From IMG/VR virus record IMGVR_UViG_3300025816_000008, positions 1 to 64,000 of that record: a DNA stretch of 64,000 bases. The stretch is one strand, 5' to 3'. Position numbers and translations under genes: made by a program. The notes beneath the pieces were generated by a model. That model was not told the origin of the DNA. It made no database searches and worked only from the letters and a program-made list of their open reading frames with translations. The stretch is from a virus. Below, piece after piece: positions 1-64,000 of this stretch. Numbering within the stretch: the first letter of the stretch is position 1; each line of letters begins with the position of its first letter.

Positions 1-1
1 T

Positions 2-535
2 GGAACAGGTTTTACATCTGCAGCTTTATCTCAAGATGTTCTTATGACAAATGCCGGCGCGGTCACAATTCAAGAACATGCTGTAACCTATGATAAGATG
101 CAAGACATTGTAACTGCAAATAGAGTGCTTGGTAAAACATCAGCTGGAACAATTGAAGAAGTGCAAATTCAAACTGCTATGATATCAAATGATCAAGTAA
201 CTAACGATAAGCTAGCTAACATGCCGGCGAATACAGTTAAAGTAAATGCTACTGGTAGTGCAGCTGGACCGACAGATTTATTAATTGACGCAGATAGAGT
301 TCTTGGAAGAGATAGCATTGGAAATTTAAGTTCACTTCAAGTGACAGCTGGGATGATAGCACCTGGTGCTGCGGTGCCACCACAAGATGGTCATGCCAAT
401 CAATCTTTAATATCAAACGGTACATCGGCTGATTGGGCGCTTGTTACATCAACTAATTTGCATTCAGCTGTTACTTTAGTGATATATAATTCTGCTGGTA
501 CTGCTGTAAAGACTTTATACGGTGCGGGATCATAA
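2..535 (+). CDS. Tail fibre-like virion protein, C-terminal part (open at window start)
   Basis: Frame is open from base 2 (GTGFTSAALSQDVL-MTN...); fibre-type repeats AVTYDKMQD / QVTNDKLAN and RVLG; next to virion genes. Confidence 0.6.
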   Translation, partial: GTGFTSAALSQDVLMTNAGAVTIQEHAVTYDKMQDIVTANRVLGKTSAGTIEEVQIQTAMISNDQVTNDKLANMPANTVKVNATGSAAGPTDLLIDADRVLGRDSIGNLSSLQVTAGMIAPGAAVPPQDGHANQSLISNGTSADWALVTSTNLHSAVTLVIYNSAGTAVKTLYGAGS

Positions 536-538
536 ATT

Positions 539-1465
539 ATGGCAGTAAGAACTCCACTTAAACTTGATGGGAGTAATAATCTTATTGAGATGTCTACCGC
601 TGATATTGATAATATTAAATCTCAAATAATGTATTTGTATGGAACCAATCCGTCAGTTACATTATCTCAAGTTGCTACCGATGGTAGTTTAGATGCTATT
701 ACTGATACGAGGTTGCAAGCCGGGGCTATGAGTACTCATCCGGTTTCTACTCCAACAGAAGCAACCACGGCTGAACCGTCAACAGTAACTGTTACATATG
801 ATAGAATAGATGAGGCAACTGATGATACTACTGCATCAGTTGATACTAATAGTGTAGCATTTCCAATTTTTAATAATGGCGGAAATATTCAAGCGATGAC
901 TTTAACAGATATGTATGACACATTTATAAATCCAACCATTGATTTATTAATAGATGGCACTGATAGACCTGGAACATATAGAATTCATACCGCAACTACA
1001 TTAACTGATCATACTATTGTAAGCACAACGCCAGTTTATACCGATACTAGAGCTGACACAAGTTTGTACACGGCTGCAGGAATAACTGAAACATTAGATC
1101 AGCCAATTACTATTACAAACTTTTATTTATTTAAAACTAATTCTGGAGATGCAGTTGTACATCCGAAGCCAATATATATTAGAAATGCAGATGCTAATTT
1201 ACAAGAATATACTACAGCACAATCCGATGCGATATTATTAAATTGTATTCGTCACACTGCATCGGAAATAACAGGAAATAAAATACGATATAGAATGAAT
1301 GGAGCTGGGAATGCGCGAGGTTCAGGTATGACAAATACTATTTTAAATGGTTCTGGAGATTATCAAACTCGTTTTGTGAATGCTAATGACTATAGGGCAC
1401 AGGAATTTCCAGATGGTACTGCAGTAACAGCCGCGACGCACTATTTAAGAATTTATAAGGCATAA
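539..1465 (+). CDS. Putative virion structural (tail/fibre-associated) protein
   Basis: 308 aa, Thr/Asp/Ala-rich, tightly packed behind the fibre gene. Confidence 0.5.
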   Translation: MAVRTPLKLDGSNNLIEMSTADIDNIKSQIMYLYGTNPSVTLSQVATDGSLDAITDTRLQAGAMSTHPVSTPTEATTAEPSTVTVTYDRIDEATDDTTASVDTNSVAFPIFNNGGNIQAMTLTDMYDTFINPTIDLLIDGTDRPGTYRIHTATTLTDHTIVSTTPVYTDTRADTSLYTAAGITETLDQPITITNFYLFKTNSGDAVVHPKPIYIRNADANLQEYTTAQSDAILLNCIRHTASEITGNKIRYRMNGAGNARGSGMTNTILNGSGDYQTRFVNANDYRAQEFPDGTAVTAATHYLRIYKA

Positions 1466-1469
1466 CGAT

Positions 1470-2087
1470 ATGTTTAAAAAAGAAAATATAGTTGAAGTAA
1501 GATGGACAAATGAGCAACAGGACACTATTTTAGTATTAATAAAAGATGGTGACAATAACTATGAAACTTTTATTGAAACAAATTCTGTTCAACATAAACA
1601 ACTAATAGATGTCGGATGGGACAATGAAAAAATTACAGAGGCTAGTGCTGAATGGAAAAAAGAACAATCTAGGGCTTTACATGAAGCCTTAACATATAAC
1701 ACTAGAGTAAAAGTAAGAGAAGAGCTCGATAAAATAGAAAAAGAGCATGATAGAAATAAAGCTGAGCTCGATGCTAAAAGCCAGGATATCATTAATTCAT
1801 GGAACGAAAAAATTGAAAAACTTCAATTAGAATTTATTACAAAATATACTGGTGTTAAATTAATGCATGAAAAACAGTTAAAAGACGTAGAAAAAATTAA
1901 TGCATCTAAAAATTCAGGTGATAGTGTAATAGAATTTATAATGAAAAATAATAAAAATACAAGTATTGTTAAAACACAAATAGAAAAAATTAGTGAATTA
2001 CCACACGTTGCTGAAAATAAAACTCTTTTAAATAAAGTTAAAAAATCAAAAACTCTTCTAACGGTATTATCTCATATAGCAAAATGA
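1470..2087 (+). CDS. Hypothetical protein with central coiled coil; paralog of 3263..3754
   Basis: N-term VRWTNEQQDTI resembles AHFIDEQRMNV of 3263..3754; C-terminal helices similar. Confidence 0.45.
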   Translation: MFKKENIVEVRWTNEQQDTILVLIKDGDNNYETFIETNSVQHKQLIDVGWDNEKITEASAEWKKEQSRALHEALTYNTRVKVREELDKIEKEHDRNKAELDAKSQDIINSWNEKIEKLQLEFITKYTGVKLMHEKQLKDVEKINASKNSGDSVIEFIMKNNKNTSIVKTQIEKISELPHVAENKTLLNKVKKSKTLLTVLSHIAK

Positions 2088-2659
2088 ATATAATTTTTGT
2101 GAAGTGGGGTACTAAATACTCTAGTGATGATGTAAATAAATTATACCAATCTTTAAATCAGTATGCAGATAATGCCTTTTATTGCTATACCGAAGATTCA
2201 TCTAATATCAATTCAAATATTAATATTATAGATATTCCACCTAAACCAGCTTTAAAAAAATGGTGGAATAAACTAGCAATGTTTAATAAAGACTTTCCTA
2301 TTCAAGGAAATAACATGTTTTTTGATTTAGATTTAAATATCAATTCAAATCCATTCTACGTATTAGATAAAGTGAATTGGGATACTTTGACTATGGTTAG
2401 TCGAGAAGATAAAATTGATATGCTAAATCATTCACATCATCATTTTAACGTTTCTGTTAATTCATCAGTTCTTTGTTGGAATAGCAATAACAAAAAAATA
2501 CATGAAATTTGGAATAAATTTATTAGTTCTGGTTTAAAGGATTATTATTTAAGAAAATACGTAGGAATAGATAGATATATTGTTCATGAAGAATTTGAGC
2601 ATTCTACATTTCCATTTGATTATATAAGAGATGAAGTGATTACACATGCAAAACGTTGA
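2084..2659 (+). CDS. Glycosyltransferase (GT-A fold)
   Basis: N-term IIFVKWGTKYSxxxVNKL, WWNKLxxF, DxD motif FFDLD, VNSSV. Confidence 0.75.
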   Translation: MNIIFVKWGTKYSSDDVNKLYQSLNQYADNAFYCYTEDSSNINSNINIIDIPPKPALKKWWNKLAMFNKDFPIQGNNMFFDLDLNINSNPFYVLDKVNWDTLTMVSREDKIDMLNHSHHHFNVSVNSSVLCWNSNNKKIHEIWNKFISSGLKDYYLRKYVGIDRYIVHEEFEHSTFPFDYIRDEVITHAKR

Positions 2660-3263
2660 AATATTAAGTAACGGTCTTTCAGCCGTCGAAAAACTTTATG
2701 ATCAATCGATGTACGGCCATGTCGATTTGTTCAGAATAAAAGATTTAGTTCATTCACTTAAGCCTAATCATTGGATTGGTAAACAATGGTTAGTTGATGA
2801 GCTTTTAAAAGTTTACGATGGAGATGGAATTATACATTGCGCAGGTGGATGGTATGGTTTAATAGCGTATTTAATAAAGCAAAAGTTTCAAAACAATACA
2901 GTTATTTCTTCAGATATTGATGAATATTGTTCAACTTTAGGTAAAGTATTATTTAAAGACAAGGGTATTAATTTTTATGATATGGACATGGCTATAGCCA
3001 GTATTAAAGGCGGAGATGTTTTCATTACTACAAGTGGAGAGCACATTGACAAAGAAGATTTAGTTAGTATAATCAATATGTGTAGTTATAAATACATCGT
3101 AATACAATCGAATGATTATTTTGAAGTGGATTCTCATATTAACTGTTCAGAAAACTTAGAAGAATTTAAGAATTATCTACAACCAACACTATCTAAAATT
3201 TATTACTGCGGTGAATTAAACTTAGGTAAATATAATAGATTTATGATAATAGGAGAAAAATAA
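2646..3263 (+). CDS. Class I SAM-dependent methyltransferase-like protein
   Basis: Motif I-like IHCAGGWYG, acidic SSDID after strand 2, ITTSGEH. Confidence 0.65.
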   Translation: MQNVEILSNGLSAVEKLYDQSMYGHVDLFRIKDLVHSLKPNHWIGKQWLVDELLKVYDGDGIIHCAGGWYGLIAYLIKQKFQNNTVISSDIDEYCSTLGKVLFKDKGINFYDMDMAIASIKGGDVFITTSGEHIDKEDLVSIINMCSYKYIVIQSNDYFEVDSHINCSENLEEFKNYLQPTLSKIYYCGELNLGKYNRFMIIGEK

Positions 3264-3754
3264 TGAAAGACCATAAATTTGTAACAGCTCATTTTATTGA
3301 TGAGCAAAGAATGAATGTACAATCATATTGGCTCAATGAGGAGACTTCTGATATTATTGAAAACATCACCGAAGTGAAAAAATGCAATGCGGCTTGGAAC
3401 GAGTTATTAACTCATATTACTATCGATAAAATACATGAGAATACATATGAAAATATTAGAGCTTCAGATCTTGCCTTTAAAGATCTAGTAGTAGATATTG
3501 CAAAAGAGAGAAATCTAGTTTATGACAAGGCTGATATAATGTCAGCTGACGTGTGGAAAGTAATTGCTGGTGTATTTGTTAAATTTAATCCAGAGAAAAA
3601 AGAAGAATTGTTTTTCTTAAAAATGGAATTATTTGAAAATGAAATTATAAAACAATGTACTGATCGAGAACTGAAAAAAGATTTAAGAAAAGCTACGGAT
3701 TTTGTTTCTGCGATTGAAGTTGCTTGTAAAATGTATAGATTAGTCGAAGGATAA
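3263..3754 (+). CDS. Hypothetical protein; paralog of 1470..2087
   Basis: Stop/start overlap (TAATG) with upstream gene; similar N- and C-termini to 1470..2087. Confidence 0.5.
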   Translation: MKDHKFVTAHFIDEQRMNVQSYWLNEETSDIIENITEVKKCNAAWNELLTHITIDKIHENTYENIRASDLAFKDLVVDIAKERNLVYDKADIMSADVWKVIAGVFVKFNPEKKEELFFLKMELFENEIIKQCTDRELKKDLRKATDFVSAIEVACKMYRLVEG

Positions 3755-4534
3755 ACCAAATTCTTTATTGACATGATGAATAAAATATGCCGCTTCGTTT
3801 ACATTTGGATATAAAGGATCTAATATAAAATTCCACTGTATTTCTAAATCGTTATGCGGAACGTTATATCTTTCAAGGAGATAGCTAATAAAGACTTCGT
3901 TGTTATGAAAAAAGTATTTAGATATTTCTTCTGGAAACATACAATCAGTTTGAGCTTCATTTAGCATAATTTTCATTTCTTCTAAGTGTCTAGAAAATTC
4001 TAGTTTTTTTATAGACTGAGAATCTCCAATTATCACTCCAGTATTATAAAGTTTATTATGTCCAGATATCCCATCTAATAATAACATAGAATTTTTTGCA
4101 GCTGTTTTACAAAAAACGCTATGTTGATCAAACAAGTGTAGATGATCTTTATTATTTTTATTTCGAATTTCCCATGCAATTTCTTTTTTAGTTAATTCTC
4201 TTTTTAAAGGATGCATTGATATTTTAGTTAAATCTACTGATTGAAAAATATCTTTAAAGATATGTGGAACAATATCAAAATCTAAGTATAATATCTCATC
4301 ATACTCTTCAGCATATTTTTCAAGTAGAAATATTTTTTCAAACTGAATTGAATCATAATTAGTAATGTCTGTTTCATGCAAAACGTATTCAGCATTACAT
4401 TTTTCAGCATATGCGCGTTGAGTTTCTTTAAGGTTATCTTTATATTTTATAAATTGAGATAACTTATATTTGTTCGTACTTATTGCTGTCTGCTCAACAC
4501 AGCCGTTATATATGCTATAAACAATTCTTTTCAT
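3740..4534 (-). CDS. Glycosyltransferase (GT-A fold)
   Basis: YDEILYLDFD DxD motif, YNTGV, WNF, C-terminal FIHHVNK; paralog of adjacent gene. Confidence 0.75.
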   Translation of the reverse strand: MKRIVYSIYNGCVEQTAISTNKYKLSQFIKYKDNLKETQRAYAEKCNAEYVLHETDITNYDSIQFEKIFLLEKYAEEYDEILYLDFDIVPHIFKDIFQSVDLTKISMHPLKRELTKKEIAWEIRNKNNKDHLHLFDQHSVFCKTAAKNSMLLLDGISGHNKLYNTGVIIGDSQSIKKLEFSRHLEEMKIMLNEAQTDCMFPEEISKYFFHNNEVFISYLLERYNVPHNDLEIQWNFILDPLYPNVNEAAYFIHHVNKEFGLSFD

Positions 4535-5438
4535 ACCAAACCTTTGCCCACTTAAATTCTTTATTGATTATATGTATGAATGCAGTTTTCTCAGGAACAA
4601 AATTAAAATTGTCCATGAACCAATGCCACTTTCTATTTATTTTATTAATTTTAACATTATTTTCATAGCATTTTACTGCAAACAATGTTTCATTATCCCA
4701 TCCAAATATTTCTTGAATATACTTAGGCCATAATGAAAATTCGTCTTCTCTTAATTCCGTCATTATCTCTAAGTACTCATCAAACTTATCAAAATAATTT
4801 AACTCTTCTAGTTGTGTTTTTGTTATGCCAACGATACCGGTATTAAACACACATATTTCTTTCGGAGCTTGAAATGTTAATTCTTGCATCATTGCCCTTG
4901 AATTCCAGTATTTAGCAGTAGGACTTCTTACACTTGCATATTTTCTTCCATCTAAACGATCAGCTTCTAATCTGCGTATAGTATCCGGATTATCTAATTC
5001 ATCCTGCACGCCTATAGCATAAGGTCTTTCGGCTCTAATAACTATTCCGGCTGTTAAATTCCATGCATCAAAAAAATTCTCTTTCGTAATAGGAAGAACA
5101 TCAAGATCTAAATATAATATTTCTTCAAATTCTTCTTTAAGAACGTACATAAGATGAATTTTATAAAAATTAACAATGTTATACGTAGTTAAGAATGGAT
5201 ATTTTCGTTTATATTCACTATCAAATGCTTTCCATTGATCATCATATTGATATAATCTATATTCTATTCCAATAGAATCGGCGTATGATCTTTGTCTTTC
5301 AGCTAACCAGTTTTTATATAGAGCAAATTCTCTTTTTGATTTATCATTTTTAGATTCGGTTTCTCCTTTAAACGGAGGCTGCCAATCTAATTCTTTTTCT
5401 GGTATATCAATATATATGCTAAAGATAATTCTTTTCAT
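4515..5438 (-). CDS. Glycosyltransferase (GT-A fold)
   Basis: EEILYLDLD DxD motif, FNTGI, DNETLF, FIHIINK; N-term MKRIIFSIY matches MKRIVYSIY of neighbour. Confidence 0.75.
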   Translation of the reverse strand: MKRIIFSIYIDIPEKELDWQPPFKGETESKNDKSKREFALYKNWLAERQRSYADSIGIEYRLYQYDDQWKAFDSEYKRKYPFLTTYNIVNFYKIHLMYVLKEEFEEILYLDLDVLPITKENFFDAWNLTAGIVIRAERPYAIGVQDELDNPDTIRRLEADRLDGRKYASVRSPTAKYWNSRAMMQELTFQAPKEICVFNTGIVGITKTQLEELNYFDKFDEYLEIMTELREDEFSLWPKYIQEIFGWDNETLFAVKCYENNVKINKINRKWHWFMDNFNFVPEKTAFIHIINKEFKWAKVWYEKNCL

Positions 5439-5474
5439 TATTATTCCTCGTAATATTATATCATATATATATGA

Positions 5475-6146
5475 ATGACAGAAGGACTTAGTTTGGAAAA
5501 TTATAATAACACCGTTGTAATAACTGCTGATAGAAATGGAAGTACTGCTTTTATTGAAAGCATAAAAAGAAATAACTATAATAGCACAGTTGAAATAAAT
5601 TTAGGAGAATGTTTTAGTCAAGATTATGGAAACCCAAGTCCCAAATTTTGGAATGAGCAAATATATAAGCCACCCCAAGTTATTGATGCTATTAATATTG
5701 GTACCGGAAAACGAGTGATAGTGAAATGTTTAATAACTTGGAAAAATTTTAATGAGTCTTATTTTGATATAAAATCTAAAAGAAAAATATTTTTATATCG
5801 AAATATGTTTGACAGCTCTTTGAGTAATTGTTTGGGCCAAAAAATTGGAACTTGGCACAATGATATGAGTACTGATACGCATACTATATCCAAAGAATTT
5901 TTTATTACAGTATTAGAATATCGAATAAAAAAATATAATAAGTTTTTAGATAAAATTTTAGATTGGACGAATGAAATTGTATTATACGAGGAATATAATT
6001 TTAAAAGAAATATACCACTAAGAAAACATCCAGACAGAAAGAAAATTGTTAGTAACTATGATGATCTAAAAGAAATATACAATGAATATGCGCATACTAT
6101 TAATACTATAGAAAATGATATATTGCTTGCTAAAGCAACACTTTAG
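5475..6146 (+). CDS. Sulfotransferase-like protein (P-loop/PAPS type)
   Basis: 5'-PSB-like VITADRNGSTAF, 3'-PB-like LYRNMFDSSLS, VLYEE; paralog of 13126..13821. Confidence 0.55.
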   Translation: MTEGLSLENYNNTVVITADRNGSTAFIESIKRNNYNSTVEINLGECFSQDYGNPSPKFWNEQIYKPPQVIDAINIGTGKRVIVKCLITWKNFNESYFDIKSKRKIFLYRNMFDSSLSNCLGQKIGTWHNDMSTDTHTISKEFFITVLEYRIKKYNKFLDKILDWTNEIVLYEEYNFKRNIPLRKHPDRKKIVSNYDDLKEIYNEYAHTINTIENDILLAKATL

Positions 6147-6161
6147 CGAAAGGATATAAAA

Positions 6162-6701
6162 ATGGTTAACAAAAAATTTACAACTGCATTATATGGCAGT
6201 TTAAAAAGACTAGTATGGGCAGATCATTTTTATGAAGGAGATTTATCCTTTTTAAATAACAGCTTTGATTCACCAGGAAAAGTTCTAGAATATTTACCGG
6301 TGTACGAATATATGTTTAATCAAAATAATAAATTCTATGTTGGCGATTTAGACCCTGAAGATATAAACGATTATCAATACAATCATTCATATGATTTAGT
6401 ACAAAAATATTTAAAACCTAATCCATATTACCGTGAAAAATATATAACTTCTTCTTGGATATTAGCAAGTGATAATAAAAATAATAAAGATCCTGCATAT
6501 TTAAAAAAAGTTCTTCAAGTTAAAGCAGAATTAGTTGATGTAATTGATTTAGGTGATAGTCGGAATTTTGACAATGTAAGTGAAATAATTAGGAAAATTA
6601 AAATTATTCAACAATCAAAATGCTATATCGGATCCTATGGATCTTGGGAAAATATTACGCGAATATACAATAAGCCGATTGCAGTATTATACCCCACGTG
6701 A
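6162..6701 (+). CDS. Hypothetical protein, possible degenerate GT-B (GT9-like) domain
   Basis: C-term KIIQQSKCYIGSYGSW...YNKPIAVLY resembles the GT9 C-terminal motif. Confidence 0.35.
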   Translation: MVNKKFTTALYGSLKRLVWADHFYEGDLSFLNNSFDSPGKVLEYLPVYEYMFNQNNKFYVGDLDPEDINDYQYNHSYDLVQKYLKPNPYYREKYITSSWILASDNKNNKDPAYLKKVLQVKAELVDVIDLGDSRNFDNVSEIIRKIKIIQQSKCYIGSYGSWENITRIYNKPIAVLYPT

Positions 6702-7721
6702 TATCGTTGTTCCATCAACTGAATCTAAATACCAAACTTCTATTAAATTAATTAAATTTTCGGCTTCACTATAGTTACGATAACCTTTAACTTTTTTAAT
6801 CTCTTTATTTAAATATAAAATAATTTTTTGTAAATCCTTAGAAGAAGAATGTTTTATCGTGACATGCGTTGGATATAGAACTGTGTTATACCATAAAGTG
6901 CAATTATGTTTTTCAGTGAATCGTACAAATTCAATCATTTCTTCCCAATTCATGTTCATTGGATTTACCATAATTGAAAGATTTCTTTTGTTACTATGAC
7001 AATATTCTTTAAATATTTTAAAATATTTCATTAGTGTATCAAAAGAACCGTTTATACGAATTTCTTCATATCTTCGAGGTATTAAACTGTCTATACTAAT
7101 GTTTAAATGGATATTGCATTTATCAAGAATACCTTGAACTCTTTTGTTATAAACCGTTCCATTTGTCGCAATGTTAACCTTCAATTCCGGTTTTAATTCT
7201 CCAACAATATCAAGAAGATCGAGCAATATTTTTTGCGCAAAAGGTTCACCGCCGTTTACTCTCAACTCTGTGAGGTGTGGTATAAATTCTTTCATTTGTT
7301 CTAAAAACGTATTATCAAAGATTTGCGGTAATGGTGGAAGCTTATCTCTGTTCTTTCGAATACCACTACTTAAAATTCCACTACACATAATACATTCTAG
7401 ATTGCATTGATTGCTTAATTCAATTTCCATCATGGAAGGCATATTATTTACTGGATAATTCTGATATGCTTTTGCAAGAGGCCATACGCCGTCATCAATA
7501 TCTTTTTTACATTCAATACATCTATTTAAAAATTTATTTTCCTGTAAAGCATCTCGATATTTCTGGAACTTATCACCTTTCCATATATCCATTAGTGATC
7601 TGTCTTTGCCCCACATATCACACGATCCTGGAAGTTTCCAACAAGGAGCTACTCTACCAGTAAGTTGAATATACATGTTATTGAAAGGTGCATTACATGG
7701 TGTTGTTTGACCGTAACTCAT
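6687..7721 (-). CDS. Radical SAM enzyme with N-terminal SPASM/twitch-like domain
   Basis: CNLECIMC (CxxxCxxC), GGEPF, TNGT, ISIDS; N-term C...GRVAPCW...CIEC. Confidence 0.85.
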   Translation of the reverse strand: MSYGQTTPCNAPFNNMYIQLTGRVAPCWKLPGSCDMWGKDRSLMDIWKGDKFQKYRDALQENKFLNRCIECKKDIDDGVWPLAKAYQNYPVNNMPSMMEIELSNQCNLECIMCSGILSSGIRKNRDKLPPLPQIFDNTFLEQMKEFIPHLTELRVNGGEPFAQKILLDLLDIVGELKPELKVNIATNGTVYNKRVQGILDKCNIHLNISIDSLIPRRYEEIRINGSFDTLMKYFKIFKEYCHSNKRNLSIMVNPMNMNWEEMIEFVRFTEKHNCTLWYNTVLYPTHVTIKHSSSKDLQKIILYLNKEIKKVKGYRNYSEAENLINLIEVWYLDSVDGTTISRGV

Positions 7722-8814
7722 TTTCTAATATCTCATTCCATTTAGGAAACGCTGTTGCAAAATCATTGTTTCTCATTTTATCATATTTAGTTATATGAGC
7801 ATAAAACTTATTTATGTGGTTTTCTCCGTCAAGCATCATGCGTCTCATGATTTTTTTTATTCTTTCATCTTGAGTATCTTTAAATTTATTGCAAATAATT
7901 TCTTTTACATCTATTGGTAAATTAGCTATGTTTAAATATGAAGGACTTTCTACATATTGAATTGATACCGGTGTGTTGAAATCATCTGCATATTCTAAAA
8001 ATTCATCGATGTAATATATATTATACCAATTCATGGTGCAGTTAAACATGATTTTACCATAAAAGTTTTTTGTAAATTTGATAAAGTTTTTTTCAATAAT
8101 ATTAAAATCAGATCCTTCTCTTTGATAATCATTTCTTTCGTAAATATCATCTAAACTAATTCGAATATCTAAATTAGATAAAGATTTTAATTGATTTACA
8201 AACTTATCATTCCAATGCGTGCCATTTGTTACCATTAAAGTTTTAATTTTATTAAGACCATGTTTATCAATATAAGTCATAATCTTTTTAATTTCTTCGT
8301 TTACAAAAGGTTCTCCACCCGCAAAAAGAATATATTTAGCGTCATTCAACCATTCATTTACGATTGGCTCATGATGTGTATCTATGATTTTGTGTTTTAG
8401 AAAATGTTTACGTACTTCAATTGTTTCAGTTTCTTTTGCTATTTGACTTGAATTAAATGATCCGCACATCCTACATTTTAAATTGCAAACATTTGTAGTT
8501 TTAAATTCAAAATATATTGGATTATCTTCTACTATAGGAGAGTTAAATTTTTTATCTTTGGCCCATCCATTAATTACACTTCTTAAACTTTCATTGCCTG
8601 ATTCTTCAGCAGTCCAACAGTCAGAACATGCTGCAGGTTTTTCATCATTTAAAAATTGAGTTCTTAAATCTTGAAAGTTTTGATTGTTCCAGCCTTCATC
8701 TATTCTTTCATTATCTAAATTTGATAAAGGTGTTTTATATCGACAACACGGGAGTAGTACCCCTCTTGGATCTATAGAAATATGAGTGAACGGAGCAGCG
8801 CAGAAATTTTTCAT
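7693..8814 (-). CDS. Radical SAM enzyme with N-terminal SPASM/twitch-like domain
   Basis: CNLKCRMC, GGEPF, TNGT, ISLD; N-term FCAAPF...LPCC...CSDC; start moved to ATG 8814 (ATGA overlap with upstream stop). Confidence 0.85.
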   Translation of the reverse strand: MKNFCAAPFTHISIDPRGVLLPCCRYKTPLSNLDNERIDEGWNNQNFQDLRTQFLNDEKPAACSDCWTAEESGNESLRSVINGWAKDKKFNSPIVEDNPIYFEFKTTNVCNLKCRMCGSFNSSQIAKETETIEVRKHFLKHKIIDTHHEPIVNEWLNDAKYILFAGGEPFVNEEIKKIMTYIDKHGLNKIKTLMVTNGTHWNDKFVNQLKSLSNLDIRISLDDIYERNDYQREGSDFNIIEKNFIKFTKNFYGKIMFNCTMNWYNIYYIDEFLEYADDFNTPVSIQYVESPSYLNIANLPIDVKEIICNKFKDTQDERIKKIMRRMMLDGENHINKFYAHITKYDKMRNNDFATAFPKWNEILENELRSNNTM

Positions 8815-9203
8815 CTTTCGACAGTACAATGCTTTTTGCAAACATGTGGAGCGGTGTTCCAATCTTCTCTTAATTCTTCTAATTCATTATACCAATCAGA
8901 ATTTAAAATTTGTAAAATACTTTTATTATCTAGATTATATTCATCTTCATTTTCTATATATGTTTTATACATTGGATTACGATCTTCAACTCCAGTAGCA
9001 ATAGCTTCAGAATTTTGTAAACCGTTTTGTATAGATTCTTGATCGGTATTTCTAGGATCAATAGTTCCTTTCTTAGGATAACCAAATTGTTTTGCAACAT
9101 ATATTGTATTTGCAAAAAAACAACAAGGATAGACTTGACCATCTGGGTTTACGTTATATTCATTATTATTAAAGAAAGAACATCTTATTTCTTTAGTTTT
9201 CAT
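8811..9203 (-). CDS. Stand-alone SPASM-like Fe-S protein
   Basis: C...VNPDGQVYPCC...SILQILNSDWY...CKKHC; no radical SAM motif. Confidence 0.7.
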   Translation of the reverse strand: MKTKEIRCSFFNNNEYNVNPDGQVYPCCFFANTIYVAKQFGYPKKGTIDPRNTDQESIQNGLQNSEAIATGVEDRNPMYKTYIENEDEYNLDNKSILQILNSDWYNELEELREDWNTAPHVCKKHCTVER

Positions 9204-9946
9204 ACTAGTATCCTTTTTGCTTCAAGCAAATTGTCTGTTTCTTTTGTTAGAAGCAATTCAGTAAATTTTGTAATTTTTTCTGGAGCGTATAAAGTTTCTA
9301 CTTTATCTTCGTACACGAATTTAAATGGGTCTAAGTTTCTATTGAATCTATTTGACGGACAAATATACATGTAGCAAGCACCATTGTCGTATGCTAATTT
9401 TGCTATTTTTTTAATATCATTTTCATTATGTTTAAATACCACAGTATATACTTTTGCCTCTGAGCCTGATTCAGTAAAAGCTTTCATATGAAGTAGAACT
9501 TTATCGAGTTCAGTTTTTCTTCTATAAGTGGCATGCTGTTCTTGAGTAGCTCCATCTATAGCAAAGACTACAGTTAGTCTGAGATTATATTTATAATTTA
9601 AGGTTCCTAAATTCCACCAAAATTCTTCATTTCTCATACTGCCATTTGTATTAATTAAAATTTTAACTCGTCTTGAACTTTCTAAAATATATGTAATTAT
9701 TTCTAAAATATCTTTATTCATCATTGGATCACCCCATGTACCACATAGGATAATTTGTTTGTACAAATAAAAATCTCGTGTAGGGAATCTTTTTTGAAAG
9801 GTTTCCAATGACCATTGTACAAGAGGAAGCCAATAGTTTTTCTTAGAAATATCTTCTTGATCTGTTCTATGGCATTGTGGACATGCAGCATTACAATAAG
9901 TAGATAAATCGACCATTGGTTTTAGTCTCTTTATTTTATAAGGCAT
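9200..9946 (-). CDS. Radical SAM enzyme (core domain only)
   Basis: CNAACPQC, CGTWGDP, TNGS, FAIDG, VFKHNE. Confidence 0.85.
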   Translation of the reverse strand: MPYKIKRLKPMVDLSTYCNAACPQCHRTDQEDISKKNYWLPLVQWSLETFQKRFPTRDFYLYKQIILCGTWGDPMMNKDILEIITYILESSRRVKILINTNGSMRNEEFWWNLGTLNYKYNLRLTVVFAIDGATQEQHATYRRKTELDKVLLHMKAFTESGSEAKVYTVVFKHNENDIKKIAKLAYDNGACYMYICPSNRFNRNLDPFKFVYEDKVETLYAPEKITKFTELLLTKETDNLLEAKRILV

Positions 9947-9947
9947 A

Positions 9948-10241
9948 TCATTTCTTTCTTTTAAGTCTGGTGATTTCTTTTATTTTATCACCATTACAAT
10001 AAATATAACAAATCTTTGCACCATTGCCATGTTTTAATTTATTATAAAAATTAATCCATTCTTTTGATTCTATTACATCTTCAATCTTTTCAATGTTAGT
10101 TAACTTAAACTTTTCTTTGACAAGATCTTTCATATCACCTTCAAAAAGTTCAGGACGGTCGGCCCAACAACACGGTAATATATATCCACGAGCAGTGTGA
10201 CCTAATTGATGATCAGCATTTAGACATTTTGGAACTACCAT
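9948..10241 (-). CDS. Stand-alone SPASM-like Fe-S protein
   Basis: PKC...ARGYILPCCW...IEDVIESKEW...CYIYC. Confidence 0.7.
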   Translation of the reverse strand: MVVPKCLNADHQLGHTARGYILPCCWADRPELFEGDMKDLVKEKFKLTNIEKIEDVIESKEWINFYNKLKHGNGAKICYIYCNGDKIKEITRLKRKK

Positions 10242-10827
10242 AATTTCTTTCTATATAATACTTAGTTGGTTTATAAGAATCATTTTTAACAAACCGACTA
10301 GATTTTACTAATTCAAATTTAATATTATAATGTTTAGCTATATTTTCGCAATTTTCTATATCATTTTCATTGTACTTAAATACTATATATCTCCATGTAG
10401 AGTTGAGTCCCATCGATGCACATAACTTCATTGCTTCGAATAATGCTTCTCCGTCTTGGTTAATACGATATTTGTGACTATCTTCGGGGTATCCATCTAA
10501 ACCAAATATCCATGTTGCATTTTTATTTGCGTTAAATGCCTTTTCATACCATGATATTTTTTTACCTGTTGCTGCATTATGCACTTCACAGAAAATATTT
10601 TTTTCATAATTTAATTTTAGAAAATTAATAAGGTTTGGATTCATTACAGGATCAGAAGCATTGCCACAAAAAATTATAGAATCAAAGTAATTAATGATTT
10701 TTTTATATTCGTGTAAAGATAAATCACAACCTGGAACTTTTAAATTATTAGTTCTATAAGTTTTTCTTAAACACTTAGAGCATTCTAAAGTACACTTATG
10801 ACTTATACACAAATTAATTGATTTCAT
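10213..10827 (-). CDS. Radical SAM enzyme (core domain only)
   Basis: CTLECSKC, CGNASDP, FGLDG, IVFKYNE; start moved to ATG 10827, just after the nitroreductase stop. Confidence 0.8.
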   Translation of the reverse strand: MKSINLCISHKCTLECSKCLRKTYRTNNLKVPGCDLSLHEYKKIINYFDSIIFCGNASDPVMNPNLINFLKLNYEKNIFCEVHNAATGKKISWYEKAFNANKNATWIFGLDGYPEDSHKYRINQDGEALFEAMKLCASMGLNSTWRYIVFKYNENDIENCENIAKHYNIKFELVKSSRFVKNDSYKPTKYYIERNYGSSKMSKC

Positions 10828-10831
10828 AAGA

Positions 10832-11512
10832 TTAAATAACTTTTGAAATATCAACGGACAAGATATGTTTTCGCATACTATTTCCATCTTTAACTATTAT
10901 TTTTTTAGACATTTTTGGAAATATAAAACTTGAATCAAAATGATGTTCACGACTATTTCTTGCATGATCTTCGAATCCTACTCCTACCATAAGTAATACT
11001 TCTTCTCCAAACATTTCTTTTATTTCTGGCATACTATGTTGTGCGTTATAAAAACCTGTTTTATAACCAAGAAGATGTGCAGTAAGTGTAAGGTATGCAG
11101 AAGCTATCCCCACTGCTCTACCTTCATCAAGTAAAGCTCCAGGATTTAATTTAATATTTTTACCATCAGTAATCCCCATAGCGTATTCAACTTCTGTTCT
11201 AGGTTTTTCTGAATAATCTCTATCGCGAATAAACACTACAAGCAAATTAGCCATGATTTGAGAATTAGTAACAGCTAAGCGAGGGTCGAATTGATAAACA
11301 AAAGACTTAGTAGTTTCTAATATATATTCTATAACATCGCTGTCTGTAATAAACACAGGACTATAGAACACTCTGTTTTGTTTAGAAGGACATTCTTTAA
11401 CAGCGGTTTTTAATATATCAATATGTTCTGCTGGAATTTTTTTTGTTAAATCCCAATTTCTTTGACAGTGTTGAGATTCTTTAATTATCCTCTTTAAATC
11501 TAGATTGTTCAT
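10832..11512 (-). CDS. Nitroreductase-like flavoprotein
   Basis: IIKESQHCQRNWD, CPSKQN, AVGIASAYLTLTAHLLGYKTGF, LMVGVGF; start at ATG 11512 (ATGA overlap). Confidence 0.7.
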   Translation of the reverse strand: MNNLDLKRIIKESQHCQRNWDLTKKIPAEHIDILKTAVKECPSKQNRVFYSPVFITDSDVIEYILETTKSFVYQFDPRLAVTNSQIMANLLVVFIRDRDYSEKPRTEVEYAMGITDGKNIKLNPGALLDEGRAVGIASAYLTLTAHLLGYKTGFYNAQHSMPEIKEMFGEEVLLMVGVGFEDHARNSREHHFDSSFIFPKMSKKIIVKDGNSMRKHILSVDISKVI

Positions 11513-12249
11513 ATTTTTATCCAATTTATGATTTTAGCTTGCAAGTCGAATTCCCACCATTGTTCACCATGAGTATATTTTTTTTGATTTGCGTGATGGT
11601 TATTATGCCAACCATCGCCTAATGTTAAAATGCTAACTAAAAAAGAATTATATGAATGATCTAACGTATCGTGATTTCTATATCCCCATTTATGAACAAT
11701 TATGCTACCTAACATTGTATTAGTAAAAACAACTGTTATTGGTATACAGAAGAATATTATTAATCCAATTAAACCACTGATGCTGGTAATAATAAAGCCC
11801 CATAGTAATAATAAATATATGTAGTTGTTATGAACAAATATTTGAATTTTATCGTGTATTAAATCTCTTAATGTTTTAAATCCTACTGGTTTTTTCCCTA
11901 AATATGTACAAAGCCATATGCTCAATATAGAATGATGATGTGGACTTTGTGAATCTTCTAAAGTGTCTGAAGTTTTATGATGGTGTCTATGTAATGCAAC
12001 CCATGATAGTGGAGAACCTAAAGCACACGGAATACTTATAAAAATTAACACGATTTCAGTAATTCTGGACACAGTAAAGCCTCGATGAGCAAAATATCTA
12101 TGTAAAGAAACACCTTGTCCAATAACATGAAAAAATAATCCGACGATTAATCCATATATTAAATATTTAAAATCAAATGTAAATAATGCAAATGCAGTAG
12201 CGACATGGGATACTAACCATATTAGTCTTAAAACATATAAAGAAATCAT
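11509..12249 (-). CDS. Membrane-bound fatty acid desaturase (delta-9-like)
   Basis: Three His boxes HRYFAH, HRHHH, HNNHH; GDGWHNNHH and WWEFD; hydrophobic segments. Confidence 0.85.
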   Translation of the reverse strand: MISLYVLRLIWLVSHVATAFALFTFDFKYLIYGLIVGLFFHVIGQGVSLHRYFAHRGFTVSRITEIVLIFISIPCALGSPLSWVALHRHHHKTSDTLEDSQSPHHHSILSIWLCTYLGKKPVGFKTLRDLIHDKIQIFVHNNYIYLLLLWGFIITSISGLIGLIIFFCIPITVVFTNTMLGSIIVHKWGYRNHDTLDHSYNSFLVSILTLGDGWHNNHHANQKKYTHGEQWWEFDLQAKIINWIKI

Positions 12250-12656
12250 AATTTTAATTTTTTTAATGTTAAAAGAACATCATTGACATGGCCATCAACA
12301 TTTACGTTTCTCCATTCGTATGCTATTTCTGATTTTTCATTTATTAAAAATGTAGATCGGTTTTCTACTTTAAATGCCTCTTTAGCAATTTTATTACTAT
12401 CGCATAAAAGTGGTATAGTTAATGAATATTTTTTTGCAAAATCATTATGACTTTCAATACTATCTTTAGATACACCAACAACTATAGTGTCGAGTTTTTT
12501 AAAATCATCTAAAGAATTTTCAAATTCTATGCTTTCACGTGTGCAGTGCGGCGTATCATCTTTAGGATAGAAAAATAAAACTAACCATGAAGGCCTTATA
12601 TCTTTAAGATATAAGTACTGGCCATGATTACTTAATAGCTTAATATCAGATATCAT
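12246..12656 (-). CDS. bcp: Peroxiredoxin, BCP/PrxQ type
   Basis: FFYPKDDTPHCTRE (PxxxTxxC), VGVSKDSIESH, RSTFLI. Confidence 0.85.
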   Translation of the reverse strand: MISDIKLLSNHGQYLYLKDIRPSWLVLFFYPKDDTPHCTRESIEFENSLDDFKKLDTIVVGVSKDSIESHNDFAKKYSLTIPLLCDSNKIAKEAFKVENRSTFLINEKSEIAYEWRNVNVDGHVNDVLLTLKKLKL

Positions 12657-12664
12657 AATTAATC

Positions 12665-13126
12665 CTATTCAGTTTCTGCAGATTCAAATATTGTGATTGC
12701 AATTCTAGTTTCTGTTATATCGTATATATTATGAAACTTGCTTAGGTCTAAAAAATACCATTGTTTTTCAGGTAATACAACTCTTTCAATTTCGTTTTTA
12801 TCATCGTCAAACCAAACTGTACTAACATTTTCTCCGCCGCTTTTAATAATATAATTAAAAGCTGCAGCTCTACCCTTATCTTTATGTATTAATAATTCTC
12901 TAGTAATAAGTTGTATTTTTATTTTCATATTATTTGCAAAATGTGGAGACAAATAATCTATAATTGCAGAGCTAGGTTGATGTAAAGAATACCATGGAAT
13001 TTCGTAATTTTCTCCATCTCTAGCTTCAAAAGTATTAATAGTCGTTCTAACATTTTCTTCGGTTATTTGATTTACAAGATTTTGTGGAAGATCCGGTAAG
13101 TCTGGATAATGTGTGTATAATCCCAT
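12665..13126 (-). CDS. Putative Fe(II)/2OG-type (DSBH) dioxygenase
   Basis: IHKD (HxD), distal KFHNI, terminal RIAITI strand. Confidence 0.55.
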   Translation of the reverse strand: MGLYTHYPDLPDLPQNLVNQITEENVRTTINTFEARDGENYEIPWYSLHQPSSAIIDYLSPHFANNMKIKIQLITRELLIHKDKGRAAAFNYIIKSGGENVSTVWFDDDKNEIERVVLPEKQWYFLDLSKFHNIYDITETRIAITIFESAETE

Positions 13127-13821
13127 TATAATATCCTTTTTTTAAAAATTTCTTTGATTTCATTTATATTTTTTATATAGTATTCTTTAGAAAATTCTAA
13201 ATTTAATTTATGAATATGTTCGTAATAGATACTAAACTTTCTAGTATTTATTCCATTTATTTCTAAATACTGTATTGGATCAATAGATAATTTTTCATAA
13301 TTAAGTATTATTGGATTTGATATGCTCAATATATAATTTTTATCTTTTTGCCATTGCTCTTCTATTTGAAAAAAGTTTAATGCATATTCAATTGGACATA
13401 CAAACGGTGGTATAATGTGTTTTTCATTATTTTTTTTATTCCATACATCACTGTGAAATGCTAAAATATAAGAGAGATATTGATCGTATTTGTTTTCTCT
13501 ATCAAGAAGAATTATATCATAATTCTTGACTATAAATTTTATTATTCTAAGATTTAAATGAGTAGAAATAATTTTAATAGTATTTTTACAATTATATTTT
13601 TTTAATAAATTTATTCTATATTCAATTTCTTCATTTAATGGAAAATATTCTCTATTACTTTTTAATAATCTTTCGCCGTTATCAATAGAACTCCAACCTG
13701 GATATACAGTATTAAAAAATTCATCATTTAATTTAATATTATAATCAGACGAAAAATCACGTAGCATCCTGAAAAGAAAAGTACTACCTGATCTCATTGG
13801 TGAAATTATAGCATAAGTCAT
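13126..13821 (-). CDS. Sulfotransferase (Stf0-like)
   Basis: 5'-PSB PMRSGSTFL, 3'-PB LLDRENKYDQYLS, LNYEKL. Confidence 0.7.
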   Translation of the reverse strand: MTYAIISPMRSGSTFLFRMLRDFSSDYNIKLNDEFFNTVYPGWSSIDNGERLLKSNREYFPLNEEIEYRINLLKKYNCKNTIKIISTHLNLRIIKFIVKNYDIILLDRENKYDQYLSYILAFHSDVWNKKNNEKHIIPPFVCPIEYALNFFQIEEQWQKDKNYILSISNPIILNYEKLSIDPIQYLEINGINTRKFSIYYEHIHKLNLEFSKEYYIKNINEIKEIFKKRIL

Positions 13822-14606
13822 TAATCTGATTTTATTAATTTAACAAAATATTTTCCTAAATCGAATTCTCCAGGTTTATGATCCATATGCCATGAATTAG
13901 GATAGTGATGATGGTTGTTATGCAAAAACCCTCCCCAACTATACCAGCATAGTAGATAAGACATTAATCGTCTATTAGTAGAATTATCTTTTCTTTCAAA
14001 ATTCTTATACCCTTTGTCATGTTTGTCTGTGTGGTGTACTAATACTACGTTTAGCAAACTAAAACTATGAATAGTTATTACAGTTCCATAAATCATTCCA
14101 AACACAGCAATAGGCCACCAGATAATTAGTAATGTAATAAATGTTGTCCAATAGATTTTATAGAAGTTTCTATCTAGCCACATAACATACGAATCACGCA
14201 TCACATCTCTTGCTTGAAAAACGTTTATTTGTTCAAGCTTTCCCAAATATGTGCTATATAAACTAGATTTTATCAATCCGCTATTAGGGCTATGTGGGTC
14301 ATCATCAGTATCAGCGTGTGCGTGATGTTTTCGGTGCATGCATACAAAAAATATAGGAGATCCCAAGCCAGAAATAGAACCAAGGTATAATACAATCCTC
14401 TTTGTCCATTCTTTCATTTTAAATGATCGATGTGTTAAATACCTATGAAATCCAAGTTCAAAACCAAACTGGGAAGTTAATAAGTAGAAAAAAATTCCAA
14501 AACTTATGTAATGCCAATTATCGAATAATACTGGTAATGTGGAAAGCATTATAAGATGAACTGGAAAAAATATCTTTTTAGCATATTGCGTAAATTTCAT
14601 TTTCAT
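13821..14606 (-). CDS. Membrane-bound fatty acid desaturase (delta-9-like)
   Basis: His boxes HRYLTH, HRKHH, HNNHH; DTDDDPHSP; EFDLG. Confidence 0.85.
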   Translation of the reverse strand: MKMKFTQYAKKIFFPVHLIMLSTLPVLFDNWHYISFGIFFYLLTSQFGFELGFHRYLTHRSFKMKEWTKRIVLYLGSISGLGSPIFFVCMHRKHHAHADTDDDPHSPNSGLIKSSLYSTYLGKLEQINVFQARDVMRDSYVMWLDRNFYKIYWTTFITLLIIWWPIAVFGMIYGTVITIHSFSLLNVVLVHHTDKHDKGYKNFERKDNSTNRRLMSYLLCWYSWGGFLHNNHHHYPNSWHMDHKPGEFDLGKYFVKLIKSD

Positions 14607-15288
14607 TTTCCTCGTCTTCTAGTTGTCTTATATTAAACATCTTATCGCCATTTTGGATGAGTTTATCTGACGCTAATTGAAAAGATAAATTCACACGAGT
14701 TTCGTCATAAGGATTTGCAACAAAATGCGGTAAACAACTATTTAAATAATATGCATATCCTGGTTCTAACACATACACACCAAATTTTTCATTGATACTA
14801 TTTTTAACAAACACGTGATATTTTGTACTAATAGGTATATGGATTTTAAATCCATGAACTTCACAATTTAAATTATCTATATGTGGTTTAAGTCGTTTTT
14901 TCGGAGCAGCGCACATATATTGTTGCCTAAATGTTGGTCCAAAAGATTCAAGCACAGATTTAGTATTTTTCATTACTTCATCTTTTAAAATATTTGTGCC
15001 AAATTTACGTAATGAATACGAAATATAGTCGTTGCCATTCCAGCCTAATTTCACTAGATGTTTTTTTACTTCTTTTGGTGTAGCATCTATTAATATATCT
15101 TCAAGAGAATTTAAGAAATTATTTTCCAAGCTTTTAAAGGTATTGATGTATTCCTCAAAAAGTATGGCGGTGTTAAACGGCCCAGCGATACTAACTACTG
15201 CTGGATACTTTAAGTAATCACCAGTCACATTAACTGGAATTGTCTCGAAATCACCAATCGGCACAATATCATTTTTTAAGGTATCCAT
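14578..15288 (-). CDS. Aspartyl/asparaginyl beta-hydroxylase-like Fe(II)/2OG dioxygenase
   Basis: LKPHID, FKIHIPI, LEPGYAYYLN..PHFVAN..TRVNL. Confidence 0.75.
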   Translation of the reverse strand: MDTLKNDIVPIGDFETIPVNVTGDYLKYPAVVSIAGPFNTAILFEEYINTFKSLENNFLNSLEDILIDATPKEVKKHLVKLGWNGNDYISYSLRKFGTNILKDEVMKNTKSVLESFGPTFRQQYMCAAPKKRLKPHIDNLNCEVHGFKIHIPISTKYHVFVKNSINEKFGVYVLEPGYAYYLNSCLPHFVANPYDETRVNLSFQLASDKLIQNGDKMFNIRQLEDEENENEIYAIC

Positions 15289-15884
15289 ATTATGTGATCT
15301 CCGTATTTTTTATAACTTCTTTCTAATAAATCAAAGTGTTGTTTTTTATCTAGCCATATATGTAAAAACATAATGTATCTATTTGGATCATATATACTAT
15401 TCCAATGCCATATGTTTGTGTGCCCCATGACATACCAGTCAGTATCTTCAGGCAGTTCTGGATGAAAAACATTTTCACCTACTTCAATAGCTAAAGGATT
15501 TTTCACTTCTCCTTGTAAAATCATTCTGTATCCACATGGCTCACATTCAAGATTATGTTTATATAGATCAGGATTAACTTCAGGGTAAAAGAAATCTAAA
15601 TGTCTATGTTGTGGTCCTGCAGAATCCATTCTGTGAATTTTTACATTTACTAATTCTTTAATGGGTATATGTTGTTTTAAGTATTCCTTGAGCTTAAGTT
15701 GATTAACAGACATAGAATCTATCCATTTTGATTTACCATAATCTTTGCGTTTTTCAGTAAATCGCTGTAAACCATGAGCAAAAGGAATAGATTGTTCAAC
15801 ATATTCGTCGACAATAAACTTACTAAATTTAAATTTTGGGATGTCTACTGGCATCCATGCTATTTTAGAAAAATCAATATTCAC
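15276..15884 (-). CDS. Putative Fe(II)/2OG-type dioxygenase; paralog of 17198..17830
   Basis: HRHLD, distal IWH, RYIM; shares EPxxYR, LPExTD and LLxRSxxKYGD with 17198..17830. Confidence 0.6.
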   Translation of the reverse strand: MNIDFSKIAWMPVDIPKFKFSKFIVDEYVEQSIPFAHGLQRFTEKRKDYGKSKWIDSMSVNQLKLKEYLKQHIPIKELVNVKIHRMDSAGPQHRHLDFFYPEVNPDLYKHNLECEPCGYRMILQGEVKNPLAIEVGENVFHPELPEDTDWYVMGHTNIWHWNSIYDPNRYIMFLHIWLDKKQHFDLLERSYKKYGDHIIWIP

Positions 15885-16608
15885 CGGTTAATCCTGTCTC
15901 TGATCTAAATTTGTCACTAAATGTTCCCCAAATTTTCATGCTAACTGCTAGATGGTTTATAGCATCGGCGCCGTGATAATCTCGCTCATTAAAAAAACAT
16001 GATGTGGAGGTAATATTAATTTTTTTATTTGTATCAGTATCGTATATAAAGAATGATTTTTCTGGAGTTATTTTAAACCATAGAAATTCTGACTTATGAA
16101 ACTGATCATCTGGCGTATGTTTATCAGCGTGAATCACTGTAGGATTCATTGATTCCACTATATAAAATACAACTTTTTTAATAGTTTTAAATGGCAAACA
16201 TTTAGACCATTCTACTAATTCAGGAAACAATTTTGCGTTTTCTGTCCAGTCACCCTTTTCCCATAATACTAATGTACTAAACGGCTGGCTTCCGCCCATT
16301 AATTTAAGAAATATTCGTTGTTGTTCTGGCTCTAGTTTGGTGTATATATTTTTACATTCTGATGAATCATCCATACTTATAATTTCGTTATTCTTAGGAA
16401 AAAGAGGAACTAATGGCTTTCCAACATAATTTACTATATTATGCAAGTCATTGGGATCAAGAAACTCAAACTCTGAATTAAAATATTCAGAAACGTACGG
16501 CTTACTTTTTGCAATACCTTCGTATATTTTAAGTCTAAGGGAATCTAATTTTGTTGCGTTAGTATATTCATCAGCGTTAAAGTATGACTTGCCTAAAATA
16601 CCTTTCAT
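15874..16608 (-). CDS. Putative Fe(II)/2OG-type dioxygenase
   Basis: VIHAD (HxD), FFNERDYHG distal His, terminal SMKI strand. Confidence 0.55.
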   Translation of the reverse strand: MKGILGKSYFNADEYTNATKLDSLRLKIYEGIAKSKPYVSEYFNSEFEFLDPNDLHNIVNYVGKPLVPLFPKNNEIISMDDSSECKNIYTKLEPEQQRIFLKLMGGSQPFSTLVLWEKGDWTENAKLFPELVEWSKCLPFKTIKKVVFYIVESMNPTVIHADKHTPDDQFHKSEFLWFKITPEKSFFIYDTDTNKKINITSTSCFFNERDYHGADAINHLAVSMKIWGTFSDKFRSETGLTGEY

Positions 16609-17201
16609 AATATCTCCTTCAATGCAAAATTATAATTGCTGTTAATTTTATAATAGAAAATAGTTTGTAGCGTATTGTTAAATAATACTGGCTTATTAAA
16701 ATATTCAAACTTTCCTAATAGAGGTTTGTTTTTATTTGATTTGCGTTTTTTTAAATAATTACTAAACACTTTAAGAGTTTTATTATGTTCATATATTGTA
16801 AAAAATATAGCTTGTTTGTTTATATTTTTAGCATAATCAAGATGCTGATCTATTACTCCATCTTTATGCCATGTATAATTGTTTGCTATCTGCCGGAATT
16901 CAAACAAAGAATACCGATGCATTAAGATTCTAACGCTATTATTGTGTATTGCAGCGCCAGATATACCAACGATCTGATCGTTAATCTTAATAGCTTCTAT
17001 ACAATCAAAATAAGTTTTATCCCATTTCTTGTTACTAAACTTATAGATCTCCTCGATAAACTTGTTATTATAAAACTTGTTAACAAGTTCGTTATAAGAA
17101 AAATCTATGCTAGCCGATGCGCCTAGTTCATTATAAACCTTATGTCTAAAATGTGTTAGGTCAAAATCCCATTTATCATAATATCTCTCTATTGTTATCA
17201 C
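16605..17201 (-). CDS. Hypothetical protein, possibly GNAT-fold acyltransferase
   Basis: GTG start overlapping upstream TGA; DQIVGISG, RILMHRYSL..FR, AIFFTI pattern. Confidence 0.35.
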   Translation of the reverse strand: MITIERYYDKWDFDLTHFRHKVYNELGASASIDFSYNELVNKFYNNKFIEEIYKFSNKKWDKTYFDCIEAIKINDQIVGISGAAIHNNSVRILMHRYSLFEFRQIANNYTWHKDGVIDQHLDYAKNINKQAIFFTIYEHNKTLKVFSNYLKKRKSNKNKPLLGKFEYFNKPVLFNNTLQTIFYYKINSNYNFALKEIL

Positions 17202-17830
17202 TTTAAATCAGATCTTTTAACTAAGTAATCTCCGTATTTTTCTAAACTTCTTGTTAAAAGATTTTGATGTTTTTCTATATCTATATATCCATTTGTAATT
17301 ATAATAATTCTATCGGATTGAAAATCAACACCATGAACTTGATCAGTGTATGGCATTGCATAGACGTCAGTAGTTTCTGGTAAAATTGGATAAATCCTAT
17401 CTTCGATTTTACTATCTACGCTTTTTGAAACGTATACAGTATTTTTTCTTTCTCCTGATATAACTAGTCTATATGAACTTGGTTCATTTTTCTTTAAATG
17501 ATCAAAAACATCGGGTCTTCTATTTGGATCTTGATAATCGACATGAGGATGAACTACGTCTTTTGATTTCATCATTTTTGCATGGATATAATCAGTAAAA
17601 GGTATATGGTCAATCATCCATTGTTTAAGTTCAGGATATTTTTCTATTATTTCTTGTGTCCATTTATCAGTAGGTTCAAAGTTTTTTGTTTTTTCAAACA
17701 ACCGGATCGCATCCCACCAGCCATAGACAAACTCGGTTTCAAAATTCTTAATTATAGAATGTTTATTAGGAATTAAAGGTAAATCTATCGGAAGAAATGC
17801 AATATCTAAAAAATCTATGTTGTTAGTCAT
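17198..17830 (-). CDS. Putative Fe(II)/2OG-type dioxygenase; paralog of 15276..15884
   Basis: HPHVD, distal QVHG, DRIII. Confidence 0.6.
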   Translation of the reverse strand: MTNNIDFLDIAFLPIDLPLIPNKHSIIKNFETEFVYGWWDAIRLFEKTKNFEPTDKWTQEIIEKYPELKQWMIDHIPFTDYIHAKMMKSKDVVHPHVDYQDPNRRPDVFDHLKKNEPSSYRLVISGERKNTVYVSKSVDSKIEDRIYPILPETTDVYAMPYTDQVHGVDFQSDRIIIITNGYIDIEKHQNLLTRSLEKYGDYLVKRSDLK

Positions 17831-17836
17831 TTTCGA

Positions 17837-18568
17837 TTAGTCCTTTATATCTAAAACTTCACTAATTACTTCTTGACTATCAATACTAATAATTAAATGA
17901 TCACGCGCTGTCGGCCCGTTATTTACTGCGTAATGTTTATAACCAGGATTAATAAACCACACTGATCCGTCTGCAGGAATATGATATTTTATTTCATTTC
18001 CATCTTTATCAAATCCACCATTATAACACTCTTTATTAGTATCAACTGCGATGTGCAATCTAATGCCGTATTGAGTATCGTAATCGATGTGAGGTTTAAT
18101 ATTGCTTCCAGCTTGTAAACGTGCAAATCGTGTTCTATGTGCTCCATTAAACATGCCGAAAATCTCGCGCATGTATTCAGGAACGTCATCTTTCATTTTA
18201 CGATACCAGCGCTCATCTGCTACAGGGTCACCTTTTGCAATTCTATTGTCCCATACGGTGTTTGATTTTTCTTCGCGCTGGGATAAGTCATACGACTTGT
18301 CAAATTCAACAAGACTTAATTGTTGATAACTAGCATCTTCCCAATTAAGCTCTGTAATACAATCGACGCTTTTTAATTCGTCTTCATTAAAAAACATTTT
18401 TGGTAGTTTAGTATGGGTTTCACACATATGTTGATAATCAAATCCAAGGCCATCCCAGGTTTTACCTTCTGAAAATTGAGCTAACTCATCTTTAAGTCTT
18501 TTAATGTCAATTTGTATATCCAGTTTCTTAAGCACCGGTAATTCATTTCTTTTTTTCCACTTTTTCAT
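17837..18568 (-). CDS. Aspartyl/asparaginyl beta-hydroxylase-like Fe(II)/2OG dioxygenase
   Basis: RTRFARLQAGSNIKPHID, IRLHIA, DGSVWFIN..KHYAVNNG..ARDHLII; AGGAG RBS. Confidence 0.8.
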   Translation of the reverse strand: MKKWKKRNELPVLKKLDIQIDIKRLKDELAQFSEGKTWDGLGFDYQHMCETHTKLPKMFFNEDELKSVDCITELNWEDASYQQLSLVEFDKSYDLSQREEKSNTVWDNRIAKGDPVADERWYRKMKDDVPEYMREIFGMFNGAHRTRFARLQAGSNIKPHIDYDTQYGIRLHIAVDTNKECYNGGFDKDGNEIKYHIPADGSVWFINPGYKHYAVNNGPTARDHLIISIDSQEVISEVLDIKD

Positions 18569-18589
18569 TATACATCTCCTATGCGTACG

Positions 18590-19219
18590 TTATTTATTAA
18601 ATAGTTTCTCAGCAAGCCAACCGCCAGTATCAAATTTATGCAGTCTAATTCTTTTCCAATTATCGTGATGGTTTTTATGGTAACCTTCACCCGCAATAAA
18701 TAAATTTAACCAAGGAACGTTTAAAGGACCATTTCCATGTCCAAAAGTGTTTAATAATCCAAAACCAATTTTAGCAAAAATAAAAGGAATTAACGCAAAA
18801 GCAATAAAAAAATACGGAGATATTATATAACTGACTATCCATACTATACACACTATTTTAAACCAATGGTTATGACAAAAAACCAGCTTAGGATTTTTAT
18901 ATAAATCTCGAGCATATTTCGAAGGAATTTTAGGAAGATTCCAAGTAGTAGTTAAAACTTTCCAAAAGCCTACGTATTTTGGAGCATGAGGATCTTTGGG
19001 GCCATCACTATGCTGATGATGCATTCTATGAGATGCTATCCAACCAATAGGAGATTTTATAACTACTATCATTAACATAGCTAATCCAATTGTTTCAAAC
19101 CATCCTGGTACTTTAAATTGTTTATGACAATAGTGACGATGTAGCAGTATACTTGCTGCTAAGTGAGAAATTATTTCACTCCATATTAAACCAATTAATA
19201 TTGCTAATGTTAATTCCAT
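18590..19219 (-). CDS. Compact membrane-bound fatty acid desaturase
   Basis: His boxes HRHYCH, HRMHH, GEGYHKNHH; DGPKDPH; only 209 aa. Confidence 0.8.
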   Translation of the reverse strand: MELTLAILIGLIWSEIISHLAASILLHRHYCHKQFKVPGWFETIGLAMLMIVVIKSPIGWIASHRMHHQHSDGPKDPHAPKYVGFWKVLTTTWNLPKIPSKYARDLYKNPKLVFCHNHWFKIVCIVWIVSYIISPYFFIAFALIPFIFAKIGFGLLNTFGHGNGPLNVPWLNLFIAGEGYHKNHHDNWKRIRLHKFDTGGWLAEKLFNK

Positions 19220-19231
19220 TAGTTTATCCTT

Positions 19232-19852
19232 TTAACATCTTTTTAAGTTTTCTAAAATAGAAGTTATGCTATCTTCATTTAGAATAACGTTAAATACTAT
19301 CCAATAACTAGATAATGAAGATGCATTAAATAAAGTATGTTCTTTTAATGTATTTATAAAGTATAAATTACCATGATTCCAGTGTAAGGTTTTGTCACCT
19401 ATCATAAATCTAGTATCAGGCGGGTTACAATTTTCTAAAGGAACTATTAATCTGAATACTTTAACATTTAGTTTGTTTGAATCTCTATGTGCTGGAAAAT
19501 AGCCGCCAGATTCTATTTTTAATACATGAGACCGAAAAATTTTATTTTTCCATGGATCTACGATTAGTTTTAATTCAGGCCATTCAAAAACTGGGGTGGG
19601 AACATTAAAACTAGTTTCTTCCCATGATGTAGAATTTTCAAAGTTATATTCATGAATACTATCTAAATCGGGAATTCCTGTTACGCCACCATCTAAACTA
19701 GTTATGCTTAATCCAAATCTATTATTCTTTTTTCTAGGATTGTATTTAACATAATTAAAATTTTCTTCAGTCCAATTGATAAATTTTTTAGGATTCATTT
19801 TTAATTTAAGTTCTAATTGGTTAGATCCAAATGCTAATAATTTTTCAATCAT
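19232..19852 (-). CDS. Aspartyl/asparaginyl beta-hydroxylase-like Fe(II)/2OG dioxygenase
   Basis: RSHVLKIESGGYFPAHRD, FRLIVPL, GNLYFINTLKEHTLFN. Confidence 0.75.
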   Translation of the reverse strand: MIEKLLAFGSNQLELKLKMNPKKFINWTEENFNYVKYNPRKKNNRFGLSITSLDGGVTGIPDLDSIHEYNFENSTSWEETSFNVPTPVFEWPELKLIVDPWKNKIFRSHVLKIESGGYFPAHRDSNKLNVKVFRLIVPLENCNPPDTRFMIGDKTLHWNHGNLYFINTLKEHTLFNASSLSSYWIVFNVILNEDSITSILENLKRC

Positions 19853-19895
19853 TTATATTATTATACCCCCATCTCTCCTTTAAAGAACACTCTTT

Positions 19896-19924
19896 ATTAT
19901 ACCATGATTTTACAGTAATGTAAA
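19896..19924 (-). promoter_or_regulatory. Sigma70-type (early-like) promoter heading the enzyme island
   Basis: Minus strand TTTACA-N17-TATAAT with extended -10 TG. Confidence 0.75.
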
Positions 19925-19927
19925 TAG

Positions 19928-19990
19928 TATAAATAGCATAAACATATTTATCTATAGTTTATGTTAAGTGAGGGCAAAAGGCTATAAATA
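19928..19990 (+). promoter_or_regulatory. Two T4-type late promoters (TATAAATA at 19928 and 19983)
   Basis: Exact gp55 consensus upstream of the virion gene at 20017. Confidence 0.75.
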
Positions 19991-20016
19991 GTATAAACCA
20001 ATATTGAGGGGCGGTT

Positions 20017-20406
20017 ATGGCACACTACGAAGATTTATCAATTGACCAGGGAACAGATGTAGTAATTCAGCTTGAACTGTTTAATCCTGATGGTAGTAGA
20101 AAGCAGCTAATTAACTGGGATTCTGACGCTGGCCAATTTGGTGCATTTTATGACATGCGTGGAAAAATCAAAAAAAGTTATAACTCTACTGATTCAGCTG
20201 AAGTATTTTCTTGTACAGCTTTTAATCCAGCTAATCAAGAAAATATTTTACAAATATCATTAACAAATGTACAAACAACCCGTATGAAAGCCGGTAGATA
20301 TGTCTATGATGTCGAATTAGAAGGAATTGATAGTTCAACTGGAATAGGTGTAGTTGAAAGAATATTAGAAGGGAAATTAACACTTTCTCCTCAAGTAACA
20401 ACATAG
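20017..20406 (+). CDS. Small virion/baseplate-associated protein
   Basis: LSIDQGTD...GRYVYDVE...RILEGKLTLSPQVT, recognised from T4-like phage structural regions; late promoter. Confidence 0.6.
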   Translation: MAHYEDLSIDQGTDVVIQLELFNPDGSRKQLINWDSDAGQFGAFYDMRGKIKKSYNSTDSAEVFSCTAFNPANQENILQISLTNVQTTRMKAGRYVYDVELEGIDSSTGIGVVERILEGKLTLSPQVTT

Positions 20407-20415
20407 GATAACGAT

Positions 20416-20652
20416 ATGGCAATTAAAATAACATCAAATCGTACAATCGTTAAAAACATTAAAGTTGGAACTCCTCTTCCAGCTATTAAAGAAATTAGAA
20501 TTAGAAATAGCCTTAGAGATGTAAGTGATACTGCAATTGCAGCCGGTCAAATACCAGAAGGAACAATGATTGCATTTGATGCCGCCACTGAATTCTGGAC
20601 CGCAACAAGCCACTTAAAGGCACAAATAATAGATGGTGGAGATACCTTCTAA
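20416..20652 (+). CDS. Small fibre-associated protein
   Basis: LRDVSD...MIAFDAATEFWTA and terminal IDGG motif typical of fibre modules. Confidence 0.45.
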   Translation: MAIKITSNRTIVKNIKVGTPLPAIKEIRIRNSLRDVSDTAIAAGQIPEGTMIAFDAATEFWTATSHLKAQIIDGGDTF

Positions 20653-20656
20653 ACAA

Positions 20657-20664
20657 TATAAATA
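20657..20664 (+). promoter_or_regulatory. T4-type late promoter
   Basis: TATAAATA upstream of the 4427-aa gene. Confidence 0.75.
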
Positions 20665-20703
20665 AGATTAAATAATAAAGCATTTAGATAGGTTGTTTAT
20701 TTC

Positions 20704-23700
20704 ATGGCATCTATAATCCAGATTAAAAGATCAGGCACGGCAACTGCACCGTCAAGTTTAGCACTAGGTGAATTAGCATATTCATATTATGATAGTATCG
20801 CAGGTGGAACATTATATGTTGGTGTGGGACCAGCCGTTGACTCGACTGCAGTTCCGCAAATAGCAACTCGAGTAGCTGCGGTAGGCGGTGAAAAATATAT
20901 GTCTCTCTTGCAGGCGGCAGGAAATCCTGGTATTGCGGTTGGAAATAAATTTCTTCTTCTTGACTCAGAAAAAGCAGTTGATCTATTATACGTTCATGGA
21001 CTAACTGCTGACTCATCTTATATTAAAGATTTAGATGTTGATAGCGCACATTTAAAACGTTTAACTGCAGACTCAGCGTTCATATGGAAATTAGATGTAG
21101 ATAGCGCTCATATTAGAACATTTACAGCTGACTCAGCATACATATTTGATTTAGACGTAGACTCCGCACATATTTCAAGGCTAACGGCTGATTCTGCATA
21201 CATTTCTCAACTCGATGTCGATAGTGCATATATCTCAAGACTTGATGTTGATAGCGGTTATATTAGTCAACTTGATGTAGATTCTGCATTTATTTCTAGA
21301 TTAAAAGGCGATAGTGCGTACATTTCTCAACTTGATGTTGATAGTGCTTATATTTCAAGACTAATGGTTGACTCTGCATATATTAGTCAACTCGACGTAG
21401 ACTCTGCATATATCTCAAGACTAATGGGTGATTCTGCATACATTTCTCAGTTAGATGTTGATAGTGCCTATATTTCTAGATTAAAAGGCGATAGCGCTTA
21501 TATTAGTCAACTCGACGTAGACTCTGCATATATCTCAAGATTAAAAAGTAATAGTGCCTACATCAGTCAACTTGATGTAGATAGCGGGCATTCTTTATAT
21601 CATAGTTTTGGTATTGCACATAGCCCAGAATATCGTGGTCCAGCTACTATTAAAATCGATCCGTATCCGTTTGGTGATATTGCAGGTGATGTTAATATTG
21701 TTGGTAATCTTAATGTGCAAGGTACGACAACATCAATTAATTCAACATCTGTTACGATCGTAGATAAAAACATTGTTGTGGCTGATAATGCCGCTGACTC
21801 TGCATTTGCATCAGGAGCAGGCATTACAGTAGGTGGTCCTGTCCAAGCATCTTTTACCTGGCAGGCTGGAGCTGCCGGAACACAATATGAAAATTATTGG
21901 ACAACAAATAGACTTTTCTATAATAAAGATTTACAAGCCGATTCAGCATATTTTAAATACCTTAAAGCAGATTCTGCTTATGTTGAGTATTTAAAAGTTG
22001 ATAAACTAGATTTAAATGTTCCGGGCGGCGGATTAAAAATAGGCGCTGTTGCACATGTAGGACCTGATTTTTCTTTACAGGGTGATTCTGACTTTTTATA
22101 TGATTCAACTAATGGATTACAGATTGGAGCAACACAAGGAGTAAATAAAGGATTAACTATTTTACCAACCGGTGAAGTTATATCATATGCACCAGCTGTG
22201 TTTGATAAACTCAGAGTTAACTCTTTAGTTCCAGGTTCACTTTTAACTGTAGGATTAAATGACTCAATTCAAGGCGGCGAATTACATTTTGGCGAACATC
22301 AATCTCACTATTACTTTTTAGGTGCCGGCGGTTCTTTTGATGGTCTTATGTCAGCAAGGCAAGTTGCGCAAGACTCTGGATGGAATAGATTTATTGTTCA
22401 TAAATCAACTGGTAATGTTGATGCATCCGGAGTAAAAATTGGATCTTACAAATATAGACCTGAATTAAGAAATAAATTTGATGCTAACTCAGTATATTTC
22501 CCCGATTCAGCTCAAACAAGAGATTTTTATGGTTTAAAAATAAGTGCTTCTCACGCTGAAAAAGACTCACAGGGTAGACACTATTTACAATCTACTTTAC
22601 CTATCAACTATTTTAAAAGTGATATATCAAAAGCAGACGGGGCATCGATTAGAAGATTTCCTGGAGACGGTGTTAATGCTGCAAACGATTCAGATGTATC
22701 GGTTCTGATAAGAGCAATGTCTCTTGAAGATAGCTCTTTATTTGAAGTTCATAAAGATGGTACTATTAACTTCACCGGTTCTCTTATGCAAAACGGAATT
22801 CCGTTTACTGGCGGCGGGCTATTTACGGCTGATAATATAGATAATGCTTATTTTGAGCCAAGAAATTTTACTGCTACATATCAAGCCGGAGGATTTGGTA
22901 GAATAGGTGTAGGAACTACTAGATCTAAAGCACGATTTGAAGTACATGGTGGCCCATTCCAAGTTAAAGGTCCACTTAATACAGAAGCTGGTTATTCTCC
23001 CCAAACTTCAGGCGAGATATCAATGACCAAAGATGCAAGTACTATATATGGTGCTTTAGCTAATTATGATGAAGCTGATATAGATTCAGATAAAGGCTCA
23101 AGGTTTTCATTTATTCCGGGTAAAGCTGCAACTCGCGGTGGACATTTTACAAATCATAATGATTACAGCTGGAATAATATTGGTACTTATTCCGCGGCAT
23201 TTGGCAAAAATGTTAAAGCTGCAGCTGATTTTAGTTTTGTTGTAGGTGATAGTAGTAGCGTTTTCTCCGGTGCTACTAATTCAATTGCTATGGGTCAACG
23301 TAATGTAGTTAAAGGCGGAAATAATGTATTAATAGGAATTGAAAACTCAGATCGAAGTGGCGGCATTGCAACAACAATTGCTATTAATAGTGTTTTGATT
23401 GGCCATAATAATACTACTGCTGGAAACGCAAGCTATATGTTTGGTAAAAACAATATGGCTTTACCATCTGGTAATAGCACATTATTAATTGGCGAAGGAA
23501 ATAAGTCGCTTGGTGGTAATTTTAATAATATAATTGGTATTGATAATACAGCTGACGGAAATTCTTCATTCATATTTGGTTATCAGGATTCGGTCAGCGG
23601 TCTTTTAGCGTTTGCTCTTGGTTATGATAATAAAGTTTCTGGTAATCAATCTTTTGCTATTGGCCATGATCAAATTATTCAGGGAGCTAACTCGTTTGCT

Positions 23701-26700
23701 ATTGGCGGTGGTGGTAAAGTTGTTGCTAATAACAGCATAAATATTAGTTTAAGACCATCAACAGCAACTCCAGGCGCTGGTCAAGATCCGGCTAATACAC
23801 TTCGAAATATTGTAGGCCAAGTTGATGATGAAAATCTTTTAGCTATTCAAGGTGGTAACGTATCGATTGGTAGAGAATCTGATATGTTTAATCCAGCCAC
23901 TCAAGGTGCTGGTAATTTATTTGTTGGTGGCAGTATTCTTTACGGCGGTGAAGTATTTAAATTAAATCCGTTTGGTGGAGCTCCAATCGCCGGCAATCCA
24001 TTTGAAGACGATGGACAATTTATTCTTATGGAAACACCAAGAAATGTTGGTGTTGGAAAAACGGCTCCTAATACAGAGTTTGATATTAGAGGTGATTTCC
24101 AAGTTGATGGAACTACACTATTAACTTATGCATCCACAGATTCTGCTATATTTGATTCTGCTGGGACCTTCCCAGGTAACACATATAATAATATGTTTAT
24201 GTATAGTTCAAGAGCTGGACTTATTAGAGCTGGTAAGGTTTTACTTGATGAGCATGTGAATTCTGACTTAGGAGTCTTCTCTATAGGTATGGGTGAAGAA
24301 CCTTATGCTAGAGGTAAAAACTCTATATCTCTTGGCGAAAAAAATAAAGTTGGACAAAGAAGAAGTCAAGGAAATATAGTACTTAGAGGCACTGCTACCA
24401 CTACACAAGGTAGAAACAGTATTGCTATCGGTAAAGAAAATATTATTTTAACAGATAATAATCTATTCCTTGGCCAAAATAATATTCAAGACTCAATTAA
24501 TAGTGGAACAGATCTTTATACTATAGGTAGAGATAATTTGTTCGGATTAGCAAATGCTTCTACAGTAAGAAGTACAAATAAATCTTATGTAATAGGAACA
24601 AGTAATACTCTTTATACAAATGGAAATCAAAATTTCATATTTGGTGAAAGTAACGAAGTTTTTCATGATAATTTTACTAACAATTATATTATTGGTGCTG
24701 GCTGGAAAGATTCGCATTCAGTTCATAATGTAAATCCACAATATGGTGGGATAACTGGTGGTGGCGCTAAAAATACAACTTTCATCGGTGGAAATGCGTT
24801 TATTCCTACAGGATTAGAAAACGGCATTGTAATTATGAAGCCGGCAATTTTCAACGATTCTGGAACAAGTCTTTTTGATAGTGCTCTTGTTAATAAAGGT
24901 TTAAATAATACCAATATTATGATTGGTAAAACGGCGCAGGTGGCACATGGTAATTCTACAATTTATAATTCTGGCTTTAATAGAAATTATACATTAGATA
25001 TTCACGGTGATGTAAATATTGATAGTGGTGCTACACTTCATATCGGCGGTCTTAATATTAAAGACTTTATTGCTGGAACTGCTCCAACAGTTGTTGTTAC
25101 CGGTGTAATAAAAACTACCCCGGTTAGTACACCCTCTACACAAACATCAGCATTTTCTGTTTCTCAAGCCCTAGCCGCGGTTGTAAACGTACCTGCTGGC
25201 GGGCATTTACTTGGATCACCCGGTGGGGGTGGTACTGCAGCTACGCATCCTGGTGGAGGTGGACCCGGCACTGGATTAGCTGTTAAATTTAGTAATCTTA
25301 CTAATGGATCTAGTGGACCTTCTAGTAGCTTTAATTATACATCTGCTGCCGATAATGTATATTTTGTTCAGGCAGTTGACGCTATTAATTTTAATTTATT
25401 TACTGATAGAGCATGTACTACTGCACTCGATACTCAAAGTGAAAACATATTTGTTCCAAGTGCTGCACCTGCCGGATCATATGAAGTTGTAACAGTTGTA
25501 GCACCCATCTCAGGCGCCGGTGCGGCGTGGGCATTCGATACTACCGGAACAAATTTAACAATTACTACAACAGCACCACATGGATTAACAGTAGGTGATG
25601 GTGTTAGATTATCAGGTATTACTGGTGGAACATTTACAGATCATAATGGAAAAACATATTTTGTTGGACCTGATGCAAATGCTGATGGATTACTAGATGC
25701 TGGTTATACTAATAAATTTGAATTATTTACAGATGATGTATTAACAGTTCCAGTTTTAAGCGCAGATTATACCGGAACTCCAGTTACTACCTCAGCAAAT
25801 TATATTCATGTCATACCTCAACAACAAACTACTTCAAGTGCTAATTTAAATGTTCTAGGTAAATTAACTGTTGGCGATAGCGCTACTGTAGAAGGCTCAG
25901 TTCATTTTAGACAGTCTGTTTCAGGTAGTGTATTTACGATTGGTGATAATCCTGGTACTGGCGAAAGAATGTCATTTGATAGTTTTGTTGTAAGACCAAC
26001 TGGTGGACTTATTCCAATTCTAGAAAATCATTTAGATTCTGCATATGTTCAAGAAAGAGTTTCTATTGATAACTTCTGGGCATTAAAAGGTGGCAATCAG
26101 CTTATTAATCACCAAAGCCCTAGAACAAATCCAATCGTAATTAATAAAAATAATATAGATGCTGATGCTGGTTATGAAGATATCGACGCGGCTGGTAATG
26201 CAAGATGGAAATTCCAGCTTGATATGGATGGTATAGCTAGAATAGATATTCCAGCTGCTTATGCTTCTAGACCAATTGAAGACGTGGCTTCACGTCAAGC
26301 TGCAGTTGATCATAAATCTCCTATTATTACTACATCTAATAATGATAATCCGGTTGCTTGGCCAACTGAAGAATATCTTGCAACGATTGTTACTAATGAT
26401 TATGTAAAAAAGAGAATGAATATTGACTCGGCAGTTATTTCTTCTGTTATTGATTCTGGTTATATGAAAACTATTATTAGTCCTAACTATATTCTTCATC
26501 ATGCTAATGATAGTTCACATTGGAGAAGATCCGCTGATGGTCATACTCTTTATTTTGGTGGCCTTGGATTTAATGCTGATACTCAAGTCGCAATTGGTGC
26601 AGATAGCGCTCCTATTGATCGTCCAGGATCTAGATTATATGTTAGAGGTGATGTAAGAGTTGATTCTGGATTTAGTGCTGGTGGACATAGTATTATTGAA

Positions 26701-29700
26701 GGATCTAAGGTAACAGTAGATTCAGAATACATATTTAATTTTACTGTAAATGCAGCTGATAGCTATTTCATCACACATCCTAATTCAATAATTTATGATC
26801 AAACAGGAATTACTAATGCATTTGTAAACAATACTGATGTTGGTATGGCATATGGTGAATCCGCAGCTGTGTTTTCTATCAGTGGAACGCCAACTCTAGA
26901 CTCAGATTTTATGAGTGTGATGTTAGTTACTCCTAAAGACGTCAATAACCCATTAACTAGTGGGTTCGATTCTACACCTTTAACAAAAGGAACGTATAAC
27001 GCTGTTGGAAATGGAATAGCTACCGGCGATTGGGTTTGGCAGAATGGCACTCAAATTCAAATACGTGAGCAATCTGTTCCTGGATATGACAGTATAGGTC
27101 AAGGGGCTCCGTTGACACATACTCATTCTATTGACATTATTAATAGAGGTTTACATACTACAAACTTAACTACAAGTGGTAATACACTCAGCGTATTAAG
27201 ACTTCAAGATACTGATAATTCAACTCCACGCAATGTTCTTGAATATATTAAAAATGGTTTAACACAAATATTTATTAATAGCGGATCGGGATTTATTGAA
27301 CTTGACTCTGGTGGAGAGAAATGGGAAGAAGTAACTAACTCTCTCATACACATTTATGATTCAGAAGCTAATACAAGATTGGCAGTCGGCGATCAGATTA
27401 AAGTTAAAACAAGAAGCAGAAAGAATGATGCATCTCTTACAGTTAAAGGTCCTCTTTCTGTTATTGCTGATAGAAATCTTCGCAATCCACCAATTTTATT
27501 AAGTGGTAATTTAAATATTGCTAGCGAAGGTGATAGTGGATCAGCAAAAGCTACTACACGGTTTACATTTGAAGATAGCGCTATATTTAAAATTGGATTT
27601 ACATTAGACAGCGGTATTGGTAAAATCCAAAATGGCGGATTGTTATTTAGTTACAAAGAGCGCAGGGCCGATGAAGCTTGGCGAACATTATATGGTGGAG
27701 CTGTTTGGGATTCTATTGGACAAACCATGACATCTGGCGAATCTGCTGAATTCTATTTTGGTCCATATTATCCTGCATCTTATGATTCAGCAAAAGGTTT
27801 TAATTTGGTTAATCCTTATGTTGGAAGATCTTTTGATTCTAATATTATAAGAATTGTCAATGATGATTATATTGGATCAAGAATTACTGATCCTTGGAAT
27901 AGAATAGGCACATCTCCATATCAACAAATATACTATGATGAAGAAGGCGGCGTGATTATCGGTAAAAAAGATATGATCGATCCATTTGATCAAACTAGAT
28001 TTGCCGTAGATTCTGGTAATGTATTATTCTTAAGCTCAATCCTAATTGATAGCTCTGAGCATCCAAAAGCAGGCGTAGTTCCAAGAACAGGCACTGGCGA
28101 ACAGCTTGATTCTGGTGCAAGATTAATGTGGATTCCTGGATATGGATCCTTTAGAGCTGGTTATGCCGATGGTACAAATGTAACTTGGGATAGTGGAGAA
28201 GTTGGTATATTCTCACAAGGTATTGGTGCAAATGTTTTAGCTACTGATCATTCAACAGCTATCGGCTATAATGTATCTGCTGGTAACGTTGATTATGCTG
28301 CTAATGGCCGTACAAAACAACCATTACACACTACTAGAGTTGTTTCAATAGGACATACAATTACCAATCCTGGACAATTTAGTGTTGCGGTAGGTAAAGA
28401 TATTACAAATAGCAATAAGCAAAATTCGCTATCTCTTGGTATTGGTATCACTAACGTAGGAGCAAAGGGTACATCTAAAACAGATGAAGGTGGAGTTGCA
28501 ATTGGTAAAACACTTGAAACTGGCCGTGGAGTTGTAATTGGTAGAGATATTACTGGCGATGATGGCAATGTTGCTTCTTATGTAAATAATACTGCTATTG
28601 GATCTTTACTTGTTAATACAAATAAAAATGCTGTATCAATTGGATATAATTTAACAGGCGGAGAAGCAGGATTAAATATTGGTAGAGATAATTATCCTAC
28701 CAGCTCAAGCGCAGCACCCGGTAAAAACTCTATTTTAATAGGTCAAAATAATACTACTGGTGCTGGTGGTATGGCAATAGGTCATAGTTCGGCTGCAGGA
28801 AAAACCGCAGTAGCAGTAGGTTCAAGTGTGGTAGCAAGTGGTTCCACATCTACCGCGATTGGTATTGGAAGTAAATCGTCTGGTAATAACTCAGTTGCAA
28901 TTGGTATTAATACTCAAGCAACTGGAAGAAGTTCTATATCTTACGGTGTATCTAATAAAGCAAATGGCAACACCTCCACTGTCTTTGGTAAAGATAATGT
29001 TGGATCTGGTAATGGATCAGTTACATTTGGAGTTAGTAATACTACTGGTAAAAATTCTCAGATCTTTGGTAGCAATAATACTAGTATCTCTGAAACAAAG
29101 GTGTTTGGTTCTGCTAATTTATCTACATTTAAAAATGCTAAAATTTATGGTGATGCAAATGAGACTGTAAACAACGCGGCTAAAGTTTATGGCAATGAAA
29201 ATAAAAATATTGTATATAATTCAGAAGTATATGGCTCTTCTAATGAGAATTGGTATGGAACAAGGGTATATGGTTCAGACAACGTAAATCTTACTGGTAG
29301 AAACAGTTCCGCAAATGGGGGACAAGGTAACTATATATTTGGTGGTCAAAATATACAAACCAAAGGCGGGAATATTTACGGTACTCGTAATAACATTACT
29401 GGATTTGGTGATGCTTACGGTAAAGACAATATAATTACTGATTTTGGTTGGGCTTATGGCGATCTAAATACTATTGTTAATGGAGGTCACGCTTATGGTT
29501 ACGAGAATACAGTCGACGGTGGCACATCTAATCTTGCTTATGCATTTGGTAGTAAAAATAATGTAGGCGAAAATGGGTTTGGATTTGGTAAAGAAAATAC
29601 TGTCAGTAATGGTGGTATGGCTTTAGGTTCATATGCTCAAGCTTCGGGTAACGGTGCAATATCGATAGGTTCCGGTGTATCTGTAACTGGAACAAATTCT

Positions 29701-32700
29701 GTTGCAATTGGTTCATATACAAGTAGTTCTGTACAAGCAACTGTTGCAGATAATAATGTCATAGCTCTGATGGGTGGAACAGTAGGGATTAATAAAGTAA
29801 GTCCTAATACGACTTATATGGTAGATATTGACGGAAGCATAAATTGGTCGGGTGATGCATATCATCAAGGTCAAACTCTTTATCATTACATTAGAAACAA
29901 TGTTGCTAATCAATCTTGGATAAGATTTAATGCTGATGCTGCGTGGGTACAATCACATATTGATCCTACACACTATCGGGCAACCATGCCAACATCAATG
30001 TATTTTTACAATGATGCAACCACTAATTATCTTTATACAACTGCTCCAAGAGTCGGGATTAAAACTACATCACCTAGTTACGATTTGGATGTTAATGGTA
30101 GTGTTAACGTACAATCGCTGTATTGGCAAGGTGATAAGATTCTTGATTCACATCAAGGAAATCAAGTTTATCTCACTCATCAAACTGCACAATTTTATAT
30201 TGGTCCAGATTCTGCTACAGATTATTTTGATTCTGACTACGTATATGAAAGACAACAAAATCATGGATTTTCAAAAGGTCAAACCTATCAACAGGCGATT
30301 GATCAAAACTATATTATGTCAAATCTTGATGATACCGCATTTTTAAATTCGGATGAAGGAATTGGTTTAGTCAATCAAATATTAACCACTAACAATTATA
30401 TGAGGCGTGAACTTAGTGGTGTATTTAATGGTAATCTTCCTGGCTTTAAAATGGGTATAGGCGCAATTGCTGATCCTAATTATCATTTACTAGTTTCCGG
30501 CAATGCAAAAATTCAGCCTGGTAATGGTAAAGCAGGAAATTTAGAAATTGGGAATATCGGAGATAACTCTCAAATAATATTAAATGGTGTGGCTCTAAAT
30601 ACATCAAATGTTTTATCACAAGAAATTGGTGGCTATATAATTGACCCACTCGCTACAACGACTCGGTTACCAATACTTTATGATCTAACTTCTTCACCTG
30701 GCAATTATGCAATTGACATAGGCACAGATTATTCGGGTCCAGGTCCTGCAAAATCCGGTATTAATATCGCTCAAGATATGAAATATTACATTAATGGTGT
30801 TGATATTGTTGACGGCATTATGGATTCAGCCTTTATTAACAGAAGAGTGCAATTGCCAGATTTAACTGCTGATGGTAAACTCGACTCAGATCATTTTAAA
30901 TTTATTATTAATTCTGAATATATTAAATCAATTGCTGATAGCGATTATGTTAAAACAGTAGCTGATAGTGATTATATTAGATCAATAGCTGATAGCGATT
31001 ATATTAAAACGGTAGCTGACAGTGATTACATTAAATTTATTGCTAATGATGTTTATATTAAATCAATAGCTGATAGTGATTACATTAAATCAGTAGCAGA
31101 TTCAGATTATGTAAAATCAATAGCTGACAGCGATTACATTAAATCAGTAGCAGATTCAGATTATGTAAAATCAATAGCTGATAGTGACTATATTAAAGGA
31201 ATCATTGATAGCGATTATGTTAAAGCAATTGCAGATTCAGATTATGTAAAATCAATTGTAGATTCAGATTATGTAAAATCAATTGTAGATAGCGATTATA
31301 TTAAGTTTGTAGCTGATAGTGATTATATTAAATCAATAGCTGATAGCGCTCATGTTAATCTAATAACTGGAATAGGCAGTAGACCAGTTGATTTTGGTAG
31401 CCATAATATTACATTTAAATCGAGTGCATCCAATACTGGTGCATTACCTAATGCCGCTACGCATACTGGTATGGTTGCAGTTACTACAGGTGATAATACT
31501 GCAAGAATAGCAAAAGGTGGAAATTGGCAAGGAATTCCATTAGAAAATACTGACGTAACATTTAACACTATTCTTCCGGCCGGAGATAAATTATTTGATC
31601 TCGGTAGTTCAACTGCTGCATGGAGAGATTTATATTTAAGTGGTTCAACTATCCATCTTGGTGGAATAAGAATTAAAGAAAGTAATGGTGTATTTACTAC
31701 TACTGATTCTTTAGGTGTGGCTCTTCCAATTGATCTAAGTGGAGCAACTACAAAGAATCTTACTGAAGATTCAAATCTATATTATACAGATTTACGAGTT
31801 GATAGCAATATTACCGGTAAAGATCTGGATATGGGCACGAATAAAATCCTATATTCTAATGTTTATTCAGCGCTAAGTGATCTTCCAAGTGCTTCATCTT
31901 ATCACGGTATGTTTGCTCATGTACATGCAACTGGTAAAGCATATTTTGCTCATGCTGGTTCTTGGGTAGATCTTGCTTCTGGCGCTGATATTACAACCGC
32001 TATTAATAATTTAATTGATGGCGCTCCAGCTGCAATGGATACTTTAAATGAGTTTGCAACTGCACTTGGAAATGATGCTAATTTCTCAACTACCATTACA
32101 GCTCTTATTGGAGAAAAATATGATTCTGTCGGCGTAAGAACATTAGTCGATTCAGCATATGTTCAAGCAAGAGTTGTTCCACAGGGAATTGATAGTTCAG
32201 CCGTAAGCGGGATGGTTGATTCAGCATATGTTCAAGCAAGGCAAACATTATCATCATTTGATTCTGCTGAAGTTCTTCAGTTAATTGATAGTGATTATAT
32301 CCTTGCAAGATCTTCAGCTGGAGTAACAACGCTCGGCGCTCTTACAGATGTTAATGCCCCATCTCCAACAGATGGTCAGGCATTAGTATATAATACCGCA
32401 TCAAGTAAATGGATTCCAGGTGCTGCTTCAGGCGGTGGTGGTTCTGCCGATAGTGCGACAATACTAGCTTTAATTGATAGTGATTATATTATCGCGCGGA
32501 CAGGGCAATCTGAGTATTCTAACTTTAGATTTACTGCAACTGCCAATCAAACATCATTTACTGGAAATGATGTTGCTGGTAATACACTTGCTATAAATTC
32601 TACGGGAGTGCAAGCATATCTAAATGGTTTCCACTTATTAAAAGGTATTGATTATACTGTATCTGGAACAACTACGCTAGTTCTTACTACAGGAGCCGCC

Positions 32701-33987
32701 ATAGGAGATGACTTAGTTATTACTAATCTTAGTGCTATAATTGGCACAGGAGGTCTCAGTAGTAGTGATGTTGTTAATATAGTCGATTCAGCAGTTACTG
32801 CTCTAGTAGATGCTGCTCCTGCTACATTAAATACTTTAAATGAATTAGCTGCCGCTCTTGGCGATGATGCGAATTATGCTGCTACTACAGCAACAGCTCT
32901 TGGAACAAAATTAGATAATACATCTTCAATTACTTCATTAGCTGATGTTCATACAACTGCGCCAACTGAAGGTCAGATATTAATTTGGGATAATGGAAAT
33001 AGTTATTGGGCTCCAGGTGTGTTACCGGCAGGAACAGACTCAGCTGCAGTAACTGGAATGATTGATAGTGCATACGTTGCAGCTCGAGCATCTGCTAATA
33101 CATTTACCAATGCTGTTAACTTTGCTAATTATTATTATGTAGCAGATTCTGGTCAAACAGTATTCTCTGGAAATGATGCTAATGGATTACCTCTAGCAAT
33201 TGATACTGCTAATTATCAAGTATTTAATAATGGTATTCGATTAGTATCTGGTGTAGATTATACAGTTAATGCTGCAGCAAATTCAGTAACATTAAATGGA
33301 TTTACTGCTGACTCAGGTGATGATCTTGTAATTAATACTTTATCACAAACTGTTACACAATCGCATATAGTTGTTGGCGATACATTTATGAACACCTTTA
33401 AGTTTATCGCTACAAACGGTCAAACAGCGTTTACTGGTGCTGATGCTAATTCTAAAACATTAGGAATTGATTCAAGTAACTTTAATGTATTCCAAAATGG
33501 TATTAAACTTATGGATTCAGATGACTTTACATCTAATCCAATAACAAATACTATAACACTTACTTCTGCTGCTGATTCATCTGATGAAATTGTAATCACT
33601 ACAATTGAAAATAAAGCAGGTAATGTTACTGTTAATGAACAAGCATTACAGGGATTAGTTGATAGTGCATATATTGCAGCAAGAGTTAATCTTCCTGCAG
33701 CATGGGCAGAGATTACTACAACACCGATTACTGCGGTCGCTGGGCAAAGATTAATTATTGATACAAGCACTACTAAAACAGTTAATCTTCCAGTAGCCGC
33801 ATCGCTTGGAGATGAAATTAGAATTATTGATGGAACTGGTCAGGCTGCTACAAACGCTATCACAATTGGAAGAAATGGTCATAAAATTGAAGGCGGTGAT
33901 TCTGATTTAACAATTGATGTTAATAGAGCAGCATTTGGATTGGTATATTATAACGTAGCTAATGGTTGGTTATTCACAGAGAAATAA
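20704..33987 (+). CDS. Giant multidomain tail fibre/adhesin protein (4427 aa)
   Basis: N-term IQIKRS..APSSL..GELAYS fibre attachment motif; YadA-head-like SxAIG repeats; two D[G/A]AP..[M/L][D/N]TLNE.A.ALG.DAN motifs; HGMFAHVHATG module; C-term TVNLP...GDEIRIIDG...ITIGRNG..IEG domain. Confidence 0.8.
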   Translation: MASIIQIKRSGTATAPSSLALGELAYSYYDSIAGGTLYVGVGPAVDSTAVPQIATRVAAVGGEKYMSLLQAAGNPGIAVGNKFLLLDSEKAVDLLYVHGLTADSSYIKDLDVDSAHLKRLTADSAFIWKLDVDSAHIRTFTADSAYIFDLDVDSAHISRLTADSAYISQLDVDSAYISRLDVDSGYISQLDVDSAFISRLKGDSAYISQLDVDSAYISRLMVDSAYISQLDVDSAYISRLMGDSAYISQLDVDSAYISRLKGDSAYISQLDVDSAYISRLKSNSAYISQLDVDSGHSLYHSFGIAHSPEYRGPATIKIDPYPFGDIAGDVNIVGNLNVQGTTTSINSTSVTIVDKNIVVADNAADSAFASGAGITVGGPVQASFTWQAGAAGTQYENYWTTNRLFYNKDLQADSAYFKYLKADSAYVEYLKVDKLDLNVPGGGLKIGAVAHVGPDFSLQGDSDFLYDSTNGLQIGATQGVNKGLTILPTGEVISYAPAVFDKLRVNSLVPGSLLTVGLNDSIQGGELHFGEHQSHYYFLGAGGSFDGLMSARQVAQDSGWNRFIVHKSTGNVDASGVKIGSYKYRPELRNKFDANSVYFPDSAQTRDFYGLKISASHAEKDSQGRHYLQSTLPINYFKSDISKADGASIRRFPGDGVNAANDSDVSVLIRAMSLEDSSLFEVHKDGTINFTGSLMQNGIPFTGGGLFTADNIDNAYFEPRNFTATYQAGGFGRIGVGTTRSKARFEVHGGPFQVKGPLNTEAGYSPQTSGEISMTKDASTIYGALANYDEADIDSDKGSRFSFIPGKAATRGGHFTNHNDYSWNNIGTYSAAFGKNVKAAADFSFVVGDSSSVFSGATNSIAMGQRNVVKGGNNVLIGIENSDRSGGIATTIAINSVLIGHNNTTAGNASYMFGKNNMALPSGNSTLLIGEGNKSLGGNFNNIIGIDNTADGNSSFIFGYQDSVSGLLAFALGYDNKVSGNQSFAIGHDQIIQGANSFAIGGGGKVVANNSINISLRPSTATPGAGQDPANTLRNIVGQVDDENLLAIQGGNVSIGRESDMFNPATQGAGNLFVGGSILYGGEVFKLNPFGGAPIAGNPFEDDGQFILMETPRNVGVGKTAPNTEFDIRGDFQVDGTTLLTYASTDSAIFDSAGTFPGNTYNNMFMYSSRAGLIRAGKVLLDEHVNSDLGVFSIGMGEEPYARGKNSISLGEKNKVGQRRSQGNIVLRGTATTTQGRNSIAIGKENIILTDNNLFLGQNNIQDSINSGTDLYTIGRDNLFGLANASTVRSTNKSYVIGTSNTLYTNGNQNFIFGESNEVFHDNFTNNYIIGAGWKDSHSVHNVNPQYGGITGGGAKNTTFIGGNAFIPTGLENGIVIMKPAIFNDSGTSLFDSALVNKGLNNTNIMIGKTAQVAHGNSTIYNSGFNRNYTLDIHGDVNIDSGATLHIGGLNIKDFIAGTAPTVVVTGVIKTTPVSTPSTQTSAFSVSQALAAVVNVPAGGHLLGSPGGGGTAATHPGGGGPGTGLAVKFSNLTNGSSGPSSSFNYTSAADNVYFVQAVDAINFNLFTDRACTTALDTQSENIFVPSAAPAGSYEVVTVVAPISGAGAAWAFDTTGTNLTITTTAPHGLTVGDGVRLSGITGGTFTDHNGKTYFVGPDANADGLLDAGYTNKFELFTDDVLTVPVLSADYTGTPVTTSANYIHVIPQQQTTSSANLNVLGKLTVGDSATVEGSVHFRQSVSGSVFTIGDNPGTGERMSFDSFVVRPTGGLIPILENHLDSAYVQERVSIDNFWALKGGNQLINHQSPRTNPIVINKNNIDADAGYEDIDAAGNARWKFQLDMDGIARIDIPAAYASRPIEDVASRQAAVDHKSPIITTSNNDNPVAWPTEEYLATIVTNDYVKKRMNIDSAVISSVIDSGYMKTIISPNYILHHANDSSHWRRSADGHTLYFGGLGFNADTQVAIGADSAPIDRPGSRLYVRGDVRVDSGFSAGGHSIIEGSKVTVDSEYIFNFTVNAADSYFITHPNSIIYDQTGITNAFVNNTDVGMAYGESAAVFSISGTPTLDSDFMSVMLVTPKDVNNPLTSGFDSTPLTKGTYNAVGNGIATGDWVWQNGTQIQIREQSVPGYDSIGQGAPLTHTHSIDIINRGLHTTNLTTSGNTLSVLRLQDTDNSTPRNVLEYIKNGLTQIFINSGSGFIELDSGGEKWEEVTNSLIHIYDSEANTRLAVGDQIKVKTRSRKNDASLTVKGPLSVIADRNLRNPPILLSGNLNIASEGDSGSAKATTRFTFEDSAIFKIGFTLDSGIGKIQNGGLLFSYKERRADEAWRTLYGGAVWDSIGQTMTSGESAEFYFGPYYPASYDSAKGFNLVNPYVGRSFDSNIIRIVNDDYIGSRITDPWNRIGTSPYQQIYYDEEGGVIIGKKDMIDPFDQTRFAVDSGNVLFLSSILIDSSEHPKAGVVPRTGTGEQLDSGARLMWIPGYGSFRAGYADGTNVTWDSGEVGIFSQGIGANVLATDHSTAIGYNVSAGNVDYAANGRTKQPLHTTRVVSIGHTITNPGQFSVAVGKDITNSNKQNSLSLGIGITNVGAKGTSKTDEGGVAIGKTLETGRGVVIGRDITGDDGNVASYVNNTAIGSLLVNTNKNAVSIGYNLTGGEAGLNIGRDNYPTSSSAAPGKNSILIGQNNTTGAGGMAIGHSSAAGKTAVAVGSSVVASGSTSTAIGIGSKSSGNNSVAIGINTQATGRSSISYGVSNKANGNTSTVFGKDNVGSGNGSVTFGVSNTTGKNSQIFGSNNTSISETKVFGSANLSTFKNAKIYGDANETVNNAAKVYGNENKNIVYNSEVYGSSNENWYGTRVYGSDNVNLTGRNSSANGGQGNYIFGGQNIQTKGGNIYGTRNNITGFGDAYGKDNIITDFGWAYGDLNTIVNGGHAYGYENTVDGGTSNLAYAFGSKNNVGENGFGFGKENTVSNGGMALGSYAQASGNGAISIGSGVSVTGTNSVAIGSYTSSSVQATVADNNVIALMGGTVGINKVSPNTTYMVDIDGSINWSGDAYHQGQTLYHYIRNNVANQSWIRFNADAAWVQSHIDPTHYRATMPTSMYFYNDATTNYLYTTAPRVGIKTTSPSYDLDVNGSVNVQSLYWQGDKILDSHQGNQVYLTHQTAQFYIGPDSATDYFDSDYVYERQQNHGFSKGQTYQQAIDQNYIMSNLDDTAFLNSDEGIGLVNQILTTNNYMRRELSGVFNGNLPGFKMGIGAIADPNYHLLVSGNAKIQPGNGKAGNLEIGNIGDNSQIILNGVALNTSNVLSQEIGGYIIDPLATTTRLPILYDLTSSPGNYAIDIGTDYSGPGPAKSGINIAQDMKYYINGVDIVDGIMDSAFINRRVQLPDLTADGKLDSDHFKFIINSEYIKSIADSDYVKTVADSDYIRSIADSDYIKTVADSDYIKFIANDVYIKSIADSDYIKSVADSDYVKSIADSDYIKSVADSDYVKSIADSDYIKGIIDSDYVKAIADSDYVKSIVDSDYVKSIVDSDYIKFVADSDYIKSIADSAHVNLITGIGSRPVDFGSHNITFKSSASNTGALPNAATHTGMVAVTTGDNTARIAKGGNWQGIPLENTDVTFNTILPAGDKLFDLGSSTAAWRDLYLSGSTIHLGGIRIKESNGVFTTTDSLGVALPIDLSGATTKNLTEDSNLYYTDLRVDSNITGKDLDMGTNKILYSNVYSALSDLPSASSYHGMFAHVHATGKAYFAHAGSWVDLASGADITTAINNLIDGAPAAMDTLNEFATALGNDANFSTTITALIGEKYDSVGVRTLVDSAYVQARVVPQGIDSSAVSGMVDSAYVQARQTLSSFDSAEVLQLIDSDYILARSSAGVTTLGALTDVNAPSPTDGQALVYNTASSKWIPGAASGGGGSADSATILALIDSDYIIARTGQSEYSNFRFTATANQTSFTGNDVAGNTLAINSTGVQAYLNGFHLLKGIDYTVSGTTTLVLTTGAAIGDDLVITNLSAIIGTGGLSSSDVVNIVDSAVTALVDAAPATLNTLNELAAALGDDANYAATTATALGTKLDNTSSITSLADVHTTAPTEGQILIWDNGNSYWAPGVLPAGTDSAAVTGMIDSAYVAARASANTFTNAVNFANYYYVADSGQTVFSGNDANGLPLAIDTANYQVFNNGIRLVSGVDYTVNAAANSVTLNGFTADSGDDLVINTLSQTVTQSHIVVGDTFMNTFKFIATNGQTAFTGADANSKTLGIDSSNFNVFQNGIKLMDSDDFTSNPITNTITLTSAADSSDEIVITTIENKAGNVTVNEQALQGLVDSAYIAARVNLPAAWAEITTTPITAVAGQRLIIDTSTTKTVNLPVAASLGDEIRIIDGTGQAATNAITIGRNGHKIEGGDSDLTIDVNRAAFGLVYYNVANGWLFTEK
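21001..21600 (+). repeat. 20 x 30-bp (10-aa) coding tandem repeat, consensus LDVDSAYISQ/R
   Basis: Directly visible; alternating units give a 20-aa superperiod. Confidence 0.95.
28381..29760 (+). repeat. YadA/Hep_Hag-like beta-roll repeats (~12-14 aa, xxAIG/YG/FG-xxN)
   Basis: NSVAIG, TAVAVG, SVTFG, AKIYG, AYG repeats; boundaries approximate. Confidence 0.65.
30883..31368 (+). repeat. 18 x 27-bp (9-aa) coding tandem repeat, consensus DSDY[IV]KS[IV]A
   Basis: Directly visible in DNA and protein. Confidence 0.95.
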
Positions 33988-33999
33988 AGGACGAAAGTA

Positions 34000-35616
34000 A
34001 TGGTATCGAAAGCAGCTCTTGTTTCAAAGGCATTTGGTAAAACTGGCGCATTAGCATCAATAGCTGATGAGTCATTAACTGCAGAAAATAGAAAAATAAC
34101 AGCTGATTCTATGGCAGAAGGTGCTACTGGGATGAGAACTGTCACTGCATTTAGTGAATTATCATCATTAACAGGAATGAAAGCTGGTGATAATGTTCTT
34201 GTAACTAATACTGATAAATTATATATTTTTGATGGTGTTGGTTGGTATTTAATTGCTACTATTACAAATGCATCTCCATCCGCAATTTCAGGAGTTGACG
34301 CAACATATGATTTAGCATCTGATGGTACAGCAACTACTATTACTGCAGTTTCTACTGATCCAGAAGGATTCCCGCTTACATGGTCCTATGCAGTTACAAC
34401 AGGATCGCTCGGTTCTACAGCAACAGTATCTCAAGCTGATAACGTATTTACTATTACACCTTCAACAACTGAAGCTCATGCTGGAACTTTTAGTTTAACA
34501 TTTAGTGTGACTGATGGAGTTAATGGATCGGTAAGTGCAGTAAGTGGATTTACATTAGCATTTGCAAGTTGGGCAACACCAACTACTGCTTTAGAAACGA
34601 CGGCTGGTGCCCATAATGGCACCACTTTTTCTCTCAGTACTGATGGTAATAAATTTTGTATTGGAGGCCAAAGCGGAACTTCCTACCCTGCTACAAAATT
34701 TTTCATATATGAACGTGCAAATTCTGGGACAAATCACTCATTAGCGCACACCGTTTCATCTACTCATTATGGAGCCCGGCAAGCAGATATGAGTGCAAAT
34801 GGATTATATGCTGCTGCTATGCATGAGGATAATCAATATCTTGAAATATGGTATTACAATGGTTCGTCATGGACTCAACAATTTAATGCAGACATTTCAT
34901 CATATACTAATTACGCACAGAGAGCAGCTATTTCTGGTGATGGTTCAACAGTTATGGTAGTAGATCACCAAAGTAGTACTTTTGGAAACAGAGCAGGAGC
35001 AATTATAGTTTATAAAAGAACTGGTACTAATTGGGCATATGAGGCAAAATTTGGACCTCATAGTTTTGTTGATAATGCACAAATGGGCGGTGATAATTCC
35101 TTTTCCTATTTTAACTCTGGAATAAGTTTTGACGGTAATGTAATTCATAGTGCATATATGTATCAGGCTCGTGCAGGAGAACACACTATTGCAACTCGCA
35201 GTGGATCAACTTGGACGACCAGAGCCGCCATTTATAATTCTGGGACAGGATTAAACGGTGCTATTTCTGGTGATGGTAACACATTTGCGTATGGCAATAA
35301 AATTTATGTAACAACAGACAATTGGGTTACCAACTCTTTACAAGCAACTCTTACTCTTAACCAAACAACAGAAATTCGTCCAGATTTAAGTAATGATGGA
35401 AATGTCGCTGCATTTGGCCAACAGGGTGGTGGCGCATCATCAAATGGTATAGTAGAATTTTTTAGGCGATCCGGATCAACTTGGACTAAAGAAGGCACTT
35501 ATACGGGTCCAGCAAACACACAAATGGGGAGAGATGTGCGATTAAGTGGAGATGGATTGACTGCTTGTGTTTATGGAATTGGATCAGGAGATCTTATGAA
35601 AGTGTTAGTTCAATAG
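34000..35616 (+). CDS. Virion protein with Ig/cadherin-like domain and beta-propeller (FG-GAP-like repeats)
   Basis: STDPEGFPLTWSY Ig-like segment; repeats LSTDGN, ISGDGS, ISFDGN, LSNDGN, LSGDGL with RSGSTW. Confidence 0.6.
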   Translation: MVSKAALVSKAFGKTGALASIADESLTAENRKITADSMAEGATGMRTVTAFSELSSLTGMKAGDNVLVTNTDKLYIFDGVGWYLIATITNASPSAISGVDATYDLASDGTATTITAVSTDPEGFPLTWSYAVTTGSLGSTATVSQADNVFTITPSTTEAHAGTFSLTFSVTDGVNGSVSAVSGFTLAFASWATPTTALETTAGAHNGTTFSLSTDGNKFCIGGQSGTSYPATKFFIYERANSGTNHSLAHTVSSTHYGARQADMSANGLYAAAMHEDNQYLEIWYYNGSSWTQQFNADISSYTNYAQRAAISGDGSTVMVVDHQSSTFGNRAGAIIVYKRTGTNWAYEAKFGPHSFVDNAQMGGDNSFSYFNSGISFDGNVIHSAYMYQARAGEHTIATRSGSTWTTRAAIYNSGTGLNGAISGDGNTFAYGNKIYVTTDNWVTNSLQATLTLNQTTEIRPDLSNDGNVAAFGQQGGGASSNGIVEFFRRSGSTWTKEGTYTGPANTQMGRDVRLSGDGLTACVYGIGSGDLMKVLVQ

Positions 35617-35647
35617 CTAAACCTTAATATATTATCCATTCTAAGTA

Positions 35648-35655
35648 TATAAATA
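35648..35655 (+). promoter_or_regulatory. T4-type late promoter
   Basis: TATAAATA. Confidence 0.75.
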
Positions 35656-35683
35656 GTAGAAAATACTATTAAGGAATGTATGA

Positions 35684-38600
35684 TTGGTTAATTATATTAA
35701 AAATTTAATAAGTGATTTATCGCTTCCATCAGATCCGGCTGATATCGATACAGTAGCGTTTGTTAAAGAAGATGGATCTATTAGAACTAAATTAAATTTA
35801 AACATACTTCCTAGTAGGAGTATGTTCTTTTCTGGTCATGATTTGGCCAATCCAATTGGTGCTCACTTAAGAATTGATAGTGCATTTAAAGTTCCAATTA
35901 CTGGTTACGATCAAATTACTGATAATTTTAGTATAGATTTTTGGCAATTTACTACTTTAGATACACAAGATCACGCAGCAGTTATTTTTGATATTGTAGA
36001 AAATGATTCAAGTCTTGGTGAGCCAATAAATTTAATTCCAGATAGAAGTCATTCAATTGAAATAGCGGGTGGTGAAGTACAAATTGATAGAGGAGTTAAT
36101 CCTTACAGCGATTCTTGGGGAGGAAGCTCATATTTATTTGGAAAAAGTTTACACGCCACCACATCACATCCTTCAGGTATATATACAACCCCTTCAATTT
36201 CTCCTATAACAGATGTTGTTCATGAAAGAGCATCTCCGGATGGAAAAGACTCTGGGATGTATGCCATATTTTCATCTGATGCACTAAGTTCATCTAAATC
36301 AACTCACACTACAATGGGTGCTTGGTATAGAAAAAATGATAATTCAATATCAAATACAACAGTTGGCGATAATAAACATACTTATAATACTTCTAATTTT
36401 TCTTATCAAAGTCTAGACGACGGCTTAGATAATATTGCAATGGTACATACAAATGGTATTCGTATTAGAGGTTTAGACTGGTCTTATCACGATAGCGCAC
36501 CATATGAATATAGAATTGGAAATAATTTAAAATGGGAGCAAATTACTACTGATATAGATATGGCAGCTCCAAAAATGGGTTATCTTTCTGTTAGCGATCC
36601 TGTTAAAACATATGATTATCTCAGTGGCGGGTATTTGGTTCCTGACAGTGATAGACTATATGCCACAAATGATGTTATGAATAGTTCTTATCTTACCGGT
36701 AAACGCAATATTATTACTAACAATTTTGATGTTTATAACGATGCAACTTTTGCTGGGTATTTTTGGATCGACAGTTCACCTATTAATGATAAACTTTTAT
36801 TTAAAGCTGGAGGTGATACTGAGGCTTTAGAGCTAAAAGTAATCAATTCTGGTGGCGCATCTAAATTAAATCTTTCTGCTGGAAACGGGGCTTTAGCATG
36901 TGAGTTACCTTTACCAACTACTTCAGGTAATAATAATATTGAAATAGATTCTGATTACACTGGATATCCAGTTCCGGCCGGAACTTCTAAAAGAAAAAGA
37001 GGAAATAGATGGCATGAAGTAAGATTTTCTGTTAAGTTATTCCCAGCAGAAGTAACTTTAATGACTAAAAAAATTGGTAATTTGCCAAGTCAACTAGGCT
37101 CAAAAAAATATTATCCGAATGGCGGAGACGATATAAGAATATCTAGCCACCGACCTAATAGTTCTTCAGGATTATTAAGATGGGCTAATAATAATGCTGG
37201 AATAAGTGAATTTAAAGTTTTAACAAATCAAGCAAATATGGGTGTTAAACATGAAGGAGATAAAAGAACATATACATCTGGAACTGATGCACTATTAGAG
37301 ATACACACTGGTCTTCCAGGACGAGATCCCTTTAGAACAGATAATGTTGGTAATTTATTTTTAAGGCTATTTGAAAAAACCAATTTTGGATATTCTATTT
37401 TAAAAAGTGATGGCGGAGGCAACGATAAAATATTATTAAGTGATTGCGGAACAACATCTAGCCCAAATTCAACTGGTAGAATAATTTATTTTGAAATACA
37501 TAATAAAAATAGTGCAGGTGATCAAGGAGTAACCGTAACTGGTATTTCAGATATAATGCGTTTTATACCGTTTATTGCTTCTACTAATATGGTACATCAA
37601 GATACTCCATCTAATGCAGCCGATACTGTTAATGTAAGAAATCCGAATTCAGCTGGACACTTTGGGGCAGAAATATTAGATAACACATCTGCTCCAAATT
37701 CATATTTATTTCCTTATACTAATACCGTTACTAAATCTCTAAAAGAATCGTTAAGTAGTTTTATAATTGATGAACAAACTGGACAGTTACATACCTTTAA
37801 AGACGGGGCTTATGTAGGAAGTAAAGATTTTAATCTAAATCCAGGAACTGATACCGCTATGGAATTAGGATTTCAATTTAGAAATACATGGTTTTCCTCA
37901 CGTTATCATATAAATCCTATTGGTAGTCTTACAAGTGCGATTCAAAGTGTAATTGGCACTAGCTATCATCCAGATCCTGCAGTAGTGTTTGATCCTCCAA
38001 TATCATATAATAGTGGATATAAAAGTTCAAGTGGAAACCCTGCTCCAAACGGCTATAGAAATTTTTTTGCTGATGAAGGAGGAAGATATGAAGCAAAAGT
38101 TGCACTTTTAGCAAGGGATTGGGTTTATGATCCAGCTAAATTAATTAACGCGGCGAGAACAGCTACTGGTACTCCAGCTTTTGTTAATGATGGAATATTT
38201 AATTCTACTACCGGTAATACAAATCCCAATGATATTAATCCATTCATAGATCCTAGCGTAGCGCCAAATACAAATGTAAGAGATTTTTATTTAAAAAATA
38301 GCATATGGGGAACTGGTAAATTTTCTTGGCCACTAGCTGATCACTTAATATACTATAAAGAAGCATATAATCCAGCTATTAGCACAGGAACAATTACCAA
38401 TTTAACAGGTGAAACTGATGAATATAAAAATGCTCGAGCTAGTTGGGCCGGAAGAGTAGCAACACATAAAGGAACTGATCATGGAATTAATAAAGCTAGG
38501 GCATATATTTTAAGAACTGGTGGAAGTATAGTAAATCATTCTACACCTGGAGATATAACTTCTGTTATATCAGGATTAGCGGATGGTAATTGTTTATTAT

Positions 38601-40888
38601 TAGAACCAGGTAATTATAGCATTACCGCGTCTCCAGGTGGAGCTTTTGGTATGACCACTAGTGTGGCCGACACATCTCAACCTAGAGGTACAGAAAGTTT
38701 ATCTACGCCGTTTGGTATAAAAAATATTATGATATGTGGTAATACTAATGATATTGCGGGCGTACATATTAATTATGTAGCGAGTGGAAATAATTATGAT
38801 GGAATTTCTCCTATATTTGGTCCAAATCAAGACGAAAATACAGAATTAGCATTTTTAACATTTAAGAAATTTATACAGACAAAGAAAAATGAAGCCGTTG
38901 GTGAAACAGCATTATGTTATGCTTCAACTGGATCAAAAGCATATAAAGTACATTTTGATTTTTCTGGTGCTGATCTTTTCAGTTGGTCATGGGCTTTAAT
39001 AAATAATAAGTTTAAACCAGGTACTCAAAATGTATTTGAAAAATGTGTGTTTTCAAACTATAAGAATGTAAAAGATGAAGAAGATTATTATACTGGCAAA
39101 CCATATACGAACGCTAAAGTTATAGATCCAATATTTTCTAAGGGAAGCGGCATTTCTAATCAGATTCTTGATGGTGTAGATCAGCCAAAATTTGACCATA
39201 CCGAGCTAGAACCTTGGTGGAATACTAATGATTTTAGTTCAATTAATGATTCAAATTTTGTAACGTCGCCATTTAAAGGCCATATGAAAGATTTTCATTT
39301 ATTTAATGATATTGCTGATAATAGAATTTCTAGTGGTAAAGCTGGTGGTTGGAATGTAGTGAATTCAGGAATTAATTTTCATCAACAACTTGACTCATAT
39401 GTAGTTTATTCATACATTAGATCTCCTAATAGCGGCTCAGAAATTGGACTTTCAGATGATAGTTATGCCTCTTTTCATATTAATAACTGGAATAATGATT
39501 TATCTGGTATCGCTTCAAAGGATTCTTCATTACAAATAATGGGTGGAATCCAAGCGAAAGGTGGAGGAGAATTTAAAGGTGGGCCATTACTTTCTTTTGA
39601 CACATTAGGTCAGATAGTTGTAGCTAGAAACATAAACTATAATTATACTGTAGATCAGCGCGAATTGCTGACGATTCATGCTCAAGATTCTACTTCAACG
39701 GCATATGGAGCAGGAGCAAAATGGTGTCATAATGCAATAGTAGTTGAGCAGGATAAAATAAGATTATGGAAAGACGGTGTGCAATTTGACAGTGCTAATG
39801 GCCGAGCTCCATATGGACCATTTATGACTACACACGTTCCAATAAAAAATTCTAGATTATTTATTGGAGCCGGAAATCAAGTTAAAGGCCGACCGTTTAA
39901 TAGTGTACCTAAAATAGCCGGAAATGAACCTAATTTATTTAGAACATATCAAGGTAATATAAAAGATTTTAGAATACAAACCGGAATACAATTTACTGGT
40001 GATAGTTTCGATCTACCTATTACTGATCAAATCACAGCAGTAGGTAATACATTTGCTTTTAATACTACTGTAAATATACCGGGCATTATACCAAATTCGG
40101 GTGTAAGTATTTTTAATCCTACTAGTAATATAAAAAGAGATACTACTACAGGTGATATAGTAAGAGGGATGGACTGGAGTCCATTTGGTGATGGGGGTTC
40201 AACAATAGACTGGTTTAAGATTGGGGTTATTAATAAAAATAATATAGATTTTAATGCTGCTGGTGTAGTGTCTAAAACTGATAATCCATTAGATGGTTTT
40301 GGTTTAGATGTACCAGATGACTCATATGGTTATTTACATATTACAAGATCTGATAGCGATTATCCAAGCTGGGAAGAGCTAAAAGAATCTGGAGAAATTG
40401 GATATATACCAGGTTTACAATTAAAGCTCAGTATGTATAATAAAGATGATAATCAACAACGGATTGATTGGCAGATACAAACCTCACAGCTTTTTGAACC
40501 AATAGTTGAAACTATTCGAGATAGCATAACTGATTATACTAATTTCTATTTTAATGATTATTTTAGCTCGACTGATTCATTTGCCTCTAGACCTATAGAC
40601 GCATTTTCAGCTATTACTGGAAAGAATAAAAGTACAGGTGAAATGCCAGTATTATATGTAGATACTTTCGGCACAAAAATGGCAGGCGAAGAAGTAATAA
40701 TCAATACCGCATATAATAGAAATGAGTTTAAAATAGTAAGCACTCCAAGCCAATATACATTAAAACTTATGTCTATGGATCAAATATCTCAAGGAGGATT
40801 TGTTGCAGAAGGAATTAGTGGTTTTGACGCTTATGAAGAAGGCGGCGCATTCTTTGGTATTGCAGATAGTTTTGGAGATCTATTATGA
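35684..40888 (+). CDS. Large virion protein with LamG/ConA-like lectin elements (1734 aa)
   Basis: TTG start 8 nt after AAGGA; NFSIDFW and WCHNAIV..LWKDG..FIG..YQGNIKDFRI motifs. Confidence 0.55.
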   Translation: MVNYIKNLISDLSLPSDPADIDTVAFVKEDGSIRTKLNLNILPSRSMFFSGHDLANPIGAHLRIDSAFKVPITGYDQITDNFSIDFWQFTTLDTQDHAAVIFDIVENDSSLGEPINLIPDRSHSIEIAGGEVQIDRGVNPYSDSWGGSSYLFGKSLHATTSHPSGIYTTPSISPITDVVHERASPDGKDSGMYAIFSSDALSSSKSTHTTMGAWYRKNDNSISNTTVGDNKHTYNTSNFSYQSLDDGLDNIAMVHTNGIRIRGLDWSYHDSAPYEYRIGNNLKWEQITTDIDMAAPKMGYLSVSDPVKTYDYLSGGYLVPDSDRLYATNDVMNSSYLTGKRNIITNNFDVYNDATFAGYFWIDSSPINDKLLFKAGGDTEALELKVINSGGASKLNLSAGNGALACELPLPTTSGNNNIEIDSDYTGYPVPAGTSKRKRGNRWHEVRFSVKLFPAEVTLMTKKIGNLPSQLGSKKYYPNGGDDIRISSHRPNSSSGLLRWANNNAGISEFKVLTNQANMGVKHEGDKRTYTSGTDALLEIHTGLPGRDPFRTDNVGNLFLRLFEKTNFGYSILKSDGGGNDKILLSDCGTTSSPNSTGRIIYFEIHNKNSAGDQGVTVTGISDIMRFIPFIASTNMVHQDTPSNAADTVNVRNPNSAGHFGAEILDNTSAPNSYLFPYTNTVTKSLKESLSSFIIDEQTGQLHTFKDGAYVGSKDFNLNPGTDTAMELGFQFRNTWFSSRYHINPIGSLTSAIQSVIGTSYHPDPAVVFDPPISYNSGYKSSSGNPAPNGYRNFFADEGGRYEAKVALLARDWVYDPAKLINAARTATGTPAFVNDGIFNSTTGNTNPNDINPFIDPSVAPNTNVRDFYLKNSIWGTGKFSWPLADHLIYYKEAYNPAISTGTITNLTGETDEYKNARASWAGRVATHKGTDHGINKARAYILRTGGSIVNHSTPGDITSVISGLADGNCLLLEPGNYSITASPGGAFGMTTSVADTSQPRGTESLSTPFGIKNIMICGNTNDIAGVHINYVASGNNYDGISPIFGPNQDENTELAFLTFKKFIQTKKNEAVGETALCYASTGSKAYKVHFDFSGADLFSWSWALINNKFKPGTQNVFEKCVFSNYKNVKDEEDYYTGKPYTNAKVIDPIFSKGSGISNQILDGVDQPKFDHTELEPWWNTNDFSSINDSNFVTSPFKGHMKDFHLFNDIADNRISSGKAGGWNVVNSGINFHQQLDSYVVYSYIRSPNSGSEIGLSDDSYASFHINNWNNDLSGIASKDSSLQIMGGIQAKGGGEFKGGPLLSFDTLGQIVVARNINYNYTVDQRELLTIHAQDSTSTAYGAGAKWCHNAIVVEQDKIRLWKDGVQFDSANGRAPYGPFMTTHVPIKNSRLFIGAGNQVKGRPFNSVPKIAGNEPNLFRTYQGNIKDFRIQTGIQFTGDSFDLPITDQITAVGNTFAFNTTVNIPGIIPNSGVSIFNPTSNIKRDTTTGDIVRGMDWSPFGDGGSTIDWFKIGVINKNNIDFNAAGVVSKTDNPLDGFGLDVPDDSYGYLHITRSDSDYPSWEELKESGEIGYIPGLQLKLSMYNKDDNQQRIDWQIQTSQLFEPIVETIRDSITDYTNFYFNDYFSSTDSFASRPIDAFSAITGKNKSTGEMPVLYVDTFGTKMAGEEVIINTAYNRNEFKIVSTPSQYTLKLMSMDQISQGGFVAEGISGFDAYEEGGAFFGIADSFGDLL

Positions 40889-43467
40889 GTATCATTGATA
40901 TAGCAAAAGTAAAAGAAAATGGTGGAATAGTTTTTTCTAAAAAAGAAAAACAAATTTATCAATATAACGAATTATCTAATAGCTGGGTTTCAGTGGGGAT
41001 AATTAATCCACAGCATATAAGTAGTAGTGTAGGACCTAATGGTTTAAATTTTGGTTACGATTCAAATTTTGATGCTTTAAAAAGATCAATGTCATCTGGA
41101 ATAAATTTGATTGGTGTTGATAGCGACGGAAATACTATTACTTGGACGCCTACTATTATAGATGATCCAGCTAATGTTATAGTAGATATTAGTGGAACTT
41201 CTCCAAGTTTTGATTTGGTGCCGAAAAAAAATCTTGGTGATACTTCATTATCGAATCAAATTGTATTTAATGGTGTAATTAATGTGTCTGGAGTAGATTC
41301 AGCTCCTAGATTTAAAGAAATTAATTTTTTACCACTTTTTGATAGTGCATTTACCGCAGATTCATTAGGATTAAGAAGTAATTTTATAGATAAACTTGAA
41401 ATACAATATTTTTATAATTGGGAACAAACAAGCATTTCTGGTTTTAATCATGATAAAGCCATAGAGCTTTCTACATTTACAGTTCCAGATGTACAATTTT
41501 TAGAAATTAAAGATGCGCCAAGAACTACTGATCAATATGTTGATATGCAAATTGCAACAGGAAGTTCTGCTGGGTCAATTATCTTTTTATTGGATGATAA
41601 TCAAAATAGGCTATTATCTTATCCAATGACTAATCCATATTCTTTAAGAGAAATTGATTATACACAAGAAAAAACATTAAATTTAAAGAATGATAGCTGG
41701 AATGCTGAAAATCCATCGGCATTTAAATTTAATAATACTGGTTATAGATTATTTATTTTAGACAAAACATTAAATCAAATAGCAGAATATTGGTTACTTA
41801 CACCATGGGATATACACACTGCTATTAGAAAAGACAATTTTAAAACTAATACCACTGAGTTAAAAAATATTGAAGATACTTACGTAAGTCCTGATGGAAA
41901 GTATTATTATACATTAGAAACACCAGTCATATCTCTTGAGCCTGATGGAACGATTAATAGCTTCGAAGGTAGTAGAGGTATGCCTAAATCTGTTAATGCT
42001 GGTACAATCAAAAGATATACTTTATACGATTCTGGTCAAATACATACGCTATCAGTTGACTCAAATGCTATAACAAAATCTTTTGAAACAGGATTTTACA
42101 CACATACGTTTGCCGAAGATGAAGTGATGTTGAGTTCTGCTGGGATAGCTAGCAAAGCTCAAGCCGGCGCACGTATAAGAAGTATCTTTAATTATTCCGG
42201 ACGTACCTACATAGCTACATTTGAACATTATGGTTTGCCTCAATCTATGTGTTTTAATTATGATGGAACTAAAATGTATACCGGTGAAGCTATAGCAGCA
42301 ATGGATGGAAAATTTAGACAATATACTCTAACATCACCGTGGGATGTTAGTACTGCAGTTGCATTTGATTCTGCAACACATGAAATAGGCACTAAAATGA
42401 ACAGTCTATCTATAGAAGATCCAAGTCCTGATTTTGGATTAGATATATCACAGCCAGATGGATTTGCAACTAGAAGACCTCACGGACCAGAGTCTATAAG
42501 ATTTAATCCAGATGGAAATAAATTTTATGTATTAAATAAAAAACTAAATCAAATTTATCAATATAATTTAAACATAACAACTGATTCTGATTTATTTAAT
42601 ATATCACAATTAACTCAGCCTATTACATCTTTAAGTAAAGAAATTAGTGATGGAGGATGGGATTTAAAAATAGAATTAAATTCTTTAGGTTCTTCTACAT
42701 CTAAAATTGGACAAGATCTTGGAACATTTAATACTATTAATATTATAGACTCAAATAAAATGATAGTATCCGGAGATAAGTATTTACATACAGTTCAATT
42801 GAATCAATTTAATTTAGTATCCAGTCTCATACAATCTGATTCTAACGTAAGTATGGATTCTTCAAATTCTATTTTTGGGGTTAATATTGTTGGCGACAAA
42901 ATATTAGTTCATGACGATAGTGGAACAATTAATCAGTGGAAGATGACGACAGTAAATGATCCATCAACTGCTGTAAGAGAACATACAAATAAAATTAAAA
43001 CATTAAATGTAGGAACTGGTGGGTATATTATTGGAGCAAGTGGTTTAGCAATCGATAGCGATCGTTCTAAATTTTACATCGGCGCAAATTTTGGATTTGA
43101 AATACACAAGTATAGCTTCAATGCTAATGCTGGTGTTTCTAGCATGTCTCTTGATAGTATGTGGGAAGAAGACTCTTTAGGTATTGTTGGTATATCAGCC
43201 CTAAATTTAAGAAATAACACTTTAAATTTTTCTAGTGAAAATAAAATACGTGAAATAGATATTAATCATAATATACTTAATAGTAGTGTGTTAGATTCTG
43301 CTATTTTAACTCTTGCCTCTCCATCTCAAGCAGCAGCATTTGGTGTTGATTGGAACGGTAATGGTTCTGAATTAATTACTACTGGAAGATCCGATTTATC
43401 TTCTACTGCAACAAGTTCAGTTCAAAGCTTTGGTGTTAAAAATAATTATAGTATTAAAAGTGTATAA
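40885..43467 (+). CDS. Beta-propeller repeat virion protein
   Basis: Repeats FNxDGxKxY...YxLxxPWD[IV]xTA. Confidence 0.6.
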   Translation: MSIIDIAKVKENGGIVFSKKEKQIYQYNELSNSWVSVGIINPQHISSSVGPNGLNFGYDSNFDALKRSMSSGINLIGVDSDGNTITWTPTIIDDPANVIVDISGTSPSFDLVPKKNLGDTSLSNQIVFNGVINVSGVDSAPRFKEINFLPLFDSAFTADSLGLRSNFIDKLEIQYFYNWEQTSISGFNHDKAIELSTFTVPDVQFLEIKDAPRTTDQYVDMQIATGSSAGSIIFLLDDNQNRLLSYPMTNPYSLREIDYTQEKTLNLKNDSWNAENPSAFKFNNTGYRLFILDKTLNQIAEYWLLTPWDIHTAIRKDNFKTNTTELKNIEDTYVSPDGKYYYTLETPVISLEPDGTINSFEGSRGMPKSVNAGTIKRYTLYDSGQIHTLSVDSNAITKSFETGFYTHTFAEDEVMLSSAGIASKAQAGARIRSIFNYSGRTYIATFEHYGLPQSMCFNYDGTKMYTGEAIAAMDGKFRQYTLTSPWDVSTAVAFDSATHEIGTKMNSLSIEDPSPDFGLDISQPDGFATRRPHGPESIRFNPDGNKFYVLNKKLNQIYQYNLNITTDSDLFNISQLTQPITSLSKEISDGGWDLKIELNSLGSSTSKIGQDLGTFNTINIIDSNKMIVSGDKYLHTVQLNQFNLVSSLIQSDSNVSMDSSNSIFGVNIVGDKILVHDDSGTINQWKMTTVNDPSTAVREHTNKIKTLNVGTGGYIIGASGLAIDSDRSKFYIGANFGFEIHKYSFNANAGVSSMSLDSMWEEDSLGIVGISALNLRNNTLNFSSENKIREIDINHNILNSSVLDSAILTLASPSQAAAFGVDWNGNGSELITTGRSDLSSTATSSVQSFGVKNNYSIKSV

Positions 43468-43470
43468 ATA
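43463..43470 (+). promoter_or_regulatory. T4-type late promoter
   Basis: TATAAATA overlapping the upstream stop codon. Confidence 0.7.
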
Positions 43471-43500
43471 GAGTTAACTAAGTAAAATAGGATTTAAAGT

Positions 43501-44082
43501 ATGTCAACTAGAGGTAGGTTATTAGCTAATTTAACACTGCATGGATCATTAATTCCAGATGCAGATTCTGCATATGATTTAGGATCGCCTTCAAAAAAAT
43601 TTAGATCTCTTTACTTAAGTCCTAATACTTTACACTTAGGTGATGCAAGTTTAAGTTCGGATGGTACTGGTATCATTATTCCTGCTGGGTCAAAAGTTGG
43701 CGATGATTCTGTTATTGTTGGCAACGACTTAACAAATAAAGTTAAAGGAGATACTCCATATAATATCACTTTGAATCAATCAGGAGACTTAAAACTTTTA
43801 ACCGGAACCCAAAGATGGTATTCGCCATTTAACGCACAAATCAGTGGTATTACATCTAGATTAGGTACAGCACCTACAGGTTCATCTGTAGGAATCAGAG
43901 TTAATATAAATGATTCAGCTGAAACAACTTGGACTTTTGCAGCTGGATCGGCAACTGCGTCAATTGCTGATCAAACAATAAATTTAAGTACTGGTGATTA
44001 TCTTACAGTCGATATTACAAGTATTGGTAGTGGAACCGCCGGGGCGGATTTATATACACAATTTGTCTATAAACAAACATAA
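43501..44082 (+). CDS. Fibre-associated virion protein
   Basis: LIPDADSAYDLGS..KFRSLYLS..TLHLG motif, also present in the 4427-aa protein; C-term GDYLTVDITSIGSGTAGADL. Confidence 0.55.
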   Translation: MSTRGRLLANLTLHGSLIPDADSAYDLGSPSKKFRSLYLSPNTLHLGDASLSSDGTGIIIPAGSKVGDDSVIVGNDLTNKVKGDTPYNITLNQSGDLKLLTGTQRWYSPFNAQISGITSRLGTAPTGSSVGIRVNINDSAETTWTFAAGSATASIADQTINLSTGDYLTVDITSIGSGTAGADLYTQFVYKQT

Positions 44083-44087
44083 ACATT

Positions 44088-44095
44088 TATAAATA
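44088..44095 (+). promoter_or_regulatory. T4-type late promoter
   Basis: TATAAATA. Confidence 0.7.
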
Positions 44096-44112
44096 GAATA
44101 AACGGAGTTAAA

Positions 44113-44340
44113 ATGCAATTTACAAAAACATATGAAGATTTTGATGATAGTGACAATGCAATAACAATAACTCGCACATTTGATGCGGTTCTTAATGGAA
44201 CAACATTGGAAATTTCAGAAACTGTGGATGGTACAAAAAAACCTTGTCTAACTCAACCTTGGAAAACAAATCCAGATGGAAGTAGAAGTGATTGGGTTGA
44301 TATAAATGAAGCAATTGAATGGTATAAACTTCAAGCATAA
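44113..44340 (+). CDS. Small hypothetical protein (late)
   Basis: GGAG RBS, late promoter, QPW...W...EAIEW motif. Confidence 0.55.
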   Translation: MQFTKTYEDFDDSDNAITITRTFDAVLNGTTLEISETVDGTKKPCLTQPWKTNPDGSRSDWVDINEAIEWYKLQA

Positions 44341-44354
44341 AGTAGGATAAAGAT

Positions 44355-46217
44355 ATGGCACTAATTAAAAAGGGATACCAAGCACATAAATTTGCTGTAG
44401 TGGAGAGTCCACATGCAGGAAGTACTATGATCTATCTGTATCAACAACCCCATGATAAAAACACGCTTGCTCCTATAATGGCTGAAGAAGCAGTATTACA
44501 ACAGACCCACAGTTATCCACAAATGGCGTTTGGTGTAACAGGTTGGCATGTGGATGCTTATGGCCTTAGTGGTTTAAATGTAGTAAATAATAATGAATCT
44601 TCAATAAGTACTTCTACTTTCAGGGCTGGTGGAGGTTTTACAATATTCCTTCCAAAAATGACAGCAGGAACTAATTATGGCGCAGTCGTAGGTGGGCATA
44701 ATGACTCTTATTGGTCAAATGTGGACCCTTGCCCATTTATGAGTATGGATGAAACTGTTGAAAATGCTAGAATGCGTAGAATAGTTGATGGTAGTGATGA
44801 ATTAGTGGTAATGTTAGGAAATGAGGGCTGGAATTCAAACTATCATTGTAATGTTAGTTGGTATAATAAAGGTTCTAATTACAATTTAAATGATTCACCA
44901 CCTTCAAATGATTATTACTTTGTCAATCACAGCAGTAGTTATATTCCGATTCCTTATATGTCAACTGTAAAAGTCGGAAATTATGTTTCTGGAATATACG
45001 GTTATTATCGCTACTCTTATGCATATCAATATGTCCAGATTGGAAGAACCTTGTTTTCTGATCATCATTACGCTAATCAAGAAATGATTACAGCATCACG
45101 TAGGAATTATTATACTTTACAATATATAGGTAATGCAAGTGATGGAAATCCGCTATACTTATATAATTTAAGCACAGATGATCATCAACAATATATTACA
45201 AAACATAATGTTGCTTCAAATACTATAACTGACTTGCATACTTTTACTGCTGCACCTGGTGCAACAGGAACAAGTGCGGGTGGAACAAGAGCAACAACTG
45301 CATTTGAGACAATTTCAAAAATGGCAAGTCATGTATTTGATGATCCAGCAAGTTCGGGAAATAAAGCATTTTATGTACCATATTTTGATACTAGTATGAA
45401 TTATCATCCTTTTTGTTTTAAATGGAATACTTCATCTGATACTTTTACCAGAGATCAATGTTCAACTATTACTGGAACTTTAAGTAGTGGAATGTTAAAT
45501 AATATGGATGGCACTGCGGCTTATAGAGCCAGGCTTAAAGGAATTGCAATAAATGAAACCTTTGTTAATAGCGGAAATAGGTATTTAACGGTATTTCCTT
45601 TACAAGGCCAAAAAGACGTAACTACTAGTGATGCGACTAAAAGAACATTTGTAACTTATGCTGTAAGTGGTTCCGACGCTACAGCATTAACATATCATAG
45701 TAACGTAATATCATCTACTCAAATATACCAAATTATATGGTTAAATGATACTAGAACTAAATTAGGAACTTTTAGTGAAAATGCATTTAAAATTTATGCT
45801 TGGGATAATACTAATGGATGGGTGCTAACTGCTACAGTTAATGAATCATTTAATGCGGTGGGAAGAGATTCAACAGATAGAATTTGGGCTGTTGGTGCAG
45901 ATCAAGATGATGTTCCAGTTAATATTCATTTACTATCTAATGCAACTCCAGTGAGAGTGACAGTAACACCTGCTTCTAGTAGTTATAACTATTCTGGTTC
46001 AGATATAAATTCTACTGTTGGAATTAGTGCATATGATATGGATGGTGCTAGAATGGCAGTAAGTGTTAATCTAACTATTCAAGGAAGTACAATGACTTTC
46101 AGTGGCGGTGGGGCAACAGCAACGGTAACTACTAGCACATCAGCTGATGTGAACCAAGCAATTGTTATAACTGGATCTGGTACAAGTGATATATTAACAA
46201 ACGTGCAACTGTCATAG
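44355..46217 (+). CDS. Putative virion protein (possible receptor-binding)
   Basis: 620 aa, Ser/Thr/Tyr/Asn-rich beta-type composition, Ig-like C-terminus; late operon. Confidence 0.5.
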   Translation: MALIKKGYQAHKFAVVESPHAGSTMIYLYQQPHDKNTLAPIMAEEAVLQQTHSYPQMAFGVTGWHVDAYGLSGLNVVNNNESSISTSTFRAGGGFTIFLPKMTAGTNYGAVVGGHNDSYWSNVDPCPFMSMDETVENARMRRIVDGSDELVVMLGNEGWNSNYHCNVSWYNKGSNYNLNDSPPSNDYYFVNHSSSYIPIPYMSTVKVGNYVSGIYGYYRYSYAYQYVQIGRTLFSDHHYANQEMITASRRNYYTLQYIGNASDGNPLYLYNLSTDDHQQYITKHNVASNTITDLHTFTAAPGATGTSAGGTRATTAFETISKMASHVFDDPASSGNKAFYVPYFDTSMNYHPFCFKWNTSSDTFTRDQCSTITGTLSSGMLNNMDGTAAYRARLKGIAINETFVNSGNRYLTVFPLQGQKDVTTSDATKRTFVTYAVSGSDATALTYHSNVISSTQIYQIIWLNDTRTKLGTFSENAFKIYAWDNTNGWVLTATVNESFNAVGRDSTDRIWAVGADQDDVPVNIHLLSNATPVRVTVTPASSSYNYSGSDINSTVGISAYDMDGARMAVSVNLTIQGSTMTFSGGGATATVTTSTSADVNQAIVITGSGTSDILTNVQLS

Positions 46218-46226
46218 GTAATTGTA

Positions 46227-46586
46227 ATGTCATCTATTGTTAATCAACTCACTAGAATAAGCGTAAGTCAAAAACCAGATATTAAAGCATTTAGTGATAG
46301 GTTTAATATTAAAGTTAATGATACAAATTCTAGTTGGGCATATTCTGCGAATAATACGATATTACAAATAAACGGTGATAGTCATACAATTAATAGTGCT
46401 GGTGGTAGTAATGTAAATAATGTTAGTCTTAATACAACATTTGTTTCTCGCGATTCTGATTTTTTCTCAGACTCTGCTGGAAAATATACTCCTGATTTAA
46501 TAGGACATAATATAATTAAAGTGAGTTCTATATTTCCATCATCAGTAATTTCTGAAGGTGGTGGCCCGGATCAAAGTTGGTATTAA
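46227..46586 (+). CDS. Hypothetical virion-associated protein
   Basis: 119-aa ORF in the late operon. Confidence 0.45.
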   Translation: MSSIVNQLTRISVSQKPDIKAFSDRFNIKVNDTNSSWAYSANNTILQINGDSHTINSAGGSNVNNVSLNTTFVSRDSDFFSDSAGKYTPDLIGHNIIKVSSIFPSSVISEGGGPDQSWY

Positions 46587-46609
46587 ATATTTTTTGTAGT
46601 TTAAAACTA

Positions 46610-46617
46610 TATAAATA
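46610..46617 (+). promoter_or_regulatory. T4-type late promoter
   Basis: TATAAATA upstream of gp13. Confidence 0.75.
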
Positions 46618-46647
46618 GTACAAAGACTATTTAAATAGGATGTCAAT

Positions 46648-47412
46648 ATGGCTATAGTAACCACACGAACTGAATTAGAGGAATATTGTTTACGTAAATT
46701 AGGGGCTCCTGTAATTGATATTAATGTTGCTGATGAGCAAATTGATGATAGAATCGATGAAGCTCTTGAAGTATATCAAGAATATCATTCTGATGCTACT
46801 GTTAAAACATACTTTAAACATTTAGTTACTGCAGCTGATGTTACAAATAAATATATTCCAGTTCCAGATAATATTATTTTTGTAACTCATTTATTCCCAT
46901 TAAGACCAGGAAGTTCTAGTTCAGCGGGTATGTTTGATATTAAATATCAAATGATGCTAAATGATATGATTAATATGAATAATTTTTCAGGTGGGCTAAA
47001 CTACTATACTCAGATGCAGCAATATTTAGAACTATTAAATATGGCATTATCTGGAACTCCTCAAGTTGCTTATCAACGAAGACAGAATAGATTACATATT
47101 TTTGGTGATTTTGGAACAGGAGATATTATAGCTGGAAGTTATCTTGTAGCTGAAGCTTATGCTTTAGTCGATCCGTCAAGTACATCTGGAACAAAATCTA
47201 TTTTTAATGATCTTTGGTTAAAGGCTTATGCAACTGCTCTTATTAAAAAGCAGTGGGGTTCTAACCTTATGAAGTTTGAAGGTATGACTCTTCCGGGTGG
47301 AGTGATGTTAAACGGGAGACAGATATATGATGATGCTACTGTTGAGATACAAGCATTAGATGAAAAACTTAGGCTAGAATATGAGTTACCGATTGACTTT
47401 TGTATAGGATAA
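46648..47412 (+). CDS. gp13: Neck protein gp13
   Basis: YCLRKLGAPVIDINV..EQIDDRIDEAL, KKQWGSNL.KF.G..LPGGV.LNG. Confidence 0.93.
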   Translation: MAIVTTRTELEEYCLRKLGAPVIDINVADEQIDDRIDEALEVYQEYHSDATVKTYFKHLVTAADVTNKYIPVPDNIIFVTHLFPLRPGSSSSAGMFDIKYQMMLNDMINMNNFSGGLNYYTQMQQYLELLNMALSGTPQVAYQRRQNRLHIFGDFGTGDIIAGSYLVAEAYALVDPSSTSGTKSIFNDLWLKAYATALIKKQWGSNLMKFEGMTLPGGVMLNGRQIYDDATVEIQALDEKLRLEYELPIDFCIG

Positions 47413-47415
47413 TCC

Positions 47416-48474
47416 ATGGCAAAGAATCATTTTTTTGCTGATAAGCCGGCAAATGAGCAAAATTTATATGAAGATATTATCATAGAATCTTTAAAGATCT
47501 ATGGTCAAGATGTTTATTACATGCCGCGTGAAATCGTCAATGAAGATAAAATTTTTGGTGAAGATGTTCCATCTAAATTTTCAACCGCTTATAAAATTGA
47601 AATGTATATTGAGAATCAACAGGGATTTGATGGAGAAGGAGACCTCTTTACAAAGTTCGGCGTTGAGATTAGAGATGCTGCAACATTTGTAGTTTCTAGA
47701 AGACGCTGGCGGCACACTATTCAGCAAAATAATAATACTATTAGTTCTGTACGCCCTCGAGAGGGTGATGTACTATATCTCCCTTTATCTAATTCAATGT
47801 TTGAGATTATGCATGTTGAACACGAAATGCCATTTTATCAATTGAACAATGTTCCAACATATAATTTGCGGTGTGAGTTGTTTGTATATAGTGATGAAGA
47901 TCTTGATACTGGAATAGAAATAATTGATGGTATTGAAAATGATGCAGCAAATGTAACGATTGTTCTTGATTCCGCAAGAGACCAAAATGGTGTACTAAAA
48001 TCAGATACTCTATCCGATGAGGGTGGCGTTGATTTTTGGGTTGGTGAAACTGTGTATCAAATTGATTCGTCACTTAGATCTATTACTGGAAAACATCCTA
48101 GAATATTGGGTGAAGTTATTGAATATAGACCCGATATTAAAACACTAACACTCGGCCATATTAGTGTGGATAGTGCACTTGATTCTACCGGCACTGGCGT
48201 GACTGGATTAATTGGATTTACTGTTGGTAAGAAAATTATAAATGATAGGGTGAGTGATCAACATATATTCCCATTCAATGCATTCTACGGAAGAAACGTA
48301 GATTCAAATGCGTTCTTATATGCTAGAGTTAGAACTATTTTATCAATTGACGATGATACTGGGTATATTTCAAGTCAAAACGATACGTTTGATGCTAATA
48401 ACCAAACTGGTACTCTTGTGGACTTTTTAGACTTCTCCGAAGGTAATCCGTTTGGCGATGCGGAGGACAATTAA
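47416..48474 (+). CDS. gp14: Neck protein gp14
   Basis: EQNLYEDIIIESLKIYGQDVYYMPR, KFGVEIRD, RPREGD, C-term DFSEGNPFG. Confidence 0.92.
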   Translation: MAKNHFFADKPANEQNLYEDIIIESLKIYGQDVYYMPREIVNEDKIFGEDVPSKFSTAYKIEMYIENQQGFDGEGDLFTKFGVEIRDAATFVVSRRRWRHTIQQNNNTISSVRPREGDVLYLPLSNSMFEIMHVEHEMPFYQLNNVPTYNLRCELFVYSDEDLDTGIEIIDGIENDAANVTIVLDSARDQNGVLKSDTLSDEGGVDFWVGETVYQIDSSLRSITGKHPRILGEVIEYRPDIKTLTLGHISVDSALDSTGTGVTGLIGFTVGKKIINDRVSDQHIFPFNAFYGRNVDSNAFLYARVRTILSIDDDTGYISSQNDTFDANNQTGTLVDFLDFSEGNPFGDAEDN

Positions 48475-49271
48475 TGTTTCAATATTTTTATCACGAAAGA
48501 ATTAGAAAAGCTGTAGCAACGTTCGGTACAATATTTAATGATATCCATGTTCAAAGAACTAATAAAAATGGCGCTATCATTGATCAAGTAAAAGTTCCAT
48601 TGGCTTACGCTCCTAGAGCAAAATATTTAGAAAGAATTAGAGAAAATCCAACTCTTACTGAGGATACAAAGGTTGCGTTAAAGCTTCCTAGAATGTCATT
48701 TGAAATTACTTCGTTAGCATATGATGTAGAAAGAGTTTTGCCAAAAAATAATCATTATAATAAAGTACATGGGTCAAGTATTACTGAAGCAAATAAAATA
48801 TATTCCCCAGCGCCTTATTCAATATTTTTCCAGTTAAACGTTTATGCTAAGTTACAGGATGATGCTCTACAGATTGTAGAGCAAATAGTTCCGTATTTTA
48901 ATCCACAATATACTTTAACAATAAAACCATTTAATAATTTAAGTGACGTAAAAGAAGATGTACCAATTACTTTGCAGTCAATAGCGTTTACTGACGATTT
49001 TGAAGGATCTTTAGAACAAAGACGCACAATTATATACACCTTAGATTTTGGAATGAAAATTAATTTTCATGGACCATTTAGACAAACTAAGATTATTAAT
49101 AAAGCTATTACTAATATGCATATAGATAAAACTTCGTTGACCTCTACCGGAGCTGATTCTGATGGATTATACACAAGAGCTACTATCGTACCAAAACCTT
49201 TAAATGCGTCACCATTTAGTGATTTTGGATTTACAACTAATATGGAATATTTTGGCGACTCGTCACAATAA
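48474..49271 (+). CDS. gp15: Tail sheath stabiliser/terminator gp15
   Basis: YFYHERIRK...FGTIFN, KVPLAYAP, LPRMSFE, QIVEQIVPYFNP. Confidence 0.92.
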   Translation: MFQYFYHERIRKAVATFGTIFNDIHVQRTNKNGAIIDQVKVPLAYAPRAKYLERIRENPTLTEDTKVALKLPRMSFEITSLAYDVERVLPKNNHYNKVHGSSITEANKIYSPAPYSIFFQLNVYAKLQDDALQIVEQIVPYFNPQYTLTIKPFNNLSDVKEDVPITLQSIAFTDDFEGSLEQRRTIIYTLDFGMKINFHGPFRQTKIINKAITNMHIDKTSLTSTGADSDGLYTRATIVPKPLNASPFSDFGFTTNMEYFGDSSQ

Positions 49272-49288
49272 TTTTAAAGGAAAATAAA

Positions 49289-49828
49289 ATGTTAACATTT
49301 AAAGCATATACTACGGCATTAGATGAAGGTAAAGTAGCTAATTTTGCCGGAAGAGCAGCAACAACAGCTGGTGGTTCATATGCGGGTGGTGTAGCCGGAT
49401 CCTATGTTGGCGGTAAAATCGGCGGGCATTTAGCTAGATCTATGAGTCCAACTAGATATATTATGACTAAAGAATTTGATCCTGCATATAAGGCTGGAAA
49501 AGCAGTAGGTTCAACTTTAGGCGGATATGTTGGTAATGCAGTAGGCGGACTAGCCGGCGATAAATTAGCAAAAAAAGTTATTCACCATAAAAAGAAACAT
49601 ATGAAAAAAGAAGATATTAATATGAGTACTGAATCATTTGGAGTTGGAGGTGTTTCAATGATGTCTCCATATGGGCCAAACCATAAACCTGGAGAAGAAA
49701 CTCCAAAGCCAAGAAAATCAAAAGATATGGTTATACTGTCACCTCAGGCAAAAGCTGCAATGGCAGCACAACAAAGAGCCGCAACGTCAAGTCCTCAAGC
49801 TATGGCAAAAAGGATTGGGAAAAGATAA
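49289..49828 (+). CDS. Gly-zipper protein with capsid-targeting-like N-terminus (putative internal head protein)
   Basis: MLTFKAYTTALDE resembles the T4 internal-protein leader; two GxxxGxxxG tracts. Confidence 0.45.
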   Translation: MLTFKAYTTALDEGKVANFAGRAATTAGGSYAGGVAGSYVGGKIGGHLARSMSPTRYIMTKEFDPAYKAGKAVGSTLGGYVGNAVGGLAGDKLAKKVIHHKKKHMKKEDINMSTESFGVGGVSMMSPYGPNHKPGEETPKPRKSKDMVILSPQAKAAMAAQQRAATSSPQAMAKRIGKR

Positions 49829-50220
49829 TGTCCGATTGGAAAAAGTCAGACAATTTACCGGATGATGACTTTGATTATTCTCGTAGAACTTATTACGATT
49901 TAATCGAAAAAGGTAATGCTGCACTTGAAGATATGATTGAAGTAGCTAGAGCTTTAGAACACCCTCGAGCTTTTGAAGTTGTGTCTGGTATGATTAAAAA
50001 TGTTTCAGATGTAAACGATAGACTTATGGATTTACATAAGAAAAAGAAAGAATTTGAAAAGAAAGATGTTTTGCAGGTGACAGCTCCTGAGGGAACCACA
50101 AATAATTTATTTGTAGGATCTACAGTAGATTTGCAAAGAATGTTACAAGATATGAATAACTCTGTTAAGAATGATAACGTAATTGATATTACAGATAGAT
50201 TAGATGATGGAAAAGAATGA
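49828..50220 (+). CDS. gp16: Terminase small subunit gp16
   Basis: DFDYSR..YYDLIEKG, EHPRAFEV, NNLFVGST.DLQ. Confidence 0.9.
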   Translation: MSDWKKSDNLPDDDFDYSRRTYYDLIEKGNAALEDMIEVARALEHPRAFEVVSGMIKNVSDVNDRLMDLHKKKKEFEKKDVLQVTAPEGTTNNLFVGSTVDLQRMLQDMNNSVKNDNVIDITDRLDDGKE

Positions 50221-51826
50221 TTCTTATTTAGGCAACCCAAGTGTTAAACGTGATGGTGTTGTTACTAATTGGACAAATGATGAAGTTAAAGAATATGCTA
50301 AATGCATGCAAGATCCTGCATATTTTGCGAGAACATATTGTAAAGTAATTCACCTTGATAAAGGTTTAGTTCCATTTGATCTATACCCGTATCAAGAAAA
50401 AATGTTTAATCATTTTAATACAAATAGATTTAATATTGTTTTAGCATGCCGGCAATCTGGTAAATCTATTTCATCAGTGGCATATCTACTTTGGTTTGCA
50501 CTTTTTAATAGCGAAAAAGTTATTGCCGTTATGGCAAACAAAGGTGCTACCGCTCGTGAGATGCTTGGAAGAGTTACACTCATGCTAGAAAACTTACCAT
50601 TCTTTTTACAGCCTGGATGCAAAGCTCTTAATAAAGGATCTATTGAATTTAGTAATAATTCAAGGATTGTTGCTGCTGCGACATCGGGATCATCTATTCG
50701 TGGTATGTCTGTTAACCTACTCTATCTCGATGAGTTTGCATTTGTTGAACGAGCAGCAGAGTTTTATACATCAACTTATCCAGTTGTATCATCTGGTAAA
50801 GATACAAAAGTTATTATTACATCTACAGCAAACGGTTTAGGTAATGTTTTTCATAAATTATGGGAAGGTGCAATACAAGAAACAAATGAATTTATTCCAT
50901 TTAGAGTTGACTGGTGGGACGTTCCAGGAAGAGACGAAGAATGGAAAAAAGCTACAGTAGCTAATACTTCGCCTGTACAATTTGATCAAGAGTTTGGAAA
51001 CACATTCTTTGGTACTGGTGATACTCTTATTAATGCTAATACTCTGCTTGAATTAAGAAGACACGCCCCGCTAAGAATTTCTAAAGATGAAGTAAAAGTT
51101 TATAATGATCCAATTAAAGATCACAATTACGTGATGTTAGTTGATGTTGCTAAAGGAAGAGGACAGGACTATAGTACTTTTAGTGTAATCGATATTAGCG
51201 CGGAGCCGTTTAAGCAGGTTGCTGTATATCGCAATAATCTTATCTCTCCCCTCCTCTTCCCTAATATTATATATAAGTATGCAAATTCCTATAATCAAGC
51301 GATGGTTGTAATAGAATCAAATGATGCTGGAATGGTTGTGTGTAATGGTTTATATCATGATTTAGAATATGAAAATATGTTTGTTGAATCATCTATTAAA
51401 GCAGATGCACTTGGTATTCTTATGACTCGTAAAGTAAAACGAATTGGATGTTCTTCATTTAAAGATTTACTAGAAAATAATAAACTTGAAATTGTAGATG
51501 AAGATACAATCATAGAAATTTCTACATTTACTGCAAGAGGCCAGTCGTATGAAGCATCAGATGGTAATCATGATGATATTGTTATGAATTTAGTTATGTT
51601 TGGATATTTTGCCGGTACTAGTGCATTTGGTGAATTAACTGATATTAGTATACGAGATCTTATGTTTCAACAGAGAATGAAAGAAATAGAAGATGATGTT
51701 TTGGATTGGGGATTCGTCGACGATGGATTAGGACCAGCTCCTATAACAACTCCAGCTGATACACCTTGGGCACTAGATCCGTTAGATCGAGGCATTCAAA
51801 TTGAAGAATGGGGTAATAAGTGGTAG
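50204..51826 (+). CDS. gp17: Terminase large subunit gp17
   Basis: Walker A CRQSGKS, Walker B YLDEFAF, ITSTANG, nuclease VDVAKGRGQDYS, HDDIVM. Confidence 0.97.
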   Translation: MMEKNDSYLGNPSVKRDGVVTNWTNDEVKEYAKCMQDPAYFARTYCKVIHLDKGLVPFDLYPYQEKMFNHFNTNRFNIVLACRQSGKSISSVAYLLWFALFNSEKVIAVMANKGATAREMLGRVTLMLENLPFFLQPGCKALNKGSIEFSNNSRIVAAATSGSSIRGMSVNLLYLDEFAFVERAAEFYTSTYPVVSSGKDTKVIITSTANGLGNVFHKLWEGAIQETNEFIPFRVDWWDVPGRDEEWKKATVANTSPVQFDQEFGNTFFGTGDTLINANTLLELRRHAPLRISKDEVKVYNDPIKDHNYVMLVDVAKGRGQDYSTFSVIDISAEPFKQVAVYRNNLISPLLFPNIIYKYANSYNQAMVVIESNDAGMVVCNGLYHDLEYENMFVESSIKADALGILMTRKVKRIGCSSFKDLLENNKLEIVDEDTIIEISTFTARGQSYEASDGNHDDIVMNLVMFGYFAGTSAFGELTDISIRDLMFQQRMKEIEDDVLDWGFVDDGLGPAPITTPADTPWALDPLDRGIQIEEWGNKW

Positions 51827-51845
51827 GCTTCTAAAATCAAATGTA

Positions 51846-51853
51846 TATAAATA
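51846..51853 (+). promoter_or_regulatory. T4-type late promoter
   Basis: TATAAATA upstream of gp18. Confidence 0.75.
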
Positions 51854-51918
51854 TAACTAATTGAACATAACCGTATTATGAAACTTATAATTTCTATTAG
51901 ATTGGAAAAGGAAACGAC

Positions 51919-53667
51919 ATGGCAATATACACACCATCAGAGTCTCCGGCAGTAGTTACAAGAGAAATTGACTTAACAAATGGCGTACCCAACGTACCTA
52001 CTTCTACAGGTGTTATTGTGGGCGATTTTCGTTGGGGTCCATGTAACGAACCGATTCTCGTAAACAATGAAGGAACACTAGTAGCCACATTTGGAACACC
52101 AGATGACACAACTACAGTCGACTTTCATAGTGCCGCTTATTATTTGAGATACTCTAATGATCTTCTGGTCATAAGAGCTATGGACTCAGATACAGGCAAA
52201 AACGCGTTTGAAACTGGCGGGACTAGAACAGCACCAACAGTTGAAAATCAAGCAGAATTTGAAGCCACAGAGGGTGCTCTAGATTCTGATACTCATACAT
52301 TTATAGCTAAATATCCGGGTGCCTTGGGCAATAGTATATCAATAGAAGTAGTTGGATCAAATCAAAATACTCCCGCTACTGTAGGATATCACTTAGATTT
52401 TGATGCTTGGGCATATAAAAATAATTTTGATACCGGACCAGGTACATCAGCGCATACCGCTAGTATTGGTGGTACAAATGATGAAGTTCATGTAATTGTT
52501 AAAGATACAACCGGAGAGCTTAGCGGAACTAAAAATACAGTTCTAGAAACATATCCATATGTTTCACAAGCTAAAGGTGCTCAAAATGCTGATGGAACTA
52601 ATAACTATATTGTAGATGTTATTAATCAAAGATCACAGTATATTAAAATGATAAACTTTGCATCTGGATTTGGTACTGGTGCTGGTGCTGCAGCTACTTC
52701 AACATCAAATATGAAACTAGCAGCAAAGATTACAACTAACTTAACTGGTGGAGCTAACTCTGGTATTCCTGGAACTGATGACTGGATAAATGGATATAAT
52801 ACGGTTGAAGATACTGCTCAGTATTTAATCGATTTTCTTATCGCACCAAGTCTAAATAGTTCTACTGATCATACGACTTTAGTCAATCATTTAGTTACTA
52901 TTGCTGGATCGACTAGAAAAGATTGTATGGTATTTGCATCTCCAAATAGATCTGCGGTTGTTAATAGCCCAGCAACAGCAAATGCTAATATTCTTACCGG
53001 AGTTGCTAACTTTACACGAAGTTCATATCTATCTGTAGATAACAACTTCTTGAAAGTATATGACAAATATAACGATAAATATATCTTTATTCCAGCGGCT
53101 TCATCTACTGCTGGCTTATGCGCAGCTACTGATAACAATTTTGCTCCTTGGGTGTCACCAGCCGGTACTCGAAGGGGTCAATATTTTGGCGTAACTGGAC
53201 TAGCTTATTCACCAAACAAATCTCAAAGAGATCAGCTTTATAGAGCTGGTATTAACCCGGTTACTAATATACCAGGAAATGGGATTCTGTTATTTGGTGA
53301 TAAAACACACTTAGACAGGCCATCAGCATTTGACAGAATTAATGTTCGTAGACTCTTCTTGGTTATCGAAAGAGCCATTGCAGAAGCTGCTAAAAATATT
53401 CTGTTCGAATTCAATGATGAATTTACGAGGGCAGAATTCGTAAATATTGTTGAACCACTTTTGAGAGATATAAAGGGTCGAAGAGGTATTACAGATTTTA
53501 GGCTAGTTGCCGACGAAACTAATAACACCCCATCGATTATTGATACAAATCAATTTGTAGCAAGTCTCTTTATTAAACCAGCACGGTCCATTAACTTCAT
53601 CACTCTTAACTTCGTTGCAGTTCGCACGGGCGTTTCGTTTGAAGAAGTTGTTGGTCAGGCTACATAA
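51919..53667 (+). CDS. gp18: Tail sheath protein gp18
   Basis: SPAVVTREIDLT, FRWGP, SPAGTRRG, GDKT...FDRINVRRLF, KPARSINFITLNFVA. Confidence 0.97.
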   Translation: MAIYTPSESPAVVTREIDLTNGVPNVPTSTGVIVGDFRWGPCNEPILVNNEGTLVATFGTPDDTTTVDFHSAAYYLRYSNDLLVIRAMDSDTGKNAFETGGTRTAPTVENQAEFEATEGALDSDTHTFIAKYPGALGNSISIEVVGSNQNTPATVGYHLDFDAWAYKNNFDTGPGTSAHTASIGGTNDEVHVIVKDTTGELSGTKNTVLETYPYVSQAKGAQNADGTNNYIVDVINQRSQYIKMINFASGFGTGAGAAATSTSNMKLAAKITTNLTGGANSGIPGTDDWINGYNTVEDTAQYLIDFLIAPSLNSSTDHTTLVNHLVTIAGSTRKDCMVFASPNRSAVVNSPATANANILTGVANFTRSSYLSVDNNFLKVYDKYNDKYIFIPAASSTAGLCAATDNNFAPWVSPAGTRRGQYFGVTGLAYSPNKSQRDQLYRAGINPVTNIPGNGILLFGDKTHLDRPSAFDRINVRRLFLVIERAIAEAAKNILFEFNDEFTRAEFVNIVEPLLRDIKGRRGITDFRLVADETNNTPSIIDTNQFVASLFIKPARSINFITLNFVAVRTGVSFEEVVGQAT

Positions 53668-53684
53668 GGGGATAGGAGAATAAA

Positions 53685-54239
53685 ATGGCAATTTTAGGTG
53701 TAGACCAATTTAAAGCAAAATTAGCAGGTGGAGGCGCTCGCCCGAATCTGTTTAAAATCACTCTCGCTTATCCAAGAATCATGACTGGTGATGTTGAACT
53801 AACATCGTTTATGTGTAATGCCGGACAACTACCGGCATCAACCATGGCGACGGTTTTAATTCCGTACAGAGGTAGACAAACGTTTATGGCTGGTGACAGA
53901 ACATTTGATCCTTGGAGCGTTAACGTAATCAACGATACTAACTTTGAAGTAAGACGTAGTATGGAAACTTGGATGAACTCCATGAATGCGCACCAGTCAA
54001 ACACTGGTGTAACTTCTCCATTAGATTATACTGCTGATCTTACAGTAGATCAATTAGATAAGAATGAAACAATACTTTATACTTATAAATTTAGAGGTTG
54101 TTTCCCAACTAACGTTTCAGCTATTCAGCTTTCTTATGCAACTAATGATCAAATCGAAGAGTTTTCAGTTGATTTTAGGATTGATTACTGGGAGAGTTTC
54201 TCTGGCGGAGAAGCTAGTGGTGCAAAAGTTACTTCTTAA
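53685..54239 (+). CDS. gp19: Tail tube protein gp19
   Basis: GGGARPNLF, AGDRTFDPW, FPTNVSAI.L, IEEFSV.F..DYW. Confidence 0.95.
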   Translation: MAILGVDQFKAKLAGGGARPNLFKITLAYPRIMTGDVELTSFMCNAGQLPASTMATVLIPYRGRQTFMAGDRTFDPWSVNVINDTNFEVRRSMETWMNSMNAHQSNTGVTSPLDYTADLTVDQLDKNETILYTYKFRGCFPTNVSAIQLSYATNDQIEEFSVDFRIDYWESFSGGEASGAKVTS

Positions 54240-54245
54240 TTGAGT

Positions 54246-54253
54246 AATAAATA
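54246..54253 (+). promoter_or_regulatory. Late promoter variant (AATAAATA) upstream of gp20
   Basis: One mismatch to consensus; intergenic; followed by the same GTA context as several other late promoters. Confidence 0.55.
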
Positions 54254-54318
54254 GTACTAATTGAAAGGGTACAGGGGGGAATTGATCCCCCCTTACTATA
54301 GTTATTAAAGGATTAATT

Positions 54319-55950
54319 ATGGCAGACAATAATAACACGATAAAGCTTTTTGGTTTTGAAATCAAAAGAGCTGGATCGAAAGATAAAGATGAAAAGCTTA
54401 AATCAGTTGTCACCGCAAAAGATGATGACGGTGCAGGTTACGTAACTGCGTCAGGGGCTGGACATTATGGTCAGTATGTTGATATTGATGGAACTGGAGC
54501 CAAAGATAATTATCAATTAATAATGAAATATCGTGGAGTTTCTGAGCATCCAGAATGTGATGCAGCTATTGAAGATATTGTTAATGAATCAATCGTTATT
54601 GACGATGAGACACCAGGTGTTAGTCTTGTATTAGATGATATTGAAGCTAGTGGGAAAATTAAAAACGAGATTACAGAAGAATTTTCTAATATTTTAAGAA
54701 TGTTAAATTTTGCAGAAGATGGCCATGATATCTTCCGAAGATGGTATATTGATGGAAAAATTTATCATCACTTAGTGGTAGATCCAAGTAATGAAAAAGT
54801 CGGTATTCAAGATATTCGATTTATTGATGCTCCAAAAATGCGTAAAGTAAAAGAGATTAAGAAGAAAAAAGATCAGCTAACAAATGCTGATATTATTGAA
54901 AATGTAAAAGAATATTATGTATATCAAGAAGCTCCTGGAGGACAGCATAAACAGGCAGTAAAATTTACTGAAGATTCTATTAGTTATCTTACTTCAGGAT
55001 TACTTGATCATCAAAGAAAGAAGGTTCTTTCGCATTTACAAAAGGCTATTAAGCCAGTTAATCAATTAAGAATGATGGAAGACTCGCTTGTCATTTATAG
55101 ACTAGCTCGAGCACCGGAGAGAAGAATTTTTTATATTGATGTTGGCAACCTTCCGAAGGGTAAAGCCGAAGAATACATGAAAAATATTATGGCTAAATAT
55201 CGTAATAAACTAGTATACGATGCTAATACAGGTGACTTACGAGATGATCGTAAACATATGTCAATGCTTGAGGATTTTTGGTTACCACGCCGAGAAGGTA
55301 ATAGAAGTACTGAGATTTCAAGTCTTCCAGGTGGCGATAACCTAGGACAGATTGATGACATCATTTACTTTCAAAAACGTTTATATAAGTCTCTTAATGT
55401 TCCAATCGCACGGTTAGAACAAGAAAGTCAGTTTTCATTAGGACGATCAACTGAAATCAGTAGAGACGAAGTAAAATTTCAAAAGTTTATTGATAGACTT
55501 CGCAATAGGTTTTCTCAATTGTTTCTTCGAATTCTTGCTAAACAGCTTGTACTTAAGAAAGTTATAACTGAAGCTGATTGGTCTAAGTGGGAAAGAGATA
55601 TTAAAATTGATTATAATAAAGATAATCATTTTGCCGAATTAAAAGAGACAGAAATTCTAAAAGAAAGACTTGGTACACTTGACATGGTTAACCCATATGT
55701 TGGAGACTATTTCACTAAAGATTGGATTATGAAAAAAGTTCTTAAATTAAGTGAAGAAGAAATGAAAGACTTAGAGGACGAAGTAGAAAAAGAAAACGAA
55801 GAAAATGCAAATCAAATGGCTCAACAGCAGCCAGAGATGGATCCTAACCAGCAGATGCCACAAGAAGATCCAAATCAAATGGCTCAACAGCAGCCACAGG
55901 CACCGCCTCAAGGTCAAAATGTAGTTGCTGCGCGTAAACAATCTAAATAA
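54319..55950 (+). CDS. gp20: Portal protein gp20
   Basis: KLFGFEI, RRWYIDG, YRLARAPERRIFYIDVGNLPK.KAE.Y, EDFWLPRREG. Confidence 0.97.
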   Translation: MADNNNTIKLFGFEIKRAGSKDKDEKLKSVVTAKDDDGAGYVTASGAGHYGQYVDIDGTGAKDNYQLIMKYRGVSEHPECDAAIEDIVNESIVIDDETPGVSLVLDDIEASGKIKNEITEEFSNILRMLNFAEDGHDIFRRWYIDGKIYHHLVVDPSNEKVGIQDIRFIDAPKMRKVKEIKKKKDQLTNADIIENVKEYYVYQEAPGGQHKQAVKFTEDSISYLTSGLLDHQRKKVLSHLQKAIKPVNQLRMMEDSLVIYRLARAPERRIFYIDVGNLPKGKAEEYMKNIMAKYRNKLVYDANTGDLRDDRKHMSMLEDFWLPRREGNRSTEISSLPGGDNLGQIDDIIYFQKRLYKSLNVPIARLEQESQFSLGRSTEISRDEVKFQKFIDRLRNRFSQLFLRILAKQLVLKKVITEADWSKWERDIKIDYNKDNHFAELKETEILKERLGTLDMVNPYVGDYFTKDWIMKKVLKLSEEEMKDLEDEVEKENEENANQMAQQQPEMDPNQQMPQEDPNQMAQQQPQAPPQGQNVVAARKQSK

Positions 55951-55974
55951 AATGATAACTCAAAGATTAAAAAG

Positions 55975-55982
55975 TATAAATA
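55975..55982 (+). promoter_or_regulatory. T4-type late promoter
   Basis: TATAAATA. Confidence 0.75.
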
Positions 55983-55994
55983 TAACTAAAGCAA

Positions 55995-56264
55995 TTGGAG
56001 AATAACATGGATCCCGAACTTGAAATTGATGATGAAATTGAAACTACAGCAGAAGAAGATATGGATATTGATGAAACAGAAGAAGAACAAAATCCAATAT
56101 TAGATATGGTAAATGCTATTGGTGAAGAGGATTATAGTTCGGCTGCAGATATATTTTCTTCATCATTAAATGATAGATTAAATGATGCAATTGAGCAATC
56201 TAGAGTTAATATAGCTTCAAGTATGTATGGGAACGAACAGGAAACAGTAGATGCAGACATTTAA
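55995..56264 (+). CDS. Acidic prohead core protein (gp67-like)
   Basis: Position after gp20, very acidic, A.DIF...L..R...AIE..R..IA helix; true start may be the ATG ~12 nt downstream. Confidence 0.55.
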   Translation: MENNMDPELEIDDEIETTAEEDMDIDETEEEQNPILDMVNAIGEEDYSSAADIFSSSLNDRLNDAIEQSRVNIASSMYGNEQETVDADI

Positions 56265-56463
56265 AGATCTAAAAGGTAAACTTTTACTTGGATCTACAAT
56301 TGTTAAAAAAGTAAAGATTGACCGCAAAAATGTAGTCATTCATAAACTTGCACATAATAAATTTAAAACAATGATTGACGGCGATGAATTAGACACATAT
56401 CCAAATGAAAAAGAAGCTATGGCAATGGCTAAAGAATTCATTAAGCAGTATAAAGGAAGATAA
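56251..56463 (+). CDS. Small basic prohead/internal protein
   Basis: MQTFKDL leader; between gp20 and gp21. Confidence 0.5.
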   Translation: MQTFKDLKGKLLLGSTIVKKVKIDRKNVVIHKLAHNKFKTMIDGDELDTYPNEKEAMAMAKEFIKQYKGR

Positions 56464-56464
56464 T

Positions 56465-56734
56465 ATGACAATGGTTACACTCATGGGTTCAGAAGTAAAT
56501 GCGGCTATTACGCATGGAGCTGCAACCAATCTTTCCAGCGCAAAATGTGTAAGGGTATTCAATAGCCATACTGCTAGTCTTTTAGTAACACGTTGTACAG
56601 CAGCGGGTGTTACTATTGGAACTGCTACTATTGGACCAAAAGAAGTAATTTACTTATATAAAAATTCTGACGAGAAAATATTCGCGGCAGCAACAACAGT
56701 TAAATTAGTGCCAGTTGGATATCTTGGAGGATAA
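56465..56734 (+). CDS. Small hypothetical head-associated protein
   Basis: Start moved to ATG 56465 after AAGGA; beta-rich 89 aa between prohead genes. Confidence 0.5.
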   Translation: MTMVTLMGSEVNAAITHGAATNLSSAKCVRVFNSHTASLLVTRCTAAGVTIGTATIGPKEVIYLYKNSDEKIFAAATTVKLVPVGYLGG

Positions 56735-56736
56735 AA

Positions 56737-57387
56737 ATGAAATTAATTGCAGAATACCAAGATCAAGAAATATCTTATATGACAGAAGCTACCGAAGCCG
56801 GTGGAAAAAATCATGTGATTAAAGGTATTTTTGCGCAAGCTGAAAGCAAGAACCGTAATGGTAGGATTTATCCAAGACCGGTTATGGAAAAAGCAGTAGC
56901 AAAGTATAATAAGGAACAAATAATTCCTAAGAGAGCAGTCGGTGAATTGAACCATCCAGATGGTCCCACTGTAAACTTAGACAAAGTATCCCATCGCATT
57001 ACCGAACTAAATTGGGACGGTAATAACGTGATGGGTAAGGCACTTATATTAGACACTCCGATGGGGCAGATCGTTAAAGGTTTACTCGATGGTGGCGTTC
57101 AACTAGGTGTATCAACTCGTGGTATGGGAAGTCTAGAGAATCGTAATGGAACCAACTATGTAAAAGATGATTTTATGTTAGCAACGGTTGACATTGTTCA
57201 AGATCCATCCGCCCCAGAAGCTTTTGTTAATGGCATTATGGAGGGGGTCGATTGGGTATGGAACAATGGTGTGATAGAAGCTCAAGACATTGAAAAGATT
57301 GAGACTGAAATTAAGAAAGCTCCACGATCGGGATTGTATGAAGTACAAACTCGTGAGTTTAAGAATTTCCTCTCGTTGCTTAAATAA
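56737..57387 (+). CDS. gp21: Prohead protease gp21
   Basis: IKGIFAQAE.KNRNGR.YP, GELNHP, GVSTRGMGSL, DIVQDPSAPEAFV. Confidence 0.96.
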   Translation: MKLIAEYQDQEISYMTEATEAGGKNHVIKGIFAQAESKNRNGRIYPRPVMEKAVAKYNKEQIIPKRAVGELNHPDGPTVNLDKVSHRITELNWDGNNVMGKALILDTPMGQIVKGLLDGGVQLGVSTRGMGSLENRNGTNYVKDDFMLATVDIVQDPSAPEAFVNGIMEGVDWVWNNGVIEAQDIEKIETEIKKAPRSGLYEVQTREFKNFLSLLK

Positions 57388-57402
57388 TAGAGGAGTCAAA
57401 AC

Positions 57403-58560
57403 ATGACTGATCAAAATTACGAACAGGATGTCGACCTCGATGAAGCAACGGAAGTTGTGGACGAGGCTAAGGCACCAACTACAAAAGGTAAGGCACCAGA
57501 GCCTGATCATACCGAAAACGATGGTATGAAAAAGACTAAACCTGATGTCGAAACTAAAAAAGGCGCAGGCGGAACTAAAGCTAAACAAGCAAAAGTTGGC
57601 GATACTTCCGGTCAAGACCCGATGCAAAAACTGAATGCTAGTTACGGAAACAAAATGGAAAATATGACTAAGTTGGCAGCTTTGCCGGCCGATGTTATTA
57701 ATACATTGTATCAAGAAGCATTTGGCGCTGACTTGGATCTAGATGAGTCCGATGAAGAATTGGTAGAGTATAACTTTGATGACGATCTGGAAGCTTTGGT
57801 TGAATCCGAAGCAACTCTTTCAGACGACTTTAAAGGTAAAGCTTCTACAATTTTTGAAGCTGCTGTTAATTCCAAAATTATGGAAAAAGCTGCAGATATG
57901 GAACTTGTCACTGCAACCCTTATCGCCGAAAAAGTTGAAGAGCTAGAAGAGCAATATACCTCCGAAATCTCTGAAGCTGTCACAGAAGCACGTGAAGAGC
58001 TTGTCGAAAAAGTCGATAGTTACTTAAATTACGTTGTTGAAACATGGATGGAAGAAAATAGACTGGCGGTTGAAACCGGTCTTAGAACTGAAATCGCTGA
58101 GACATTTATGAGCAGTTTGAAAGATCTGTTCACCGAGTCTTATATTGAAGTTCCAGAGTCCAAAGTTGATCTTGTCGATGATCTTGCCGAGCAAGTTGTT
58201 GCTCTGGAAGAAAAACTCAATAAAGAAACAGCTACTATCATTGAAATGAGAGCTGGCATGCAGCAAATGGAACGTCAGGCGATTATCGCTAATGCGTCTT
58301 ATGGTCTTGCCGGAACTCAAGCCGATAAACTAACCAAACTTGCAGAATCGATTGATTTCGAATCAGCTGAAGCATTTGCAAATAAAGTAGATACGCTAGT
58401 CGAATCTTACTTTTCAGAAACCACTCCAGTAGAAGCTCCTATGGCTGCTACAATGACTTCTATTACTGAAGAAGTTCACAGTGAAGATGGTGATGATCTT
58501 GTAGAAGCTACAACTGGTCGTATGGAACAATATCTGACTGCAATCAGATCAAATAACTAA
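57403..58560 (+). CDS. gp22: Prohead scaffold/core protein gp22
   Basis: LSDDFK.KASTIFEAAV, KVDSYLNYVVETWMEEN.LAVE.GLRTEIAE.F. Confidence 0.93.
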   Translation: MTDQNYEQDVDLDEATEVVDEAKAPTTKGKAPEPDHTENDGMKKTKPDVETKKGAGGTKAKQAKVGDTSGQDPMQKLNASYGNKMENMTKLAALPADVINTLYQEAFGADLDLDESDEELVEYNFDDDLEALVESEATLSDDFKGKASTIFEAAVNSKIMEKAADMELVTATLIAEKVEELEEQYTSEISEAVTEAREELVEKVDSYLNYVVETWMEENRLAVETGLRTEIAETFMSSLKDLFTESYIEVPESKVDLVDDLAEQVVALEEKLNKETATIIEMRAGMQQMERQAIIANASYGLAGTQADKLTKLAESIDFESAEAFANKVDTLVESYFSETTPVEAPMAATMTSITEEVHSEDGDDLVEATTGRMEQYLTAIRSNN

Positions 58561-58571
58561 GGAGACAAAAG

Positions 58572-59912
58572 ATGTCTAACGCATACAAATCGCTTACTGA
58601 AAAGTGGGCACCGGTTCTGAACGAAGAATCAGCCGGTACAATTCATGATCAATATAGAAAGTCGGTAACGGCTGTTGTTCTTGAAAACCAAGAAAAAGCT
58701 CTTCAAGAAGCCCGTGCTGCTCAGGCAGGTTACTTGACAGAAGATGCACCTGGTGGTGCAAATACTGGTTCGATCGATAAATGGGATCCAATCCTTATTT
58801 CGCTCGTACGTCGTGCAATGCCTAACATGATGGCATATGACGTCTGTGGTGTTCAGCCAATGACTGGTCCAACTGGCCTGATCTTTGCGATGAAATCACG
58901 TTTCAATGGTGGTAAAACAACTAACGACGAAGCACTGTTTAACGAAGCAAATAGCGCGTTCTCTGGTGATTCTGCTGCAGCAAATGCTCAAACCGGTGAT
59001 ACTTCTGGTTTAGGTTCAGTAGGCGCAGGCGGAGCTGTTGACTCAGCTGGTACTGCAGCTCAACATGGTATCGGTATGGATACAGCAAACGGTGAAGGTC
59101 TTGGTACTACTGGTACTGGTCCAAACTCCGCATTCGCTGAAATGGGTTTCACTATTGAGAAATCAACCGTGTCAGCCAAAACACGTGCATTGAAAGCAGA
59201 ATATTCGCTTGAACTCGCACAGGATCTGAAAGCAATCCACGGTCTGGACGCTGAAAGCGAACTAGCTAACATTCTTTCGACTGAAATCCTTGCTGAAATC
59301 AACCGGGAAGTAATTCGTACCATTAACGCTCAAGCGAAAACTGGTGCTTCTACATCTCAAACAGCTCTTAATGGTATTTTTGATCTGAAAAATGATGCTG
59401 ATGGTCGTTGGAGTGTTGAGAAGTTTAAAGGTCTCATGGTTCAAGTCGAGCGTGAAGCAAACCAAATTGCAAAAGATACTCGTAGAGGTCGTGGTAACTT
59501 CATCATTACTTCTTCTGATGTTGCTTCCTGCTTGTCTGCTACTGGAATGTTGGACTATGCTCCAGCTCTGAAAGATAGCCTGACAGTTGATGATACTGGT
59601 AATACTTTTGCTGGTGTTCTTAATGGTCGTACCAAAGTATACATCGATCCGTATGCAACTGTAGACTATATTAACGTTGGATACAAAGGTACCAATGCTT
59701 ATGATGCAGGTCTCTTCTATTGCCCATACGTACCGCTGACCATGGTCCGTGCCGTAGGTGAGAATGACTTCCAGCCACGTATCGGGTTCAAAACTCGTTA
59801 TGGTATGGTGTCAAACCCATTTGTTGGAAACAATCCAGCAAACGGTCTTGCTACTTCAAGAACTAACCAGTACTACAGAATCTTCCGCGTAGACAATATC
59901 CTCGACACATAA
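58572..59912 (+). CDS. gp23: Major capsid protein gp23
   Basis: EKWAPVL, LVRRAMP, GVQPMTGPTGLIFAM, KAEYSLELAQDLKAIHGLDAE.EL, FQPRIGFKTRYG. Confidence 0.98.
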   Translation: MSNAYKSLTEKWAPVLNEESAGTIHDQYRKSVTAVVLENQEKALQEARAAQAGYLTEDAPGGANTGSIDKWDPILISLVRRAMPNMMAYDVCGVQPMTGPTGLIFAMKSRFNGGKTTNDEALFNEANSAFSGDSAAANAQTGDTSGLGSVGAGGAVDSAGTAAQHGIGMDTANGEGLGTTGTGPNSAFAEMGFTIEKSTVSAKTRALKAEYSLELAQDLKAIHGLDAESELANILSTEILAEINREVIRTINAQAKTGASTSQTALNGIFDLKNDADGRWSVEKFKGLMVQVEREANQIAKDTRRGRGNFIITSSDVASCLSATGMLDYAPALKDSLTVDDTGNTFAGVLNGRTKVYIDPYATVDYINVGYKGTNAYDAGLFYCPYVPLTMVRAVGENDFQPRIGFKTRYGMVSNPFVGNNPANGLATSRTNQYYRIFRVDNILDT

Positions 59913-59953
59913 GAAAAAAGAGAGGAACCAACCTCTCTCTAAGAATAACTAAC

Positions 59954-59985
59954 AAGGGCGCTTTCGGGCGCCCTTTATTTTTTTT
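59954..59985 (+). terminator. Rho-independent terminator after gp23
   Basis: AAGGGCGCT-TTCG-GGCGCCCTT stem with UUCG loop, then a T tract. Confidence 0.9.
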
Positions 59986-60006
59986 ATTATAAACCGCATT
60001 TAACTG

Positions 60007-60035
60007 TGTACATTGCTTTAGAACTGTGTTATAAA
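60007..60035 (+). promoter_or_regulatory. Sigma70-type (early-like) promoter
   Basis: TGTACA-N17-TATAAA with extended -10 TG; same -35 as the promoters near gp55. Confidence 0.65.
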
Positions 60036-60058
60036 GAATATAACAAAAGGAGAATATC

Positions 60059-60406
60059 ATGACTAAGTTCAACAAAAAAGACTTTACATACCATGGCGGC
60101 TATTTGCACTACACTGGCGACTATGAGGGTCGTCCCGTTTGGCCATCAGTTACAAAAAATGGTGTAAATGTTTATCCTAGTCTTGTTGGTAAAGGAAAAG
60201 ACCTTTTTATAGCTCGTTTCAAGTATGGTGGTCCTTTCACTAAAGCAAAGTTTATGAAAGAATTGATGAAATCTTTCACAGTTGAAGAATATGTTACAGA
60301 GCAGAATAAAGAGGGTCTTAATAGTTCTCCCTTGCAGATACTAAAAAATAAAAATGAAGATTGGTACAACACAATAATTCAAACCTGGAAAATGAAAAGG
60401 ATATAA
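60059..60406 (+). CDS. Hypothetical protein (early-like cassette)
   Basis: AAGGAG RBS, own promoter. Confidence 0.65.
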   Translation: MTKFNKKDFTYHGGYLHYTGDYEGRPVWPSVTKNGVNVYPSLVGKGKDLFIARFKYGGPFTKAKFMKELMKSFTVEEYVTEQNKEGLNSSPLQILKNKNEDWYNTIIQTWKMKRI

Positions 60407-60408
60407 TT

Positions 60409-60627
60409 ATGTGGGAACTCAGAGGACAATTCAGCGTTAGGCAATTCGATGAAACTACAGGAAAACCTAGAACTGAAGGTCCTCTTGAGTGGTCTGCAAT
60501 AACAGTTAACACTCAAGAAGAAGCGGAAGAGTGGTGGAAATGTAGAACTAGTACTGATTGCAAAGTAAATAGAGTTAGTACTATGTTTGATCCAAATGGT
60601 AATGTTGTTAAAGTAGCATTTAACTAA
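60409..60627 (+). CDS. Small hypothetical protein
   Basis: ATG at 60409, 2 nt after the upstream stop, AAGGA RBS. Confidence 0.55.
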   Translation: MWELRGQFSVRQFDETTGKPRTEGPLEWSAITVNTQEEAEEWWKCRTSTDCKVNRVSTMFDPNGNVVKVAFN

Positions 60628-60653
60628 TAAGATTAATATTTTACTAATATAAT

Positions 60654-60682
60654 AAAGGGTCCTTTTTAGGATCCTTTTTTTT
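60654..60682 (+). terminator. Rho-independent terminator
   Basis: AAAGGGTCCT-TTTT-AGGATCCTTT stem plus T tract. Confidence 0.8.
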
Positions 60683-60683
60683 A

Positions 60684-60691
60684 TATAAATA
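60684..60691 (+). promoter_or_regulatory. T4-type late promoter
   Basis: TATAAATA upstream of gp3. Confidence 0.75.
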
Positions 60692-60711
60692 CTAGTAACA
60701 GGGAGTTTAAC

Positions 60712-61215
60712 ATGGCAAAATTAACATCTAATATAAATTATCTCCAGAGTACACAGTTTAAAGTTATAATTGATAGAAAGCAGTTTGCAAATCTAGAATT
60801 TTTTGCTCAAAGCTTTTCACATCCTGGAGTTACTCTAACTTCTGCACCAATGGCTTATAAACGAATTGCATCTGTCGGATTACCAGGTGATACGTTGACT
60901 ATAGATGAGTTACAATTGCAAATTATTGTAGATGAAAATATGCAATCGTATATTGAAATGTATAACTGGGCGGAACTACTTACTCAGGAGAGAACTAATC
61001 TTGGTCCTGATGTAGTGCCTATACCAAAAGTAAGTCACGAGGCTGATATAAGTATTTTACTTATGACAAACTCAAATAAACTTGTCAAAACAATCAGATA
61101 TATAGATTGTGTACCGACAGGACTTGGTAATTTAAATTTTGCTTCATCTACAAATGAACCGCAAATGGTTACGTTTAATGCTTCGTTTAGATCGGAGTAT
61201 TTTATTATAACTTAA
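60712..61215 (+). CDS. gp3: Tail tube terminator/completion protein gp3
   Basis: NINYLQSTQFK, LEFFAQS..HPG, PGD.L...EL....IVDENM..Y.E.YNW; synteny gp23-gp3-uvsY. Confidence 0.8.
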   Translation: MAKLTSNINYLQSTQFKVIIDRKQFANLEFFAQSFSHPGVTLTSAPMAYKRIASVGLPGDTLTIDELQLQIIVDENMQSYIEMYNWAELLTQERTNLGPDVVPIPKVSHEADISILLMTNSNKLVKTIRYIDCVPTGLGNLNFASSTNEPQMVTFNASFRSEYFIIT

Positions 61216-61249
61216 CGTATATATATTTTTTATATTATGGAGAAATGAT

Positions 61250-61696
61250 TTGTTAACACTTGAAAATATACTTGAACAATGGAAAAATGACAGTGAAATT
61301 GACGAGCATAATTTAGATAGGAGCTCAATCGATATTGTCAAGCTTCATGCAAAATATCTAGAAATGCTTTCTATCACAAAACTTAAGTTGAAAAAAACTG
61401 AGTTAAATCAAAAAATCTTACTGAAAGACAAGTGGCTTTACTACAATGGGAAGCTAACTGAAGACGAGCTAATTGAAAAAGGGTGGGAATACGATCCTTT
61501 TCGCGGTATGAAAATCATGAAAGGTGATATGAATAAGTACTATGATTCTGATATAGATATACAACAGAGTGAAGAAAAGGTAACATACTATAAAACTATA
61601 GTTGAGACTTTATCTGAAATAGTTGATACACTTCGATGGAGACATCAAACAATTAGTAATATTATAAAATGGAAGCAGTTTCAAGCCGGTGGATAG
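61250..61696 (+). CDS. uvsY: Recombination mediator UvsY
   Basis: W..DS.ID...LD......KLHAKYL, KWLYYNGK, RHQTISNII.W..F.AG; TTG start after GGAG. Confidence 0.85.
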   Translation: MLTLENILEQWKNDSEIDEHNLDRSSIDIVKLHAKYLEMLSITKLKLKKTELNQKILLKDKWLYYNGKLTEDELIEKGWEYDPFRGMKIMKGDMNKYYDSDIDIQQSEEKVTYYKTIVETLSEIVDTLRWRHQTISNIIKWKQFQAGG

Positions 61697-63194
61697 AATA
61701 ATAATACAGAAGAAAAACGAAGCATTTCTATTACTAGGATGTGATAGTGGCATAGCAATGGAATTAAGTGATTTCTTTTCATTCTTTGTTCCAGGCTATA
61801 AGTATATGCCGCTCTATCGTAATAAAGTATGGGATGGCAAAGTTAGATTGTTTAATCCAGCAAACTACGAGCTACCGGTAGGTTTGTTATCGTATGTAAA
61901 AGAGTTTGCAGAAAAAAGAAATTATGATGTAGAATATGAAGACGGGCCGTACGGAGCTCCAGAATCGTTTAACAAAGTTGATGCGCGAGATATTATGGAT
62001 TTTATAAAATCACTTAATATCCATAGTAAAGGCACGCCAATTGAAGTAAGAGATTATCAGTTTAATGCTATATGTGAAGGTATTCGAAAGAAAAGAACTA
62101 TCATGTTATCTCCCACGGGCTCGGGAAAGTCTTTAATAATTTATATTTTAATGCGATGGTATATGGCTAATCATGATGATAAAGTCCTTGTAATTGTACC
62201 TACTACTTCTTTAGTCCAACAGATGATGTCTGACTTTGGTGATTATTCATCTAATGATGATGAATTTTCAAGTGAACATGATTGTCATGCGATATTCTCA
62301 GGACAAGCTAAAATGAATATATCTGAGAATGTTTTTATTAGTACTTGGCAATCAATATATAAGTTACCTCCGACATGGTTTGGTCAATTTGGAATTATAT
62401 TTGGTGATGAGGTTCATGGATTTAAATCAAAGTCGTTATCAAATATCATGAATAAGTCAAAAAATACTGCATATCGATTTGGAACTACCGGTACATTGGA
62501 TGGAACTCAGACACACAAATTAGTATTAGAAGGCTTATTTGGCAAAGTGATGAAAGTCACTACTACTAAAGAATTACAGGAAAAGGATACGTTAGCTGCT
62601 CTTGATATTTTTATTTTAAGATTGGAGCATGGTGATGATGTAAGACAATTAATAAGTGGAAGCACATACCAACAAGAAATAAATTTTATAATAGGAAATG
62701 AAAAAAGAAATCAGTTTATAAGAAATCTGGCTGTTGATCAAAAGGGCAATTCCCTTGTATTATTCCAATATGTTGAAAAACATGGTAAGATATTATATGA
62801 TTTAATTAAGTCTAAGGCAGATATAAATAGAAAAGTATTCTTTGTTAGTGGTGCAACAGAAGCTACTGATAGAGAAGCTATTAGAAAAATAACAGAGAAT
62901 CAAAAAGATGCTATTATCGTGGCAAGTCTGGGAACTTTTAGTACAGGGATTAATATACGGAATTTACACAACATCATTTTTGCGAGTCCGTCAAAATCAC
63001 AAATCAAAGTTTTACAAAGTATAGGAAGAGGTTTAAGAAAAAGTGATAATGGTGTAACAACCAAACTATATGATATATCTGATGATATTCAGCATAAGTC
63101 AAAGAAAAATTATACTTTGCTTCACTCTGAAGAAAGAATCAAAATTTATAGACGAGAGAGATTTAATTTTAAGATTTATAAAATAAAGGTTTAA
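61689..63194 (+). CDS. uvsW: DNA helicase UvsW
   Basis: RDYQ, SPTGSGKS, VPTTSLV, DEVH, GTTGT, QSIGRGLR. Confidence 0.95.
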   Translation: MDRIIIQKKNEAFLLLGCDSGIAMELSDFFSFFVPGYKYMPLYRNKVWDGKVRLFNPANYELPVGLLSYVKEFAEKRNYDVEYEDGPYGAPESFNKVDARDIMDFIKSLNIHSKGTPIEVRDYQFNAICEGIRKKRTIMLSPTGSGKSLIIYILMRWYMANHDDKVLVIVPTTSLVQQMMSDFGDYSSNDDEFSSEHDCHAIFSGQAKMNISENVFISTWQSIYKLPPTWFGQFGIIFGDEVHGFKSKSLSNIMNKSKNTAYRFGTTGTLDGTQTHKLVLEGLFGKVMKVTTTKELQEKDTLAALDIFILRLEHGDDVRQLISGSTYQQEINFIIGNEKRNQFIRNLAVDQKGNSLVLFQYVEKHGKILYDLIKSKADINRKVFFVSGATEATDREAIRKITENQKDAIIVASLGTFSTGINIRNLHNIIFASPSKSQIKVLQSIGRGLRKSDNGVTTKLYDISDDIQHKSKKNYTLLHSEERIKIYRRERFNFKIYKIKV

Positions 63195-63198
63195 GTCA

Positions 63199-63618
63199 AT
63201 GGTCGAAGATAATATAAAACAGATTAAAATGGTAAATGGTGATGAATTATTATGCGAGGTTTTAGAAGAGCTTGATGAAGACCTGATTATAAGATATTGC
63301 CTTATTATCGATAGATTAAATCCGTCGACTATAGATGATATTAAAGAAGAAATGCACTCCTATTATACGCTAAGACCATGGATGACGTATATTGAACATC
63401 ATGATGAAGTAGTAACTTTATCAAAATATCATTGTATGGCCTTCACTATGCCTCACTCTGATCTATTAAACCAGTATGGTTTAGCATTAAAAAAACTAAT
63501 CGAACTTTCAGAAGAAGAAATTTTAGACAAAAAAATAAGTAATATTTTGGAAGCAACAGAAGAAAAAGAAGAAAACGTGGTATCAATTTTCGAGAAGTCA
63601 AAGAATAAACTTCATTAG
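63199..63618 (+). CDS. Hypothetical protein between uvsW and gp55
   Basis: IKQIKMVNGDELLCEV...LRPW; C-term NVVSIF...LH. Confidence 0.6.
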   Translation: MVEDNIKQIKMVNGDELLCEVLEELDEDLIIRYCLIIDRLNPSTIDDIKEEMHSYYTLRPWMTYIEHHDEVVTLSKYHCMAFTMPHSDLLNQYGLALKKLIELSEEEILDKKISNILEATEEKEENVVSIFEKSKNKLH

Positions 63619-63650
63619 GTACTATCCCCCCTGTTAAGAGGTACTCTCTT

Positions 63651-63679
63651 ATTATACCACGGTTTGAGGTGGTTGTACA
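63651..63679 (-). promoter_or_regulatory. Sigma70-type promoter on minus strand with no listed downstream ORF
   Basis: TGTACA-N17-TATAAT with extended -10 TG. Confidence 0.65.
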
Positions 63680-63713
63680 CAGCTAATTTAGCTGCGTATC
63701 AATTATTATTTTG

Positions 63714-63742
63714 TGTACATCTCCTTGAAAATATGATATAAT
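63714..63742 (+). promoter_or_regulatory. Sigma70-type promoter for gp55
   Basis: TGTACA-N17-TATAAT with extended -10 TG. Confidence 0.75.
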
Positions 63743-63770
63743 TGTTAATATAAAGTGGAGACAATACTAT

Positions 63771-64000
63771 ATGGCTAAGAAATCTAAAAATGTACATTAT
63801 GTAAATAATGCAGAATTTTCACAATCAGTTGTCAAATATGTAGAAACAGTAGCAAAAGCAAAGGCTGAAAAAAGTGAACTTCCAATAGTTCCTGATGATA
63901 TTGCTATATCTTTTTTAAAAATTGCTGAAAATCTTTCACATAAATCTAATTTTATTCGATACACTTATCGTGAAGAGATGGTTATGGACGCAGTTGAAAA
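63771..64000 (+). CDS. gp55: Late-transcription sigma factor gp55 (N-terminal part, runs off the window)
   Basis: Manual translation MAKKSKNVHYVNNAEFSQ...FLKIAENLSHKSNFIRYTYREEMVMDAVE; GGAG RBS; not in the ORF track. Confidence 0.92.
   Translation, partial: MAKKSKNVHYVNNAEFSQSVVKYVETVAKAKAEKSELPIVPDDIAISFLKIAENLSHKSNFIRYTYREEMVMDAVE

What the first reader, a model, noticed from the sequence alone, without database searches (positions are those of the whole stretch)
2084..19852. ~18-kb biosynthetic-cluster-like island of ~27 genes inserted between tail-fibre genes
Seen: tightly overlapping genes (many ATGA/GTGA overlaps), nearly all tailoring enzymes, visibly more AT-rich than the head genes, mostly antisense to the flanking structural genes, and with no scaffold-building enzyme (no NRPS/PKS, no nucleotide-sugar synthesis, no obvious precursor peptide). 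Established: T4-like marine phages carry variable islands with 2OG oxygenases and GTs of largely unknown function. Inference: this breadth of chemistry without a scaffold enzyme implies a pre-existing macromolecular substrate such as virion protein, host lipid/LPS or DNA.
Basis: partly seen in the sequence, partly recalled or inferred. Interest (0 to 1): 0.75.

Follow-up and report, generated by a model that had tools for sequence, protein, structure and literature searches.

The report
Phage fibre-linked enzyme tailoring island
An abundant uncultured marine T4-like phage packs about 27 intact enzyme genes (sugar-transferring, radical-SAM, hydroxylating and fatty-acid-desaturating) next to its tail-fibre genes; the same gene sets recur in many ocean phages, and what they modify has never been tested.

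Summary
Window 2084-19852 carries 27 tightly packed ORFs, 22 of them on the minus strand, and is more AT-rich than its flanks. It is not foreign DNA, because third-codon-position GC matches the structural genes. It is also not a chance collection.

Three recurrent modules sit together:
1. **Fibre-linked sugar module.** Three GT-A/GT8-like glycosyltransferase-like genes and a methyltransferase-fold gene follow the fibre-module genes g02-g03 (539-2087, outside the given coordinates). In 18 of 19 related loci with enough downstream sequence, these enzymes come directly after g02.
2. **Radical SAM module.** Four single-auxiliary-cluster ("twitch") radical SAM enzymes. Two belong to the untested N-terminal-twitch family NF033640. 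Two are split into a core ORF and a twitch ORF.
3. **Oxidative arm.** Three SCD-type membrane desaturases, three to six Fe/2OG hydroxylase-like proteins, nitroreductase-like, GNAT-like and sulfotransferase-like proteins, and PrxQ.

Catalytic motifs are intact. The phage encodes SAM synthetase and nucleotide-sugar-pathway enzymes elsewhere.

My best reading (confidence about 0.4) is a sugar-based decoration built on the fibre-module protein, with separate lipid editing. Host-envelope remodelling is the main rival.

The literature already describes this hypervariable "host recognition cluster" (Zaragoza-Solas 2020), and this scan has met such islands repeatedly on other DNA.

The parts
539..1465 (+). 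g02, Ser/Thr-rich (22%) fibre-module protein of an unnamed, very abundant family. It is the anchor of the cassette and a candidate acceptor.
   Evidence: No Pfam or PHROG hit. 4312 unnamed homologues. 18 of 19 g02 loci with >=3 kb downstream carry >=2 core enzyme families in the next six genes.
1470..2087 (+). g03, charged protein that follows g02. Its stop overlaps the g04 start (ATGA).
   Evidence: Follows g02 in 19 of 26 loci. Overlap seen.
2084..2659 (+). g04, GT-A-fold retaining-type glycosyltransferase-like protein with an invariant DxD.
   Evidence: AF2 pLDDT 74.3. Foldseek PDB hits: BoGT6a 4ayj, UGGT, LgtC 1g9r, LARGE1, GlyE, glycogenin (E about 1e-6, TMq 0.5-0.62). D81/D83 invariant.
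2646..3263 (+). g05, class-I methyltransferase-fold (or aminopropyltransferase-like) protein. It is the commonest non-rSAM partner.
   Evidence: Profile A2 against PDB gives 3dtn at E 0.006 and spermidine synthases (weak). Found in 28 of 82 rSAM-anchored, 22 of 78 desaturase-anchored and 19 of 26 g02-anchored loci.
3263..3754 (+). g06, unknown protein that recurs in the cassette.
   Evidence: Found in 7 of 26 g02-anchored loci. No family.
3740..5438 (-). g07 (3740-4534) and g08 (4515-5438), paralogous GT8-like glycosyltransferase-like proteins with DxD.
   Evidence: Paralogues at E 9e-20. g07 scores 15.5 bits on PF01501, below cut-off. The fused homologue L008:13360-15069 scores 25.2 bits against a cut-off of 24.3.
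5475..6701 (+). g09 (5475-6146) and g10 (6162-6701), unknown. g09 has an 'RNGST' loop like that of g21.
   Evidence: No significant family or PDB hit. g10 recurs in 2 of 26 g02 loci.
6687..8862 (-). g11 (6687-7721) and g12 (7693-8814, or 8862 from the first TTG), N-terminal-twitch radical SAM pair.
   Evidence: On NF033640, g12 scores 284.1 bits and g11 139.4 bits against a cut-off of 170. CxxxCxxC and four N-terminal Cys are conserved in 71 sequences. g12 AF2 pLDDT 93.7.
8811..9946 (-). g14 (9200-9946, rSAM core) plus g13 (8811-9203, twitch-only ORF): a split C-terminal-twitch radical SAM enzyme.
   Evidence: PF04055 34.5 bits and PF13186 30.5 bits. g13 aligns to residues about 250-350 of fused 333-385-aa homologues. 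The pair is kept as a unit in L005-L009.
9948..10887 (-). g16 (10213-10887, rSAM core) plus g15 (9948-10241, twitch-only ORF): a second split enzyme.
   Evidence: g16 scores 18 bits on PF04055 (below cut-off), phrog_21308 at 4.7e-12, and has CxxxCxxC in its sequence. g15 aligns to the C-termini of fused homologues.
10832..11524 (-). g17, nitroreductase-like.
   Evidence: Its cluster member L025:17011-17691 hits PF00881 at 24.3 bits against a cut-off of 23.5. Found in 11 of 82 rSAM-anchored loci.
11509..12249 (-). g18, SCD-type membrane desaturase.
   Evidence: PF00487 47.4 bits. His boxes invariant. Family profile matches SCD1 4ymk at E 1.9e-27. TM-like segments present.
12246..12656 (-). g19, PrxQ/BCP-type peroxiredoxin.
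   Evidence: PF00578 99.8 bits. NF053650 at E 3.6e-28 but 98.4 bits, below its 260-bit cut-off.
12665..13821 (-). g20 (12665-13126, unknown) and g21 (13126-13821, sulfotransferase-like, weak).
   Evidence: g21 matches PF09037 at E 0.0011 over the N-terminal PAPS-loop region only, and NodH at E 1.2. g20 recurs in 8 of 78 desaturase loci.
13821..14606 (-). g22, SCD-type membrane desaturase.
   Evidence: PF00487 51.2 bits.
14578..16608 (-). g23 (14578-15288), g24 (15276-15884) and g25 (15874-16608): putative Fe/2OG cupin hydroxylases.
   Evidence: g23 scores 21.4 bits on PF05118 against a cut-off of 22.6. g24 is a paralogue of g27 at 2e-28. HxD...H is invariant in the g24/g27 and g25 families. 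hhalign to the PF05118-type family is not significant.
16605..17201 (-). g26, GNAT-fold acyltransferase-like.
   Evidence: Structural matches of the Atlas model to GNAT clusters, TM 0.58-0.69. No Pfam hit.
17198..17830 (-). g27, putative Fe/2OG dioxygenase (g24 paralogue).
   Evidence: Atlas feature score 0.97 to viral clusters auto-named prolyl 4-hydroxylase/2OG dioxygenase. Family found in 22 of 78 desaturase-anchored loci.
17837..18568 (-). g28, PF05118-type Fe/2OG hydroxylase.
   Evidence: PF05118 36.8 bits. PDB: L-proline cis-4-hydroxylase 4p7w at 1e-7 and Cpz10 7v4f at 6.5e-4. Family profile matches 7v4f at 3.3e-36.
18590..19219 (-). g29, SCD-type membrane desaturase.
   Evidence: PF00487 38.2 bits.
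19232..19852 (-). g30, PF05118-type hydroxylase at the cut-off. First gene of the 20-gene minus-strand run.
   Evidence: PF05118 22.6 bits, equal to the cut-off.
19896..19924 (-). Sigma-70-like promoter TTTACA-17-TGnTATAAT in the 164-nt gap upstream of g30.
   Evidence: An 11-of-12 match with extended -10. It is one of only three matches scoring >=11 of 12 in 19.4 kb. Sequence read. A consensus match only.

Best explanation
The island is this phage's version of a widespread, modular tailoring cassette that hangs on the 3' side of the fibre-module genes g02-g03.

Core. The core is made of three cytoplasmic GT-A/GT8-like glycosyltransferase-like proteins (g04, g07, g08), a methyltransferase-fold protein (g05) and four single-auxiliary-cluster radical SAM enzymes (g11, g12, g14+g13, g16+g15). 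I infer that it assembles and then edits a sugar-containing decoration. The radical SAM enzymes would do C-H chemistry on it, such as epimerisation, C-methylation or deoxygenation. Nucleotide sugars and SAM would be supplied partly by phage genes elsewhere (PMM, NDP-sugar dehydrogenase, MetK).

Acceptor. The most likely acceptor is the co-encoded Ser/Thr-rich fibre-module protein g02, that is, a virion decoration.

Accessory arm. This consists of three SCD-type membrane desaturases, three to six Fe/2OG hydroxylase-like proteins, nitroreductase-like, GNAT-like and sulfotransferase-like proteins, and PrxQ. It is a separately mobile module that edits acyl chains and/or further tailors the same product.

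Shown: gene families, intact motifs, modular co-occurrence and the linkage to g02. Inferred: sugar chemistry by the radical SAM enzymes, the acceptor, and the timing.
For: 1. Linkage to g02. Of 19 g02-anchored IMG/VR loci with >=3 kb downstream, 18 have >=2 core families in the next six genes. g03 follows g02 in 19 of 26 loci. GT-A g04 occurs with g02 in 5 of 6 loci and GT8 in 4 of 4. The g03 stop overlaps the g04 start.
2. Sugar transfer. The g04 model matches retaining GT-A enzymes, several of which glycosylate proteins (UGGT, glycogenin, GlyE). DxD is invariant. The fused g07/g08 homologue passes the GT8 cut-off.
3. Sugar-type partners in relatives. Carbamoyltransferase occurs in 10 of 82 loci and NAD-epimerase/dehydratase in 8 of 82. 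DegT, GT2 and carbamoyltransferase appear in 3 of 70 bacterial loci each.
4. Supply genes in the same record: PMM, UDP-Glc/GDP-Man dehydrogenase, cytidylyltransferase-like and MetK.
5. Timing in relatives. In 5 of 5 close relatives read, an exact TATAAATA lies just upstream of the co-directional run holding the rSAM core. In the window this motif precedes structural genes.
6. Location of the chemistry. All island proteins except the desaturases lack TM-like segments.
7. Genes are maintained. Catalytic motifs are intact. No indels were seen in four environmental runs across 19.9 kb, including a variant about 3% divergent.
Against: 1. N-twitch rSAM arrays are not tied to fibres elsewhere. In other phages their large neighbours include gp46/SbcC-like (8), DNA polymerase (2) and RNR (1). 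In 40 of 70 cellular loci they lie in Bdellovibrio-like genomes, amid housekeeping genes and without GTs in the four loci read.
2. MT-like g05 and the C-twitch rSAMs mostly occur without g02 (23 of 28 and 37 of 42 loci).
3. In this window 20 genes sit in an inverted run behind a sigma-70-like promoter rather than a late motif.
4. SCD-type desaturases act on acyl chains, not proteins.
5. The hydroxylases' nearest solved relatives act on small molecules.
6. The g02 linkage could simply reflect a permissive hypervariable site (the HRC of PMC7029224). The loci are also not phylogenetically independent.
7. No fold or family evidence says what g02 is.
8. The g12 fold search found only the generic rSAM core (TMq <=0.42).
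Confidence: 0.4

Rival explanations
1. Host-envelope remodelling. The enzymes act on host membrane glycoconjugates or lipids (LPS/lipid A, glycolipids, aminolipids). GTs add sugars. SCD-type desaturases and LpxO/OlsC-like PF05118 hydroxylases edit acyl chains. GNAT, methyltransferase and sulfotransferase modify head groups. The result would change the cell surface, for example to block superinfection or to stop progeny adsorbing to debris.
For: - Three intact SCD-type membrane desaturases.
- Desaturase arrays co-occur with hydroxylase-like genes in 49 of 78 loci and with rSAMs in 39 of 78.
- A sigma-70-like (host-type) promoter drives the 20-gene run.
- PMC7029224 (passages) interprets GT8 genes in pelagimyophage HRCs as O-chain modification.
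- Cyanophage vFADs are proven delta-9 lipid desaturases (PMC5776448, abstract).
- That PF05118 includes the lipid hydroxylases LpxO and OlsC is recalled, not tested.
Against: - No membrane GT, flippase, polymerase or acyltransferase of envelope pathways. Only the desaturases have TM-like segments.
- The window desaturases have no tblastn match at 1e-5 to any GenBank phage, vFAD carriers included.
- The hydroxylases' nearest solved relatives are soluble small-molecule enzymes.
- The GT core is linked to g02, not to the desaturases (GT8 in 0 of 78 desaturase-anchored loci).
Confidence: 0.27
2. Unrelated auxiliary genes. The block is a hypervariable-region accumulation of independent auxiliary metabolic genes with no shared substrate. 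Desaturases would serve membrane fluidity, PrxQ oxidative stress, hydroxylases assorted targets, and the rSAMs something else.
For: - The modules are separable. Desaturases occur in only 8 of 82 rSAM-anchored loci and N-twitch rSAMs in 27 of 78 desaturase-anchored loci.
- PrxQ, g09, g10, g21 and g26 recur in 0-2 other loci.
- Order and strand of modules differ between relatives.
- HRCs are known mosaics.
Against: - Within each anchored set the families co-occur more often than independence predicts. Any rSAM versus any hydroxylase gives OR 4.5, p 0.0045. rSAM versus MT-like gives OR 5.3, p 0.005 (not corrected for relatedness).
- Packing is tight at 99.4% coding with translational coupling.
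- The core follows g02 in 18 of 19 loci.
Confidence: 0.15
3. Diffusible small molecule. The enzymes tailor a nucleotide-, nucleoside- or sugar-derived metabolite. A nucleotide or nucleotide sugar serves as the 'scaffold', so no scaffold-building enzyme is needed. This parallels liponucleoside antibiotic pathways, which combine Fe/2OG hydroxylases, GTs, methyl- and sulfotransferases and acyl chains.
For: - The hydroxylase family profile matches Cpz10 of caprazamycin biosynthesis at E 3.3e-36, and L-proline cis-4-hydroxylase (PMC9814697 abstract).
- Weak rSAM hits to BlsE and viperin-like nucleotide enzymes.
- Twitch-type enzymes such as BtrN and MoaA act on small molecules (recalled).
- Standalone arrays occur in predatory bacteria.
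Against: - No exporter, self-resistance gene or amino-acid/nucleoside-coupling enzyme in the island.
- The Cpz10 match is driven by other family members. g28 itself scores only 6.5e-4.
- The linkage to the fibre module is left unexplained.
Confidence: 0.13
4. RiPP-like peptide maturation or phage DNA modification.
For: rSAM/SPASM-twitch enzymes and PF05118 hydroxylases are typical peptide modifiers. The NCBIfam hits to RiPP maturases are weak, with E-values of 1e-9 to 1e-13, far below their cut-offs. The phage makes modified cytosine elsewhere (scan notes e1-6061084 to e1-6061086, not tested here).
Against: - No room for a precursor gene (99.4% coding).
- Small ORFs next to the rSAMs in relatives look like HTH or fibre-tip proteins.
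- Only one auxiliary cluster's worth of Cys, not a full SPASM.
- No DNA-binding or base-flipping family in the island.
Confidence: 0.03

Closest known systems
Host recognition cluster (HRC) of pelagimyophages and cyanomyophages (Zaragoza-Solas et al. 2020, PMC7029224; passages read)
   Same: A large hypervariable region inside the structural module of marine T4-like phages. [quoted passage not shown] The paper also lists aspartyl/asparaginyl beta-hydroxylase among core pelagimyophage genes. The window's head genes are about 67-69% identical in DNA to pelagimyophages.
   Different: The paper does not dissect the enzyme modules, the N-twitch family, the split rSAMs, the desaturase-hydroxylase arm or the g02 linkage. 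It proposes O-chain modification without a test. VrlC, its left landmark, was not identified here because the record starts inside g01.
NCBIfam NF033640, N_Twi_rSAM (twitch domain-containing radical SAM protein)
   Same: g12 scores 284.1 bits against a cut-off of 170 over the full model. It has the N-terminal 4-Cys domain and CxxxCxxC.
   Different: No member has a described substrate. A full-text search for the accession, model name and phrases found no paper on the family. g11 scores below the cut-off at 139.4 bits. Here the genes form arrays. In the 82 anchored phage loci there are 285 genes.
Stearoyl-CoA desaturase SCD1 (PDB 4ymk, 4zyo) and cyanophage vFAD delta-9 lipid desaturases (Roitman et al. 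2018, PMC5776448; abstract read)
   Same: The family profile aligns to SCD1 over nearly its whole length at E 1.9e-27. All His-box ligands are invariant and hydrophobic segments lie in the expected places. They are phage-encoded, like the vFADs.
   Different: They are short (209-261 aa). There are three paralogues only 25-29% identical to each other. None has a tblastn match at 1e-5 in 50,697 GenBank phage records. Regiospecificity and substrate are untested.
Cpz10 (PDB 7v4f; PMC9814697, abstract read) and L-proline cis-4-hydroxylase (PDB 4p7w)
   Same: Best solved relatives of the g28-type hydroxylase family (E 3.3e-36 and 1.9e-12 for the profile). The HxD...H and Arg residues are conserved.
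   Different: g28 itself is distant (1e-7 and 6.5e-4). g23, g24, g25, g27 and g30 give no significant PDB sequence match. The phage genes sit in arrays with desaturases, not in an antibiotic cluster.
Cytoplasmic O-glycosylation of serine-rich-repeat adhesins by GT8-type enzymes (e.g. GlyE, PDB 5gvw) and virion glycosylation in mycobacteriophages and chloroviruses (recalled, no paper read here)
   Same: Soluble GT-A enzymes encoded beside a Ser/Thr-rich fibrous adhesin. GlyE appears among the fold matches of g04 (ranks 34 and 38).
   Different: Those systems contain no radical SAM, Fe/2OG or desaturase genes. Glycosylation of g02 is an inference only.

Membership tests
NF033640 N_Twi_rSAM | Whole-protein score over the curated cut-off (170 bits) | tested here: met
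   g12 scores 284.1 bits over model positions 2-397 of 398. g11 scores 139.4 bits and does not meet it.
NF033640 N_Twi_rSAM | N-terminal 4-Cys twitch domain followed by a CxxxCxxC radical SAM core | tested here: met
   C21, C79, C82, C126, C130 and C133 are invariant, and C39 is >=90% conserved, in 71 sequences. The Pfam SPASM hit lies N-terminal of the Radical_SAM hit in both g11 and g12.
C-terminal SPASM/twitch radical SAM enzymes | rSAM core and auxiliary-cluster domain in one polypeptide | tested here: not met
   g14/g13 and g16/g15 are separate ORFs in different frames. g13 and g15 align to the C-terminal ~100 residues of fused 333-385-aa homologues. The split is kept in L005-L009 for both pairs, and in L010 for the one C-twitch pair present there.
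Membrane fatty-acid desaturase, SCD/delta-9 type (PF00487) | Pfam score over cut-off, and three His boxes (HxxxxH, HxxHH, HxxHH) | tested here: met
   47.4, 51.2 and 38.2 bits against a cut-off of 29.7. H54/H59, H91/H94/H95 and H229/H232/H233 are invariant. SCD1 match at E 1.9e-27.
Membrane fatty-acid desaturase, SCD/delta-9 type (PF00487) | Delta-9 regiospecificity on acyl-CoA or acyl-lipid | not testable with these tools
   Needs expression and fatty-acid analysis.
Cyanophage vFAD (Roitman 2018) | Close sequence relationship to vFADs of sequenced cyanophages | tested here: not met
   tblastn of g22 against 50,697 phage records gives no match at E 1e-5. Only g22 of the three was searched.
PF05118 Asp/Asn beta-hydroxylase-type Fe/2OG oxygenases | Pfam score over cut-off (22.6 bits), and the HxD...H triad with a 2OG-binding Arg | tested here: met
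   g28 scores 36.8 bits. g30 scores 22.6 bits, exactly at the cut-off. g23 scores 21.4 bits and does not meet it. R145, R147, H160, D162, H212 and R222 are invariant in 18 sequences.
PF05118 Asp/Asn beta-hydroxylase-type Fe/2OG oxygenases | Protein (EGF-domain Asp/Asn) substrate | tested here: inconclusive
   No human ASPH chain appears among the PDB matches at E<=1. The best matches are the small-molecule hydroxylases Cpz10 and L-proline cis-4-hydroxylase.
GT8 / GT-A retaining glycosyltransferases | GT-A fold with DxD, and the PF01501 cut-off (24.3 bits) | tested here: inconclusive
   g04 has the fold and an invariant DxD but no Pfam hit. g07 scores 15.5 bits, below cut-off. The fused homologue in L008 scores 25.2 bits. 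Donor and acceptor were not tested.
Pelagimyophage/cyanomyophage HRC | Hypervariable block between VrlC and the neck gene gp14, holding tail fibres and non-fibre enzymes | tested here: inconclusive
   The neck protein (47416-48474) and gp15 (48474-49271) lie downstream, with giant fibre-like ORFs in between. VrlC was not found because the record begins inside g01.
RiPP biosynthetic cluster | A precursor peptide gene next to the maturases | tested here: not met
   99.4% of the island is covered by the 27 ORFs. Small ORFs beside the rSAMs in relatives look like HTH or fibre-tip proteins.
Phage O-antigen/LPS modification systems (Gtr-type, Wzx/Wzy-dependent) | Membrane GT, flippase or polymerase components | tested here: not met
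   There are no such Pfam/NCBIfam hits. Only the three desaturases have TM-like segments.

The most novel reading that the evidence does not exclude
Marine T4-like phages chemically decorate their own receptor-binding fibre-module proteins. A cytoplasmic GT-A trio would glycosylate the Ser/Thr-rich g02 protein. Arrays of the never-characterised N-terminal-twitch radical SAM enzymes, helped by an MTase-fold protein, Fe/2OG hydroxylases and sulfo-, carbamoyl- and acyl-transferases, would then rewrite the glycan by C-H chemistry. This would give phages a rapidly shuffled, enzyme-encoded layer of host-recognition or camouflage chemistry. Bdellovibrio-like predators would share the same toolkit.
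Probability: 0.22. Interest if true: 0.85.

Novelty: new variant of a known kind. Interest (0 to 1): 0.55.

Why it matters
These gene sets are common. The tools estimate about 2000 IMG/VR stretches with the N-twitch rSAM pattern and about 810 with the desaturase patterns. The g02 family has 4312 homologues.

This exact island is nearly identical in marine metagenomes from several independent studies between 2014 and 2024.

Despite that, no member of the central radical SAM family has a known substrate, and nobody has tested what the cassette modifies. If it decorates fibres, it adds an unrecognised layer to phage host recognition in the ocean's most abundant phage-host systems. If it edits host envelopes or lipids, it is a large unexplored class of auxiliary metabolism. 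Either way, the g02-plus-GT core gives a small, directly testable unit.

Tried and rejected
- **Foreign origin of the island.** Rejected. GC3 equals that of the structural genes.
- **Near-identical or similar DNA in GenBank phages.** No megablast match for the island.
- **g27 relatives in IMG/VR from a single protein.** None confirmed.
- **Common ancestry of the g24/g27, g25 and PF05118-type families by hhalign.** Not significant (probabilities 0.3-3.9%). Their oxygenase assignment rests on motifs and one Atlas lead.
- **PDB sequence searches for g09, g21, g23, g30, A4 and A5.** Nothing significant.
- **g12 fold search.** Only the generic rSAM core matched (anSME, CteB, SkfB, viperins, BlsE; TMq <=0.42). 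No substrate clue.
- **Bacterial neighbourhoods as a guide to function.** The four Bdellovibrionales loci read show arrays amid housekeeping genes and transposases with no consistent partner.
- **Fibre adjacency as a universal rule for rSAM arrays.** Rejected.
- **MetK as a marker of rSAM-array phages.** Present in 9 of 40 other records, but no control set was run, so no enrichment is claimed.
- **Expression.** RNA-library contigs from one study cover all 30 bins. DNA carry-over cannot be excluded, and contigs give neither strand nor level.
- **Overall promoter and late-motif counts.** Not above shuffles (114 vs 132 and 14 vs 18.4). Only their positions are used.
- **RiPP and DNA-modification readings.** See the rival explanations.
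- **Desaturase alignment A8.** Too divergent for a collection scan. A smaller alignment, A9, was used instead.

Full report
**What the window is.** It is the first 64 kb of an 89,975-base linear IMG/VR virus record estimated 53% complete. Its head, neck and tail genes are T4-type: gp23, portal, sheath, gp15 and neck protein. Their DNA is 66-69% identical to Phage C48C1, to the Pelagibacter myophages Mosig and HTVC008M, and to related marine phages. The island has no megablast match in 50,697 GenBank phage records.

**Checking the observation.**
- Between 2084 and 19852 I find 27 ORFs, numbered g04-g30. They cover 99.4% of the stretch.
- As called from the first start codon, 19 of 26 junctions overlap. 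Five are ATGA/GTGA overlaps.
- g12 more likely starts at the ATG at 8814, which makes a sixth ATGA overlap. This fits the low confidence of its first 14 residues in the model.
- 22 of the 27 genes are on the minus strand.
- Island GC is 0.291, against 0.353 downstream. Third-position GC is the same in island genes and structural genes. The AT-richness reflects protein composition, and nothing marks the block as recently acquired.

**Gene content.**

*Curated cut-offs are passed by:*
- radical SAM and SPASM/twitch domains in g11, g12, g13 and g14;
- FA_desaturase in g18, g22 and g29;
- AhpC/TSA (PrxQ-like) in g19;
- PF05118 in g28, and exactly at the cut-off in g30.

*Radical SAM genes.* g12 is a full-length member of NCBIfam NF033640 (284 bits against a cut-off of 170). 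g11 scores below the cut-off at 139 bits. In both, the 4-Cys auxiliary domain lies N-terminal of the CxxxCxxC core. In a 71-sequence alignment six of these seven Cys are invariant and the seventh (C39) is conserved in at least 90% of sequences.

g13 and g15 are stand-alone twitch ORFs. They align to the last ~100 residues of fused 333-385-aa homologues in other phages. So g14+g13 and g16+g15 are split enzymes. Both splits are kept in L005-L009. L010 keeps the one C-twitch pair it carries.

*Glycosyltransferase-like and methyltransferase-like genes.* g04 models as a GT-A fold (pLDDT 74). It matches retaining glycosyltransferases: BoGT6a, UGGT, LgtC, LARGE1, GlyE and glycogenin. Its DxD is invariant. 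g07 and g08 are paralogues. Their fused homologue in L008 passes the GT8 cut-off. g05 has a class-I methyltransferase-type Rossmann pattern with weak PDB support.

*Other genes.*
- g17 belongs to a cluster whose members reach the nitroreductase cut-off.
- The Atlas model of g26 matches GNAT folds.
- g24 and g27 are paralogues. They have an invariant HxD...H and an Atlas lead to viral 2OG-dioxygenase clusters.
- g25 has the same motif only.
- g21 has a weak sulfotransferase PAPS-loop match.
- g06, g09, g10 and g20 remain unassigned.

*Desaturases and hydroxylases.* The desaturase family profile aligns to SCD1 almost end to end (E 1.9e-27), with all His ligands invariant. Only these three island proteins have TM-like segments. 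The g28-type hydroxylase profile matches Cpz10, a small-molecule beta-hydroxylase of caprazamycin biosynthesis, at E 3.3e-36. It also matches L-proline cis-4-hydroxylase.

**Is it a coherent cluster?** I anchored four neighbourhood surveys, each with 10 kb flanks.

| Anchor | Loci | Main result |
|---|---|---|
| N-twitch rSAM, phages | 82 (window included) | 285 N-twitch genes; C-twitch rSAMs in 42 loci; g05-like in 28; two PF05118-type clusters in 23 and 24; nitroreductase-like in 11; carbamoyltransferase in 10; desaturases in 8 |
| Desaturase, phages | 78 | 156 desaturase genes; any hydroxylase-like gene in 49 loci; N-twitch rSAMs in 27; g05-like in 22; g24/g27 family in 22 |
| N-twitch rSAM, cellular genomes | 70 | 40 loci are Bdellovibrio-like MAGs, again with arrays. 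DegT, GT2, carbamoyltransferase, B12-rSAM and PF05118 genes appear in a few loci. Four chromosomal loci read in full show no consistent partner. |
| g02, phages | 26 | Of 19 loci with >=3 kb downstream, 18 have at least two core families (GT-A, GT8, MT-like, twitch rSAMs, carbamoyltransferase) in the next six genes. g03 follows g02 in 19 of 26. |

The g02 survey followed a lead from scan note e1-5835033.

GT-A g04 and GT8 occur almost only with g02 (5 of 6 and 4 of 4 loci). The MT-like and rSAM families mostly occur without it.

The island is therefore a composite of three modules:
- a lineage-specific g02-g03-GT module;
- a broadly distributed rSAM/MT-like module;
- a desaturase-hydroxylase module.

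All counts are on related, non-independent loci.

**Supply genes.** Outside the window, the record encodes PEPCK, SAM synthetase, phosphomannomutase, a cytidylyltransferase-like protein and a UDP-glucose/GDP-mannose dehydrogenase. MetK also occurs in 9 of 40 other records with rSAM arrays. No control was run for this.

**Timing.** The motif TATAAATA is the T4 late-promoter consensus (recalled). In the window, 9 of its 12 plus-strand occurrences lie 20-73 nt upstream of plus-strand ORF starts, most of them structural or fibre-module genes. In five close relatives it lies just upstream of the co-directional run that holds the rSAM core. In the window, however, the 20-gene minus-strand run g30-g11 is preceded by an 11-of-12 sigma-70-like promoter with an extended -10, and by only one-mismatch late motifs. 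g04-g06 continue the g01-g03 transcription direction. Timing is therefore unsettled.

**Occurrence in nature.** 17 DNA runs hold at least 0.79 of the sampled words. Several of these come from studies not flagged as a possible source. Two metatranscriptome runs from one study hold 0.57-0.58. Laid contigs cover every bin and show no indels, even in a variant about 3% divergent. This fits maintained reading frames but does not prove transcription.

**Interpretation.** I commit, at about 0.4, to a sugar-based decoration built by the GT/MT/rSAM core, most likely on the fibre-module protein g02. The desaturase-hydroxylase arm would be a separate acyl- or small-molecule-editing module. The main rival, at about 0.27, is remodelling of host envelope glycoconjugates or lipids. 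The lesser rivals are unrelated auxiliary genes (0.15), a diffusible nucleotide- or sugar-derived metabolite (0.13), and RiPP or DNA modification (0.03).

**Comparison with what is known.** The region is the 'host recognition cluster' described for pelagimyophages, where GT8 genes and radical SAM cassettes were noted and O-chain modification was proposed (PMC7029224, passages). Phage delta-9 desaturases are proven in cyanophages (PMC5776448, abstract), but the ones here are not close to any in GenBank phages. A full-text search found no paper on NF033640. This scan has reported similar islands on other DNA several times. I therefore rate the finding a new variant of a known kind, of moderate-to-good interest. 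This window adds the g02 linkage test, the split rSAM pairs and the modular dissection.

Noticed in passing
window 8811-10887 (g13-g16); L005-L010: Two C-terminal-twitch radical SAM enzymes are each split into a core ORF and a stand-alone twitch ORF, with overlapping or abutting stops and starts. Homologues in other phages are fused proteins of 333-385 aa. Both splits are kept in L005-L009, and L010 keeps the one pair it carries, so this is a maintained two-piece form and not decay.
   Followed up: partly
own record beyond the window, G000:C1:74657-77689 (L086:10958-13990): PEP carboxykinase, SAM synthetase (MetK) and a eukaryotic-type phosphomannomutase lie side by side after the DNA polymerase gene. 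MetK recurs in 9 of 40 other viral records with rSAM arrays. No control was run.
   Followed up: partly
L088-L157 (genome contigs): 40 of the 70 best cellular loci with N-twitch radical SAM genes are from Bdellovibrio-like predators (Bdellovibrionales, Bacteriovoracia, Oligoflexia MAGs). They often carry tandem arrays of 3-5 paralogues, sometimes next to transposases.
   Followed up: partly
window 3046-3094 (+), inside g05: A perfect 12-of-12 sigma-70 consensus (TTGACA-16-TATAAT) is followed 14 nt later by TATAAATA, about 170 nt upstream of g06. It could be an internal promoter pair.
   Followed up: no
window 20704-33987 (+): A 4427-aa fibre-like ORF with a below-cut-off YadA-head-repeat hit (23.9 bits vs 25), preceded by a late-type motif at 20657. 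An earlier scan note (e1-6061087) reports an Asp-Ser excess in it.
   Followed up: no
L005:8995-9255 and L007:7064-7306: A small ORF with a Fis-type HTH-like C-terminus sits between a TATAAATA motif and the N-twitch rSAM pair. It may be a dedicated regulator of the cassette in that lineage.
   Followed up: no
L005:12098-12763: A 221-aa ORF with a 'PRTASTY' P-loop like those of g21 and g09 lies between the N-twitch and C-twitch rSAM pairs. Sulfotransferase-like genes may be a recurrent but fast-evolving part of the module.
   Followed up: no
window 7693-8862 compared with 539-1465, against L008: The N-twitch pair is far more conserved between the window and L008/L009 (80% and 77% identity) than the neighbouring fibre-module protein g02 (31%) or the GT and MT-like genes (27-44%). 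This suggests either exchange of the rSAM pair between phages or much stronger constraint on it.
   Followed up: no
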